Assembly (NCBI GenBank): GCA_044236985.1
Contig: JBIIFW010000001.1
Location: 1 to 32,858 of the forward strand
DNA from: Bradymonadia bacterium
Lineage (GTDB): Bacteria > Myxococcota_A > Bradymonadia > REDH01
Direction of reading: 5' to 3'
Length of the DNA stretch: 32,858 nucleotides
The notes beneath the pieces are model-generated. The model made no database searches and was not told the origin of the DNA. It saw only the letters and a list, made by a program, of their open reading frames with translations. Below are positions 1 through 32,858 of the stretch, piece by piece. How positions within the stretch are numbered: position 1 is the first letter of the stretch; each line of letters begins with the position of its first letter. The position numbers and the translations under genes are program-made.

Positions 1-806
1 CGGCCGTGCTTCACTGCGCCTGTGCCGTTGCTTCGACCTTCGATGCAGGCAGAGCTGCCGATGCGGCCTTCATGGCGGTCAACGCGGATGGAACGGCCAA
101 TCTCGCGGACGAGGTGATGAAGGTTCCTGGGCTGCGCTTTGTGCAGGTCTCGAGCACGGCGGCGATGGGTGCACCGCAGACTGCGGTGGTGGGGCCAGAC
201 AGCCCCTGCCAGCCGAAGACGCCTTATCAGCGGTCGAAGCGGACGGCAGAGCTGCTGCTGCTCGAGCGGGCGGAGCGGGGGCTCAATGTGGTCATCGTCC
301 GCACCTGCGTTATCGCCGGTCCGGGCAAAGAGCGGAGCGAGCTGCTCAAGATGTTCAAGCTGGTGAAGGCTGGCCTCTTTCCCTTCCTGGGCAACAACCT
401 CGACATCCAGAAGCCGCTCATCGACGTTGACGATGTGGTGCAGGCGCTGCTTCTGGCGACCGAGCGTGGCACGGGCGGCGGTATCTATCTGGTGACTTCA
501 GGCGCCCGCCACACCATGCGTGAGATTCTGGAGGTGGCGCAGTCGCTGACAGGTGGACCTCGCACCCACGTCGCCATCCCTGTGGCTGCTGCCCGTCTCG
601 CGGCGCGCGCCTTCGCGCAGGCCGGCAGGTTCCTGCCAGACTGGAATGTGCCCATCACCGATGAGCGCATCGATCTGTTTCTGGCAGACCGCCAGATCGA
701 CATTTCGCGCGCGGAGCGCGAACTCGGCTATGCGCCGAAACACCAGAGCGTCGAAGAGATGCTGGGTGCCACCTACCGGTACTATCGGCAGCGAGGGATG
801 ATATGA
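1..806 (+). CDS. NAD-dependent epimerase/dehydratase family protein (extended SDR), N-terminus outside window
   Basis: The frame is open from the window edge to TGA 804-806. 'VQVSSTAAMG' (catalytic Ser strand), 'KTPYQRSKRTAE' (YxxxK) and 'NVVIVRTCVIAGPG' are the conserved blocks of sugar-nucleotide epimerase/dehydratase SDRs. The Rossmann GxxGxxG is not seen because it lies upstream. Confidence 0.75.
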   Translation, partial: AVLHCACAVASTFDAGRAADAAFMAVNADGTANLADEVMKVPGLRFVQVSSTAAMGAPQTAVVGPDSPCQPKTPYQRSKRTAELLLLERAERGLNVVIVRTCVIAGPGKERSELLKMFKLVKAGLFPFLGNNLDIQKPLIDVDDVVQALLLATERGTGGGIYLVTSGARHTMREILEVAQSLTGGPRTHVAIPVAAARLAARAFAQAGRFLPDWNVPITDERIDLFLADRQIDISRAERELGYAPKHQSVEEMLGATYRYYRQRGMI

Positions 807-1624
807 GCCAGACGAAGCATGAAGGCGCTGTGCGACAGCGCGAGACGGAGCCGCTTGGCATCACCTACGACCGGCTCCGGCTGGACGCGCTGCTCACGCG
901 GCTGGTGCGGGAGCGGGGGATCAAGACGGCGTTGGAGCTTCCGGCCGACGGGGCGAAGGCGATGCCCAGCATTTACAGTTTGGCGCTTGCCCGGGCTGGG
1001 GTCCATGTGACGCTCTATCGCCCGGAGGAGCAGGGGCTCGAGGTCTGGCGCCGGCTCGGGCTTATCGACAAGGTAACGGCCGTCTACGAAGGGACGCCGG
1101 CTGCAACGGGGTTGCCGGATCGGTCGTTCGATCTGGTCTGGAACTTCGTCTCGGTGGGTTTCCGCCCCGACTTTGGCGACATCATCGGCGAGATGGCCCG
1201 GCTGTCGAACCGGCATGTGCTGACGGTGCACTGCAACGGCTTCAACTGGGGCTATCCGTGGCACAAGCTGCTGCACGCGGCCTTCCGGCTGCCCTGGACG
1301 CATGGTGAGACAGCCTACTTCTTCCCGAACCGGGTCCGCGACGTCTACCGCGGTCGCGGCCTGAACCCCGCAGAGTTCGGCCACCTCGACATGCCATGGT
1401 GGCCCGACCCGCCCGGTTTCCGCGACGTGCGTCTGCACCTTTCGGGCGGCGACCGGGTGGAAGACCTCGAGTGGACCGCGCCGATTGAGGCCATCTACGC
1501 GGGCGGCGAGGTACCGAAGCTGGTGCAGCGGCTCGCGAAGATCGAAGAGAGCGAGATCCCGACCCCTGTTCGGACCGTCTTCAGCCATCTCTTCTATCAG
1601 CTCGGTGAGAGGACCAGCGCGTGA
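803..1624 (+). CDS. Methyltransferase-fold-like protein, function unknown
   Basis: ATG 803 overlaps the upstream stop (ATGA), with GAGGGA 6 nt upstream. 'ALELPADGAKAM ... VHVTLYRPEE ... FDLVWNFVSV' has the spacing of class I SAM-MT motifs, but the glycine-rich motif I is degenerate. GC3 codon bias is strong. Confidence 0.55.
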   Translation: MSQTKHEGAVRQRETEPLGITYDRLRLDALLTRLVRERGIKTALELPADGAKAMPSIYSLALARAGVHVTLYRPEEQGLEVWRRLGLIDKVTAVYEGTPAATGLPDRSFDLVWNFVSVGFRPDFGDIIGEMARLSNRHVLTVHCNGFNWGYPWHKLLHAAFRLPWTHGETAYFFPNRVRDVYRGRGLNPAEFGHLDMPWWPDPPGFRDVRLHLSGGDRVEDLEWTAPIEAIYAGGEVPKLVQRLAKIEESEIPTPVRTVFSHLFYQLGERTSA

Positions 1625-3507
1625 AAGTAGTCGTCGAGAGGTCGGGGGCAGCCCGGGCGGACGACGAGGCTGACGAAGAGGTTGCCCCGCGGGAGAATCC
1701 GTTCGAGCCGCACGCGGTCTGGTACTGGCCTGTGGCTCTGCTTCTCTGCCTGCTCGCGCTGGCTGTCATCTGGGTGCCCGCCTTTGTGCCAGGCCAGGAC
1801 ACGCCGGTGCACGCCTTCTTTGCGCGGGTGCTGCGTGAGCGGGGGCTGTTCGCGGGGATGCTGGAGGGGCGGTTCGCGCCGACCTCGCAGCTCTCGGTCT
1901 ATCTGAGTGTGCCGTTCGCTTCGCTTGAGCCCGCGCTGGTGGGCAAGCTGACGCGGACAATCGCTGGGGGGCTGCTGCTGGCAGCGATGCTGCTCTGCGG
2001 GCGTGAGACGGGTGAGCGGCGGCCCATCGGATTTCTGCTGGCGCCGGCGCTGACCTGCGCCTTTCCGCAGGCGATGGGTTTCGACAACTTCGCGCTCGGA
2101 ATGGCACTTGGTGTGCTGACGATCGCTGCGACGTTGCGGGCGCTCTCGGGGCGCAAGATTTGGTATCTACTTGGTTTGATGGTCGCGGGCATGCTGCTGG
2201 CGTTCGCCCATGCGGTGGCCTTCGGGTTGACCGCGGTGGTGGCAGGGATGCTGGCGCTGCTTCTCGCTACCGACCGGATGAGCACTCGGTTCGCACGGGT
2301 CGGCCTGACATTGATCGGGTTTCTTCCTGGGGGGCTCTACGCCATCGGGGCCACGCTATTGGTGACGGCGACGCAGGCGTCGAATGGCGTCTCGGAGGGG
2401 CTCGGCGTGCAGCGTCTGCCGCTGTTGGAGCAGGTGATGAACCTCTGGGAGGTATCGTTCGGTGGCTTCTCCGCGTTCGGCCTGCTGCCGGTCTTGGTGG
2501 CCTTCAGTGCGTTCCTGCTGCACCTTCGTGGGCGTTCGGAGGGCGGGCGCCGCACGCGTCTGTTTGTGGGCGTCACGACCGTGGCACTGCTCGGACTCTA
2601 CTTCGCGGTGCCGTTTCACATTCCGGGTTGGGCCTACGCGCAGCCGCGTGTGCTGGCGGCGCTCTTCACGCTCCTGCTGCCCTTCGCGGCATGGGGTGGC
2701 AAGTGGCGCTTCTTTCTACCGGCCTACAGCGGGCTCATCGCGGTCTTCCTCGGCGCGAGTATCGTCGGCGCCACTGCGATGGGCGAAGAGGTGCGGGGGG
2801 AGGTTTCACGGATGGGGCGGACGGGTCCGGGGCTGGTGATGCCGGCTGTAGTCTCGGGCGGTCGCACATCTGCGAACAGCTATGTTTCACCGCTTCAGAA
2901 CGCAGCCTACTATGCCCTGTGGGACGGCGGTGCGCTCCCGGAGATGTGGGTCAGCAACCCGGCGATTCACGCGGTGAATGGCGTTGCGGGTGTCGAGACT
3001 CCGCCCGCGCCGCCAGCCTACTTTGCGCGGTCGCTGGCCTGCGATGGGACGGTCACCTGTGAGGCTGCGCGGCGGCGGTTTGTGGACCGCATCGCGACGC
3101 AGGGCGTGGCGTTCGGACGGACGCTGTTGGTGGGTGCCGACGATGGCCTGCTGGCGCAATTCGGTGCGCGCGGATTCGTGCCGGTCGCACCGGCGCAGTT
3201 CACCGCTCATCCCGGTTCTGCACGGGTTCGATTCCGGATTCCTCCGGAGGCAGCGGCGCGGGCCGTTTCGATTCGGCTGGGCTACACAGGCTCGATTGGC
3301 TGGTTCGCCGGCATGACGCGCCCGGCTGGCCCGATTCCGGCCGATGGGATGGCCGAGGTCCGATTTGGCGGGCTGCCCGCGGGCGTCACGCAGCTGATGA
3401 TAACGCTCGACGCGTCGGAGGAGGCTTCGGCGCAGTCGCTCTATCAGGTGGAGTGGGAACAGGGCGCGGGCCGCGAGCAGGTGGTGACGCTCGGGGTCGA
3501 ACCCTAG
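1621..3507 (+). CDS. Polytopic membrane protein with soluble C-terminal domain (GT-C-like candidate)
   Basis: GTG 1621 overlaps the upstream TGA (GTGA), with GAGAGGA about 8 nt upstream. The first ~400 aa contain about 10 or more hydrophobic helices. An acidic motif 'GQDTPVH' follows the first TM. The last ~220 aa are non-hydrophobic. I recognise no family by eye. Confidence 0.65.
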   Translation: MKVVVERSGAARADDEADEEVAPRENPFEPHAVWYWPVALLLCLLALAVIWVPAFVPGQDTPVHAFFARVLRERGLFAGMLEGRFAPTSQLSVYLSVPFASLEPALVGKLTRTIAGGLLLAAMLLCGRETGERRPIGFLLAPALTCAFPQAMGFDNFALGMALGVLTIAATLRALSGRKIWYLLGLMVAGMLLAFAHAVAFGLTAVVAGMLALLLATDRMSTRFARVGLTLIGFLPGGLYAIGATLLVTATQASNGVSEGLGVQRLPLLEQVMNLWEVSFGGFSAFGLLPVLVAFSAFLLHLRGRSEGGRRTRLFVGVTTVALLGLYFAVPFHIPGWAYAQPRVLAALFTLLLPFAAWGGKWRFFLPAYSGLIAVFLGASIVGATAMGEEVRGEVSRMGRTGPGLVMPAVVSGGRTSANSYVSPLQNAAYYALWDGGALPEMWVSNPAIHAVNGVAGVETPPAPPAYFARSLACDGTVTCEAARRRFVDRIATQGVAFGRTLLVGADDGLLAQFGARGFVPVAPAQFTAHPGSARVRFRIPPEAAARAVSIRLGYTGSIGWFAGMTRPAGPIPADGMAEVRFGGLPAGVTQLMITLDASEEASAQSLYQVEWEQGAGREQVVTLGVEP

Positions 3508-5351
3508 TCGAGGGGTAGGTTGAGTCGGCGGGCCAGCTCGCGCACGGCAGGGTGGTCGGGCGCACGCTGACGGAGCCGGCCCCAGTAGGCGTCGCGCTGT
3601 TCGACGGCAGCGGAGCCAAGCGAGCTGTAGAAGAGGACGAGGAGGCTGTTGCTCTGGACGCCGTCGGGCGATGCTGCGTGCATGCGGAGGAGCTCATCTT
3701 CGATTGCCGCAAGCTGGCTGCGCTCACCGGCAGCGGCGCGGAGGGCCGCGCCAAGCGAGGCCACAGGGTCGGAGGGGCGGATGAACCGGAGCGCCTGCGC
3801 CTCGAGCGTCGGGTAGCGGCCGCGGCGGGCGTAGATCGTAGCCGGTTCGGACCAGAAGATGGGGACGAAGGCGGGGTCTCGGTCGAGGAAGCCGAAGGCC
3901 GGGCTAACACCGGGGTTGGCCGCAAGGACCCAGTCGCTCGAGAGACGCTGCTCGATGTCGCGGAAGGCGGCAGGGTCGTCTTCAGCGGTCACGCAGTCGA
4001 GGAAGAACTTGGGGTCGAAGACCATGTCGTTGCGACCATCGACCAATGTCTGCAGGCGCGGTGCGCCGGCCCAGATGAGGTAGCCGCCAAAGTGAAAGGC
4101 GTTGTGGACGCGGGGCCCAAGTTTGTGGGTCTGAGCGAAGGCGATGGCGGCTGCGGGCATCTGCGGCGACTCGCCCACACCAAGTTCGTGGGGCGCGGTC
4201 ACTTGGATGAGTGCGGCGCCCATGGCCGTGGCGGCAGTCACCGCCGAGGCCGACCGCAACGCTGGCAGCCGGAAGGCATGACGCTCGGCGAACCAGACCA
4301 GAAGCAGGAGCGCGGCGGCGGCGAGATAGGGAAGCCAGCGTACCGACCCCGGCGCCTGGGCGAGGAAGAGGAGAAGGACTGCCGCTGGCCAGGCGATACC
4401 TGCGAAGGCTGTGTCGCCGGCTGCGAGCCTTCGGAGAGCGATGAGGGCCGCGACCAGTGCGGAGGCGGTGAGGAGGAGGAGCGTCGGAAAGTGCTGCCAG
4501 GCCTCGTGCAGCGAGATGGGCTGGAACTCGGAGACATGCTGGCGGTAGATTTCGGTGTTCATGACACCGAAGGTGGAGGTGAGTAGTTCCTTGCCTGCGG
4601 GGTGCATCAGGGCGGCAACGAGGGGCGCAAAGGTGAGCAGTGCCGCAGCGACGAGGCCGCGGCGATCGGGCGGTGGCCCGAAGAGCTGTCGCGCTCTGTT
4701 CCAGCGCGCGAGGAGTCGTGCGGTAACGAGGTAGAGGAGCAGGCCTACGAGGAGCGGCGCGATGGCGAGGCCACCGCGGTGGAGCTGGAGCCAGGTGACC
4801 ACGAGCATCGCGGTGGCCCCGAACCAGGCGGCGAGTTCACGGCCTGGTGCGCGGCGCTGCGCGGCCGCGCGGGCCTGCTCGAGGAGGACCAGCGCAATCG
4901 GAAAGAGGGCAAGGGTGAAGAGGCGCGGCCGGGGTGTGGCGCTCATCGAAACCGCAGCAAGGTAGAGAGCGGCGAGCAGCACGGGCAGGAGGCCGCCACG
5001 GTGCGGGGCAAGCGAATGGAGCGCGGCGGGCAGCGGCAGGAAGAAGAGCGCCCCCAACAGCGCAATGGCTGCATATCCTGCAGCGGCGAAGGCGCCCCAG
5101 AGGAGGAGGTCGCCGCCGAGGTCTTTGATCCGCCACGGCTGTCCGAAATGGGAGAAGGAGAAGGGGTCGGTAGGGAGTGTGGAGCCGGTCGCTGCGGCGA
5201 GCCTTCCTGTTGCGAGATGCCAGAAGGCATCGGGGTCGCCTGTGACCCTCCAGGTCGTGGCGAGCCCCAGCAGGAGCCCTGCGACGAGCAACAGCCAGAG
5301 ACCACCCGGCGGGGCAGTCCGAGGCGCTGGCTGAGGCGTGTTTCCGTCCAT
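3504..5351 (-). CDS. Polytopic membrane protein with periplasmic C-terminal domain (GT-C-like candidate)
   Basis: The ORF is open to 5633, but I place the start at ATG 5351 ('MDGNTPQ...GGLWLLLVAGLLLGL'), just before the first TM. 'GDPDAFWHLATGR' follows TM1, and many TM helices fill the first ~400 aa. The soluble C-terminal part contains 'FHFGGYLIWAGAPRLQTLVDGRNDMVFD'. Confidence 0.7.
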   Translation of the reverse strand: MDGNTPQPAPRTAPPGGLWLLLVAGLLLGLATTWRVTGDPDAFWHLATGRLAAATGSTLPTDPFSFSHFGQPWRIKDLGGDLLLWGAFAAAGYAAIALLGALFFLPLPAALHSLAPHRGGLLPVLLAALYLAAVSMSATPRPRLFTLALFPIALVLLEQARAAAQRRAPGRELAAWFGATAMLVVTWLQLHRGGLAIAPLLVGLLLYLVTARLLARWNRARQLFGPPPDRRGLVAAALLTFAPLVAALMHPAGKELLTSTFGVMNTEIYRQHVSEFQPISLHEAWQHFPTLLLLTASALVAALIALRRLAAGDTAFAGIAWPAAVLLLFLAQAPGSVRWLPYLAAAALLLLVWFAERHAFRLPALRSASAVTAATAMGAALIQVTAPHELGVGESPQMPAAAIAFAQTHKLGPRVHNAFHFGGYLIWAGAPRLQTLVDGRNDMVFDPKFFLDCVTAEDDPAAFRDIEQRLSSDWVLAANPGVSPAFGFLDRDPAFVPIFWSEPATIYARRGRYPTLEAQALRFIRPSDPVASLGAALRAAAGERSQLAAIEDELLRMHAASPDGVQSNSLLVLFYSSLGSAAVEQRDAYWGRLRQRAPDHPAVRELARRLNLPLD

Positions 5352-5487
5352 GTTTCCGGAGTCCGAGAGAGAGCTGACTGCTACCGAGTGGCTGCGGTGG
5401 TTCGCAAGCCAAATGCCGTGGCGCGGGTGGAGTTTGACTGCTGCCCCTGCTAGCCGAGCAGAGAGATCCTGTCTTCTGGAGGCGCCG

Positions 5488-6252
5488 GTGCAACGCGAGC
5501 AATTTGAGCTGCATGCTGAGCTGGAATCGCGCCACTGGTGGTTTGTGGGTCGCCAGCGCGTGTTGCGGGCCATCGTGGAGCGGCTCGGCAGCCCCGTCGC
5601 CGGAGCAGAGATGTTTGAGTTCGGCTGCGGCACCGGCGGGACGCTGGCTGCGGTCGGAGGCGGCTATCGGTGCGCGGGTGTCGACCCGGACGCGGCGGGG
5701 ATTGCGGCGGCACAGCAGCGCTTTCCGCAGCATCAGTTTTCGGTCTGGCAGCCTGGTGAGCCCCTGCCGGCGGCGCTCGGCCGCGCTGAGGTCGTCTTGA
5801 TGCTGGATGTGCTGGAGCACATTGAGCGCTCGAGAGAGGCACTGGCTGCGGTCCTCGAAGCCATGAAGCCGGGTGCCCACCTGCTCATCACGGTGCCTGC
5901 AGACATGAGCATCTGGAGCGCGCACGACGAGCACTTTGGCCACTATCGACGATACGACGAGGAGATGCTGCGCTGGGAGTGGAGCGGCCTGGCTGTGGAG
6001 GTTCGCCTGCTGAGCCACTTCAACGCGCTGCTCCATCCCGTGGTGTCGGCAGTGCGTCGCGTGAATCGGCTGCGGGGCCGGTCGTCGGGCGAAGCGGGGA
6101 CCGATCTCTCCATGCCGCCTGATGCTGCAAATCGTCTCCTTACGCGGCTCTTTGCGCGGGAGCGGCGGGCGCTTGTTTCGGCGATCGACACGGGGCTTCC
6201 TGCCTATGCGCGCGGGGTGAGTCTGGTTGCGCTGCTTCGGAAGCTTCCTTGA
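5488..6252 (+). CDS. Class I SAM-dependent methyltransferase
   Basis: 'MFEFGCGTGG' is SAM motif I. 'VVLMLDVLEHI' and 'LLITVPA...WSAHDEHFGHYRRY' are also present. I chose GTG 5488 as the start because GGAGG sits 5 nt upstream. The ORF is open from 5338, which would overlap the divergent gene. ATG 5413 is an alternative start. Confidence 0.75.
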   Translation: MQREQFELHAELESRHWWFVGRQRVLRAIVERLGSPVAGAEMFEFGCGTGGTLAAVGGGYRCAGVDPDAAGIAAAQQRFPQHQFSVWQPGEPLPAALGRAEVVLMLDVLEHIERSREALAAVLEAMKPGAHLLITVPADMSIWSAHDEHFGHYRRYDEEMLRWEWSGLAVEVRLLSHFNALLHPVVSAVRRVNRLRGRSSGEAGTDLSMPPDAANRLLTRLFARERRALVSAIDTGLPAYARGVSLVALLRKLP

Positions 6253-6260
6253 GTCGGGCG

Positions 6261-7010
6261 ATGCTCGAGGCGCTGACCCTCGTTGTGCCATGTTACAACG
6301 AGGCGAGTCGCTTCGATGCGGGGCGATTCGGCGAGGCACTCGGGCGCTTTCCGGGGCTGCAGCTCCTGCTGGTGAACGACGGCAGCAGCGACGCGACGGA
6401 GGCGGTCATTTCAGCCTTTGCCGCGACCTCGGCAGGGCGGGTCCGGACGCTGTCGCTGGCAGAGAACTGCGGGAAGGCCGAGGCGGTTCGGGTGGGGATG
6501 GGGGCCGCATTGGATGGCGGGGCTGGCTGGGTGGGGTTCTGGGATGCCGACCTCGCCACACCGCTCGCGGCGCTGGAGGAGTTTTCGGCGGCGGCCGCGC
6601 GCCACGGCGAGGCGCGGGCCTTGATTGGGTCGCGCGTACGGCTGCTGGGCAGGGAGATCGACCGCAATCCGGTTCGCCATGTGCTGGGTCGGATGTTCGC
6701 GACGGCGGCCTCTGTGACGCTCGATCTGCCTGTGTACGACACGCAGTGCGGTGCGAAGATTTTCCTGGCCGATGAGACGCTTCGGAGCGCGCTGCAGGAG
6801 CCCTTCGCGAGCCGTTGGATCTTCGATGTGGAGCTGCTCCAGCGCCTCGACAGGGCCTGGCTGCGTACGACCGGGCGGCGTGCGACAGCCTATCTTGTCG
6901 AGGTCCCCCTCCTGGCCTGGCAGGATGTGAAGGGGAGCAGCGTGCGCGGTCGTGACTTCTTGCGGGCCGGTGCGGAGCTTGCGGTTATCCGGAGTCGCCG
7001 GGCCCGCTAG
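6261..7010 (+). CDS. GT2 polyprenyl-phosphate hexosyltransferase (ALG5/Dpm1/GtrB-like)
   Basis: 'LTLVVPCYNE', 'LLLVNDGSSDAT', 'FWDADLATP' (DxD) and 'YDTQCGAKIF' match the ALG5/Dpm1 'TQCGFK' block. At about 250 aa it has the typical size. TTG 6249 is an alternative start that overlaps the upstream stop. Confidence 0.85.
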   Translation: MLEALTLVVPCYNEASRFDAGRFGEALGRFPGLQLLLVNDGSSDATEAVISAFAATSAGRVRTLSLAENCGKAEAVRVGMGAALDGGAGWVGFWDADLATPLAALEEFSAAAARHGEARALIGSRVRLLGREIDRNPVRHVLGRMFATAASVTLDLPVYDTQCGAKIFLADETLRSALQEPFASRWIFDVELLQRLDRAWLRTTGRRATAYLVEVPLLAWQDVKGSSVRGRDFLRAGAELAVIRSRRAR

Positions 7011-9034
7011 GGAGTGCGACGGCTCGCCGGCTTGGGGCTGGCGGCTGGTGAGGGCGCCGCAGGCTGCGCGGCGGGCGCGGTGGCCCCACTACCCTCGGGG
7101 CGGGCGACCTCGACCTCCATGTCTGGGTGGTTCTTCTGCGCGAGTTCGGGGCGGAGGCGGAGTGCCTCTTGGGCAAGCGCGTTTGCAACCTGCGTGCGTC
7201 CCATCTTGCCCTCGACATAGGCGAGTCGAATCATCGCGACGGCGTCGGTAGGGTTGAAGAAGAGGACCCGCTCGAAGCGCTCTTTGGCCTTGGGCAGATT
7301 GCCGAGTCGCATGGCGATGATGCCAGATTGGAAGAGCGCGTAGTTGTTCTCGGCGTCTCGCGAGAGCGCCTGCTCCGCGTAGGTCTCCGCTTCGGCGTAA
7401 CGGCCGAGACGGATGAGGGTGATGGCGGTATCGAGCGGGACCTGTGCGCCGAGGCGGGGCACGGTGCAGAGGTGTTTGAGGATGTCGACGACCTCCTCGC
7501 CTCGGCCCTGCTCGACGCGAATGAGAGCGAGGACGCGGAGCGCCTCGGGATGGTTGGGGAAGGGTTTGAGGATCTGGCGCAGGTGCTCCTCTGCGAGGTC
7601 GAACTTCTTGAGGAGCGCGTAGCTGTTGGCGAGGTTCATATGGGCGACGTAGAAGTTGTCTTCGCCAGGCTTGGCGAGGCTCAGCACCTGACCGAGCAGT
7701 CGAACGGCAGGCTCGATCTGGTTGCGGTTGCGGTACTCGAGGGCGAGTTGGAGCCGGGCGCGCTGCGAGGTGGGGAAGGCTTCAAGGACCCGGGCTGCGA
7801 AGACGACGGGGTCGGCGAACTCCTTGTTGCGTGCCTGGACGCGAGCGCCGTAGCCACCGGCGACGAGCGCTGCGATGGTCAGGGCGACAAGTGCGCGGCG
7901 GGGCGGTGCTGCAAAGGCCAGTTCGAGTCCTCGGGCGACGATGACTGCCAGCCCGATGAGCGGCAGATAGAGGTAGTGCTCCGCGAGGAGCTCGTGGTGC
8001 GGGATGATGTGGCTGACGGGCAGCATGGTCACCCCGAAGAAGAGGAGCCCGAAAGCGACGATCGGGGCGCGGGCGACGGCAAAGAGTCCGCCGAGCCAGA
8101 CGAGGCTGACGAAGGCGAGGCCAAGGAGCGCGCGGGGGTCTGAGAAGCCGGCCGCGTTGGGGAAGGCGCTGTAGTCACCGACGAGCCGCGACGGGTAGAC
8201 GATGAGTTCCACGTAGCGTCCGTAGGCAGCCATGACGGTAGCGACATGGGTGTGGAGGCTGTCGCCGCGGATGTTCTGGGAGATCTGGGTCACATGGCCG
8301 ACCTTCACGGCCCAGAGGACGAAGATGATGCTGGCGCCGGTTACGATGACGATGGGGATGAAGAAGCGGTAGACGGCGCCGAAGATGGGTCGCCAGGGGC
8401 TGGGGAAGGTGGTGCCATCGCTGGCTGCAGCCATCATGGGGGTGAGCGCCACCATGAGTAGGAGGGTGGCTGGAACGGTCGCAGCCATCTCTTTGCTGAA
8501 CATGCCGAGCAGAAAACAGCTCGCAGCGACGAGGCCGCCGAACCACTTCCGCAGGGTGCTCTGCGAGGGCTGCGGCGCTGCGAGCAGGGCTGCGACGTAG
8601 AAGAGGGTCACGAGCAGATCGCGGCGCCCAGACATGTAGGTGACGGTGTCGGTGTGGACGGGGTGAATGGCCCAGAGGACGGTGCCGATCGCGGCGGCGC
8701 GCGGGTCGCGGATGATGCGTCGGATGAGGTTGTAGACAAGGAAGGTGGTGATGCCGTGCAGGAGCAGGTTGGTGAGGTGGTAGCCGTAGATCTCTCGTCC
8801 CCAGATGCGGTAGTCGATGGCGAGGGACATGTAGCGGACGGGCCGGTAAGAGCAGGCGTTGATGGTCGGCAGCGTGAGGACCTCGCCCCAGCTGTCGACA
8901 CGCCAGCAAGAGGTGTCGCGCCAGAAGATGAGGTCGTCGAAGGCAAGTCCGGCGTTGAGCGCTGACTGGAAGGTCAACACTGCGAGGAATGCTGCGAGGA
9001 TGCCCGCCAGGAGCGGAATGCGAGAAGGCTGCAT
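7007..9034 (-). CDS. TMTC-like membrane protein: N-terminal multi-TM GT-C-like domain plus C-terminal TPR repeats
   Basis: I place the start at ATG 9034 ('MQPSRIPLLAGILAAFLAVL'); the ORF is open to 9370. 'AFDDLIFW' follows TM1, and about 10 or more TM helices come next. Roughly 250 aa of TPR-like repeats follow ('YVAHMNLANSYALLKKFDLAEEHLRQILKPFPNHPEA...'). The tail is Pro/Ala-rich. Confidence 0.8.
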   Translation of the reverse strand: MQPSRIPLLAGILAAFLAVLTFQSALNAGLAFDDLIFWRDTSCWRVDSWGEVLTLPTINACSYRPVRYMSLAIDYRIWGREIYGYHLTNLLLHGITTFLVYNLIRRIIRDPRAAAIGTVLWAIHPVHTDTVTYMSGRRDLLVTLFYVAALLAAPQPSQSTLRKWFGGLVAASCFLLGMFSKEMAATVPATLLLMVALTPMMAAASDGTTFPSPWRPIFGAVYRFFIPIVIVTGASIIFVLWAVKVGHVTQISQNIRGDSLHTHVATVMAAYGRYVELIVYPSRLVGDYSAFPNAAGFSDPRALLGLAFVSLVWLGGLFAVARAPIVAFGLLFFGVTMLPVSHIIPHHELLAEHYLYLPLIGLAVIVARGLELAFAAPPRRALVALTIAALVAGGYGARVQARNKEFADPVVFAARVLEAFPTSQRARLQLALEYRNRNQIEPAVRLLGQVLSLAKPGEDNFYVAHMNLANSYALLKKFDLAEEHLRQILKPFPNHPEALRVLALIRVEQGRGEEVVDILKHLCTVPRLGAQVPLDTAITLIRLGRYAEAETYAEQALSRDAENNYALFQSGIIAMRLGNLPKAKERFERVLFFNPTDAVAMIRLAYVEGKMGRTQVANALAQEALRLRPELAQKNHPDMEVEVARPEGSGATAPAAQPAAPSPAASPKPASRRTP

Positions 9035-9208
9035 GGGACCGGCGCGGCGAGACGAGTGACGAGCCGACAGTGCGGCTGCGGTGCAGGGTATCGTAGCGGA
9101 ATGGCGACGAAAGGGATAAGAGAAAGCGAAGGCTCGGCGTTGGCGAAAGCGCATCCGATTGCCCGTCGCCCTACCCGGGATCTGCTCTTGTACGCCTTCC
9201 GATTCGAC

Positions 9209-11038
9209 ATGGCCCGTCGCGCTCTGGCCTCTGCAGCGTGGGTGAGCTTCGACCTGTTCGACACACTGCTTCGGCGGTTGAAGGGGCCGGACGAGGTTGC
9301 CGCCGATGCAGCGTCGGGCTTCGCGGCGTTGGGACTGTCGCATTGGACGAGTGCCGATATCCTCAGCCACCGGCGAGCCTGGACGATTTCACGCGAGGCT
9401 GGCTACCCACACTCGGAGGCGGAGTGGAGCATCGCCGACTGGTACGAGGCGCTCGGAATCGCCATGGGCGTTGACGCTGCAACGGTGCGCGAGGCCGGCT
9501 GCCGCTGCGAACTGGAGGCTGAGATTGCCGCAACGGTGGTGCGTCCAACAGGACTGGCGCTGCTGCTCGAGGCGCGCCGGCTGGGCCGGCGCCACTTCGT
9601 CCTGAGCGACACCACGCTAACGGCAGGGCTGATCACCGCGCTGCTCGAAGCGCACGGCCTCTTCGGCCTTGAGATCGTGGCGTCCTCGGAGTGGCAGCGC
9701 TCGAAGCGGCGCGGGACCATCTTCGCGGAGGTGGAGGCGCGGCTGGGGCTCGACGGTTTGCGCGGGCTCCACATCGGCGACAACCTGAAATCGGACTTTG
9801 TGCGTCCGCTCCAGGCCGGCTGGCGTGCTGCGCACCTGCCCCTGACCGAGACCGAAGGAGAGCTGGACGCGGCGGCTCGGACGGTACTTCGCCACCTTAG
9901 CCCTGCGGCCGATGGGCGGCAGGAGCCTCTGGCAGGAGAGGCTGCCCACTTCGTGCTCGCGACGGCCGCGTGGGTCTGCCTGCAGGAGCGACTGCTCGCA
10001 GCCGAAGCAACGCTCTTTCTCGCGCGGGATGCAGAGCCGCTGCTGGCAGCCTGCGATGCGCTGCAGCCTGCAGTTGGGCAGCGCCACTACCTGCGGCTTT
10101 CGCGGCGGTCGGTTCTGCTCGCACATCCTGGCGATCTGCTCTTCCGTGTTACGCTGTCGGGCAAGATTGGGAAGCAGTCGTTGCGGGCCTTCGTTGCGGG
10201 TTTTGAGCTCCCCGATGGCGTTGCAGAGCGTTGGCTCAGGGAGCTTGGCAACGATGCCGATGCGCCGCTCAGCGAGGCGACCATCGCAGCATGGCAAGAG
10301 GTGCTCCGACGGAATGCGGCCGAGTACGATGCCATGAAGGAGGAGCAGCGTTTGCTGCTGGGCGACTACCTCCGAGCTGTTGTTGGAGTGCGTCGCAGGC
10401 TGCTGGTGGTTGACCTGGGCTGGGCAGGAACCATCCAGGACGCAATCGCTGCGGTGCTGCCAGCCTGCGAGGTGCACGGCTGCTATGCAGGTGTCACGCG
10501 TGGCGGTGAGCCCTCTTCTTCGCGGGCGTCGAAGCAGGGTCTCGTGTTCGATATCCCCGCGGGCAGAGGCGCTCCGCTGCTGGGGACAAGCGCAGGGGTG
10601 ATGCGCCTGTGGGAGCTGCTCCTCCGCGAGCCAACCGGCTCGGTGCGGCGGCTGGTGCGAGACGAAGCCGGCGTGGTTTCGGCGGAGCTCGACAGGCCAC
10701 CGCCGCTCACCGCCGCTGCACTCGAACTGGCACACGAGGCGCGGTCACGCCTTCTGGAAACGGCGCGCGTTGCCGGGCCTTCCTACGCGCAGCTGCTCGC
10801 GCTGCAGGATGATGTCTGCAGCCGGCTCCTCGAACGCATTGCCCGACGCGCCTGGGAGGGGTTGACGCTGCTGCCCGACGGCGCCTTCGCGCGGCGTATC
10901 CTTGATATCGAGATGGACGAAGGGGCGAGCCGTGGCGTGTTGACGACACTCGGCATTGGCGGGCTCCGCTCCGGCGTCAGTTGGTGGCCGGGGCTGGTGG
11001 TCGCCTCGCTCACCGGCCGCGGTGCAGGCCAGCCATGA
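9209..11038 (+). CDS. HAD-superfamily hydrolase-like protein (COG5610-type) with long uncharacterised C-terminal region
   Basis: 'VSFDLFDTLLRR' is HAD motif I (DxDxT), 15 aa after ATG 9209. 'FVLSDT' and 'LHIGDNLKSD' fit motifs II and IV. The ORF is open from 9056, and ATG 9101 is an alternative start. Confidence 0.65.
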   Translation: MARRALASAAWVSFDLFDTLLRRLKGPDEVAADAASGFAALGLSHWTSADILSHRRAWTISREAGYPHSEAEWSIADWYEALGIAMGVDAATVREAGCRCELEAEIAATVVRPTGLALLLEARRLGRRHFVLSDTTLTAGLITALLEAHGLFGLEIVASSEWQRSKRRGTIFAEVEARLGLDGLRGLHIGDNLKSDFVRPLQAGWRAAHLPLTETEGELDAAARTVLRHLSPAADGRQEPLAGEAAHFVLATAAWVCLQERLLAAEATLFLARDAEPLLAACDALQPAVGQRHYLRLSRRSVLLAHPGDLLFRVTLSGKIGKQSLRAFVAGFELPDGVAERWLRELGNDADAPLSEATIAAWQEVLRRNAAEYDAMKEEQRLLLGDYLRAVVGVRRRLLVVDLGWAGTIQDAIAAVLPACEVHGCYAGVTRGGEPSSSRASKQGLVFDIPAGRGAPLLGTSAGVMRLWELLLREPTGSVRRLVRDEAGVVSAELDRPPPLTAAALELAHEARSRLLETARVAGPSYAQLLALQDDVCSRLLERIARRAWEGLTLLPDGAFARRILDIEMDEGASRGVLTTLGIGGLRSGVSWWPGLVVASLTGRGAGQP

Positions 11039-12258
11039 AGATCGCGGTTCTCTCTCGGAGCGATGCCTCCGGCGGCGGCGCTGGCCGCGTTGCGGATGAG
11101 TTGTCGGCAGGCCTCCGCACAGCAGGCCACCGCGTGCTTCGCCTCTACCGCAAAGGCCAACCGGCGGCCGACCGCGACACGCTGGTCTTGCACGCGCTGC
11201 GCGGCGAACAGGCGTTGCGTCAGACGCTCGGCGTTGACCTTTCGTCGGCTCCGCTGCTGCTCGTGCTCGCCCGACACGGCATCGAGATGGTCCATTTTCA
11301 CGACCATCACATGGCCTTTGGCCTCCGCACCGCACAGGCGATTGCGGGGCGGCTTCCGACCTGTTTCACCTTCCACGACTACACGGGTTTCACCGGCGGC
11401 TGCCTCTACCCGGGTGCCTGTTCGCGGTACGATCGAGGCTGCGGCTCCTGCCCGGAGACCGGGCGCGGCGCGCAGCCCGCAAGGCTCGACCGTTCGGCCG
11501 CGACCTGGGACGCGAACCGGCGGTTCGGGGCGACCGCGGGTGTGGTCGGGATCTCGCCATCCTCTCACTTCGCAGAGCTCGCCGCGCGCGGGGCCTGGTT
11601 TGGTCGAGAGATCGAGGTCATCCCGAACGGGGTCGACACTGCGACCTTCTCGCCATCGGTGCGGGCGGCCTCGCGGGTTGCCGAAGGTGTCGGTGCGTCG
11701 GAGCGGGTTCTGCTCTTCGTTGCGGCGCAACTCGGCGACCCCCGCAAGGGGCTCATCGACCTCTGCAAGGCGCTTGCGCCCCGGTTTGCGCAGGACCCGA
11801 CGCTGACGCTCTGGCTCGTCGGCGGCGAGGACCAGTTGCCTCCCGACCTCGCGCTCCTTGGCGGCAGAGCGCGGCGCTTCGGTCGAATCGGGAGCAAGGC
11901 ACGGCTGGCGGAGCTCTACGCAGCAGCCGACCTGTTCCTGCTGCCGAGCCATGAGGACAACCTTCCCTGCACGGCGGTGGAGGCGCTCTCCTGCGGCACG
12001 CCGGTGATTGGGCGTCCCGTGGGCGGAATCGGGGAGATTTTCGAGCATGGCCGCAGCGGCCTGCTCGCGCGTGACCGCACGGTCGAGGCGCTCGGCTGGG
12101 CCATCGACCAGGGCCTCACGCAGCTCACCGGGCAGGATGGTCGGAGGGCAGCGCGGCGCTTTGCCGAACAGCGCTTCGGCATGGAGACCTTTGTGGCGCG
12201 CCATGAGGCGGCCTACGACCGGGCCGTCACAGCGTGGGCCGGTAAGGCGGAGCGATGA
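11035..12258 (+). CDS. Glycosyltransferase family 4 (GT-B, Glycos_transf_1 type)
   Basis: ATG 11035 overlaps the upstream TGA (ATGA). 'MKIAVLSRSDASGGGAGRVA' is a GT4-type N-terminus. 'LFLLPSHEDNLPCTAVEALSCGTPVIGRPVGGIGEI' is the EX7E retaining-GT signature. Confidence 0.85.
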   Translation: MKIAVLSRSDASGGGAGRVADELSAGLRTAGHRVLRLYRKGQPAADRDTLVLHALRGEQALRQTLGVDLSSAPLLLVLARHGIEMVHFHDHHMAFGLRTAQAIAGRLPTCFTFHDYTGFTGGCLYPGACSRYDRGCGSCPETGRGAQPARLDRSAATWDANRRFGATAGVVGISPSSHFAELAARGAWFGREIEVIPNGVDTATFSPSVRAASRVAEGVGASERVLLFVAAQLGDPRKGLIDLCKALAPRFAQDPTLTLWLVGGEDQLPPDLALLGGRARRFGRIGSKARLAELYAAADLFLLPSHEDNLPCTAVEALSCGTPVIGRPVGGIGEIFEHGRSGLLARDRTVEALGWAIDQGLTQLTGQDGRRAARRFAEQRFGMETFVARHEAAYDRAVTAWAGKAER

Positions 12259-14117
12259 GCGAGCAGAGGCAGGAGAGAGCCTCGCCGGAACGCGGGCCTT
12301 CCATCGCTTTCGGCATCTTCGCAGGGCTGCTGCTGCTCGCGCGGCTGCTGCGTCTCTCTGCAGAAGGGCTCTCGGCGAGCTTCGATTCGGCCATCTACAT
12401 CCGGAACCTCTGGGGCATCGCGCAGGGCGACTGGCATAACCCGCTGGTCAACGACCACATCTTCGGCGTTCATGGAAACTGGGTCCTCCTGCTTCTGGCA
12501 CCGCTCGTACGATTCGCCGACCCGGCATTGCTGCTGACGCTGTCGCAGGGCTTGGCGCTAGGCGCGACGGCGGGGCTCCTGCACTACGGGTTCTTGGAGG
12601 CGCTGGGCCAGCGCGCGAGCCGCGGTCGACGGTTGGCGGCGGCGACGCTGCTCAGCGCAGGGCTGCTGGCGGGGCCGGTGGCGATCAACCCATTTCTCTT
12701 CGACCTTCGCCCCGACATGCTGGGGCTCCCGCTGCTGCTCGCTGGTCTTTTGCGTGCACGGCGACAGGGCTTCGATGGTGCAGCACTGGCCTGGATGGGC
12801 GCCGCACTTTTTGTGCGCGAGGACTTTGGGATGGTGATCATCGGTGCGATGGCGACCGCGCCGTTCGGCCGCTCCTTGCTCTCGAACTGGCAGCGGCGCT
12901 GCGGCGTGATCGCGGCTGCGCTGGCCTTCTTCGCAATCTACTGGTTCGGCGTGCGGAGCTGGGTGGCACCGCAGAGCGTCGCCCGCGCAAGCAGCATCGC
13001 GTCGCAGATGCTGGACAACGCGAGCCCGCTGCCGGTGTCGCAGGTCATCGCCTACAAGGCTGAGATTTTGGCGGCGGTGCTGCTGGGCGGCGGACTGCTG
13101 CCGCTCTTCGGTTGGCGGTGGCTGGGCGTTGCAATGCCGGGCCTCGCCTTTCTGCTGATCCAGTCGCGCATGCAGGCCGACCTTCTCGACTTTCACTATG
13201 CGATTTTCGCCCTGCCCGGCTTGGCAATCGCCTCGGTGGATGGCCTCGAACGACTCGTCGCTAGGCCACGTCACGCACCGCTGCTGCTGATCTCAGCGGT
13301 CTGCATGGGCACACTGTTCGCGACGTCGAGCGCGCTTCCGGGTGGCGGGCGCCACTTCGCCTCGCGCGAGGCGGCGCGGAACGACGACGGCTCCCTACGC
13401 CTCACCGCGGATGGGCTGCCGCTCTACGAGGCGATGAATGCGATGGTGGCCGCGCTTCCCGCCAGCGATGGCGTTGCAGTGCCCTTCGCACTCTCTGCGG
13501 GCGCAGCCTCCCGCTCCACCATCGTGACGACGGAGCAGGTGAAACAGTGGGTCTCAAAGGGGGAGAAGTTCCCGCCGGACCTCCACTGGGTGGTGCTTTT
13601 CGGCAAGGACTTCGAGGGGCTCGGGAGCCGGCTGGTGAGCGAGCACGGCCTTCATTTGGTGACAACCGTGGATCAATCGCTCGCGGTGCTCACCGATCGC
13701 CCTGTACCGACAAACTGGGAGGCCTTCAGCCTTGCTGCGACGGGGTGCGCGCCCTGGGCGGAGTGGCCGACTGCAGGCGTTCGCCTCTGCACACCCGATG
13801 CTCGGCGTCCCGGCTGGTGGGTGGAGCGGACTGCGGGCGCAACGCTGCCTGCGCCAACCGACCTCTTCCTCGAGCCCGCCGGCGCCGCGCCCGTTCTCTT
13901 TCGAGGGGTGTCGGGGCTTGTTGCACTTTCGTCACTTCCCGTCGGTCGCGCGCTTCCTGTTCGCGGCGCGGACGGTTCGGGTGTATCGTTCAACGCAGCG
14001 GTGCTCGCAGCGCAAGGTCGTGCGATCTCCTGCCGCTCCACGGACGGCTCGAGCGGCCTTCGCTGCAACCTCCGCTCCATGCCTCCGACTCCGCCCGCTC
14101 AAGGCAAAGACCCATGA
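12255..14117 (+). CDS. Polytopic membrane protein, DUF2079-like (GT-C-like candidate)
   Basis: ATG 12255 overlaps the upstream TGA (ATGA). 'SFDSAIYIRNLWGIAQGDWHNPL...FGVHGNWVLLLLAPL' resembles the DUF2079 N-terminal signature; this is from memory and needs an HMM check. Many TM helices precede a ~200-aa soluble C-terminus. Confidence 0.65.
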   Translation: MSEQRQERASPERGPSIAFGIFAGLLLLARLLRLSAEGLSASFDSAIYIRNLWGIAQGDWHNPLVNDHIFGVHGNWVLLLLAPLVRFADPALLLTLSQGLALGATAGLLHYGFLEALGQRASRGRRLAAATLLSAGLLAGPVAINPFLFDLRPDMLGLPLLLAGLLRARRQGFDGAALAWMGAALFVREDFGMVIIGAMATAPFGRSLLSNWQRRCGVIAAALAFFAIYWFGVRSWVAPQSVARASSIASQMLDNASPLPVSQVIAYKAEILAAVLLGGGLLPLFGWRWLGVAMPGLAFLLIQSRMQADLLDFHYAIFALPGLAIASVDGLERLVARPRHAPLLLISAVCMGTLFATSSALPGGGRHFASREAARNDDGSLRLTADGLPLYEAMNAMVAALPASDGVAVPFALSAGAASRSTIVTTEQVKQWVSKGEKFPPDLHWVVLFGKDFEGLGSRLVSEHGLHLVTTVDQSLAVLTDRPVPTNWEAFSLAATGCAPWAEWPTAGVRLCTPDARRPGWWVERTAGATLPAPTDLFLEPAGAAPVLFRGVSGLVALSSLPVGRALPVRGADGSGVSFNAAVLAAQGRAISCRSTDGSSGLRCNLRSMPPTPPAQGKDP

Positions 14118-15565
14118 AGTTCAAGACGGCCCGAAGCCTCTTCCGCCCAGCTCTCCTCGCCGGCCTTGCACTTGGCACCTTCGCCACGCCCGCCGCCGTC
14201 TCCTCACACGGCATCATGGGTCACATGCATGTCACGGGGTGGGCCATCGAGAACCTGCCGCCAGGCGAGCTTCGCGACATGCTCACCGACCCCGAGGTGA
14301 TGAACGCTGCCATCTTCGGCTCCGCCTACACCGACTCCGGCTACTGGCCGAGGGGTTCTGTGGAGTCGCAGGCCCGAGCCTATGGCGAGCACACGCACTG
14401 GGAGCCATTCATTGAGGACTTCGTCACCTGGATCCGGGTGAACGATCCGCCTCCGTGGACCTCCCTCGAGTCCAAGAAGCGGTTCGCATTCATGCTGGGC
14501 TGCGCATCGCACGGCCTTCAGGACGAGATCTTCGACTCCATCTTCCTCGACCAGGTGGACTACCACGACAACGGCAACCAGGACATCGCCGACCCGGCGA
14601 CAGACGGCTTCCTCGCCATTGATGGCCACCTTCGGTTCATGCCGACGGAGTACTATCCGAAGGACACCGTTCTTGAGCTCTATCAGACGCTCAATATGGG
14701 CATCTCGGAAGAGACCGTCCGCTACGGCCTCGACGCAATGGAGACGCTCTATGTGAACCCCCGCAGCGGCTACGCAGTGGCGGCCGGCTTCGGGCGTCAG
14801 CACGGTGCCAAGCTCGGTTGGACGCGGGCCCACTACTTCGACGCCGATGTGCCGGGCAGCATCCGCAGCGAGATCCTTCCGACCATGCGCTACATGATCG
14901 CGCTCTGGGAGCGGGTGCAGGGGCAAAACTCCGCCGACAACCCGGTGCTCTTTCAGTACCCCGACGACGGCCGGTTCCTGCGCTCGCTCGACCCCGCAGA
15001 CCCCGCCTCATGGGTGACCATCGTCACTGCGGCGGCGGCGAAGGCCGACTTTGTAATGCCCGACTGGAAGCTCGACGACGGCACGCCGATTGCCTTCTCC
15101 AAGCACGGCACACACTGGGGTGGTCCCGATCAGTTTGCCCGTGTCATGCAGCTGCGCCCGTTGGAGCAGCTCCCCGCCGACCGCGCGTCCACCGTCAGCT
15201 GGAACTTCAACGGGCCGCTTATCAACGGTGAGGTCTCGACGGCCTCGGTGGTATTGCCCGTCCGGACCACCTGCATCGAAGGCAGCGGCGCATGCCCCAT
15301 CGGCTGCGATGCTCGCACCGGGTTCACATCACCCGAAGAGGTCGGAGCGGCTCTCGGCCGTCCGGCCTCCTGCCTTCCCGAACAAGAGGGCAGCGGCAGC
15401 GGCGCTGAAGTTGCTCCGACCGAGAGCAAGAAGGGCGACGGCGGCGGATGCCAAACGAGCAAGCCTGCCTCTGCCTGGGGCCTGCTCTGGTTCGCTGCGG
15501 CGCTGCTCGGGCTGCGGTCAGCGCGGTCGGCGCGCCGCCACCAGGATGCTGCCGCCAAAGGCTAA
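14114..15565 (+). CDS. Secreted zinc-dependent phospholipase C-like protein with MYXO-CTERM-like sorting tail
   Basis: ATG 14114 overlaps the upstream TGA (ATGA). The signal peptide is 'MKFKTARSLFRPALLAGLALGTFATPAAVSS'. His-rich metal motifs are 'HGIMGHMHVTGW', 'EHTHWEPF' and 'CASHGLQDEIFD'. The C-terminal 'GGGCQTSKPASAWGLLWFAAALLGLRSARSARRH' reads as Cys, then a hydrophobic helix, then an Arg cluster. Confidence 0.6.
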   Translation: MKFKTARSLFRPALLAGLALGTFATPAAVSSHGIMGHMHVTGWAIENLPPGELRDMLTDPEVMNAAIFGSAYTDSGYWPRGSVESQARAYGEHTHWEPFIEDFVTWIRVNDPPPWTSLESKKRFAFMLGCASHGLQDEIFDSIFLDQVDYHDNGNQDIADPATDGFLAIDGHLRFMPTEYYPKDTVLELYQTLNMGISEETVRYGLDAMETLYVNPRSGYAVAAGFGRQHGAKLGWTRAHYFDADVPGSIRSEILPTMRYMIALWERVQGQNSADNPVLFQYPDDGRFLRSLDPADPASWVTIVTAAAAKADFVMPDWKLDDGTPIAFSKHGTHWGGPDQFARVMQLRPLEQLPADRASTVSWNFNGPLINGEVSTASVVLPVRTTCIEGSGACPIGCDARTGFTSPEEVGAALGRPASCLPEQEGSGSGAEVAPTESKKGDGGGCQTSKPASAWGLLWFAAALLGLRSARSARRHQDAAAKG

Positions 15566-16363
15566 CTCTTCGCCTCGCGCGACAGCATCAACCTCGCCTG
15601 AGAGCAGGGAGCGGATGGCGCGATCGGCCAGCCCGGGTTTGTGGTCGCGCGCAACCGACGCTGCCGTCGGAGCGGCTGGCGCAATGCCGGCGCGGTAGGG
15701 GAGCGCGCGCAAGAGGCCGATGAGCGGCGGCAGCGGCCGGAAGAAATGGCCGAGGTAGCACCTCTCGAAGCCTGCCTCTTCGAGCAGTCGCGACATCGAG
15801 GCTCCTGTGTAGCGGCGGTGGTGACCTGCGGCGGCATCTTCGTGTGACCAGAGCAGCGGGTAGGCGGGTACCGAGATGAAGAGGAGCCCGCCCGGGCGGA
15901 GCGCACGACGGGTCTCTCGCAAGAACCCAACATCGTCGGCGATGTGCTCGACCACATCGAACATCCCCGCGCCGGCAAGGCATCCGTCGCGAAACTGGCA
16001 GCTGTCGAGGGTACCCTCGACGACGGAGGAGAGTCCGCGAGCATGGGCGCGGGCGGCGCCCTGCGGCCCGGGTTCCACGAGCAGCGTGGGGATCCCCAGG
16101 GCCTCGACGGCCAGTGCCACGAAGCCATTTCCTCCGCCGATATCGGCGAAGGGCGCGCCACCAAGTTCCTCGCGGTAACGAGCAATCAGCGCCGTGAGGA
16201 CCGCGTTGCGGTGGTTGAACCAGAACGAGTTCTCCTCCACAGCGAAGCAGGAAGCGTTTCCATCCGCGGGATAGGAGATCGCCTCCGCCTCCGGCGGGCG
16301 CCAGATACCATCGACACCGCGTTCGATGGACGATGCAAACTGTGTGAGGTCGAGGCTCTTCAC
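15518..16363 (-). CDS. Class I SAM-dependent methyltransferase (paralog of 5488-6252)
   Basis: 'FADIGGGNGF' is motif I. 'MFDVVEHI' and 'LLFISVPAYPLLWSHEDAAAGHHRRY' align block by block with the 5488-6252 product. The 3' end overlaps the convergent gene by 48 nt. Confidence 0.8.
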   Translation of the reverse strand: MKSLDLTQFASSIERGVDGIWRPPEAEAISYPADGNASCFAVEENSFWFNHRNAVLTALIARYREELGGAPFADIGGGNGFVALAVEALGIPTLLVEPGPQGAARAHARGLSSVVEGTLDSCQFRDGCLAGAGMFDVVEHIADDVGFLRETRRALRPGGLLFISVPAYPLLWSHEDAAAGHHRRYTGASMSRLLEEAGFERCYLGHFFRPLPPLIGLLRALPYRAGIAPAAPTAASVARDHKPGLADRAIRSLLSGEVDAVARGEELAFGGSILVAARRPR

Positions 16364-16463
16364 CCAATCGGGGTACCATCCGGCTCATGCGAAGGCAACC
16401 TGCGCGGCGGGCCCTCGGTCGCTTGGCTTGCACCTGCATTCCGAAGGCAGTAGCCCTGCGCTT

Positions 16464-16622
16464 GATTTGGTTCTCTCCCTGTTCTGAGGGCGGGCCAAGC
16501 GGGAATCTGGTGAGACTCCAGAACTGACGCGCAGCGGTGTGAGCGATACCCCCTCACCACGACACTGGGACAACCGGGAAGTCGAGGGGGCCGAGAGCTC
16601 GAGTCCGAAGACCGGCCAGATC
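16464..16622 (+). promoter_or_regulatory. Cobalamin (B12) riboswitch aptamer
   Basis: The core 'AAGCGGGAATCTGGTGAGACTCCAGAACTGACGCGCAGCGGTGTGA' matches the conserved GGGAA..GGTG.AA..CC...C.G.C.CGCA.C.GT.A block. The B12 box is 'GAGTCCGAAGACCGGCC' at 16601-16617. A closing P1 helix pairs GATTTGG (16464-16470) with CCAGATC (16616-16622). The element lies directly upstream of a TonB-dependent receptor. Confidence 0.85.
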
Positions 16623-16684
16623 CTCCGTGAAAGCGGAGCGTACGACCTCCCTCGCGCTCGGGGACATCGCTTAAGGACAACGCG

Positions 16685-18781
16685 TTGCAGTTCCTCTTCG
16701 CCGATGCGCTTTGCGCAGCCGTTCTAAGCGTTGCCGTGGCATCGGCAGACCCGGAGGTCGTGCCGCCGATCGATGGCGTCGCGCAGGCCGAGGCCGAAGG
16801 TTCAGGCGAGCCGCAGCCGGCGCCGCAGCCCCGAACAGGCGCACTCCTGCCCAACACCCGCACCGACGGCGCCCCCTTCGCCTACCACCTTGGTTGGAGC
16901 GGTCAGGAGGCTGCTCGCAGCTCGCTCACCGCATCGCGCACGACCTTCTCGGACCTGGGAAGAGAGCTCGAGCGGATGCCTAGCCTCAGGCTGCGCGAGA
17001 CAGGCCTTCCCGGGTCGAGCAGTTTCATCTCCATCCGCGGCTCGGCGCCCGCGCAGGTCGCGGTGGTGCTCGATGGTCTTCCGCTTACCTCGGGCTTTGC
17101 AGCTGCCTTCGACTGGTCGCTGCTGCCGCCCGACACGGTGCAATCGGCCCGTGTCTACCGCGAAGCCGCACCGCTGGAGGCTGGCACGATGGGCGGCGGT
17201 GGGCTCATCGAGCTCACGGCGGGCGATACCGAGGCCGAGGGCCTCTGGGCGGCCGCGAGTGCCGGCGCCTGGGGCACACAGCGGCTGTCAGGGGGCGTCA
17301 GCCTGCGAACCGCAGATCACTGGGTGGGGCTCTCTGCCTCTCACCGCGCCACCGACGGCGACTACCGCTTCTTCAACAACGGCGGGACCCCCTCAAACGA
17401 GGCCGACGACGGGTATGGGCACCGCACGAACAACCAGCGATCGCAGTGGGCCACCCTCGGCGCCTGGCGCTGGTTCGGCGACCACCAGACCATCGCCCTC
17501 ACCGCGCTTGCGACCGGCCTCGAACAGCAGATCCCCGGCTACGAACAGGCGCCGAACCAGGCGCTTGGCCAGCGACACGACCGGCTCCTCGGCGCGCTCC
17601 GGCACGAGTGGCGCTACGATGCCTTCAGCCTGCAGACGAGCCTCGGTGGAGACGCCGTGACCCTGGAGCTCGACGACCCGCTCGGCGAGCGCGCTGCCTT
17701 TGGAGGAGAGAGCGATGCGCAGGACCGGAGGGTGGTCGCGGTGCTCCAACCCACGCTCAAACTCCCGGCGGCGCTACGGCTCTCCACGCAGGCGGAGTTC
17801 ACCGGAGAGTGGCTTGACGGGGGCAGCGGAGGCGCCACCGAGCGCATCGCGCGCAGGCTCAGCCGTGCCGTGGGCGCCGAGCTCAGTGGCGACCTCTTCG
17901 GCGGCCGTTGGCTGCTCCTCCATCGGTTAACGGACAGTCGAGACAGCGCCGGTGGAGAAGATGACAGTTCATCGCTGGCGTCGAGCGCGGTGATGGTGCG
18001 TCTGCCGCTGGTCCGGCTTCCGAGTTTCACACTCACAGCCCGCTGGAACGCTGCGGCGGCGGAGCGACTCCCGACCTTTCTGGAGCGGTTTGGCGGGACC
18101 GACAATGTGGTGGCGAACCCCGCACTGCGCCCGGAATCGCGTATCGGAAGCGACAGCAGTCTCGAGGTGGAAACCCACCTCGCACACACGGCCATCGATG
18201 CGGTCTGGAGCAGCTTCCTTCGCAGCACCGATGATCTGATCGTGATGCTGCCCAACAGCCAGCAGGCGACGCGGGCCGAGAACATCGGAGAGACGGTCGC
18301 GCTCGGCCACGAGTTGAGCCTGCGGCTGCGCTGGAGCAGCGGCACGGAGGTCGCCTTCGCAGGAGCCTACTCCGACGCGGTCGATGCGACGCAGGACAGC
18401 GTCCGGCGCGGCAAGCAGATCCCCCTGCACCCGTCTTGGACCGGCGCCGGCGAGGTTTCGCAGTTGGTCGAAACACCGGCAGGAGAGGTGACGATCGCGG
18501 TGCCGTGGCGCGCTGCCTCCACCTTCTTTGTGGACGGGGCCAACCTCTCCGCACGGCCGGCCGTCACAGAGTTTGGTGCTCGCGTCGCCTTCGCTCCCAA
18601 GGCGCTGCGCGGGCTGGCGGTGGAGGCGCGGGTGGAGAACATCACAGACCGCCTTTACGGCCAGGTGGAACAGCTCTCCGCCGGCGAGACCAGCGCCGTG
18701 CCGTGGGCCACTTCGGACTTTGTCGGGCACCCGCTTCCCGGCCGCGCGCTCTACCTCACCGTCAGCTACGCGTCGCCATGA
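16685..18781 (+). CDS. btuB: TonB-dependent outer-membrane receptor, probable cobalamin receptor (assigned by riboswitch context)
   Basis: TTG 16685 is the only in-frame start after stop 16628-16630, with AAGGA 7 nt upstream. The signal peptide is 'LFADALCAAVLSVAVASA'. Plug-domain blocks are 'ISIRGSAPAQVAVVLDGLPL'. The long beta-barrel region has alternating patterns. The btuB symbol rests only on the upstream B12 riboswitch. Confidence 0.8.
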   Translation: MQFLFADALCAAVLSVAVASADPEVVPPIDGVAQAEAEGSGEPQPAPQPRTGALLPNTRTDGAPFAYHLGWSGQEAARSSLTASRTTFSDLGRELERMPSLRLRETGLPGSSSFISIRGSAPAQVAVVLDGLPLTSGFAAAFDWSLLPPDTVQSARVYREAAPLEAGTMGGGGLIELTAGDTEAEGLWAAASAGAWGTQRLSGGVSLRTADHWVGLSASHRATDGDYRFFNNGGTPSNEADDGYGHRTNNQRSQWATLGAWRWFGDHQTIALTALATGLEQQIPGYEQAPNQALGQRHDRLLGALRHEWRYDAFSLQTSLGGDAVTLELDDPLGERAAFGGESDAQDRRVVAVLQPTLKLPAALRLSTQAEFTGEWLDGGSGGATERIARRLSRAVGAELSGDLFGGRWLLLHRLTDSRDSAGGEDDSSSLASSAVMVRLPLVRLPSFTLTARWNAAAAERLPTFLERFGGTDNVVANPALRPESRIGSDSSLEVETHLAHTAIDAVWSSFLRSTDDLIVMLPNSQQATRAENIGETVALGHELSLRLRWSSGTEVAFAGAYSDAVDATQDSVRRGKQIPLHPSWTGAGEVSQLVETPAGEVTIAVPWRAASTFFVDGANLSARPAVTEFGARVAFAPKALRGLAVEARVENITDRLYGQVEQLSAGETSAVPWATSDFVGHPLPGRALYLTVSYASP

Positions 18782-19983
18782 GCAGACCCATCGCAGCCCC
18801 ATTCTTGCTCGCCGCGGCGGTGCTCGCAATCGCCTTTTCGGCCGCCTGCCAGGTTGAGCTTGATGCGGCGGACGATGCAGGCTCCGACATCTCTGAAGGC
18901 TCTGGGAGCGGAGATGGGAGAGACCTCTGTGCCCTTGTGATGACGAGCGATTTTTCGCAGACCGCAGCGCTCCACACGGCGCGCTACCGTCGCGGCGAAC
19001 TGAGGCTTTCTGAGCCGCTGACCTCCGTCAGCACAGACGCCGTCCTGCGCGGAAACGACCGCATCGTAGCCGTCCTCAACCGATACCCCGCAGCCTACGT
19101 TCAGCGCATCGATCCCGCGGCGGGCTTCGCCACCGTTTGGGAGCGCGCCCTGCCGACGGGCAGCAATCCGTCGGACATCTGGATTGCCGACGATGGGCGC
19201 GCGGTCATTTCGCTCTACGGTGCAGGCCGGCCCGTCGCCGGCGGAGAGCTGATGGAGGTCAACCTGCTCGCAGCTTCGGAGGCGGACTGGATTGTGCGCC
19301 GCCGCTCGCTCGCCGCATGGTCAGAGGCCGATGGCAACCCGGATGCGTCGCAACTCATCCCCTTCGGCAGCCTGCTGATTGTCGTCCTGCAGCGCCTGGA
19401 CAACTACCCGAGCTGCAGCGAAGGAGGACGGAGCGCACTGCTCGCGCTCGACGCTGCAACACTCGAGCCGGTCGGCCACTTCGGCGGCAATGCCATGCTC
19501 ACCTTGGCGGGCTGCAACGCCTACTCCGCGGCGCTGCATGCAGACGGTCGGCTTATGGTGGCGCTCACAGGTCGCTACCAATGGAGCGGAGACCGGAGCA
19601 ACGATGGAGGAATCGAGGCAATCGACCTCGCGCAGGGAGTGTCGCTGGGCTGGCTGAGCCGCGAGGGAGAGCTGGCTGCCGGCGACATCACCGAGGTGGC
19701 TGCGGCCCGCGATGGCGCCACCCTGTGGGTGACCTCGTCGGCAGATTTTGACGGCTCGGTTTTCCGCGCTGAACGCGACGGCGCCACCTCTGGCCCGCTC
19801 TGGAGTGGCTCCAATCTCTTCGATATCGCCCCACAGGACGATGCGCTCTGGGTTGCCAACCGATCGAGCCTCTCGGCGGCGGTCGTGCTGCTGGATGGAG
19901 CAGGCGCAGAGCTCGGTCGTGCCATTCCTCCCGCACCGCCGATCGCCTTCCTGCCGCTTGAAGCGTCCGGCCTTTGCCCCTAG
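18778..19983 (+). CDS. Lipoprotein, repeat-rich (possible beta-propeller), function unknown
   Basis: ATG 18778 overlaps the receptor stop (ATGA). The lipobox is 'AFSAAC'. An acidic Ser/Gly linker follows, then recurring strand-like blocks: 'NDRIVAVLNRY', 'ADDGRAVISLYG', 'GSLLIVVLQRL', 'HADGRLMVALTG', 'ARDGATLWVTSS' and 'QDDALWVANRS'. Confidence 0.7.
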   Translation: MSRPIAAPFLLAAAVLAIAFSAACQVELDAADDAGSDISEGSGSGDGRDLCALVMTSDFSQTAALHTARYRRGELRLSEPLTSVSTDAVLRGNDRIVAVLNRYPAAYVQRIDPAAGFATVWERALPTGSNPSDIWIADDGRAVISLYGAGRPVAGGELMEVNLLAASEADWIVRRRSLAAWSEADGNPDASQLIPFGSLLIVVLQRLDNYPSCSEGGRSALLALDAATLEPVGHFGGNAMLTLAGCNAYSAALHADGRLMVALTGRYQWSGDRSNDGGIEAIDLAQGVSLGWLSREGELAAGDITEVAAARDGATLWVTSSADFDGSVFRAERDGATSGPLWSGSNLFDIAPQDDALWVANRSSLSAAVVLLDGAGAELGRAIPPAPPIAFLPLEASGLCP

Positions 19984-20015
19984 TCGGGCTCTGTCTCCCC
20001 GATGGCACACGCACG

Positions 20016-21401
20016 ATGCGCACGCTCCTCCTGATCGCCTTGCTCATGCCACTCTGTGGGGCCTGCTCCGGTAGCATGAGCAGCACCAACGCGGAGGGCT
20101 CTGCCGCGGGCAGCGGCTCCGGTTCGGGAGAGGGCTCCGGCCCCGACGAGGTCGCCGACGCAGCGCTGCCCGACACAGCGCCCGCTGCCGACACCGGCGA
20201 GCCCCTTGGCTCGGCCGATACCGACACAGACGCCGACACCGATGCAGAGGGCTCGGCGGAACCCGATACCGCACCCCCGTCCTGCGGGCTCGGCCGACGC
20301 CCGGTGACCTTCGGCGCCGACATCGTCGTCGGCATGATCGATGCTCCGCTGCCGCTACCACGGTGCGCCGCTGCCGCCTTCACGGGTCTGCTCTCGAGCG
20401 GCACCACCTGGCGGCTCGAGGTCGCAGACCTGCCCTCGGACGCGCGGCTCTTTGCCTACGGCCCGGCCTTCTTCGCGACGGCTGCAGCCGGCGATGCGCC
20501 GCCCCCGCTGGCCTCCACAGACTTCGCAGGGACGGGCTCCTCCTTGGAGCTCCTGGTGCGACCCGCCTTCTCCGGCGAGGTGGTCGTGGTGGTGGAGCGC
20601 GACGACCTCTACGCCGAGCAGACGGCACGGGTCACCGTCACCTGCGTGGAGGGCTGCGACCTCGCCGCAACAAGGTTCCCCGTGATGCTGGTGCACGGCT
20701 ACTTTGGGACCGACACCTACTTCAGCCTGCTCGACTACTTCCACGACGTGCCGGACCCGTTGCGTGCGGCAGGGTTCGAGGTCCGCACGCCGACAACCGA
20801 CGCCTTCAACTGGTCGGAGATTCGCGGCGAGCAGCTGGCAGAACAGCTCGACGCTCTCCTGGTTGAGACTGGTGCGCGCAAGGTCAACATGATCGCGCAC
20901 AGCCAGGGTGGCATGGACGCTCGTGTGGTGATTTCGGGCTTGGGGTATGCCGAGCGGGTCGCCTCGCTGACGACGATCGCGACGCCTCACCGCGGCACGC
21001 CGCTCGCCGTCGCAGACATTGCATCGGTGCAGGACTTCGGCCCGGACTACCTCGAGGGCACCTTCAATCCCGCCTACCCCGACAGCGCGGAGGTGAAGTA
21101 CTTCTCCTGGTCGGCACGCACCTGTGGCCTCCTCGAGTTCGGCTGTCAGCGAGAGCGAGATGGAGAGATTGCGGATGCGATTCTCGCCCTCTTCCAGACC
21201 TCGCTCACGCTCCGCGTAGGCGACAACGACGGCTTCGTCCCGACCGCATCGATGGTGTGGGGCGAGTTGCTCGGCACCCTCTCTGCCGACCACCTGGACG
21301 AGGTTGGACAGATTGCCGATGGCTCGCCGCGGAACGACCCCTTCGACCACCGGGCCTTCTACCTGAGCGAGCTGCGCCGGCTCTCTGTCGCAGGTTACTG
21401 A
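20016..21401 (+). CDS. Lipoprotein with C-terminal family-I-type lipase (alpha/beta hydrolase) domain
   Basis: I place the start at ATG 20016. The lipobox is 'LMPLCGAC', followed by an acidic low-complexity linker (GSGSGSGEGSGPDE, DTDTDADTDAEGS). 'FPVMLVHGYFG', the nucleophile elbow 'IAHSQGG', 'NDGFV' and 'ADHLDEVGQ' reproduce the Ser/Asp/His blocks of Pseudomonas/Burkholderia-type lipases. Confidence 0.8.
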   Translation: MRTLLLIALLMPLCGACSGSMSSTNAEGSAAGSGSGSGEGSGPDEVADAALPDTAPAADTGEPLGSADTDTDADTDAEGSAEPDTAPPSCGLGRRPVTFGADIVVGMIDAPLPLPRCAAAAFTGLLSSGTTWRLEVADLPSDARLFAYGPAFFATAAAGDAPPPLASTDFAGTGSSLELLVRPAFSGEVVVVVERDDLYAEQTARVTVTCVEGCDLAATRFPVMLVHGYFGTDTYFSLLDYFHDVPDPLRAAGFEVRTPTTDAFNWSEIRGEQLAEQLDALLVETGARKVNMIAHSQGGMDARVVISGLGYAERVASLTTIATPHRGTPLAVADIASVQDFGPDYLEGTFNPAYPDSAEVKYFSWSARTCGLLEFGCQRERDGEIADAILALFQTSLTLRVGDNDGFVPTASMVWGELLGTLSADHLDEVGQIADGSPRNDPFDHRAFYLSELRRLSVAGY

Positions 21402-21403
21402 GT

Positions 21404-21423
21404 CGCCTCGCGCACGTGAGGCG
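21404..21423 (+). terminator. GC-rich hairpin just after the lipase stop (possible terminator, no U-tract)
   Basis: CGCCTC (21404-21409) pairs with GAGGCG (21418-21423), and the helix can extend inward. It begins 3 nt after TGA 21399-21401. No T-run follows, so intrinsic termination is uncertain. Confidence 0.3.
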
Positions 21424-21590
21424 CAGGGGTGCGCAGAGGTGTCTGCACGCAGGCGCACACGCTCATGCGAGCGTGCATTATGCAGGCTCGCGTGCCCCCG
21501 CGTGAGGCCTCAACTCCGCTTGCAAACGGGGTTTTCTTGACTACCTATCCGCAACCCTAGCACCCTGCCCGCCCTTCTTCGGAGTGTCTG

Positions 21591-24317
21591 ATGTCCGTAG
21601 CCAAGACTGCCCTTGTGATTGTGGAGTCCCCAGCGAAAGCGCGCATCATCGGGACGATTCTCGGAAGCGGCTACCGCGTCGAAGCATCCCAGGGCCACAT
21701 CCGCGACATCCCCGAGCCGAAGGAGATGCCGGAGAAGTACAAGAAGACGGGTTACGCGAAGACCGGCGTCGACATCGAGACGATGGACGCGCTCTACCTC
21801 GTGCCTGCCGAAAAGAAGAAGAAGATGGCAGAGCTCAAGGCCGCGCTCAAAGATGCCTCGGAACTCTACATCGCGACAGACGAAGACCGCGAGGGAGAGG
21901 CCATCGGTTGGCACCTGTTCGACGAGCTCGAGCCCAAGGTTCCGGTCAAGCGAATGGTCTTCCACGAGATCACGAAGGAGGCCATCCGGAGCGCCCTCAC
22001 CAACACGCGCCAGCTCGACATGAAGCGGGTCAACGCGCAGGAGACGCGGCGCATCCTCGACCGGCTCGCCGGCTTCGAAGTCTCGCCGATCCTGTGGCGT
22101 AAGATTGGCAAGACCGCCAAGTCTGCCGGCCGCGTGCAGAGCGTTGCCGTTCGCCTCCTCGTCATGCGAGAGCGTGAGCGGCTCGACTTCAAGATGGCCT
22201 CCTACTGGGACCTCAAGGCGAAGCTCGAGCACGACAAGATCGGCTTCGATGCTGACATCCACTCCGTCGATGGCAAGCGGGTCGCGTCGGGCAAGGACTT
22301 CGACGAGAAGACGGGCCTGCTCTCGGCCAAGACCGCCCTGCTCCTCGATGGCACGGCGGCAAAGGCGCTCGCTGCGGCACTCAAGGGCGCACCCGTCGCC
22401 GTGAAGAGCGTCGAGCGGCGCGAGGCGAAGAACTCGCCCTACGCCCCCTTCACCACCAGCACGATGCAGCAGGAGGCCAACCGCAAGCTTGGCATGTCTG
22501 CGGCGAGCTCGATGTCGACCGCGCAGAAACTCTACGAGAACGGTCACATCACCTACATGCGTACCGACTCGACCAACCTCTCCGAGCAGGCGGTCGGTGC
22601 GATCCGTGCCACCATCGTGGACCGTTACGGCGACAAGTATCTCTCGCCCAAGCCCAAGCAGTTCGACACCAAGGCCAAGGGGGCCCAAGAGGCGCACGAG
22701 GCCATCAGGCCCGCTGGCACCCGGATGGCGACAGCCGAAGAGCTCCGGCTCACGGGCGACGAGGCACGCCTCTACGACCTCATCTGGAAGCGCGCTGTCG
22801 CCACGCAGATGGCCGATGCGATCATCGCCTTCACCAATGTGGAGCTCGCCATCCGGGCCTCCGACGGCCGCGAGGCCATCTTCAAGACCTCGGGCCGCGT
22901 CGTCCTCTTCCCCGGCTTCCTCCGCGCCTACGTGGAGGGGACCGACGACCCTGACGCAGCACTCGATGACCAGGACAAGCTCCTGCCTGAGATGAAGCAG
23001 GGCGACGCCCCGCTCAACCGCGAGATTCTGCCGCTCGGCCACGAGACGCGGCCTCCTGCACGCTTCACCGAGGCGACGCTGGTCAAGGCGCTCGAGAAGG
23101 ATGGCATCGGCCGTCCCTCGACCTATGCATCGATCATCAAGACCATCCTCGACCGCGGCTACAGCTTCATCAAGGCAAAGCAGCTCGTCCCCACCTTCAC
23201 CGCCTTCGCCGTCACAGCGCTGCTCGAGCGGACGATGAGCAAGATGGTCGACCTTGATTTCACTGCAAAGATGGAGGCCGAGCTCGACGACATCGGCGAC
23301 CGCGACGAGAAGACCGCCTACCTCAAGCGCTTCTACAACGAGCAGATCCTGGTCGGCATCGGCGAGGCCAGCAGTGTGGACCCCAAGGCAATCTGCACCA
23401 TCGAGCACGCCAAGTTCGGCCACTTCGCCATCCGCGTGGGCAAGTTTGGCCTCTACACCGAGGCGCCCGCAATTGATGACGAGACGCCCGTACGGGCCAG
23501 CCTGCCTCCCGATACTGCGCCGAGCGAGGTGACGGAGGAGTGGCTCAAGCAGCTCATCGACCGCAGCGCCGCCAGCACCTCCGCGCTGGGCATGCACCCC
23601 GACAGCGGGCTCCCGATCTACCTGCTCAACGGCCGCTTCGGCGCCTACGTGCAGCTCGGCGAGACAAGCGACGAGAAGGGCGCCGATAAGCCCAAGCGGG
23701 CCAGCCTGCCCAAGGGCAAGGTGCCCGAGAGCCTGACCTTCGAAGAGGCCGTCGAGCTGCTCCGGCTGCCGCGCGAGGTGGGAACCCACCCCGACACCGG
23801 CAAGCCGATCACCGCAGCCATTGGCCGCTTCGGCCCCTACGTGGAGCACGAGCGGGTCTTCGCCTCGCTCACCGACTCCGACGATGTGTTCACGGTTGGC
23901 CTCGCGCGTGCGCTCGAGCTCTTCGTTGCCAAGAGCGCCAAGGGCGGACGTGCCTCTGCCGCGCCCATCCGGGTGGTGGGCAACCACCCCACCGACAACA
24001 CAGAAATCGGCATCTTCGAGGGCAAGTATGGCCGTTATGTGAAGCATGGCGACATCAACGCCACGCTCCCCAAGGGTGGCAACTCCGACGACCTCACGCT
24101 GGACGAGGCGCTGGCACTGCTCGCAGAGAAGGCGTCACGCCCGCCCTCCGCGAAGCCAGGTCGCCGCGGAGCCACAGCGGCGAGGGCCACTGCCAAGCCG
24201 GCCGCAAAGGTTGCTGCCGCTAAGCCGGCCGCCAAGAAGGCACCCGCCAAGAAGGCCATTGCCGCAAAGGCACCCGCCAAGACCGCTGCAGCCAAGGCTC
24301 CCAAGGGCAAGGGCTGA
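21591..24317 (+). CDS. topA: DNA topoisomerase I
   Basis: 'ALVIVESPAKARIIG' and 'IATDEDREGEAIGWH' form the Toprim domain, and 'ITYMRTDS' carries the active-site Tyr. GGAG sits 6 nt upstream of ATG 21591. The C-terminus has 'GRFG(A/P)YV'-type repeats and a Lys/Ala/Pro tail. Confidence 0.97.
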   Translation: MSVAKTALVIVESPAKARIIGTILGSGYRVEASQGHIRDIPEPKEMPEKYKKTGYAKTGVDIETMDALYLVPAEKKKKMAELKAALKDASELYIATDEDREGEAIGWHLFDELEPKVPVKRMVFHEITKEAIRSALTNTRQLDMKRVNAQETRRILDRLAGFEVSPILWRKIGKTAKSAGRVQSVAVRLLVMRERERLDFKMASYWDLKAKLEHDKIGFDADIHSVDGKRVASGKDFDEKTGLLSAKTALLLDGTAAKALAAALKGAPVAVKSVERREAKNSPYAPFTTSTMQQEANRKLGMSAASSMSTAQKLYENGHITYMRTDSTNLSEQAVGAIRATIVDRYGDKYLSPKPKQFDTKAKGAQEAHEAIRPAGTRMATAEELRLTGDEARLYDLIWKRAVATQMADAIIAFTNVELAIRASDGREAIFKTSGRVVLFPGFLRAYVEGTDDPDAALDDQDKLLPEMKQGDAPLNREILPLGHETRPPARFTEATLVKALEKDGIGRPSTYASIIKTILDRGYSFIKAKQLVPTFTAFAVTALLERTMSKMVDLDFTAKMEAELDDIGDRDEKTAYLKRFYNEQILVGIGEASSVDPKAICTIEHAKFGHFAIRVGKFGLYTEAPAIDDETPVRASLPPDTAPSEVTEEWLKQLIDRSAASTSALGMHPDSGLPIYLLNGRFGAYVQLGETSDEKGADKPKRASLPKGKVPESLTFEEAVELLRLPREVGTHPDTGKPITAAIGRFGPYVEHERVFASLTDSDDVFTVGLARALELFVAKSAKGGRASAAPIRVVGNHPTDNTEIGIFEGKYGRYVKHGDINATLPKGGNSDDLTLDEALALLAEKASRPPSAKPGRRGATAARATAKPAAKVAAAKPAAKKAPAKKAIAAKAPAKTAAAKAPKGKG

Positions 24318-24330
24318 GTCGCACAACCCT

Positions 24331-24360
24331 GCGCAGAGCGAGCGCTCAAGGGCCTCTGCG
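24331..24360 (+). terminator. Hairpin after the topA stop (possible terminator)
   Basis: CGCAGAG (24331-24337) pairs with CTCTGCG (24354-24360), and a palindromic GAGCGCTC lies inside the loop. The hairpin abuts the putative infA -35 element. There is no clear U-tract. Confidence 0.3.
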
Positions 24361-24389
24361 TTGACTTCCGCAACCGCATCAAGCATAAG
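24361..24389 (+). promoter_or_regulatory. Putative sigma70-type promoter of infA
   Basis: TTGACT (24361-24366), a 17-nt spacer, then CATAAG (24384-24389). It lies about 45 nt upstream of the infA start. Confidence 0.35.
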
Positions 24390-24434
24390 CGGCCACCGCT
24401 CGGGCAGTGAGCCCCTGCAAACACAAGAGTGAAA

Positions 24435-24653
24435 ATGCCGAAAGAAGAGTCCATTGAGGTTAGCGGCATCGTCAAAGAGCCGCTCAAGAACGCCATGTTC
24501 CTCGTCGAGCTCGAAAACGGTCACGAGGTCCTTGCGCATGTCTCCGGCAAGATGCGGCGCCACTTCATCCGGATTCTTCCGGGCGATACCGTGAAGATGG
24601 AGCTCAGCCCCTACGACCTCACCCGCGGTCGTATCGTCTTCCGCGAAGCCTGA
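24435..24653 (+). CDS. infA: Translation initiation factor IF-1
   Basis: '[70 protein letters not shown]' is a full-length, 72-aa IF-1 S1-fold sequence. GTG 24429 is an alternative start. Confidence 0.95.
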
Positions 24654-24702
24654 GCAAACCTGCACGGCGGTCGCCGGCCATCGCGCCCAGCTCTCCGCCA
24701 TC

Positions 24703-24731
24703 TTGAAATTGATTTTCATTATTGCTATTGA
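24703..24731 (+). promoter_or_regulatory. Putative feo promoter with embedded Fur box (24705-24723)
   Basis: This is the only AT-rich patch in the region. TTGAAA (24703-24708), a 17-nt spacer, then TATTGA. 'GAAATTGATTTTCATTATT' matches the 19-bp Fur consensus GATAATGATAATCATTATC at about 14/19 positions, with 11/14 in the TGATAATCATTATC core. It lies directly upstream of feoAB. Confidence 0.55.
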
Positions 24732-24763
24732 CCTCCTCGTAACCGAAACTCGGTTCGGAGGTC
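24730..24763 (+). promoter_or_regulatory. 5'-leader hairpin sequestering the feoA Shine-Dalgarno
   Basis: GACCTCC (24730-24736) pairs with GGAGGTC (24757-24763), and AACCGA (24741-24746) pairs with TCGGTT (24750-24755). The 3' arm contains GGAGG, 5 nt before ATG 24767. Confidence 0.45.
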
Positions 24764-24766
24764 ATC

Positions 24767-24982
24767 ATGCATCCCACGCTCGCTCAGCTCCCCGCAGGCC
24801 GCATCGCTCGCGTCACCGACCTCCGTGGCTGCGCTGAATCTTGCCAGAGACTGATGGAGATGGGCTTCACGCGAGGCACCCTCGTCGAGGTGCTCCTCCG
24901 CGGTACGCCCTCGCTCATCCGTCTCCGCCATGGCCGCGTGACCCTCTCATCCGAACTCGCCCACGCCGTGCTCGTCGGCTGA
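24767..24982 (+). CDS. feoA: Ferrous iron transport protein A
   Basis: The 71-aa product reads 'LAQLPAGRIARVTDLRG...CQRLMEMGFTRGTLVEVLLRGTPSLIRLRHGRVTLSSELAHAVLV', a typical FeoA SH3-like pattern. It lies directly upstream of feoB. Confidence 0.85.
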   Translation: MHPTLAQLPAGRIARVTDLRGCAESCQRLMEMGFTRGTLVEVLLRGTPSLIRLRHGRVTLSSELAHAVLVG

Positions 24983-25007
24983 GACCGATGCGCGCTGAGG
25001 AGGGCCG

Positions 25008-27230
25008 ATGCAGGACCAAATGCTGCGCGTAGCGGTCGCCGGCAACCCAAACGCGGGCAAGTCGACACTCTTCAACACCCTTACGCAAGGGCGCGAGAAG
25101 ACGGGTAACTACCCGGGCATCACCATCGAGGCCAAGCGGGGCGACTGGCACGTCCGCTCGCTCTTCCCACAGGCCCTCGGCCGCGTTGAGCTGCTCGACC
25201 TGCCGGGAGCCTACTCGCTGCATGCACACTCTCCGGAAGAGGCTGTCAGCTACCGGGTCCTCTCCGATGGCGCGCCGGGGAGCGAGGCACCGCAGGCGCT
25301 CATCGTCGTCGTCGACGTGATGAACCTCGAGCGCAACCTCTTCTACGCGCTCCAACTCCTCGAACTCGGTCGACCCACCGTTGTGGCGCTGAGCATGACC
25401 GACCGCCTCGCGGCGCAGGGCGGAAAGCTCCAGCTCGATCGGCTCGCGGAGGTGCTTGGCGTGCCCGTCGTAGATGCGCGTCGCGACGACCCCGCGACGC
25501 CCAAGCGGCTCGCCGACGCGCTGGTACAGGCACTGGCTGCGCCGGGCGCGGAGCGGCGCTGGATCTGGCCCGACGCGCAGGTCGAGGCCAGCTTCCGCGA
25601 TCTCGCCGACCGGCTCTCGGCGGCAACGGGGTCGGAGCGGCGCGGCGCCGATGGAACGCTGGGTTGGTGGCTCTCATCACAACTGGATGCAGGCGATATC
25701 GCGCCGGAGGCGGCGCCACTCCGCACCGAGCTCGAGGCGCTGGCGGAGCGCTACTTCGCGGGCGAGCCAAACGTGCCTGCGAAAGACCAGATGGCACGCG
25801 CAGCCATCGAGGCCCGCTACGCCTGGATTGACCGGAAGGTGGCGCCGCTGCTCGATCTGCCCGCAACGGCTGAGTCCCGCAGCGATCGCATCGACCGGGT
25901 GGTCACCCACCCCGTTGCCGGCCCGCTCCTCTTCCTTGCAACGATGGGGCTGCTCTTTCAGCTCATGTTCGTCGGCGCAGACCCGCTCATCTCGCGCATC
26001 GAAGGGGCCTTCGGAGCGCTCGGAGGATGGCTCTCCGAAGCGCTGCCGCCGGGGCCGCTGAACGACCTGCTCGTGAACGGCATCGTGGCCGGCGTCGGTT
26101 CGGTGGTCGTTTTTCTGCCCCAGATCGCCATCCTCTTTGCACTGCTCGCCTTCCTCGACGGCTGCGGATACTTGGCGCGCGCAGCCTTCCTGATGGACCG
26201 GGTGATGGCGCGGGTGGGGCTGCACGGGAAGTCGTTTGTGCCAATGCTCTCAAGCTTCGCCTGTGCCATTCCAGGAATCGCCTCGACGCGGACGATTGAG
26301 CGAGAGAACGACCGCTTCATCACCATTCTGGTCGCACCGCTCATGACCTGCAGCGCGCGGCTCCCCGTCTATGCGCTGCTGCTGGCTACCTTTTTCTCGG
26401 ATCGACCCGCCATCGGCGGCGTGATCAACCAGGCCGCGCTGGGGCTCTTCCTCCTCTACTTTCTAGGAACAGCTGGTGCGCTCGCGATGGCCTGGCTGCT
26501 GCGGAAGACGCTGCTTCCAGGCTCGCGCCCGCCCCTGATTCTGGAGCTGCCGCCCTACCGCCTCCCCCGTGCACGAGACGTCTGGTACGAGGTGCGCGAG
26601 CGCTGCATCGGTTTTGCCAAGGATGCGGGCACCGTCATCCTCGCCACCACCATCCTGCTCTGGGCCGCGATGACCTACCCCCGCTCACCGGAGGTCGAGG
26701 CCCGCTTCGACGCGCAGCTCTCCGCGCTCCATGAGGCTGCCCCCGCCGACGACGCTCCGATAGCGGGCGTGGAGGCCCACCGGGTTCAGGTGCTCCGCCT
26801 GCAGCAGGAGCGGCACCAAGCTGTTACCGAGCGAACGGTCGCGGGACGGGTCGGCAACTTCATCCTGCCCGTGCTCGAGCCGCTCGGCTTCAACGAGCAG
26901 ATCTCGATCGGCATCATCGCATCGCTCGCCGCGCGCGAGGTGCTCGTGAGCTCTCTCGGCGTCAGCTACGGCGTTGGCGACGACGAGGAGAGCCAGGGGC
27001 TGCGCATGGCGCTCCGCAACGACCCGCGGATGAACCGGGCCACCGCCATCTCGATTCTGGTCTGGTTCGTCTTCGCCTTTCAATGTTTCGCGACGGCCGG
27101 CGCCGTGCGACGCGAGACCCACTCCTGGAAGTGGCCCGCGCTTCTCGTCGGCTATCAGACGGTCCTTGCCTGGGTGGCAGCCTTTGTCGCCTATCGCGGC
27201 GCCCTCTGGCTCGGCCTCGGTGGCCCATGA
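25008..27230 (+). CDS. feoB: Ferrous iron transporter FeoB
   Basis: 'VAVAGNPNAGKSTLFNTLT' is the G1 P-loop and 'DLPGAYSL' is G3. The polytopic permease part contains 'VVFLPQIAILFALLAFLDGCGYLARAAFLMDRVM' and a second gate motif. GAGGAGG lies 4-10 nt upstream of ATG 25008. Confidence 0.95.
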   Translation: MQDQMLRVAVAGNPNAGKSTLFNTLTQGREKTGNYPGITIEAKRGDWHVRSLFPQALGRVELLDLPGAYSLHAHSPEEAVSYRVLSDGAPGSEAPQALIVVVDVMNLERNLFYALQLLELGRPTVVALSMTDRLAAQGGKLQLDRLAEVLGVPVVDARRDDPATPKRLADALVQALAAPGAERRWIWPDAQVEASFRDLADRLSAATGSERRGADGTLGWWLSSQLDAGDIAPEAAPLRTELEALAERYFAGEPNVPAKDQMARAAIEARYAWIDRKVAPLLDLPATAESRSDRIDRVVTHPVAGPLLFLATMGLLFQLMFVGADPLISRIEGAFGALGGWLSEALPPGPLNDLLVNGIVAGVGSVVVFLPQIAILFALLAFLDGCGYLARAAFLMDRVMARVGLHGKSFVPMLSSFACAIPGIASTRTIERENDRFITILVAPLMTCSARLPVYALLLATFFSDRPAIGGVINQAALGLFLLYFLGTAGALAMAWLLRKTLLPGSRPPLILELPPYRLPRARDVWYEVRERCIGFAKDAGTVILATTILLWAAMTYPRSPEVEARFDAQLSALHEAAPADDAPIAGVEAHRVQVLRLQQERHQAVTERTVAGRVGNFILPVLEPLGFNEQISIGIIASLAAREVLVSSLGVSYGVGDDEESQGLRMALRNDPRMNRATAISILVWFVFAFQCFATAGAVRRETHSWKWPALLVGYQTVLAWVAAFVAYRGALWLGLGGP

Positions 27231-27433
27231 CGGAGACGGTCCAGAGCGGCCTGGTTGCCCTGCTCGTCGTCGGCGCAGCGGTGGCGAGCCTTCTGCGGCT
27301 TCGGAGTCAGGGTGCAGGCAGCTCCAGCTGTTCCAAGTGCAGCGGCTGCGGGAGCGAAGACCCTGCCTGCGTGCGTGAACTCACCGCGAAGCTCCGCAGC
27401 AATGCGACGCCTCCCTCCGAACCACACCCCTAG
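27227..27433 (+). CDS. FeoB-associated Cys-rich small membrane protein
   Basis: ATG 27227 overlaps the feoB TGA (ATGA). The 68-aa product has one TM ('GLVALLVVGAAVASLL') followed by 'SSSCSKCSGCGSEDPAC'. This architecture is characteristic of the FeoB-associated Cys-rich family. Confidence 0.7.
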   Translation: MTETVQSGLVALLVVGAAVASLLRLRSQGAGSSSCSKCSGCGSEDPACVRELTAKLRSNATPPSEPHP

Positions 27434-27441
27434 AGGCACCC

Positions 27442-27873
27442 ATGTTCATGACGCTGCTCTTGGTCGCCTTCCTTCTCTCGAGCGCTGTCTCATGGGGGAT
27501 CTCACGGGCCTTCTCGCAGCCGATGCAGAGCATCCTTGCCCGCATCATTGCAGACCCCATCAGCGAGGCGTGGGTTCGCTATCTCAAGTTTGCCATCCTT
27601 GTCGTCGGCATCTCGTCGGGCGTCCGCATCAGCGAGATTGAGCGCTACATCTCGCCGAACAACTGGCAGGAGAACCCGGAGATTCTGGCGCTGACGGGTG
27701 AGCGTTGGGTGCTCGAGATCTATCGCACTGTCATCGAGACGCTGCAGGGCGTCGCGATGATGCTGCTGGCCTTCTTCGTCATCTCGCTCGTGGCCTTCGT
27801 CGTCCTGCGTATCTCGGAGCTTCGTCAGGCCGCACGGACAGCACCCACCGAGAAGCGGGCGCCCGAAGCCTAG
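27442..27873 (+). CDS. Small membrane protein, function unknown (possible feo operon member)
   Basis: ATG 27442 lies 8 nt after the previous stop. The product has an N-terminal TM ('MTLLLVAFLLSSAV'), a second hydrophobic stretch ('FAILVVGISSG') and a C-terminal TM ('VAMMLLAFFVISLVAFVVL'). Codon bias is good. I recognise no family. Confidence 0.6.
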   Translation: MFMTLLLVAFLLSSAVSWGISRAFSQPMQSILARIIADPISEAWVRYLKFAILVVGISSGVRISEIERYISPNNWQENPEILALTGERWVLEIYRTVIETLQGVAMMLLAFFVISLVAFVVLRISELRQAARTAPTEKRAPEA

Positions 27874-29663
27874 CCGAGGAAGCCGAAGAGGCCGGCGTCG
27901 GCGAGCTCTGCCAGCCAGGCCTCACCGCTCTCGGGCCAAGAGCCGTCGTCATGCGCCTCGAGCCAGCGTTCGAGCCGTCCGGCAGCGTCGCCAGCCGAGA
28001 CCGAGCCGCTGCGCGCATCGTTCCAGAGTTCGACGACAACGCGAGGCAGCGGAAGGATTGCGACCTGTCCGCGCACGCTGCCCACCATGAGTCCGCCATA
28101 CTCCTCGTCCGGCATGGTGGGCAGCTCGACCTCGGCGCCGTCGTCTTCGGCGCGGGCCAGCAGGAGCGTCCACGGCAGGTCGAGGCAGCGGAAGGCAGAG
28201 GAGCCGAGGAGGCGGCTGTTGTCGTCTGCTGGAGCGGTCTCGCAGAGGTGCTCCACGTCGTCGTCGCGTTGCGACAGCGTGGCGATGACCACCTCTAGCG
28301 CGAACCGTTCGCGAACGGCCTCGGTGACTTCGGGGTCGGTGGTGAGCCAGCGATGAAGACGGGTGTCGAGCGGTTCGCGCGAGAGAAAGACTCCCCGCTG
28401 CCAGGCTGCTGCGAGAGCTGCTGCGCCCGCCTCACTGCACCAGTTCGCCGTCGGCGGCGAGAGGCTCTCGATTCCCTCCAGCAGGGTCTCGGAGGGGCCT
28501 GCTGTAACGTAACCCGTTGCGGCCAGCCGCGGATCGCAGGCGATGAGCGCAGCCTGCAGCGCAGTGCCTCCAGCGACGGGCGCCGCGAAGGCTTCGCGAA
28601 GCGCCGGCAGCAGCCCGCGGAACTGCTTCCAACCGAGCGTGGCGGCTCGGCTGGCGAGGTCCCAGATGCGGCGGCGGTCGCGCGCCGTGCCTGTCGCATC
28701 GGCATCGACGACGAGCTCTCCGCACAGGAGCTGATCGCCGATCGTCTCGAGATGGTCGATGTAGGCGGCGGCATCGCTGAAGTAGTCCCGGCCGGCCTCG
28801 AGTAGCTGTCCGAAGAGGATGCCGTGCGACCGCTCGGTGAGACGAGCGTAGTGGCCAACGACATAGGCACGGGCATCGCTCGACGGTGCGAGGAAGGCAT
28901 GCGTTGTCTCGATGATACGACGCTCGTCGAGCTCGCGGCGCACCGTCTCGAACTCGGTGGCTGCGTGGTCGAGACCCCAGCGGAAGTTGGCGACGGTCGC
29001 CAGCAGGCGCGACCGAAGGTCTGCCTCCGATTCGGTCAGCCAGACGGCTTCGGCAAGCGATGCCTGCCGGCTGGCGGCGGTGTTGGCGCGATCGAAGCCG
29101 CGGCTCTGCAGACGGCAGCACTCATCAAAGCCGTACCAGAGCGCGACCGGCAGCGTCTCGTTGATGCGGCTGGTTGCGTAGAGTTCGAACCGGCTCATGC
29201 CATCGGCCCAGAAGAAGCCGCAGGCGCGATGGAGGAGCTCATGCGGCGCCCACTTCGCCACATGGTTGGGGTTGTAGGTGGCGAAGGGCTCGTCCTGCTT
29301 GAAGGACTGGTACTTCCCGATGTGGAGCACGCCAGCATCCCAGACCCCGTTGAGCAGGTTCTCTACCTCGTCTCCTCCACGCTGCGACTCCTCCGAGGCG
29401 AGGGGGGCGCGGGCCTCGTGCTGGACGGTGGTCGTGCCCGATTGCAGCGCCAGGCAGACGGTGCGGAAGGCGGCCGGCGAGGCGACCACCTCACCGATGG
29501 GGAGGCCGGCCATCACAGCAACCGCGGCGCCCTTCTCCAGCGCCACAGGGCGGAGCGCGAGCATCCAGCCGACGAGCGCATCGGAGAGCGACGCATCGTC
29601 GAGCTCACGGAGCGCCGCGAGTGAAGGAAGGGAGAGGCCTGGGACCGTGAAGGGGAGGGTCAT
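27870..29663 (-). CDS. Hypothetical 597-aa cytoplasmic protein with an HExxH motif
   Basis: This is a long ORF with strong GC3 bias and no signal peptide or TM. 'NPNHVAKWAPHELLHRACGFFW' contains HELLH (nt 29229-29243, minus strand). The rest is Ala/Leu/Arg-rich and helical-looking. I recognise no family. Confidence 0.7.
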   Translation of the reverse strand: MTLPFTVPGLSLPSLAALRELDDASLSDALVGWMLALRPVALEKGAAVAVMAGLPIGEVVASPAAFRTVCLALQSGTTTVQHEARAPLASEESQRGGDEVENLLNGVWDAGVLHIGKYQSFKQDEPFATYNPNHVAKWAPHELLHRACGFFWADGMSRFELYATSRINETLPVALWYGFDECCRLQSRGFDRANTAASRQASLAEAVWLTESEADLRSRLLATVANFRWGLDHAATEFETVRRELDERRIIETTHAFLAPSSDARAYVVGHYARLTERSHGILFGQLLEAGRDYFSDAAAYIDHLETIGDQLLCGELVVDADATGTARDRRRIWDLASRAATLGWKQFRGLLPALREAFAAPVAGGTALQAALIACDPRLAATGYVTAGPSETLLEGIESLSPPTANWCSEAGAAALAAAWQRGVFLSREPLDTRLHRWLTTDPEVTEAVRERFALEVVIATLSQRDDDVEHLCETAPADDNSRLLGSSAFRCLDLPWTLLLARAEDDGAEVELPTMPDEEYGGLMVGSVRGQVAILPLPRVVVELWNDARSGSVSAGDAAGRLERWLEAHDDGSWPESGEAWLAELADAGLFGFLG

Positions 29664-29826
29664 GTGGCAGCAGTGCGTGCGGTGGCTTGGAGGTGGCGGC
29701 GCTTCTCGCCCCGGCAGGCTGCCAAGTCAAGGCAGTGTGCGGTTTGCAGAATGGTGCGTGACGGGGTAGGCGACACGGCATCAACATCGTGGGGCCTGTA
29801 TGAATCGTGACCGTTTGGAGAGGGAG

Positions 29827-30828
29827 ATGCGGGTGCTGGAGGGCGCCCAGACGCAGCGCAACGTGATGAGAAGCGCAGGCGCAGCGCTGCTTGCCTCTTT
29901 GCTCCTGCTGTGCACGGGCTGCATCGCCGAGAGCGCGGGGTCCACGCCGCGGCGGAGGGCGGTCTATCGTGCGCCCGTCGCGGCCGCGCAGCCTGCCGCT
30001 CAGGCGGCGGGTACCGATGGGCCTGTCGCCCCAAACGCGGCGAAGTCCGGCGCAGGACAAGGGCTGCGCCTCATCGCCTGGAACATGGAGTGGCTCGCCG
30101 ATGAGCCCGGCCGTGGCACCCTCAAGCGGGCCGTCTCCGACTACCATGCCTTCGCGGGTTACGCGGCCGAGATAGACCCCGATATCGCGGTCCTTCAGGA
30201 GGTCGCAGGAGAGGAGGCGGTGCAGCGTGTCTTCGACAGCAGCCGCTACCACATCTACGTGACGCGGGAGACAGGCGTGCAGCGGGTGGCGCTGGTCTGG
30301 AAGAAGAGCATCGACCTGAACGTAATCGACGAACTGGAAGAACTCGGGCCAGGCGGCCTGCGCGAGAGCCCCGATGCGCTCGTCACCGTGCCCGGCGGAA
30401 GCTTCCGACTCCTCGGCGTTCACCTCAAGTCGAGCTGCTTCTCGGAGAACCTGGACACGAGCCGCAAAGCTGCCTGCATCACCCTGCGAGGACAGATGGA
30501 TATCGGTGAGGCCTGGATGGAGGCGCGGCATGCAGAGGGCACGCCCTTCGCGGTACTGGGTGACTTCAACCGCCGCTTCTCGGACCGCGACGATGCCTGG
30601 GCCGACCTCAATGACGACACCCCGGCAGGCTTCAAACTCGTGGCGCCGACCGTGGGACGGACAGCCCGGTGCCGCGATGGGCGCTACAAGGATTTCATCG
30701 ATCACATCGTCATGAGCGACAGCCTGGCGCGTCGCATGGTGCCCGGCAGCTTCCAGCAGTGGAACTACCGATCTTGGGACCCGCCCGTGCTTTCCGACCA
30801 CTGCCCGATCGGTGTGAATCTGCGCTGA
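29827..30828 (+). CDS. Endonuclease/exonuclease/phosphatase (EEP) family lipoprotein
   Basis: 'LRLIAWNMEWL', 'DIAVLQEV', 'LLGVHLKS', 'AVLGDFNR', 'IDHIVMS' and 'LSDHCPI' are the ordered EEP catalytic blocks. The lipobox is 'LLLLCTGC'. I chose ATG 29827 because GGAG lies 6 nt upstream; ATG 29800 and ATG 29866 are alternatives. Confidence 0.8.
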   Translation: MRVLEGAQTQRNVMRSAGAALLASLLLLCTGCIAESAGSTPRRRAVYRAPVAAAQPAAQAAGTDGPVAPNAAKSGAGQGLRLIAWNMEWLADEPGRGTLKRAVSDYHAFAGYAAEIDPDIAVLQEVAGEEAVQRVFDSSRYHIYVTRETGVQRVALVWKKSIDLNVIDELEELGPGGLRESPDALVTVPGGSFRLLGVHLKSSCFSENLDTSRKAACITLRGQMDIGEAWMEARHAEGTPFAVLGDFNRRFSDRDDAWADLNDDTPAGFKLVAPTVGRTARCRDGRYKDFIDHIVMSDSLARRMVPGSFQQWNYRSWDPPVLSDHCPIGVNLR

Positions 30829-30918
30829 GAATTGTTCGCCGAAAATTTGCCTCGGCGATCGCAGTGAGGCCTAACGGCTCCGTTCCAAATTGGTGGAGAA
30901 CGGAAGCAGGGAGGCATC

Positions 30919-32199
30919 ATGGCTGGTAAGCGCGGAGAGCAGGATTTTGGTTGGGATGATACGGAAGAGGAGTTCTTCACCTCGGGCGATCTCAAGCCGG
31001 TGGAGCAGAGCGGCTCGGTGTCGGGCATGCAGTCTGAGCCCGTGTCGACGGCGATCCGCGTGGCCCCGGCCGTGCCCACCTGGGCGCTGGCGGTCATTGG
31101 CGTCTCCGTCTGCGGTAACCTCGCGCTCGGCCTGCACATGCTCGCGAGCCGCGACTCCAACCTCGACAGCAACGCTGCCTCCAAGAAGGGTGCCGCGCCT
31201 CTCGCCGGCGCCATGATCGCGGGCTCGACGCTCGAGATTCTGCCAGAAGAGGGCTTCGCAGAAGGCTCGGGCAGCGGCGAAGGATTTGTCGCCGAGGGCT
31301 CGGGCAGCGGCGAAGGATTTGTCGCCGAGGGCTCCGGCAGCGGCGAAGGGTTTGTCGCCGAGGGCTCCGGCAGCGGCGATCCCTCGCTCGAGGTAGCCCG
31401 TGTCGATTCGGGCACCGTCGTACCCGCCGACTTCTCGACCGGCCACGCCATCATCGCCGGCTCCATTCCTGCTTCGCTTGGCCCCATTGCAGGTGGCCGC
31501 GGCGACGCCCTCTCGGCCGCCTTCAACCGCCTCGTCATGTGGGACCTCGATGTCCGCCGCGACCTCCGCGCCGGCGACGAGGCCTCCGTGGCCTGGCAGG
31601 AGACGAACGACAACGCGCAGGTGGTCATCGGTGCCGCCTCCTACAAGTCGATTAAGTTCAAGAAGTCGCTCACGGCCTTCCGCTTCCAGGCCACGGGAGA
31701 CACCCTGCCCCGCTACTGGTCGGCCGACGGCAAAGAGGTGGAATTCCGTCTCAACAACAGCCCCATCGCGGACTACGATCAGGTCACGAGCCTCCTCAAG
31801 GACCGCCCGACCCACCACGGCATGGACTTCAAGACCCCCGTCGGAACCCCCATCACGTCGCCCTGGGCGGGCGTCGTCACCAAGGCCAACTGGAACTGGG
31901 GTTCCAACGGCAACTGCCTCGAGATCGCCTTCTCGAACGGCAACACCGGCAAGTTCCTCCACCTGAGCGAGAACAAGGTCAAGGCGGGCGACCGCATCAA
32001 GGCCGGTGAGGTCATCGCCCTGTCTGGCAACACGGGCCGCTCGACCGGCCCCCACCTGCACTACCAGCTCGAGAAGGCCGGCGAGATCCTCGACCCCGTC
32101 ACGGTGCACGGAACCTTCCGCCGCGAGCTCCCCGAGACCGACCGCGCCCGCTTCCAGGCCGAAGTGGGTCGCATGAGCGCCACGCTCGCTTCGAAGTAG
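30919..32199 (+). CDS. M23 (LytM-type) metallopeptidase with N-terminal TM anchor and repeat linker
   Basis: GGGAGG lies upstream of ATG 30919. The TM is 'WALAVIGVSVCGNLALGLHML'. 'HHGMDFKTPVGTPITSPWAGVV' (HxxxD) and 'GNTGRSTGPHLHYQL' (HxH) are the M23 zinc and catalytic motifs. Confidence 0.88.
   Translation: MAGKRGEQDFGWDDTEEEFFTSGDLKPVEQSGSVSGMQSEPVSTAIRVAPAVPTWALAVIGVSVCGNLALGLHMLASRDSNLDSNAASKKGAAPLAGAMIAGSTLEILPEEGFAEGSGSGEGFVAEGSGSGEGFVAEGSGSGEGFVAEGSGSGDPSLEVARVDSGTVVPADFSTGHAIIAGSIPASLGPIAGGRGDALSAAFNRLVMWDLDVRRDLRAGDEASVAWQETNDNAQVVIGAASYKSIKFKKSLTAFRFQATGDTLPRYWSADGKEVEFRLNNSPIADYDQVTSLLKDRPTHHGMDFKTPVGTPITSPWAGVVTKANWNWGSNGNCLEIAFSNGNTGKFLHLSENKVKAGDRIKAGEVIALSGNTGRSTGPHLHYQLEKAGEILDPVTVHGTFRRELPETDRARFQAEVGRMSATLASK
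31258..31380 (+). repeat. In-frame 33-bp tandem repeat, about 3.7 copies, inside the M23 peptidase gene
   Basis: The units are 31258-31290, 31291-31323, 31324-31356 and a partial unit at 31357-31380. The consensus is GCCGAGGGCTCSGGCAGCGGCGAAGGRTTTGTC, with 1-4 substitutions per unit. It encodes (A)EGSGSGEGFV x3 followed by AEGSGSGD. Confidence 0.95.
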
Positions 32200-32201
32200 T
32201 C

Positions 32202-32858
32202 TTACGACCTACCATACCGGTGGCTGAGTTCGCGCAGGCGAGCGGCCACCCCCGCATCAAGCGCCCCGTCGCCAAGCCGCCAGCACCAGTTGCCGACGGC
32301 CGTTCCGGGGCGGTTCATGCGCTCCTCGCTGCCGAGCGAAAGCAGGTCTTGGGCAGGCACCAGGGCGAGCAGCGCCGGTGACCGCCAGAGCCCCTCGAGG
32401 AGCTGCCAGGCGATGTCGGTACCGTCGATGGCGAAGTAGCGCCGCACATGGTCAGCCTCTGCCTCATGGCAGGTCGCATACCAGCCCACCGTCGTGTCGT
32501 TGTCGTGGGTGCCCGTGTAGGCCACGCACCGAACTGGGTAGTTGTGCGGCAGGTAGGGATGGTCGTCGTTGCCGCCGAAGGCAAAGTGGAGGATTTTCAT
32601 CCCGGGCAGTTCGAGGCCGTCGCGGAGCTCCTCCACGGCCGGCGTGATAATGCCCAGGTCCTCGGCGATGATGGGCAGGTCGACGAGCTCGCTGCGGAGT
32701 GCATCGAAGAAGGGGCGGCCCGGGCCCGGGCGCCAGCTCCCCGAGCGAGCGTCGGGGGCCTCGGCGGGGATGGCCCAGTAGGACTCGAAGCCGCGGAAGT
32801 GGTCGATGCGGACCATGTCGGCCTGGCGAAGGCAGGCGCGGACCCGCTGCTTCCACCA
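32202..32858 (-). CDS. malQ: 4-alpha-glucanotransferase (amylomaltase, GH77), C-terminal part; N-terminus outside window
   Basis: The frame is open to the window end ('WWKQRVRACLRQADMVRIDHFRGFESYW'). 'RIDHFRGF', 'IIAEDLG', 'YTGTHDNDT' and 'PGTAVGNWCWR' are the GH77 catalytic and C-terminal blocks. Confidence 0.9.
   Translation of the reverse strand, partial: WWKQRVRACLRQADMVRIDHFRGFESYWAIPAEAPDARSGSWRPGPGRPFFDALRSELVDLPIIAEDLGIITPAVEELRDGLELPGMKILHFAFGGNDDHPYLPHNYPVRCVAYTGTHDNDTTVGWYATCHEAEADHVRRYFAIDGTDIAWQLLEGLWRSPALLALVPAQDLLSLGSEERMNRPGTAVGNWCWRLGDGALDAGVAARLRELSHRYGRS

Follow-up and report, generated by a model that had tools for sequence, protein, structure and literature searches.

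What kind of glycoconjugate would be built by a bacterial locus that encodes four large GT-C-like membrane proteins together with cytoplasmic sugar enzymes, and to what would the sugars be attached? The locus opens a 32,858-nt stretch of DNA (hereafter the window) from an uncultured freshwater myxobacterium-like bacterium. Using GC3 frame analysis and lists of open reading frames, we delimited it as twelve tightly packed genes (g1 to g12), running from the left edge of the window to position 16363 in the strand order +++-++-++++-, with g4, g7 and g12 on the minus strand and the remaining nine genes on the plus strand. A preliminary description of this DNA had reported twelve genes, several of them joined by 4-nt overlaps; the ATGA/GTGA overlaps are indeed present at all five positions (803, 1621, 11035, 12255 and 14114), and the packed, overlapping arrangement stands, but the layout has to be corrected to genes on both strands. 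CTAG forms the shared overlap of the convergent pairs g3/g4 and g6/g7. The right border is g12, beyond which a cobalamin riboswitch (16451-16634) opens an unrelated operon, a TonB receptor operon under B12-riboswitch control. Comparison with relatives divides the twelve genes into a conserved set, g1-g7, and a lineage-specific extension, g8-g12.

Polytopic membrane proteins of the locus

The four polytopic membrane proteins, each of about 620 aa, are g3 (1621-3507, plus strand), g4 (3504-5351, minus strand), g7 (7007-9034, minus strand) and g10 (12255-14117, plus strand). As first read from the sequence, all four carry an acidic motif directly past the first TM helix (TM1) and a soluble C-terminal part, comprising 200-260 aa with no hydrophobic segments; the post-TM1 acidic residue is conserved in the three families tested (g3, g4 and g7). 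Neither the g3 nor the g4 family has a Pfam or NCBIfam model, and we compared AF2 models of both proteins with the PDB using Foldseek. For g4 (pLDDT 92.4, pTM 0.89), every one of the best 20 matches is a GT-C enzyme (E 2.5e-7 to 2.6e-2; TM 0.30-0.51, the best ones about 0.45-0.5), with STT3/PglB/AglB, DPY19, AftA/B/D, ArnT, Emb, Pmt4 and ALG3 among the enzymes matched. The g3 model, with eight hydrophobic segments, is of mediocre confidence (pLDDT 66.9); its best matches are PglB/STT3 (E 4e-4, TM about 0.3), followed by AftD, AftA and EmbB, and Foldseek on this mediocre model suggests that the periplasmic C-terminal domain ends in a beta-sandwich matching CBM20/CBM41. On these models, g3 and g4 appear to be GT-C-like proteins of two undescribed families, with g4 matching GT-C strongly and g3 moderately. 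The polymerase, ligase or flippase folds that had been raised as the contrary outcome did not emerge: Wzy, WaaL and SEDS folds are absent from the listed Foldseek matches to either model, and WzxE was reached from g3 only at noise level (E 0.23-0.73, Foldseek probability 0.07-0.10).

Within the g3 family (803 representatives at E<=1e-3), D60, G153, H197 and P331 are invariant across 66 diverse homologues, which gave no match in a Pfam search; in 38 homologues of g4, D41, W44 and H45 are at least 90% conserved and H191 is invariant. A weak in-register hhalign match between the two proteins (40%) pairs D60/D41, H64/H45 and H197/H191 (g3/g4). The g4 C-terminus is TPR-like and matches the TPR region of g7 (hhalign probability 94%), and hhalign otherwise gave no link from g7 or g10 to g3 or g4.

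In g7, the C-terminal domain is recognized by TPR families (E down to 2e-17), and the protein itself lies below every Pfam GT-C threshold, with a weak TMTC_DUF1736 match over residues 258-311 (E 0.018); in its homologues, the N-terminal domain carries PF13231, PF02366 and PF08409 (PMT_2/PMT/DUF1736 domains). Among 36 homologues, D33-D34, H124-P125 and K181 are invariant and E182 is near-invariant, and the conserved DD, HPxH and KE motifs of the family match the TMTC motifs as described in PMC7801869. These sequence features point to a TMTC/PMT_2-type TPR family. The g7 architecture is also that described for TfpW, a GT-C protein of 646 aa whose gene adjoins pilA and which glycosylates pilin; TfpW has 11 TM helices, a DDx motif and, in the periplasm, a TPR domain (bioRxiv 10.1101/2020.04.19.049825). 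TPR-bearing PMT_2-type proteins are nevertheless widespread in bacteria with no pilus link. The fourth membrane protein, g10, has eleven hydrophobic segments, all outside its C-terminal part, and contains DUF2079 (PF09852, E 1.9e-27, 96.9 bits against a cut-off of 28.2), which we take to belong to the GT-C clan (Pfam clan CL0111).

Cytoplasmic enzymes and accessory genes

The proposed SDR sugar epimerase, g1 (ending at 806, plus strand), is an extended SDR of the NAD-dependent epimerase/dehydratase type (Pfam Epimerase, E 4.6e-21) with YQRSK as its YxxxK motif; its N-terminus is cut by the window edge, and the full gene call in locus L001 has 347 aa. In diverged loci g1 is 49-76% identical, and g2 almost always comes directly after it. 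The g2 product (803-1624, plus strand) is a methyltransferase-like cytoplasmic protein with a weak Methyltransf_11 match (E 8.5e-4) and no GxGxG SAM motif in its translation, and its family profile weakly matches the methyltransferase structure 3bus (E 0.5). It is strongly conserved, at 57-79% identity in loci where g3 reaches only 28-50%, and is a partner of g3 with no catalytic role assigned; its fold may be methyltransferase-like. Two SAM-dependent methyltransferases of the Methyltransf_23 family, g5 (5488-6252, plus strand; E 1e-16) and g12 (15518-16363, minus strand; E 1.1e-12), are paralogous (tblastn E about 1e-12, ~30% identity), in agreement with the earlier reading of two paralogous methyltransferases. 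The start of g5 is uncertain between 5338 (longest ORF), 5413 and 5488, the last corresponding to the L001 gene call.

The short GT2 g6 (6261-7010, ORF from 6249, plus strand; Glycos_transf_2, E 1.9e-12) has no TM helix. Its NCBIfam matches, which include PgfS, PpgS and ArnC, are weak and all far below cut-off, alignment with phage GtrB covers only residues 5-83, and a search against the PDB gave no match. Of the original assignment as an ALG5/Dpm1/GtrB-like GT2, the family holds, but profile scores do not establish the subtype, which is drawn from motifs and gene context; on these, g6 is a candidate polyprenyl-phosphate sugar synthase.

Within the extension, g8-g11 encode a HAD-like protein, a GT4, a DUF2079 protein and an exported protein, and are lineage-specific. 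The ~645-aa g8 (9101-11038, ORF from 9056, plus strand), restricted to relatives of more than 80% identity, has an N-terminal HAD-like domain with the DxD motif FDLFDTLL, weak HAD-IA NCBIfam matches and a Pfam Hydrolase match below cut-off (E 5e-5). The GT4 (GT-B) enzyme already recognized in g9 (11035-12258, plus strand; Glyco_trans_1_4, E 8e-23; Glyco_transf_4, E 1.6e-15) occurs only in close relatives. Co-operonic with g10, g11 (14114-15565, plus strand) encodes an exported protein whose N-terminus weakly resembles Zn-phospholipase C (Zn_dep_PLPC, E 1.4e-3, below cut-off) and which also has an EGSGSG linker and, as its tail, a MYXO-CTERM-like segment (residues 404-476, MXAN_5453 MYXO-CTERM family, E 0.09). 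Four exported proteins of the window carry EGSGSG in disordered linkers, namely g11, a lipoprotein (18781-19983), a lipase (20016-21401) and an M23 peptidase with four tandem copies, against an estimated chance expectation of well under one occurrence. Few exported proteins are encoded in the loci of the relatives.

Linkage to type IV pilus genes

Among the scanned window proteins and in the 10 kb upstream, no match was obtained to Wzx, Wzy, Wzz, Wza, ABC exporter, phosphoglycosyltransferase or ligase families, as the preliminary description had maintained for the window. It had also pointed to the upstream DNA as a possible site of a complete export pathway; in L001, these 10 kb are instead a type IV pilus cluster, with pilB-pilT-pilC-pilS-pilR-pilA directly upstream of g1. 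In the window's own lineage, pilA lies about 8-9 kb from g1, and g7 does not adjoin pilA. The pil adjacency recurs in L007, L009, L017, L019, L024, L027 and L028, where g3 is only 28-50% identical and where the far-side genes, unlike the pil adjacency, are not conserved. For the majority of the diverged relatives, g7-like, g1, g2 and g3 genes remain adjacent to pilB; in L027, L017 and L009, the GT-C genes run in the same direction as pilB, separated by about 30-115 bp. In the cultured Persicimonas caeni, the order is g2, pilB, pilT, pilC, pilS, pilR, pilA, pilA, a g7-like GT-C gene and a 314-aa gene, followed by two ABC-transporter genes and a second g7-like GT-C gene; the first g7-like gene thus directly follows pilA, as tfpW does in Pseudomonas. 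This conserved linkage had been missed, and it is, together with the division into conserved set and extension, what the comparison of gene neighbourhoods adds. L020 and the distant g3-family loci L032-L034 have no pil genes within their flanks, and the pilus link may hold for a single clade only and could reflect inherited gene order.

The distant loci also support the proposed logic of a GT2 acting with GT-C enzymes. The neighbour of a g3-family gene (about 23% identity) in L034 is an orthologue of g6 that is 51% identical across 233 aa and retains NDGSxDAT, WDADL and DTQCGAK. In L033, a run of adjacent genes begins with a g5-like methyltransferase and a g3-like gene, continues with a GT2 of the GtrB type that has two TM helices at its C-terminus, and closes with a pair of methyltransferases and a gene of the g4 family. 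In L009, L020, L021, L033 and L034, g3 homologues are flanked by Methyltransf_23 genes, which directly follow them in the first three loci, and in L017 a SAM methyltransferase (best match Methyltransf_11; also Methyltransf_23) follows a GT2. By sequence, only the 260-aa gene of L033 is g5-like among these flanking methyltransferases (phmmer 5e-25). In L021 and L034, Gmd, epimerase and DegT genes follow.

Proposed pathway and candidate acceptors

Our best explanation, held tentatively, is a periplasmic glycosylation system fed by lipid-phosphate sugars, probably serving pilin or other exported proteins and adding methylated sugars. The site would be the periplasmic face of the inner membrane, where the preliminary description had also placed envelope glycosylation, and the donors would be polyprenyl-phosphate-linked monosaccharides, not a pre-assembled polymer. 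In the order we infer, the SDR g1 would tailor a sugar in the cytoplasm, g6 would load it onto polyprenyl phosphate, and g5 and g12 would methylate it. A flippase encoded elsewhere would turn the lipid-linked sugar outward, the locus encoding none of the GtrA, ArnE/F, MATE or Wzx type. The TMTC/TfpW-type g7 would then hold a protein acceptor through its periplasmic TPR domain and attach the sugar, and further sugars could be added by g3 with its CBM-like beta-sandwich, g4 with its TPR-like tail and g10.

Somewhat unlikely, in our estimate, is that the same enzymes serve a non-protein envelope glycan on the periplasmic face, adding side chains to LPS, O-antigen or exopolysaccharide (Gtr-like or GT136-like), or building a lipid-anchored lipoglycan stepwise; the pilus linkage would then mean that the glycan is needed for pilus function, or be incidental. 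In mycobacterial LM/LAM synthesis, a GT4 acts on the lipid anchor, followed by GT-C enzymes that a Ppm1-like GT2 supplies. The set of GT4, GT2, several GT-C proteins and methyltransferases mirrors this logic, and the GT4 and HAD-like genes, which count against a protein acceptor, suit a glycolipid or lipoglycan pathway at least equally. A C-terminal beta-sandwich such as the one predicted for g3 is also present in Emb and AftD, two GT-C enzymes that extend glycans, and in the GT136 founder ORF12 (PMC11127046). A CBM9-like gene follows g3 in L019, the L032 homologue adjoins MBOAT and SGNH genes, typical of glycan O-acetylation, and L033 and L034 are among the g3 loci that lack pil genes. However, by analogy with TMTC and TfpW, the presence of TPR domains in g7 and g4 speaks for protein acceptors. 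The core has also remained within the pil cluster despite several rearrangements, which include a placement immediately behind pilA, and the locus has no anchor-lipid, acyltransferase or polymer export genes.

General protein O-glycosylation, with exported proteins and lipoproteins other than pilin as its main targets, is a less probable reading, which would explain the EGSGSG linkers as Ser-containing targets in secreted proteins of the window. The Pgf system includes an epimerase, a GT2 and two membrane proteins, and PgfS is among the weak matches of g6. In streptococci, GtrB/PgtC2 and Pgf glycosylate Ser/Thr-rich disordered regions. The streptococcal pathway in which a GT2 and a GT-C enzyme act on disordered regions is a precedent (PMC12041528). 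However, EGSGSG is not known to be linked to glycosylation, the pilins read have no such motif, and the conserved pilus linkage would be left unexplained. We regard it as very improbable that this is an ordinary locus for EPS, O-antigen or capsule with an unlinked initiating transferase, polymerase and flippase or ABC transporter, in which the large membrane proteins act as polymerase- or ligase-like components. Such loci typically contain sugar-nucleotide enzymes, GT2, GT4 and methyltransferases, and in L034 a polytopic protein of 464 aa is encoded amid O-unit-like genes; yet the export and polymerase families listed above had no match in the scanned window proteins or the upstream 10 kb, the g3 and g4 models resemble GT-C enzymes, and four GT-C-like genes are foreign to standard Wzx/Wzy or ABC pathways.

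Returning to protein glycosylation fed by lipid-linked sugars, because the core is kept in or next to the type IVa pilus cluster across Bradymonadia-like bacteria, type IV pilin would be the most likely acceptor, with other exported proteins as an alternative or additional target.

Gene organization and boundaries of the locus

Because the window has a G+C content of ~67%, raw ORF lists are full of shadow frames, and coding frames were chosen by third-position GC, one per region. Twelve genes (g1–g12) run from the left edge of the window to position 16363 almost without intergenic DNA, and all of the 4-nt start-stop overlaps quoted in the preliminary description were found in the sequence. The locus opens with g1 (to 806, +), an extended SDR by Pfam and NCBIfam, and g2 (803–1624, +), which has a marginal Methyltransf_11 match and lacks the GxGxG motif, followed by two genes for polytopic membrane proteins, g3 (1621–3507, +) and g4 (3504–5351, −). 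Then come g5 (about 5488–6252, +), a Methyltransf_23 protein, g6 (6261–7010, +), a GT2 without TM helices, g7 (7007–9034, −), in which a membrane domain precedes strong TPR repeats, and g8 (about 9101–11038, +), with a HAD-like domain at its N-terminus only. The remaining genes encode a GT4 (g9; 11035–12258, +), a DUF2079 protein (g10; 12255–14117, +), an exported protein whose start weakly resembles Zn-phospholipase C and whose tail is MYXO-CTERM-like (g11; 14114–15565, +), and the Methyltransf_23 paralogue of g5 (g12; 15518–16363, −). Both convergent pairs, g3/g4 (3504–3507) and g6/g7 (7007–7010), end in a palindromic CTAG, in which the opposite-strand TAG stops overlap by 2 nt, so that a terminator could not fit between the genes.

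To the right of the locus, a cobalamin riboswitch (RF00174; 16451–16634, +, 101 bits) lies directly 5′ of a TonB-dependent receptor gene (16685–18781). Since the two start an unrelated operon, 16363 is a sound right boundary, and the position of the riboswitch implies a B12-regulated, BtuB-like uptake operon that bounds the glycosylation locus on this side. The DNA downstream of 16363 holds this receptor operon, topA, feoB and unrelated genes; two sizeable genes, at 27870–29663 (−, 597 aa) and 18781–19983 (+, ~400 aa), have no Pfam or NCBIfam match. Horizontal acquisition of the locus was considered and set aside; its GC is uniform (0.66–0.69). A scan for sigma-54 promoters, carried out as a test of co-regulation by PilR, produced no intergenic match, and the matches it did produce were at the level expected by chance.

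The SDR encoded by g1 is of the extended type and not a DprE2-like classical SDR. Its best NCBIfam matches (SdmB and HpnA), together with a weak HpnB match of g6, raised a sterol or hopanoid pathway as a candidate, which was rejected because the scores are 5–10 times below the cut-offs and the neighbours are glycosyltransferases. The stretch that separates pilB from the called g1 start (8568–8960 of L001, the region that joins the window to its upstream DNA) encodes a Lys/Ala/Pro-rich repeat (AKPKPAAKAAP...) in frame with g1, and in a 471-aa gene call from another metagenomic locus (L003) the SDR is extended N-terminally by this repeat. Topoisomerase I (gene 21591–24317) ends in a C-terminal tail (24192–24282) that is encoded by 15- and 27-bp tandem repeats and is likewise Lys/Ala/Pro-rich, with a composition like that of the possible extension of g1. 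For g6, NCBIfam returned weak matches to PgfS (second-best and far below its cut-off), PpgS and ArnC. A search of phage genomes aligned g6 with GtrB over residues 5–83 only; because this alignment is limited to the generic N-terminal ~80 residues, it was not used to assign a subfamily. The product of g11, which overlaps g10 by 4 nt, ends in GGGCQTSKPASAWGLLWFAAALLGLRSARS, a C-terminus that resembles a MYXO-CTERM sorting signal, as would fit a gene of Myxococcota origin whose product is anchored at the surface.

Fold and family assignment of the four membrane proteins

Each of the four polytopic proteins (g3, g4, g7 and g10) has 7–11 hydropathy segments, none of them in the C-terminal 200–260 aa. 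Neither g3 nor g4 falls into any Pfam or NCBIfam family, in the case of Pfam even at E = 10, and none of 66 sampled members of the g3 family matches a GT-C Pfam model. Single-sequence and profile searches of the PDB with g3, g4, the N-terminal domain of g7, g10, g6 and g2 returned TPR proteins and otherwise only a match between g2 and a methyltransferase at E 0.5. The AF2 models of g3 and g4 consist of a helical bundle plus a C-terminal domain. Modelled with a 38-sequence alignment, g4 reached a pLDDT of 92.4 and a pTM of 0.89, and in a Foldseek comparison with the PDB its best 20 matches were GT-C enzymes without exception: yeast and human STT3, PglB, AglB, the C-mannosyltransferase DPY19, AftA, ArnT, AftB, AftD, EmbA/B, Pmt4 and ALG3 (E down to 2.5e-7; TM ~0.45–0.5 for the best matches). 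Its C-terminus is TPR-like, with an hhalign probability of 94% against the TPR region of g7. The g3 model, built with an 11-sequence alignment, is mediocre (pLDDT 66.9); at E ~4e-4 and TM ~0.3, 16 of its 17 best matches are GT-C enzymes, with PglB/STT3 ahead of AftD and, lower, AftA and EmbB. In the same model, the last 90 residues form a beta-sandwich matching CBM20/CBM41-type modules. No Wzy, WaaL or SEDS structure was listed among the matches of either model, and the WzxE flippase matched g3 at the level of noise (E 0.23–0.73, probability 0.07–0.10). The models of g3 and g4 thus resemble GT-C enzymes and not Wzy, WaaL or, above noise, flippase structures.

The acidic loop residues are conserved in the families of g3 and g4: D60 of g3 is invariant in 66 diverse sequences, and D41 of g4 is at least 90% conserved in 38 sequences, in which D41, W44 and H45 are near-invariant. 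Both proteins carry the loop motif D-x-x-x-H and a membrane histidine that is invariant, and a weak profile-profile match (hhalign, 40%) is in register over the loop residues and aligns the histidines (H197 in g3, H191 in g4), so that g3 and g4 may be distant relatives of each other. The same type of comparison found no link between g3 or g4 and the membrane domain of either g7 or g10. An exhaustive profile search with g3 collected 803 cluster representatives at E ≤ 1e-3, nearly all of ~600 aa and matched end to end; the few named members are annotated as "hypothetical protein" and come from Myxococcales or Bradymonadales metagenome bins. At least 60 homologues were found for g4.

The N-terminal domain of g7 has 147 homologues, many of which carry PMT_2, PMT or TMTC_DUF1736, and many homologues at 30–40% identity match PF13231, PF02366 or PF08409. 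By itself, g7 stays below every Pfam GT-C threshold, with a match to PF08409 (DUF1736) at E 0.018 and 15.5 bits against a cut-off of 27 and a weak ArnT match in NCBIfam (E 0.015). The consensus of 36 homologues contains FVFDD, YRPxR, GYHLTNxLLH and HPVHTDxVTYISGRRDLL, with D33-D34 invariant (FDD at residues 32–34), and a TPR domain follows at residues ~410–640 (TPR families at E down to 2e-17). This set equals the motifs described for the human TMTC O-mannosyltransferases, including the TMTC3 segment "AVHPIHT" (PMC7801869). The DUF2079 (PF09852) match of g10 scores 96.9 bits, against a Pfam gathering threshold of 28.2, and covers model positions 5–431 of 459; the motif SFDSAIYI follows TM1. 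We take DUF2079 to be a member of the Pfam GT-C clan. A literature search for DUF2079 or PF09852 yielded nothing informative, and a search of plasmids with g10 gave no match. The central claim of the preliminary description, that these membrane proteins are GT-C-like, is firm for g4 and reasonable for g3 and g7; for g10 it stands by family label.

Pilus linkage and recurrent gene neighbourhoods

A freshwater-metagenome region recovered by an exact match to g2 supplied 10 kb of upstream DNA. In this region, g1 is the first gene of the locus, and pilB-pilT-pilC-pilS-pilR plus two pilin genes, of type IVa, run divergently from it. Among the scanned window proteins and the called genes of the 10 kb upstream, we found no Wzx, Wzy, Wzz/PCP, Wza/OPX, ABC exporter, initiating phosphoglycosyltransferase or ligase. 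The earlier statement that the window lacks export, polymerase and ligase genes therefore holds for the window proteins scanned, and the upstream flank supplies a type IVa pil cluster and no complete Wzx/Wzy or ABC pathway. The possibility that this is an ordinary polysaccharide locus with its missing parts encoded elsewhere is unlikely, being opposed both by these flanks and by the folds of the membrane proteins.

Genomes and metagenomes were scanned with alignments of g3 and g2, using for the locus scan the closer g3 alignment, since the diverse one was too divergent, and the fetched loci were searched by tblastn and HMM. Genes g8–g12 are confined to relatives more than 80% identical, and a core of the g7-like TPR GT-C, g1, g2 and g3, usually with a Methyltransf_23 gene, is kept across loci. 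Identity within this core is 49–76% for g1 and 57–79% for g2, compared with 28–50% for g3, the neighbour of g2 (g2 homologues in L009, L017, L019, L020, L024, L027, L028 and L031). Long blocks of g2 are invariant (LELPADGAKAMP, TVHCNG, GYPWH and PDPPGFRD). Judged from its sequence, the scaffold of g2 is methyltransferase-like and has lost the SAM-binding glycines, and g2 may be an unassigned enzyme or an obligatory partner.

The core directly adjoins pilB in the window lineage and in L007, L009, L017, L019, L024, L027 and L028. On the far side, the genes vary from locus to locus (GT2 plus methyltransferase, CBM9, DUF1501, HD domain, kinases), so general synteny has decayed, whereas the core has remained linked to pilB. 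The GT-C genes of L027, L017 and L009 run in the same direction as pilB, at gaps of only ~30–115 bp, and the g7-like gene itself lies beside pilB in these three loci and ~5 kb from it in L028; in the window lineage, the locus abuts pilB and g7 lies ~16 kb from pilA. One metagenome contig (L024, 3410–9322) has three g7-family genes side by side between pilB and g1, an arrangement suggesting that the TPR GT-C has expanded into paralogues beside the pilus cluster. L009 carries pilB, two g4-family genes, a hydrolase gene and the g7-like gene on one strand and g2, g3 and a methyltransferase gene on the other, and in L012 a g7 homologue overlaps a g4 homologue by 4 nt. The cultured Persicimonas caeni (CP042468.1) has, in order, a g2 homologue (57%), pilB, pilT, pilC, pilS, pilR, two pilA genes and a g7-like GT-C gene (at about 1,066,248–1,068,107 of the record), after which come a 314-aa gene, two ABC-transporter genes and a second g7-like GT-C gene. 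Exceptions are L020, in which pil genes are absent within 10 kb, and L021, the sequence of which begins at g1. The linkage is documented in one clade of mostly uncultured bacteria. Literature searches on pilus glycosylation in Bradymonadales turned up no comparable system, and a recent review of O-glycosylation mentions none. Between pilB and the g3 homologue of L007 (4118–9776; a Bradymonadales metagenome bin) lie genes for a RecA-like protein, an unannotated 564-aa protein and an error-prone, DnaE2-type DNA polymerase III alpha subunit, which by gene order look like an imuA-imuB-dnaE2 mutagenesis cassette.

Distant members of the g3 family that fall outside this clade lack pil genes as neighbours, yet the same enzymology recurs around them. 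L033 encodes in one direction a g5-like methyltransferase, a g3-like protein, a GtrB-type GT2 with two C-terminal TM helices, two methyltransferases and a g4-family protein (HMM E 2e-110). In L034, g6 has a clear orthologue, a 242-aa GT2 (51% over 233 aa, with NDGSxDAT, WDADL and DTQCGAK kept), which is convergent with a g3-family gene of only ~23% identity, and Methyltransf_23, two SDRs and a DegT aminotransferase are also encoded. In L021, g3 and a methyltransferase gene are followed by genes for a GDP-mannose 4,6-dehydratase (E 1e-152), an epimerase/reductase and DegT. A g6 orthologue or GtrB-type GT2 is thus a recurrent neighbour of GT-C-like genes, a context that indirectly supports a sugar donor linked to polyprenyl phosphate or diphosphate. 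These three loci provide the best available support for the view that g6, whose own profile evidence is weak, may make a lipid-phosphate sugar used by g3 and g4, and likewise for methylated or otherwise tailored sugars.

Proposed mechanism, acceptor and relation to known systems

The preliminary description had read the locus as a periplasmic glycosylation system. Our sequence and modelling data support this interpretation and extend it, the tie to the pilus being unexpected. As the starting point for a mechanism, we count as established the folds and families, the conserved loop acids, the lack of export and polymerase genes, the association of GT2, methyltransferase and GT-C genes, and the pilus linkage. 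In a plausible scheme, g1 would tailor a sugar, g6 would load it onto polyprenyl phosphate, and g5 and g12 would methylate it. A flippase encoded outside the locus would expose the lipid-linked sugar; a dedicated flippase (GtrA-type, MATE or ArnE/F) is absent from 1–16363, as are small 4-TM proteins and MATE/MOP matches. On the periplasmic side, g7 would hold a protein acceptor by its TPR domain and transfer the sugar to it, and g3, g4 and g10 would add further residues.

The closest parallel for g7 is TfpW of Pseudomonas aeruginosa (Pa5196/PA7, group IV), a 646-aa GT-C enzyme with 11 TM helices, a DDx motif and a periplasmic TPR domain that is encoded beside pilA and arabinosylates pilin (bioRxiv 10.1101/2020.04.19.049825). 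Compared by description, g7 likewise has ~650 aa, DD in the first periplasmic loop and a C-terminal periplasmic TPR domain; the g7-like gene of Persicimonas caeni is also directly downstream of pilA, and by analogy the donor of g7 would be expected to be a polyprenyl-phosphate monosaccharide. However, the present locus adds three GT-C-like proteins, SAM methyltransferases and the g1/g2 pair, and in most relatives the gene is upstream of pilB rather than after pilA. A Pfam and NCBIfam scan of the window proteins revealed no D-arabinofuranose pathway genes (DprE1/DprE2-like, phosphoribosyltransferase or polyprenyl phosphoribose synthase). Because TfpW, a TPR-bearing GT-C enzyme beside pilA, glycosylates pilin, we favour pilin, with moderate confidence, as the probable acceptor. 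We advance only tentatively, and with low confidence, the complete picture of a glycosylation machine embedded in the pilus cluster of Bradymonadia-like predatory bacteria, in which g3 and g4, as two unrecognised GT-C families, a TfpW/TMTC-like TPR enzyme and the pseudo-methyltransferase g2 would assemble a methylated oligosaccharide on pilin, sugar by sugar in the periplasm, without a PglL/TfpO-type oligosaccharyltransferase or a Wzx-flipped precursor.

Other known systems resemble parts of the locus. With TMTC1–4 and PMT, the g7 family has in common FxxDD, YRP, HLxNxxLH and HPxHT(E/D)xV, a weak DUF1736 match at the loop position and a lumenal or periplasmic TPR domain, whereas its host is bacterial and its context a pilus-linked operon. 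The combination of an SDR with a GT-C enzyme that has a carbohydrate-binding C-terminus has a precedent in the three-component GT136 systems, which comprise a polyprenyl-phosphoribose synthase with a MATE flippase, the GT-C ORF12 and the SDR epimerase ORF13 (PMC11127046). Like the Gtr (GtrA/GtrB/GtrC) and GT136 systems, the locus has a small GT2 or synthase, here the candidate g6, for a lipid-phosphate sugar, a GT-C with a carbohydrate-binding-like C-terminus (g3) and a cytoplasmic SDR (g1), and the distant locus with g3- and g4-family genes has, as in Gtr, a GtrB-type GT2 with C-terminal TM helices. It differs in having four GT-C-like genes rather than one, in its methyltransferases, in its position outside an O-antigen locus and in that g3 and g4 lack detectable sequence similarity to known GT-C families. 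Protein glycosylation by a GT2 and a GT-C enzyme has a precedent in streptococcal GtrB/PgtC2 and Pgf, in which the GT2 makes Und-P-sugar and GT-C-type enzymes glycosylate extracytoplasmic proteins (PMC12041528). The Pgf cluster (PgfS-PgfM1-PgfE-PgfM2) likewise encodes an epimerase, a GT2 and two polytopic membrane proteins, but the streptococcal GT-C enzymes are YfhO-type, belong to Gram-positive hosts and come without a TPR domain or pilus linkage. The mycobacterial LM/LAM and arabinan locus logic is also similar in its clustered GT-C genes and its pairing of a GT4 with a putative polyprenyl-phosphate sugar synthase, and AftA, AftB, AftD and Emb are among the structures that the models of g3 and g4 match; sequence-level homology and phosphatidylinositol-anchor genes are lacking here, and the present locus, with its TPR domains and pilus linkage, is in a diderm, Myxococcota-like host. 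In mycobacteria, these steps are carried out by the GT4 enzymes PimA/B, the GT2 Ppm1 and the GT-C enzymes PimE, Mpt, Emb and Aft.

The likeness to the mycobacterial pathway bears on the alternative of a non-protein glycan target, that is, decoration of LPS or EPS or synthesis of an LM/LAM-like lipoglycan, for which the CBM-like domain of g3, the presence of a GT4 (g9) and the MBOAT/SGNH genes in distant g3 contexts all speak. General O-glycosylation of exported proteins is suggested instead by a motif, E-G-S-G-S-G, that stands out in the linkers of four exported window proteins. Followed by E, D or A, the motif occurs in predicted disordered linkers encoded at 15389, 18898, 20109–20115 and 31264–31363, which belong to g11, a lipoprotein (18781–19983), a lipase-like lipoprotein (20016–21401) and an M23 peptidase with four tandem copies, a recurrence that we roughly estimate to be far above chance. 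The motif could be a lineage-specific linker or a glycosylation site.

To our knowledge, periplasmic GT-C glycosylation from polyprenyl-phosphate sugars is represented by only a handful of bacterial systems. They include ArnT, Gtr, GT136, TfpW, actinobacterial Pmt, arabinan and LM assembly, and streptococcal PgtC2/Pgf. To these, the present locus would add two GT-C-like families without a Pfam or NCBIfam model, one of them with at least 800 representatives at 50% clustering, together with the conserved partner protein g2 and a recurrent association with SAM methyltransferases. The cultured Persicimonas caeni carries the linked genes, which makes the idea of pilus-linked glycosylation directly testable. 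If it is correct, g7 would be the second, independent TPR-bearing GT-C enzyme wired into a type IV pilus cluster, here in a predatory lineage in which pili, besides being receptors for phages, are important for movement and for contact with prey.

Follow-up and report, generated by a model that had tools for sequence, protein, structure and literature searches.

A Glu-Gly-Ser-Gly motif in exported proteins of a Bradymonadia genomic region, possibly an acceptor site for periplasmic serine modification

The window, i.e. the whole stretch of 32,858 nucleotides analysed here (contig JBIIFW010000001.1 of assembly GCA_044236985.1), belongs to an uncultured freshwater lineage related to Myxococcota. 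A six-frame scan identified 10 EGSG sites in 6 of its approximately 25 proteins. Every site listed in a preliminary description was recovered (7085-7096 on the minus strand, 15386-15397, 16796-16807, 18895-18906, 20130-20141 and the copies in the M23 peptidase), whereas one site at 15278-15289 ('CIEGSGACP'), in the phospholipase C (PLC)-like protein g11, had been overlooked. The protein labels given there were also appropriate: g7 has TPR repeats behind a polytopic membrane domain, g11 shows a weak Zn-phospholipase C match and ends in a MYXO-CTERM-like tail, g13 contains a TonB-receptor Plug domain, g14 and g15 carry lipoboxes, and g21 is an M23 peptidase. The features are as follows.

6261..7010, plus strand: g6, GT2 glycosyltransferase with a Pfam Glycos_transf_2 match
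7007..9034, minus strand: g7, putative GT-C glycosyltransferase (TMTC/PMT clan), polytopic, with TPR repeats forming its C-terminal domain; candidate enzyme
7085..7096, minus strand: EGSG in the C-terminal tail of g7 ('RPEGSGAT'), between the TPR domain, which it directly follows, and a hypervariable Ala/Pro tail
13971..13982, plus strand: DGSG in the C-terminal part of g10 (DUF2079)
15278..15289, plus strand: additional EGSG of g11 ('TTC-I-EGSG-A-CPIGC'), flanked by cysteines
15386..15403, plus strand: EGSGSG in the linker of g11, just before a GGGC, hydrophobic, Arg-rich sorting tail
16796..16807, plus strand: EGSG of the TonB-dependent receptor g13, in the N-terminal extension that follows the signal peptide
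18895..18912, plus strand: EGSGSG of lipoprotein g14, 16 residues after the lipobox Cys
20094..20258, plus strand: linker of the lipase lipoprotein g15, with three units
20094-20105, plus strand: g15 unit 1, EGSA
20106-20141, plus strand: g15 unit 2, a (GS)n run and then EGSG (20130-20141)
20247-20258, plus strand: g15 unit 3, EGSA ([E/D]GSAE in orthologs)
31256..31379, plus strand: tandem repeat of the M23 peptidase g21, four AEGSGSGEGFV units (33-nt period, 3.8 copies), with EGSG starting at 31261, 31294, 31327 and 31360

Occurrence and compartment of the motif

The earlier estimate that EGSG should occur well under once by chance was borne out by calculation, with 0.28 sites expected in 10,302 residues against the 10 observed. 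Among 5,000 within-protein shuffles, the maximum number of proteins with EGSG was four, compared with six in the real window. EGSG was present in six disorder-like segments, while each of its 11 anagrams was present in none to two, and 0 of 20,000 shuffles within the linker segments reached six proteins; an effect of composition is thereby ruled out, and the order of the residues matters. Among the nine Gly-Ser-Gly runs in linkers, seven were preceded by Glu and one by Asp. The EGSG codons differed between the six proteins, so the copies do not share one nucleotide sequence, and across sites and orthologs the motif Ser was encoded by AGC, AGT, TCA, TCG, TCC and TCT, which covers both Ser codon families. 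Hence, EGSG is not a shared DNA element and is encoded at the protein level.

An artefact, be it a wrong reading frame, a DNA repeat or microsatellite common to the sites, or recurrence by chance, might be suspected, since spurious ORFs are numerous in high-GC genomes, the hexamer GGCAGC forms runs at 15389-15403, and the M23 array is itself a genuine tandem repeat at the DNA level. This array was the only such repeat among the EGSG sites, and its four copies should be counted as one event. Apart from that correction, the explanation was refuted and is highly improbable: all 10 sites lay in the coding frames of real genes with family matches and a high GC3 signature, orthologous sites kept the motif in five species, and the codon differences, the low expected number and the shuffles mentioned above all speak against it. 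Moreover, no enrichment was found in control loci from 80 other bacteria (10 observed and 9.5 expected in 360,000 residues), and the motif frequency in distant homologs was near chance. The motif is thus lineage-specific, as the preliminary description had proposed as one option, and not universal in bacteria.

The motif is restricted to exported proteins. EGSG was found in six of nine exported or periplasm-exposed proteins versus none of 31 cytoplasmic or inner-membrane proteins (Fisher p = 2.2e-5), a comparison covering about 40 proteins of one genomic region and about 22 of a second lineage rather than a whole proteome. EGS was absent from 11,424 non-exported residues, and no cytoplasmic protein with EGSG was detected in the window, in agreement with the preliminary description, or in the 20 kb of flanking sequence from sister contigs. 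The linkers concerned were located after signal peptides, lipoboxes, a membrane anchor and the g7 TPR domain, or before a C-terminal sorting tag. In g21, the repeats were placed between the membrane anchor and the catalytic domain, and an AlphaFold2 model gave pLDDT < 50 over residues 84-167, which comprise the repeats; the proposed location in flexible linkers is supported accordingly. The candidate acceptor Ser, invariant at orthologous sites, is confined to proteins or segments beyond the cytoplasmic membrane, as a sequon for O-glycosylation requires.

Conservation of the motif in orthologs

In orthologs with 71-96% identity, the motif formed a conserved island within hypervariable linkers. 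For g13, all 15 orthologs had both Glu and Ser, and each Gly was retained in 14 of 15; the motif columns were 0.97 conserved, compared with an average of 0.58 elsewhere in the linker, and EGSG was its most conserved four-column window. The motif Ser codon of g13 was TCA, TCG, TCC or TCT in different orthologs, and the motif codons showed saturated synonymous change. For g15, 13 distinct orthologs all kept the second EGS, even though a (GS)n run prone to indels lies on one side of it and a variable +1 residue (G, E or A) on the other. L087, L106 and L107 retained the g14 EGSGSG while its codons changed synonymously, RP[E/D]GSG was kept in the g7 tails of L105, L106 and L107, and orthologs of the g11 linker contained one to three EGS[G/S/A] units in an otherwise rewritten sequence. 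The motif was also retained in rewritten flanks at 55-62% identity: P0234, a g7 homolog with 57-62% identity, carried EGSG in an otherwise unrelated tail, and P0009, a g21 ortholog with 55% identity, had two GEGSGSGA units in different flanks. In a second, more distant lineage (about 55% identity), both the motif and the neighbouring gene cluster were present. Judging from these alignments, the conserved unit is [E/D]-G-S-[G/A/S], with EGSG as its commonest form, and purifying selection maintains it as substitutions and indels alter the linker around it.

Two sites were of a different kind. The g11 site at 15278-15289 was conserved in five of five syntenic species and probably lies inside a folded disulfide loop, where conservation of the motif is inseparable from constraint on the fold. 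The acidic residue of the g10 DGSG varied among orthologs (D, A, E, A) and the site was absent in L105; this match is probably incidental.

In some of the M23 repeats the unit was AAGSGSG or ATGSGSG, EGSG was missing altogether from three M23 orthologs, and Glu was lost from g14 of L105 (AGSGAGSGDG), which indicates that the motif is not indispensable at every site. The replaceable Glu fits a lineage-specific linker habit in which nothing specific recognises the sequence. Here, flexible, acidic and protease-resistant spacers would tether lipoproteins, span the periplasm or separate domains, EGS(G) would persist through local biophysical preferences and a short divergence time, and replication slippage would change the number of units. 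Consistent with this explanation, every site was in a low-complexity disordered segment, the linkers were prone to indels, the M23 repeat was a variable-number tandem repeat (four copies here, two in L001/L002 and three in P0001-P0005), and at the equivalent positions more distant orthologs had acidic linkers of a wholly different make-up, in which Asp, Ala, Thr and Pro abound. Disordered N-terminal linkers are also known in outer-membrane lipoproteins, and those of E. coli depend on length and disorder, not on sequence; artificial GS-rich linkers work in their place (10.1101/2021.01.05.425367). The disordered tethers of g14 and g15, with the motif just after the lipobox, resemble them. However, an ordered motif is conserved here, and this placement is limited to g14 and g15, as four of the six motif proteins (g7, g11, g13 and g21) are not lipoproteins; a sequence-independent lipoprotein tether is opposed by the g13 linker conservation and by the anagram and shuffle tests. 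Nor would unrecognised spacers in general predict the ordered motif, an invariant Glu and Ser amid flanks that are 0.2-0.6 conserved and motif codons with saturated synonymous change, or the reappearance of the motif in rewritten linkers, and the different codons at each site oppose an origin by slippage for most sites. We regard this explanation as possible but rather doubtful.

The preliminary description had left the choice between a glycosylation acceptor and a lineage-specific flexible linker, an interpretation that gained partial support. Because residue order matters, Glu and Ser are kept in hypervariable flanks, and lipoprotein linkers function independently of sequence, a motif that is recognised is better supported than a plain spacer, and EGSG probably serves recognition or sugar attachment instead of being simple filler. 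Recognition need not lead to modification. A short linear motif serving as a processing site for a periplasmic protease, or as a peptide to which a TPR, PDZ or chaperone-type envelope partner docks, would share the same conservation evidence (order, invariant residues and codon turnover). Its positions after signal peptides and before the C-terminal sorting tag suit maturation or docking junctions, and a TPR domain, a binder of extended peptides, is encoded next door. Nevertheless, four tandem copies in variable number in the M23 peptidase, together with two to three in other linkers, would be unusual for cleavage or docking, its occurrence near either terminus as well as internally speaks against a sorting signal, and no candidate protease or partner was identified; such a role seems unlikely.

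The candidate enzyme g7 and its gene cluster

Our preferred reading, held tentatively, is that the motif serves as an acceptor site for a serine modification in the periplasm, most likely O-glycosylation. A periplasmic factor would recognise [E/D]-G-S-[G/A/S] in the disordered linkers of unrelated envelope proteins, and the motif would mark its invariant Ser as the acceptor; among candidate modifications, O-glycosylation with a sugar drawn from a lipid carrier ranks first. The TPR-bearing GT-C protein g7 could plausibly act as the enzyme; the adjacent GT2 g6 would supply it, and the TPR domain of g7 would dock the extended acidic Gly-Ser peptide. If so, proteins with tandem or multiple copies (four in the M23 peptidase, three in the lipase and two to three in the PLC-like protein) would possess multiply modified, mucin-like spacers.

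The neighbouring GT-C/TPR machinery to which the preliminary description drew attention was confirmed in so far as g7 belongs, by transitive homology only, to the TMTC/PMT clan of GT-C enzymes, and the g5-g10 core recurred in the second motif-bearing lineage. The membrane half of g7 matched 69,052 representative clusters. Among 39 aligned family members, PMT_2 was found in 16, TMTC_DUF1736 in 11 and TPRs in 37, while the membrane half of g7 itself had no Pfam match, falling below the PMT_2 and DUF1736 thresholds. When g7 was compared with the TMTC motif list (PMC7801869, Table 4), its family-invariant D33-D34, Y63-R64, R137/D139 and K181-E182 corresponded to M1-M4. The 'DD' of M1, in the first extracytoplasmic loop, was represented by D33-D34 in 'AFDDLIF', invariant in the 39-member alignment. 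For M2 ('SHKSYRP'), the match was partial, with 'CSYRP' at 61-65, conserved Y63 and R64, and no His-Lys pair. R137 and D139 provided the 'RxD' of M3, and 'KEMAAT' at 181-186, with K181 and E182 invariant, represented 'KE(T/Q)xxT' of M4. Two further motifs were altered, with 'DY' at 287-288 for the 'DW' of M5 (Trp to Tyr) and 'EHYLY' at 352-356 for the 'ERxxY' of M7 (Arg to His). The TPR repeats covered residues ~430-640 and, from TMTC topology, we infer a periplasmic orientation. Thus g7 shares with the TMTC/PMT protein O-mannosyltransferases the membrane domain of the clan, motifs M1-M4 and the architecture of a GT-C part followed by a lumenal or periplasmic TPR domain, and differs in its sub-threshold Pfam scores and its altered M5 and M7. 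These enzymes include actinobacterial Pmt, which acts on secreted lipoproteins and is reported to modify Ser/Thr-rich linkers of exported proteins (PMC8698208). To our knowledge, no bacterial TMTC-like enzyme has a known substrate, and none was found in a literature search.

In NCBIfam, g6 gave only sub-threshold matches, to PgfS, PpgS and the ArnC-type PRK10714.1 (undecaprenyl-phosphate 4-deoxy-4-formamido-L-arabinose transferase), and it may be a synthase of the polyprenyl-phosphate-sugar donor for periplasmic GT-C enzymes. It was conserved beside the g7 homolog in L109. The cluster resembles periplasmic glycan-modification systems, which combine a GT2, a flippase and a GT-C protein (PMC11127046). 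A type IV pilus locus lies next to the cluster, whose substrate may be pilin or a polysaccharide rather than the motif. The motif-bearing genes were scattered among housekeeping genes, so adjacency to g7 carries little weight.

Several observations count against the acceptor reading. Glu can be lost, both in M23 units and in g14 of L105. No Ser-to-Thr exchange was seen at the motif, although many O-glycosylation systems tolerate either residue. The family of g7 is enormous and widespread, whereas the motif is confined to one lineage, and eukaryotic TMTCs modify folded cadherin domains, not linkers. Pfam and NCBIfam searches of the window proteins gave neither a PglL/Wzy_C-type O-oligosaccharyltransferase nor a GT14 or related enzyme, and this too weighs against the reading.

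Comparison with known glycosylation sites

The sequon of general O-glycosylation in Bacteroidota, D-(S/T)-(A/I/L/V/M/T), was demonstrated by mass spectrometry, and proteins carrying it are modified after export. Like the present motif, it is very short, has an acid near the acceptor hydroxyl and occurs in many unrelated periplasmic, lipoprotein and outer-membrane proteins. In contrast, its acid is at -1, its +1 residue is hydrophobic, Thr is accepted and it belongs to another phylum; it is proven by mass spectrometry, whereas the motif described here is known from sequence. The targets of PglL/PilO in Neisseria, Burkholderia and Acinetobacter are Ala/Pro/Ser-rich regions without strict order, modified by an enzyme with Wzy_C. 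The shared feature is Ser within flexible regions of low complexity, in lipoproteins and other exported proteins alike, often with several sites per linker; the unordered regions and the Wzy_C enzyme, absent from the window proteins, set that system apart.

A likeness in form to a proven serine sequon, which speaks for the acceptor reading, was seen with glycosaminoglycan attachment sites (XYLT1/2; bikunin, decorin, syndecan). The acceptors of xylosyltransferase read -SG- or -SA-, have acidic residues N-terminal to the Ser and lie in disordered stretches (PMC10424144), and here too Ser is followed by Gly or Ala, the acids are mostly N-terminal and the surroundings are disordered or of low complexity. 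The system itself is eukaryotic, resides in the Golgi and employs soluble GT14 enzymes using UDP-xylose, for which the window has no related gene, and a literature search found no bacterial counterpart of the attachment site. The likeness is thus, by analogy, one of sequence form only, and at that level the tolerated variants EGSG, EGSA, EASG and DGSG all fit the xylosyltransferase rule closely.

Origin and gene content of the window

The window, a metagenomic contig with a GC content of 67%, has counterparts of 99.7% identity in several freshwater-lake assemblies. The nearest TopA proteins among 185,579 species representatives were only 52-54% identical, with Myxococcota MAGs at the top of the list, and named homologs of the lipase and the M23 peptidase came from Myxococcales and Bradymonadaceae MAGs. 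Based on these matches, together with a MYXO-CTERM-like tail on one protein, the window is assigned to an uncultured lineage related to Myxococcota. A TopA-anchored search for synteny in named genomes was abandoned, as the closest species had no shared synteny and their loci were usable as a control only.

Genes of the window
g1-g12: glycan-type cluster with an epimerase (g1), three methyltransferases, a GT2 (g6), a GT4 (g9) and a HAD-like protein (g8)
g3 (1621-3507, plus strand), g4 (3504-5348, minus strand), g7 (with TPR repeats) and g10 (DUF2079): four large polytopic membrane proteins of this cluster
g11: member of the cluster with a weak Zn-phospholipase C match
g13: TonB-dependent receptor (TBDR), downstream of the cluster
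g14 (18778-19983, plus strand, 401 aa): lipoprotein of no recognised family, after g13
g15: alpha/beta-hydrolase lipoprotein (lipase), after g14
After g15: topA, infA, feoAB, two genes of unknown function, g20 (EEP-family lipoprotein), g21 (M23 peptidase) and malQ

Neither g14 nor g19 (27870-29663, minus strand, 597 aa) had a Pfam or NCBIfam family match; in each of the five species compared, a conserved, syntenic g14 lies between the TBDR and lipase genes. The TBDR gene has a TTG start, and its signal peptide (16685-16750) lacks a basic n-region and contains an Asp (MQFLFADALCAAVL...), oddities that are kept in the orthologs. The Lys/Ala/Pro-rich C-terminal tail of TopA (24192-24282; AKPAAKKAPAKK...) is coded by imperfect 27-nt and 15-nt tandem repeats. 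An apparent loss of feoB in a relative's 257-kb scaffold (L087, about 15000-17290) was dismissed, since a run of 100 Ns marks an assembly gap there and feoB residues 1-644 were still detected by tblastn. The 3' ends of g11 (plus strand) and the methyltransferase gene g12 (minus strand) are convergent, with a 48-nt overlap at 15518-15565. The C-terminus of g11 (15430-15565) comprises GGGC, a hydrophobic helix and an Arg-rich tail and resembles a MYXO-CTERM sorting tag, the sole database match being sub-threshold (NCBIfam NF045523, E = 0.093).

Occurrence of the EGSG motif

The preliminary description had reported EGSG in six exported proteins (g7, g11, g13, g14, g15 and g21). A six-frame scan recovered every one of its sites, with all 10 hits in the frames of real genes, and added a site in g11 (15278-15289) that had been missed; this extra site lies in a Cys-rich segment upstream of the sorting-like tail. 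The amino-acid frequencies of the window predicted 0.28 occurrences in 10,302 residues, in agreement with the earlier guess of well under one. Counting the four M23 copies, which form one 33-nt tandem repeat, as a single event gives seven independent sites. In 5,000 within-protein shuffles, never more than four proteins carried the motif. Its codons differed among the six proteins (GAA/GAG, then GGC/GGT/GGG, then AGC/AGT/TCA/TCT/TCC/TCG, covering both Ser codon families), so the motif is not a DNA-level feature, and a DNA repeat or mobile sequence was rejected on the same ground. With such varied codons and the excess of hits in genuine frames, an artefact is very improbable.

Residue order was examined in disorder-like segments marked by a motif-blind rule, which gave 16 segments with 405 residues after collapsing the M23 repeat to one unit. 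EGSG was found in six segments, whereas each of its eleven anagrams was found in 0-2. In 20,000 shuffles of residues within segments, EGSG occurred in 0.12 proteins on average and never in as many as six. A pure effect of linker composition was rejected by these two tests. Furthermore, the residue preceding the nine Gly-Ser-Gly runs in exported-protein linkers was Glu in seven, Asp in one and Ala in one. An AlphaFold2 model of the M23 peptidase (65 sequences) showed a membrane helix at residues 54-79 and a catalytic domain at 173-424 with pLDDT above 90, while residues 84-167, including all four repeats, had pLDDT below 50. The TBDR model (mean pLDDT 53) was too poor to inform on the N-terminal linker.

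The motif was confined to exported proteins. The compartment sample comprised the window plus 10 kb upstream and 10 kb downstream from sister contigs (L099 and L104, respectively). In this small sample, with compartments assigned manually on the basis of signal peptides, lipoboxes and membrane helices, EGSG was carried by 6 of the 9 proteins that have a part exported or exposed to the periplasm, versus none of the 31 that are cytoplasmic or in the inner membrane (Fisher p = 2.2e-5), extending to the flanks the earlier observation that cytoplasmic proteins lack it. The tripeptide EGS appeared 12 times in 4,280 exported residues and never in the other 11,424. A universal trait of exported or high-GC proteins was rejected by a control of 80 unrelated loci, many of them high-GC (359,561 residues), in which EGSG (10 observed, 9.5 expected) and DGSG (10 observed, 8.5 expected) occurred near expectation, all in folded cytoplasmic contexts such as the P-loop of thymidylate kinase. 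In the linkers of distant homologs of the M23 peptidase, lipase, TBDR and g7, the motif was likewise near chance level, and the same positions held other acidic types rich in Asp, Ala, Thr and Pro. The motif is thus specific to this lineage.

Conservation and a second motif-bearing lineage

The N-terminal linker of 15 TBDR orthologs (71-96% identical overall) was hypervariable with indels, and within it the Glu and Ser of the motif were invariant. Each Gly was kept in 14 of 15 orthologs, the single variants being EASG and EGSA. Mean conservation was 0.97 for the motif columns, compared with 0.58 for the remaining 31 columns of the linker, in which EGSG was the most conserved window of four columns. 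Across the window and four syntenic relatives (L087, L105, L106 and L107), g7, g11 (both sites), g13 and g15 retained the motif at the corresponding position, with the surrounding residues rewritten throughout. In g14, it was present in the window and three of the four relatives, the Glu being lost in L105. The codons varied synonymously between orthologs, the TBDR Ser being TCA, TCG, TCC or TCT. All 13 distinct lipase orthologs share the second EGS unchanged, even though the (GS)n run before it is prone to indels and the residue after it varies. These patterns indicate that the motif is under purifying selection and that what is conserved is not EGSG as such but [E/D]-G-S-[G/A/S], in some cases with a Glu after it. 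A DGSG in g10 was judged incidental, as its acidic residue was not conserved.

The constraint is not absolute. Some M23 repeat units read AAGSGSG, ATGSGSG or EASGSG, and EGSG was absent altogether from three M23 orthologs. The copy number of the 33-nt repeat (31256-31379) varied among almost identical strains: it was four in the window, three in five slightly more distant orthologs (P0001-P0005) and two in a pair of contigs (L001 and L002) 99.7% identical to the window, where short-read assembly collapse could account for the lower count.

A lipase-anchored metagenome scan yielded six loci only, one of them (L095) without shared synteny. A second, more distant lineage carried the motif as well. 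One of its contigs (L090, 71% GC) encodes an M23 peptidase 55% identical to that of the window, with two GEGSGSGA units in quite different flanks, and new lipoproteins with DGSGD directly after the lipobox; none of its five cytoplasmic proteins contained the motif. L109, another contig of that sample with a matching GC content, carries a homolog of g7 (57-62% identical) whose C-terminal tail, otherwise unrelated, again contains AGSGEGSG and AGSGSG. This homolog lies in a conserved cluster of a methyltransferase, GT2, g7, HAD-like protein, DUF2079 and GT4. Both lineages examined (n=2) therefore have the motif together with the g5-g10 core, which weakly favours a link between them.

The glycosyltransferase g7 and candidate functions of the motif

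The membrane half of g7 had no Pfam hit of its own and gathered 69,052 representative clusters at E <= 1e-3. In 39 aligned family members, PMT_2 was matched in 16, TMTC_DUF1736 in 11 and TPRs in 37. Residues invariant in the family coincided with the TMTC motifs (M1-M7 as defined in PMC7801869) M1 (DD), M2 (its SYRP part), M3 (RxD) and M4 (KE..T); M5 and M7 were altered. Because of these family matches and invariant residues, g7, earlier described as a GT-C protein with TPR, is assigned from sequence to the bacterial GT-C enzymes of the TMTC/PMT clan. PDB searches with g7 and the family profile were dominated by TPR matches and did not inform on the GT-C domain. The polytopic proteins g3 and g4 (8-9 predicted helices) matched no Pfam or NCBIfam family, the only signal being a faint match (E = 0.038) of g4 to an archaeal STT3-type oligosaccharyltransferase, and both may be additional GT-C-like enzymes.

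An ordered, selectively kept, position-independent and copy-number-variable motif in disordered exported segments has the features expected of a recognition site. It can be placed among the short acceptor or recognition motifs of exported-protein linkers, with modification as the candidate function. Eukaryotes provide well-known examples of conserved short linear motifs within disordered regions. To our knowledge, few have been described in the bacterial cell envelope, and most of these proved to be glycosylation sequons. We found nothing bacterial on EGSG or DGSG in the literature.

Tentatively, the EGS serine may be a site of periplasmic modification, a reading that we place ahead of the others and regard as a real possibility without considering it probable. 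O-glycosylation would be the leading candidate, with g7 a plausible candidate enzyme. The sites of eukaryotic xylosyltransferase, which are -SG- or -SA- with acidic residues N-terminal to them and invariably lie in disordered regions (PMC10424144), are alike in form to the conserved pattern, but the window encodes no GT14 enzyme. That the linkers share no more than a physical dialect is somewhat unlikely: the documented role of lipoprotein linkers requires length and disorder and not sequence (10.1101/2021.01.05.425367), so that the conservation is left unexplained, and only two of the six motif-bearing proteins are lipoproteins. The earlier alternative of a lineage-specific flexible linker accordingly stands as regards lineage specificity (80-locus control, distant homologs) and disorder (M23 model), and falls short as a sequence-free spacer. 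A recognition function other than modification is less likely still, as neither a sorting signal nor a single cleavage site would be expected in multiple and tandem copies.

In its fullest and rather improbable form, modification would mean that [E/D]-G-S-[G/A] is the sequon of a hitherto unknown system for general protein O-glycosylation in this lineage related to Myxococcota. A polyprenyl-phosphate sugar would be made by the adjacent GT2 g6, the TPR domain of g7 would read the acidic Gly-Ser peptide, and g7 would install the sugar in the periplasm. Sub-threshold NCBIfam hits, the only ones bearing on a donor role, suggest that g6 could make such a sugar. No known substrate for bacterial TMTC-like enzymes was found in the literature; this scheme, if true, would supply the first substrate and sequon for an enzyme family of about 69,000 sequence clusters, and a bacterial parallel to eukaryotic proteoglycan attachment sites. 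The candidate is testable, with an invariant Ser, an acidic residue at -2 and a distribution covering roughly two thirds of the sampled exported proteins and no cytoplasmic ones. A sequon would give a first handle on this very large, uncharacterised family and allow glycoprotein prediction in uncultured Myxococcota-related bacteria. An unmodified motif would be a clear case of selection on sequence order in linkers currently thought sequence-free.

A pilin or polysaccharide would be an equally good target of the g7 cluster. A type IV pilus cluster (two N_methyl pilins, PilR/PilS, PilC, PilT and PilB; L099, 1-8463) lies directly upstream of window position 1, abutting the g1 epimerase, and the g1-g12 cluster resembles periplasmic glycan-modification systems with GT2, flippase and GT-C (PMC11127046). 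Since it adjoins the pilus genes, the g1-g12 cluster could be a pilin or surface-glycan modification locus; the L099 pilins contain no [DE]GSG. A motif unlinked to g7 would also fit the g7 family being far more widespread than the motif, and adjacency carries little weight because the motif-bearing genes are interspersed with housekeeping genes. In the second lineage (L109, 1-5160), the g5-g10 core adjoins genes for an ATP-grasp protein, a DegT-type aminotransferase, a Polysacc_synt_2-type dehydratase, a methyltransferase and another GT2; this neighbourhood hints at a modified amino sugar as the substrate there.

Follow-up and report, generated by a model that had tools for sequence, protein, structure and literature searches.

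A cobalamin riboswitch in the genome of a freshwater myxobacterium is followed, in order, by genes for a TonB-dependent receptor, a propeller lipoprotein, a lipase lipoprotein, topA and feoB. This arrangement, found in a 32,858-nucleotide stretch of DNA (the window), raises the question of whether either lipoprotein serves corrinoid uptake in the manner of BtuG, whose affinity for B12 is femtomolar and which helps gut Bacteroides to outcompete others. According to the literature, BtuG occurs exclusively in Bacteroidetes (PMC6143338), and TonB-dependent transporters capped by a lipoprotein seem to be confined to the same group (PMC10404256). In the literature searched, no BtuG-like protein was reported from outside Bacteroidota. 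The features of the locus are as follows.

15518 to 16363, minus strand: class-I methyltransferase gene, divergent, left boundary of the module (Methyltransf_23 and Methyltransf_11 matches)
16451 to 16634, plus strand: cobalamin riboswitch aptamer RF00174 (cmscan, 101.1 bits, E 2e-24, model positions 1-189, full length)
16635 to 16684, plus strand: leader or expression platform, with a Shine-Dalgarno-like AAGGA at 16673-16677, 7 nt ahead of TTG (direct reading)
16685 to 18781, plus strand: TonB-dependent receptor, 698 aa, putatively a divergent BtuB-like protein (Plug PF07715; position directly 3' of the riboswitch)
18778 to 19983, plus strand: propeller lipoprotein, 401 aa, the core of the finding (ATGA overlap, AF2 model, Foldseek, A4 profile)
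20016 to 21401, plus strand: lipase lipoprotein, 461 aa, ATG start at 20016 (Abhydrolase_1, PGAP1 and Lipase_2 matches; AF2 model, Foldseek)
21404 to 21423, plus strand: short GC-rich inverted repeat, arms CGCCTCGCG / CGTGAGGCG, a weak candidate for the operon end
21591 to 24317, plus strand: topA, housekeeping and unrelated, right boundary of the module (Toprim, Topoisom_bac and Toprim_C_rpt matches)

Riboswitch, receptor and boundaries of the locus

The original prediction, which began at the receptor gene, had placed that gene under B12-riboswitch control, and the RF00174 element was indeed found just 5' of it. The same element occupies the same position in seven close relatives (L001-L005, L007 and L008). 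No intrinsic terminator was found in the leader, although scanning 16300-21700 for promoters and terminators was uninformative in this high-GC DNA, and the predicted leader fold between 16600 and 16720 was no better than that of shuffled sequence (z +1.68). We infer that the riboswitch acts by translational control. The receptor start codon is TTG, with AAGGA located 7 nt upstream.

The receptor matched the Plug domain (PF07715, E 4.8e-11); the barrel family PF00593 was matched by its homologues only, not by the receptor itself. Scores against the BtuB models were far below threshold, at 36.7 bits (E 1.8e-9) for TIGR01779 (TonB-B12), with a cut-off of 599.7, and at 28.3 bits for NF007926, with a cut-off of 836. 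Among PDB sequences, E. coli BtuB was matched with an E-value of 3.6e-4 and B. theta BtuB3 with 5.6e-4. The receptor is putatively a divergent BtuB-like corrinoid transporter that fits the BtuB models poorly, and its predicted corrinoid specificity rests on the riboswitch. As in E. coli, a cobalamin riboswitch lies in the leader of the receptor gene. In contrast, the E. coli system has no partner lipoprotein, and the receptor described here is approximately 100 residues longer than E. coli BtuB, which it resembles only weakly.

All that the original prediction had read from the DNA was confirmed, including the ATGA overlap of receptor and propeller genes (18778-18781), the 32-nt gap between the two lipoprotein genes, the 461-aa length of the second lipoprotein, and the lack of btuFCD after them. 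Downstream of the lipoprotein genes, within the window, nothing ABC-like is encoded, and topA and then feoB come next. The E. coli btuB gene is unlinked to btuCED and btuF, and the receptor gene here is likewise unlinked to btuFCD in the window. On the left side, the methyltransferase gene keeps this location in the close clade only. On the right side, the inverted repeat begins 2 nt past the lipase stop codon; its 9-nt arms are 89% complementary, it has no T-run, and it was not called by the terminator scan.

The propeller lipoprotein and its relationship to BtuG

The 401-residue lipoprotein had been described as a series of at least six strand-like blocks. We counted approximately seven DG-containing blocks, and the AF2 model (pLDDT 83.4, pTM 0.82) comprises 28 strands arranged as seven blades of four, i.e., a beta-propeller. 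The lipid-anchor signal ends in AFSAAC24, in which the Ser at position -3 is atypical for a lipobox, and Cys24 is followed by QVELDAADDAGSDISEGSGSGDG, the linker being acidic/Gly-Ser and approximately 25 residues long. Classical lipoboxes (LLGC, LTAC, LVGC) are seen in homologues. In an alignment of 14 sequences (A3), C213 and C246 are invariant, and C51 and C400 are nearly so; four conserved cysteines fit an extracytoplasmic protein. The polar residues D87, R102, N130, D185, N247, D276, E296 and D303 are invariant in the family.

Comparison of the model with the PDB using Foldseek, a check that the original prediction had proposed, identified BtuG as the best fold match. The best 13 matches were all BtuG proteins of Bacteroides (BtuG1, BtuG2, BtuG3 or BACUNI_02894), with E-values from 3e-11 to 2e-9 and TM scores of 0.70-0.77, at 12-14% identity in the fold alignments. 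They were ahead of the next tier, XusB (3e-8), BtuK1 (1.6e-7) and generic propellers (approximately 1e-7), by some 3 to 4 orders of magnitude. At the sequence level, the lipoprotein matched no family in Pfam (E <= 0.1) or NCBIfam, and PF16819 (DUF5074), the propeller family that co-localizes with B12 loci, failed to match it, although two distant family members gave sub-threshold matches to that model. A profile of 132 family members (A4) searched against 177,635 PDB sequences returned BtuG chains as its top nine matches (E 4.4e-6 to 6.1e-5). Profiles of 14 (A3) and 46 (A2) sequences had no significant match in the same set and did not reach BtuG, and the sequence link to BtuG is thus transitive, via the wide family. 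Because only BtuG proteins head the fold matches and the A4 profile reaches BtuG chains, the modeled protein is best described as a remote BtuG homologue that lies outside the curated PF16819 family. The proposal that it would be analogous but non-homologous to BtuG is therefore not upheld; the capture role suggested for it fared better: the protein is a propeller in the model and very probably a corrinoid-capture partner of the receptor.

With the BtuG proteins of Bacteroides (BT1954/BtuG2, BT2095/BtuG3 and BtuG1; PF16819/DUF5074), which are partners of BtuB, it shares the seven-bladed propeller, the N-terminal lipid-anchor Cys with a flexible linker, and a gene located directly 3' of that of a riboswitch-controlled TonB-dependent receptor; relatives of the window protein also often have btuFCD in the same operon. 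It differs from them in being approximately 60 residues longer, in its 12-14% identity, and in the occurrence of its family in Myxococcota and other non-Bacteroidota phyla, and its corrinoid binding, surface exposure and lid complex are predicted features. XusB and BtuK1 of Bacteroides are also propeller lipoproteins that serve TonB-dependent uptake, of xenosiderophores or B12, but BtuK1 carries an added PKD domain and XusB loci are devoted to siderophores rather than corrinoids.

Distribution, genomic context and proposed function

The breadth of the family was revealed only by an exhaustive HMM search, which yielded 566 clusters at 50% identity, from Myxococcota, Binatia, Eisenbacteria, Latescibacterota and Spirochaetota. 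A word-indexed protein search retrieved the close clade only (13 matches with the single sequence, 18 with the A2 profile). Related loci were searched with the A3 profile. The context set comprised 25 GTDB loci and four metagenome loci from several phyla. Linkage to B12 riboswitches in other genomes was the decisive test of the original prediction, and it holds across phyla: outside the clade of the window, a cobalamin riboswitch in the same orientation precedes the genes at 17 distant loci whose propeller homologues are 26-46% identical. Riboswitch, receptor and propeller occur together in the window, at those 17 loci and at seven close loci. Three loci (L027, L029 and L030) have no riboswitch despite the presence of upstream DNA. 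In nearly all loci, the receptor gene ends within approximately 50 nt of the propeller gene or overlaps it.

Genes located 3' of the propeller gene encode a BtuF-like periplasmic binding protein, FecCD and an ABC ATPase in four distant relatives (L011, L012, L014 and L015), BtuR and a periplasmic binding protein in L028, and BtuR-CobU-CobT-CobS in L033. The absence of btuFCD, noted in the original prediction, does not distinguish the family, and the idea that it marks a novel pathway was rejected, since in relatives btuFCD comes immediately 3' of the propeller gene.

We propose, with a probability of roughly two in three, that receptor and propeller are a BtuB-BtuG-type pair outside Bacteroidota, encoded by two genes that the riboswitch represses and serving corrinoid uptake at the outer membrane. 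That the propeller binds corrinoids, is exposed at the surface and forms a lid-type complex is inferred, as is the way in which the riboswitch exerts control. At low intracellular cobalamin, the riboswitch would permit translation or transcription from the leader. The receptor would then be made, and the propeller would be produced in fixed proportion to it through termination-reinitiation at the ATGA overlap. Anchored through Cys24 and its linker, the propeller would capture corrinoids in its central cavity and hand them to the receptor beneath, as BtuG does to BtuB in Bacteroides. TonB-driven transport would follow, with the inner-membrane BtuFCD system presumably encoded elsewhere in the genome.

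An alternative is that the propeller faces the periplasm as an outer-membrane lipoprotein, where it would take the corrinoid from the receptor, or stabilize or assemble the receptor, without forming a lid. Most characterized outer-membrane lipoproteins outside Bacteroidota and Spirochaetota do face the periplasm, Myxococcota have no defined signal for surface export, and the operon in the window has no BtuF. Nevertheless, L011, L012, L014 and L028 have a BtuF-like binding protein as well as the propeller, so the propeller does not replace BtuF. Family members carry either a lipobox or, together with a type-I signal peptide, a C-terminal FlgD_ig or Por_Secre_tail domain of the kind typical of T9SS surface cargo, and the many homologues with such a domain instead of a lipobox point outside the cell. 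The conserved close coupling of receptor and propeller genes is a further, indirect hint of a lid on the receptor. The closest structures to the propeller, BtuG and XusB, are also surface lids. We consider a periplasmic orientation unlikely.

We give still less credence to a propeller that does not bind corrinoids but acts as an enzyme or binds some other ligand (NHL/YncE-like) and merely happens to be regulated by B12, for instance as a B12-independent substitute. Cobalamin riboswitches also control B12-independent isozymes, the propeller has no Pfam assignment, and one source labels a fragment "YncE DNA-binding propeller," but its fold and profile matches are specific to BtuG, and it is nearly always paired with a TonB-dependent receptor, repeatedly among btuFCD, btuR and cobUTS, which is a signature of uptake and salvage rather than of a B12-independent isozyme.

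Beyond the uptake pair proposed for the window, we tentatively suggest that lipoprotein-capped, BtuBG-type "pedal-bin" corrinoid transporters could be old and widespread, in Myxococcota, Binatia, Spirochaetota, Eisenbacteria, Latescibacterota and others, with a BtuG superfamily much larger than PF16819. If so, these phyla would export a propeller lipoprotein to the cell surface, and some lineages would instead secrete the same propeller by means of T9SS-type C-terminal domains, which raises the question of the route by which lipoproteins are exported to the surface in organisms other than Bacteroidota. With a BtuG-like, riboswitch-linked family in free-living Myxococcota, in Binatia and in other phyla, most of them uncultured, the same way of capturing B12 would also be used in lakes, soils and groundwater, habitats in which the vitamin is in short supply and organisms trade it. 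The family would give annotators a name for many "hypothetical proteins" encoded beside B12 receptors, and its hundreds of divergent sequences could show how propellers bind corrinoids. In BtuG2, the pocket residues include Trp194, Trp272 and Tyr316.

The lipase lipoprotein

The second lipoprotein consists of a disordered linker (residues 15-80), a beta-sandwich (approximately 97-212) and a family-I lipase domain (220-461). The Ser/Asp/His blocks AHSQGG, NDGFV and HLDEVGQ are present, in agreement with the original prediction, and S296, D405 and H426 are invariant across 36 homologues. The AF2 model (pLDDT 81) matched Pseudomonas, Burkholderia and Proteus lipases of families I.1/I.2 best in Foldseek (E 1e-16, 24-27% identity). 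The protein thus has the alpha/beta-hydrolase fold and the Ser-Asp-His triad in GxSxG, NDG and H motifs of a family I lipase. The lipase domain dominated the matches of the whole model, and the beta-sandwich yielded no assignment. No match to DUF4465 or another B12-related family was obtained in Pfam or NCBIfam, and no Lif foldase gene was seen near the lipase gene.

The original prediction had raised both a conserved receptor-lipoprotein-lipase triad and, conversely, a doubt about the lipase, as having no obvious role and perhaps being transcribed independently. The doubt about its role fits the data better. The order of the three genes is kept in all close relatives, but beyond the clade to which the window belongs the pair is not followed by the lipase gene. 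Homologues of the same architecture (34-60% identity) adjoin topA (L035) or lie near feoAB (L036) without receptor or propeller. The lipase gene, adjacent and possibly cotranscribed, does not belong to the conserved module. It would be an ancestral neighbor of topA, the cassette having landed upstream of it; transcription from the riboswitch promoter may extend into it, but it would play no part in corrinoid uptake.

A three-part corrinoid module in which the lipase or its beta-sandwich acts as a second surface protein that binds or releases B12, as the notion of two B12-related surface lipoproteins had implied, is highly improbable: the 32-nt gap with no terminator detected, the common orientation of the three genes, their constant order in every close relative and the unassigned beta-sandwich would accord with it, but the lipase was not detected beside the pair at any locus outside the close clade, its two-domain homologues stand alone by topA or feoB, its triad is intact in an ordinary family-I fold, and it has no B12-related match. 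Like the family I.1/I.2 enzymes, it has the lipase fold, a GHSQG-type nucleophile elbow and invariant Ser, Asp and His residues; it differs from them by its lipoprotein signal, its long disordered linker and the extra N-terminal beta-sandwich.

Layout of the riboswitch-controlled locus

A cobalamin riboswitch, the single Rfam family above its gathering threshold in the window, precedes a receptor gene and two lipoprotein genes, the first of which is called the propeller here.

16451-16634, + strand: full-length cobalamin riboswitch aptamer, RF00174 (Rfam, 101.1 bits, E 2e-24)
16685-18781, + strand: receptor, 698 aa, TonB-dependent-receptor Plug domain (PF07715, 4.8e-11)
18778-19983, + strand: propeller, 401 aa; signal peptide ending at Cys24, then a 25-residue acidic/Gly-Ser linker
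20016-21401, + strand: lipase (lipoprotein 2), 461 aa, ATG at 20016, 32 nt after the propeller gene; C-terminal half matching Abhydrolase_1, PGAP1 and Lipase_2
21591-24317: topA, after the lipase gene
25008-27230: feoB, after topA

The receptor gene starts at a TTG codon 50 nt past the riboswitch, behind an AAGGA box (16673-16677), and its stop codon overlaps the propeller ATG in an ATGA sequence (18778-18781). As to the expression platform, no terminator was found in the leader, whose fold was unremarkable. The receptor matched curated BtuB models weakly and far below threshold (TIGR01779, 36.7 bits for a cut-off of 599.7), and PDB sequences of Escherichia coli BtuB (3.6e-4) and Bacteroides thetaiotaomicron BtuB3 (5.6e-4) were also weak matches. 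The window contains no binding protein, permease or ATPase gene. The original prediction had described the riboswitch, receptor, ATGA overlap, 401-aa and 461-aa products, topA and lack of ABC genes correctly in all checkable details.

Upstream of the module lie a divergent methyltransferase gene and a glycan-biosynthesis cluster. The upstream third of the window (1-14117) is of the glycan/exopolysaccharide type and unconnected with the B12 module; it encodes an NAD-dependent epimerase, three methyltransferases, GT2 and GT4 glycosyltransferases, a TPR protein and a DUF2079 membrane protein. A secreted 457-aa protein (14192-15565, + strand) had no match in Pfam or NCBIfam. Its C terminus, ...KKGDGGGCQTSKPASAWGLLWFAAALLGLRSARSARRH, resembles by eye a MYXO-CTERM-type Gly-Cys sorting tail, which fits a myxobacterial origin.

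Probable kinship of the propeller with BtuG

The propeller matched nothing in Pfam or NCBIfam. An AlphaFold2 model built from an alignment of 12 close homologues (mean pLDDT 83.4, pTM 0.82) showed 28 strands forming seven four-stranded blades, with a disordered N-terminal linker. Its 13 top Foldseek matches in the PDB were all BtuG chains (E 3e-11 to 2e-9, target-normalised TM 0.70-0.77), namely, BT2095, BtuG2/BT1954 with cyano- and adenosylcobalamin, the BtuB-BtuG complexes 8BMX and 8P97, and BACUNI_02894. Next came XusB, a Bacteroides propeller lid that binds xenosiderophores (3e-8), BtuK1 (1.6e-7) and unrelated propellers (approximately 1e-7 to 4e-7).

Profiles of 14 and 46 family members retrieved nothing significant among PDB sequences. 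With a 132-member profile, nine distinct BtuG sequences ranked first among 177,635 PDB sequences (E 4.4e-6 to 6.1e-5), aligned in register across blades 2-4 and followed by generic WD40 proteins at approximately 1e-3; sequence methods concur with the fold only when the family is widely sampled. Two distant members gave sub-threshold matches to PF16819/DUF5074, a propeller family reported to co-localise with B12 loci (PMC13398666).

The structural model thus bore out the expectation of a propeller, and the same fold and wide-profile matches to BtuG led us to reject the proposal that it is an independent invention, analogous to BtuG and not homologous. We consider it, at a probability of roughly 80%, a remote BtuG homologue, like BtuG in fold, lipoprotein nature and gene context but outside the curated sequence family. 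In the BLASTP analysis of Wexler et al., BtuG homologues were confined to Bacteroidetes (PMC6143338), a 2026 review still presents the system as a matter of Bacteroides (PMC13616437), and our full-text literature searches turned up no BtuG-like protein described outside Bacteroidota. We place the propeller, whose binding and location are predicted, within the BtuG propeller-lid superfamily, on a branch that is deep and lies outside Bacteroidota.

Genomic company of the propeller and the lipase

When 1.84 billion representatives were searched exhaustively with an HMM, 566 clusters matched at E <= 1e-3 (167 at E <= 1e-10). We compared 25 loci from GTDB representative genomes, labelled as Myxococcales, Bradymonadia, Binatia, Desulfurellales, Eisenbacteria, Latescibacterota, Planctomycetota and Gammaproteobacteria, and four from metagenomes, one of them from Spirochaetes. 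The window belongs to a freshwater myxobacterial clade of lake MAGs (83-92% identity), in which the riboswitch is present at each of the seven loci that have upstream DNA. In distant homologues (26-46% identity), RF00174 precedes the gene on the same strand at 17 loci (L009, L012, L014 with two copies, L015-L021, L023-L026, L028, L032 and L033). It was absent despite upstream DNA only from L027 and L029, which are weak, partial matches, and from the spirochaete L030. Four loci give no verdict, as the match begins at a contig end (L010, L013) or the sequence begins within conserved upstream operon genes (L011, L022).

In nearly all loci the receptor gene overlaps the propeller gene or ends at most ~50 nt away. 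The genes that follow the propeller are in many cases plainly linked to corrinoids. In L011 and L012 they encode a BtuF-type binding protein, a FecCD permease and an ABC ATPase; L014 has a binding protein gene downstream, L015 a FecCD permease gene, L028 BtuR and binding protein genes, and L033 BtuR-CobU-CobT-CobS. Linkage across genomes, proposed earlier as a check, was therefore strongly positive for the receptor-propeller pair, and a corrinoid-related role of the propeller is very probable.

The triad that included the lipase was not conserved: in tblastn searches, no locus outside the close clade of the window had the lipase after the pair. Homologues with the same two domains occur without receptor or propeller directly upstream of topA (L035), a few kilobases from feoAB (L036) and among unrelated genes (L034). 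The lipase-topA-feoB neighbourhood is thus ancestral, and a single lineage has the riboswitch-receptor-propeller cassette ahead of it. Read-through transcription from the cassette is plausible, as the gap is 32 nt and no terminator was detectable; a functional part for the lipase in a corrinoid module is not plausible. The interest of the locus lies in the receptor-propeller pair, and neither in a triad nor in the missing BtuFCD genes, given the transporter genes in L011 and L012.

In the AlphaFold2 model of the lipase (36 sequences, pLDDT 81), residues 15-80 form a disordered linker and residues ~97-212 a beta-sandwich of eight strands; an alpha/beta-hydrolase domain completes the protein, and Ser296, Asp405 and His426 are invariant. 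The top fold matches were family I.1/I.2 lipases from Pseudomonas, Burkholderia and Proteus (E ~1e-16, 24-27% identity). The confidently modelled sandwich (within 20016-20650) was assigned to no family or fold; Cys90, Cys117, Cys210 and Cys214 are invariant across the 36 homologues.

Predicted mode of action and related operons

The family takes two forms: lipoproteins, which have a lipobox Cys and a linker that is acidic or rich in Gly, and proteins of ~470 aa, which have an ordinary signal peptide and, at the C terminus, a FlgD_ig domain (8/10 tested). One protein of the longer form is encoded in the riboswitch-receptor-propeller locus L032. One member also matches Por_Secre_tail, a type IX secretion sorting domain. 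Four Cys are conserved in the 14-sequence alignment, C213 and C246 invariantly, C51 and C400 nearly so. Together with the fact that BtuG and XusB lie at the cell surface, these features favour action outside the outer membrane, which for the myxobacterial lipoprotein is a prediction.

Low cobalamin would relieve riboswitch repression, and the ATGA overlap would couple synthesis of the propeller to that of the receptor. The lipid-anchored, linker-tethered propeller might then capture corrinoid in its central cavity and pass it on to the receptor, which would import it in a TonB-dependent manner, after the BtuBG model of lid capture and delivery (PMC10404256); inner-membrane transport would depend on genes located elsewhere. 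We lean slightly towards such a surface-lid mechanism.

Several distant operons have further components. In L014 (Binatia), tandem riboswitches (4331-4514 and 5390-5556) precede a TonB gene (4542-5336) and the receptor gene, respectively, a layout resembling B. thetaiotaomicron operon 1 (PMC13616437). In L019, two propeller paralogues (3603-4874 and 7758-9035) flank the receptor gene within one riboswitch-controlled operon. A secreted NHL/ScyE-like protein of ~460 aa is encoded first after the riboswitch (L012:2985-4373, L015:3206-4615, L017:3651-5012, L022:3-1439); the 132-member profile ruled it out as a BtuG-like family member. It precedes, in several distant operons, the receptor and a second conserved accessory family, which is absent from the window. 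In Binatia, delta-proteobacterial and Spirochaete MAGs, genes of this accessory family lie ahead of the receptor gene in operons under riboswitch control (L012:4444-5583, L015:4643-5638, L019:4879-5778, L022:1512-2444, L026:4874-6097, L030:5851-6918, L011:3-605). These secreted proteins of ~300-400 aa share the N-terminal motif FADAVV..Y..G.N.GFG...LPG..LGPP, have no Pfam match and a weak NCBIfam match to LIC_13355-lipoprotein (3e-10), and may be a further corrinoid-uptake component.
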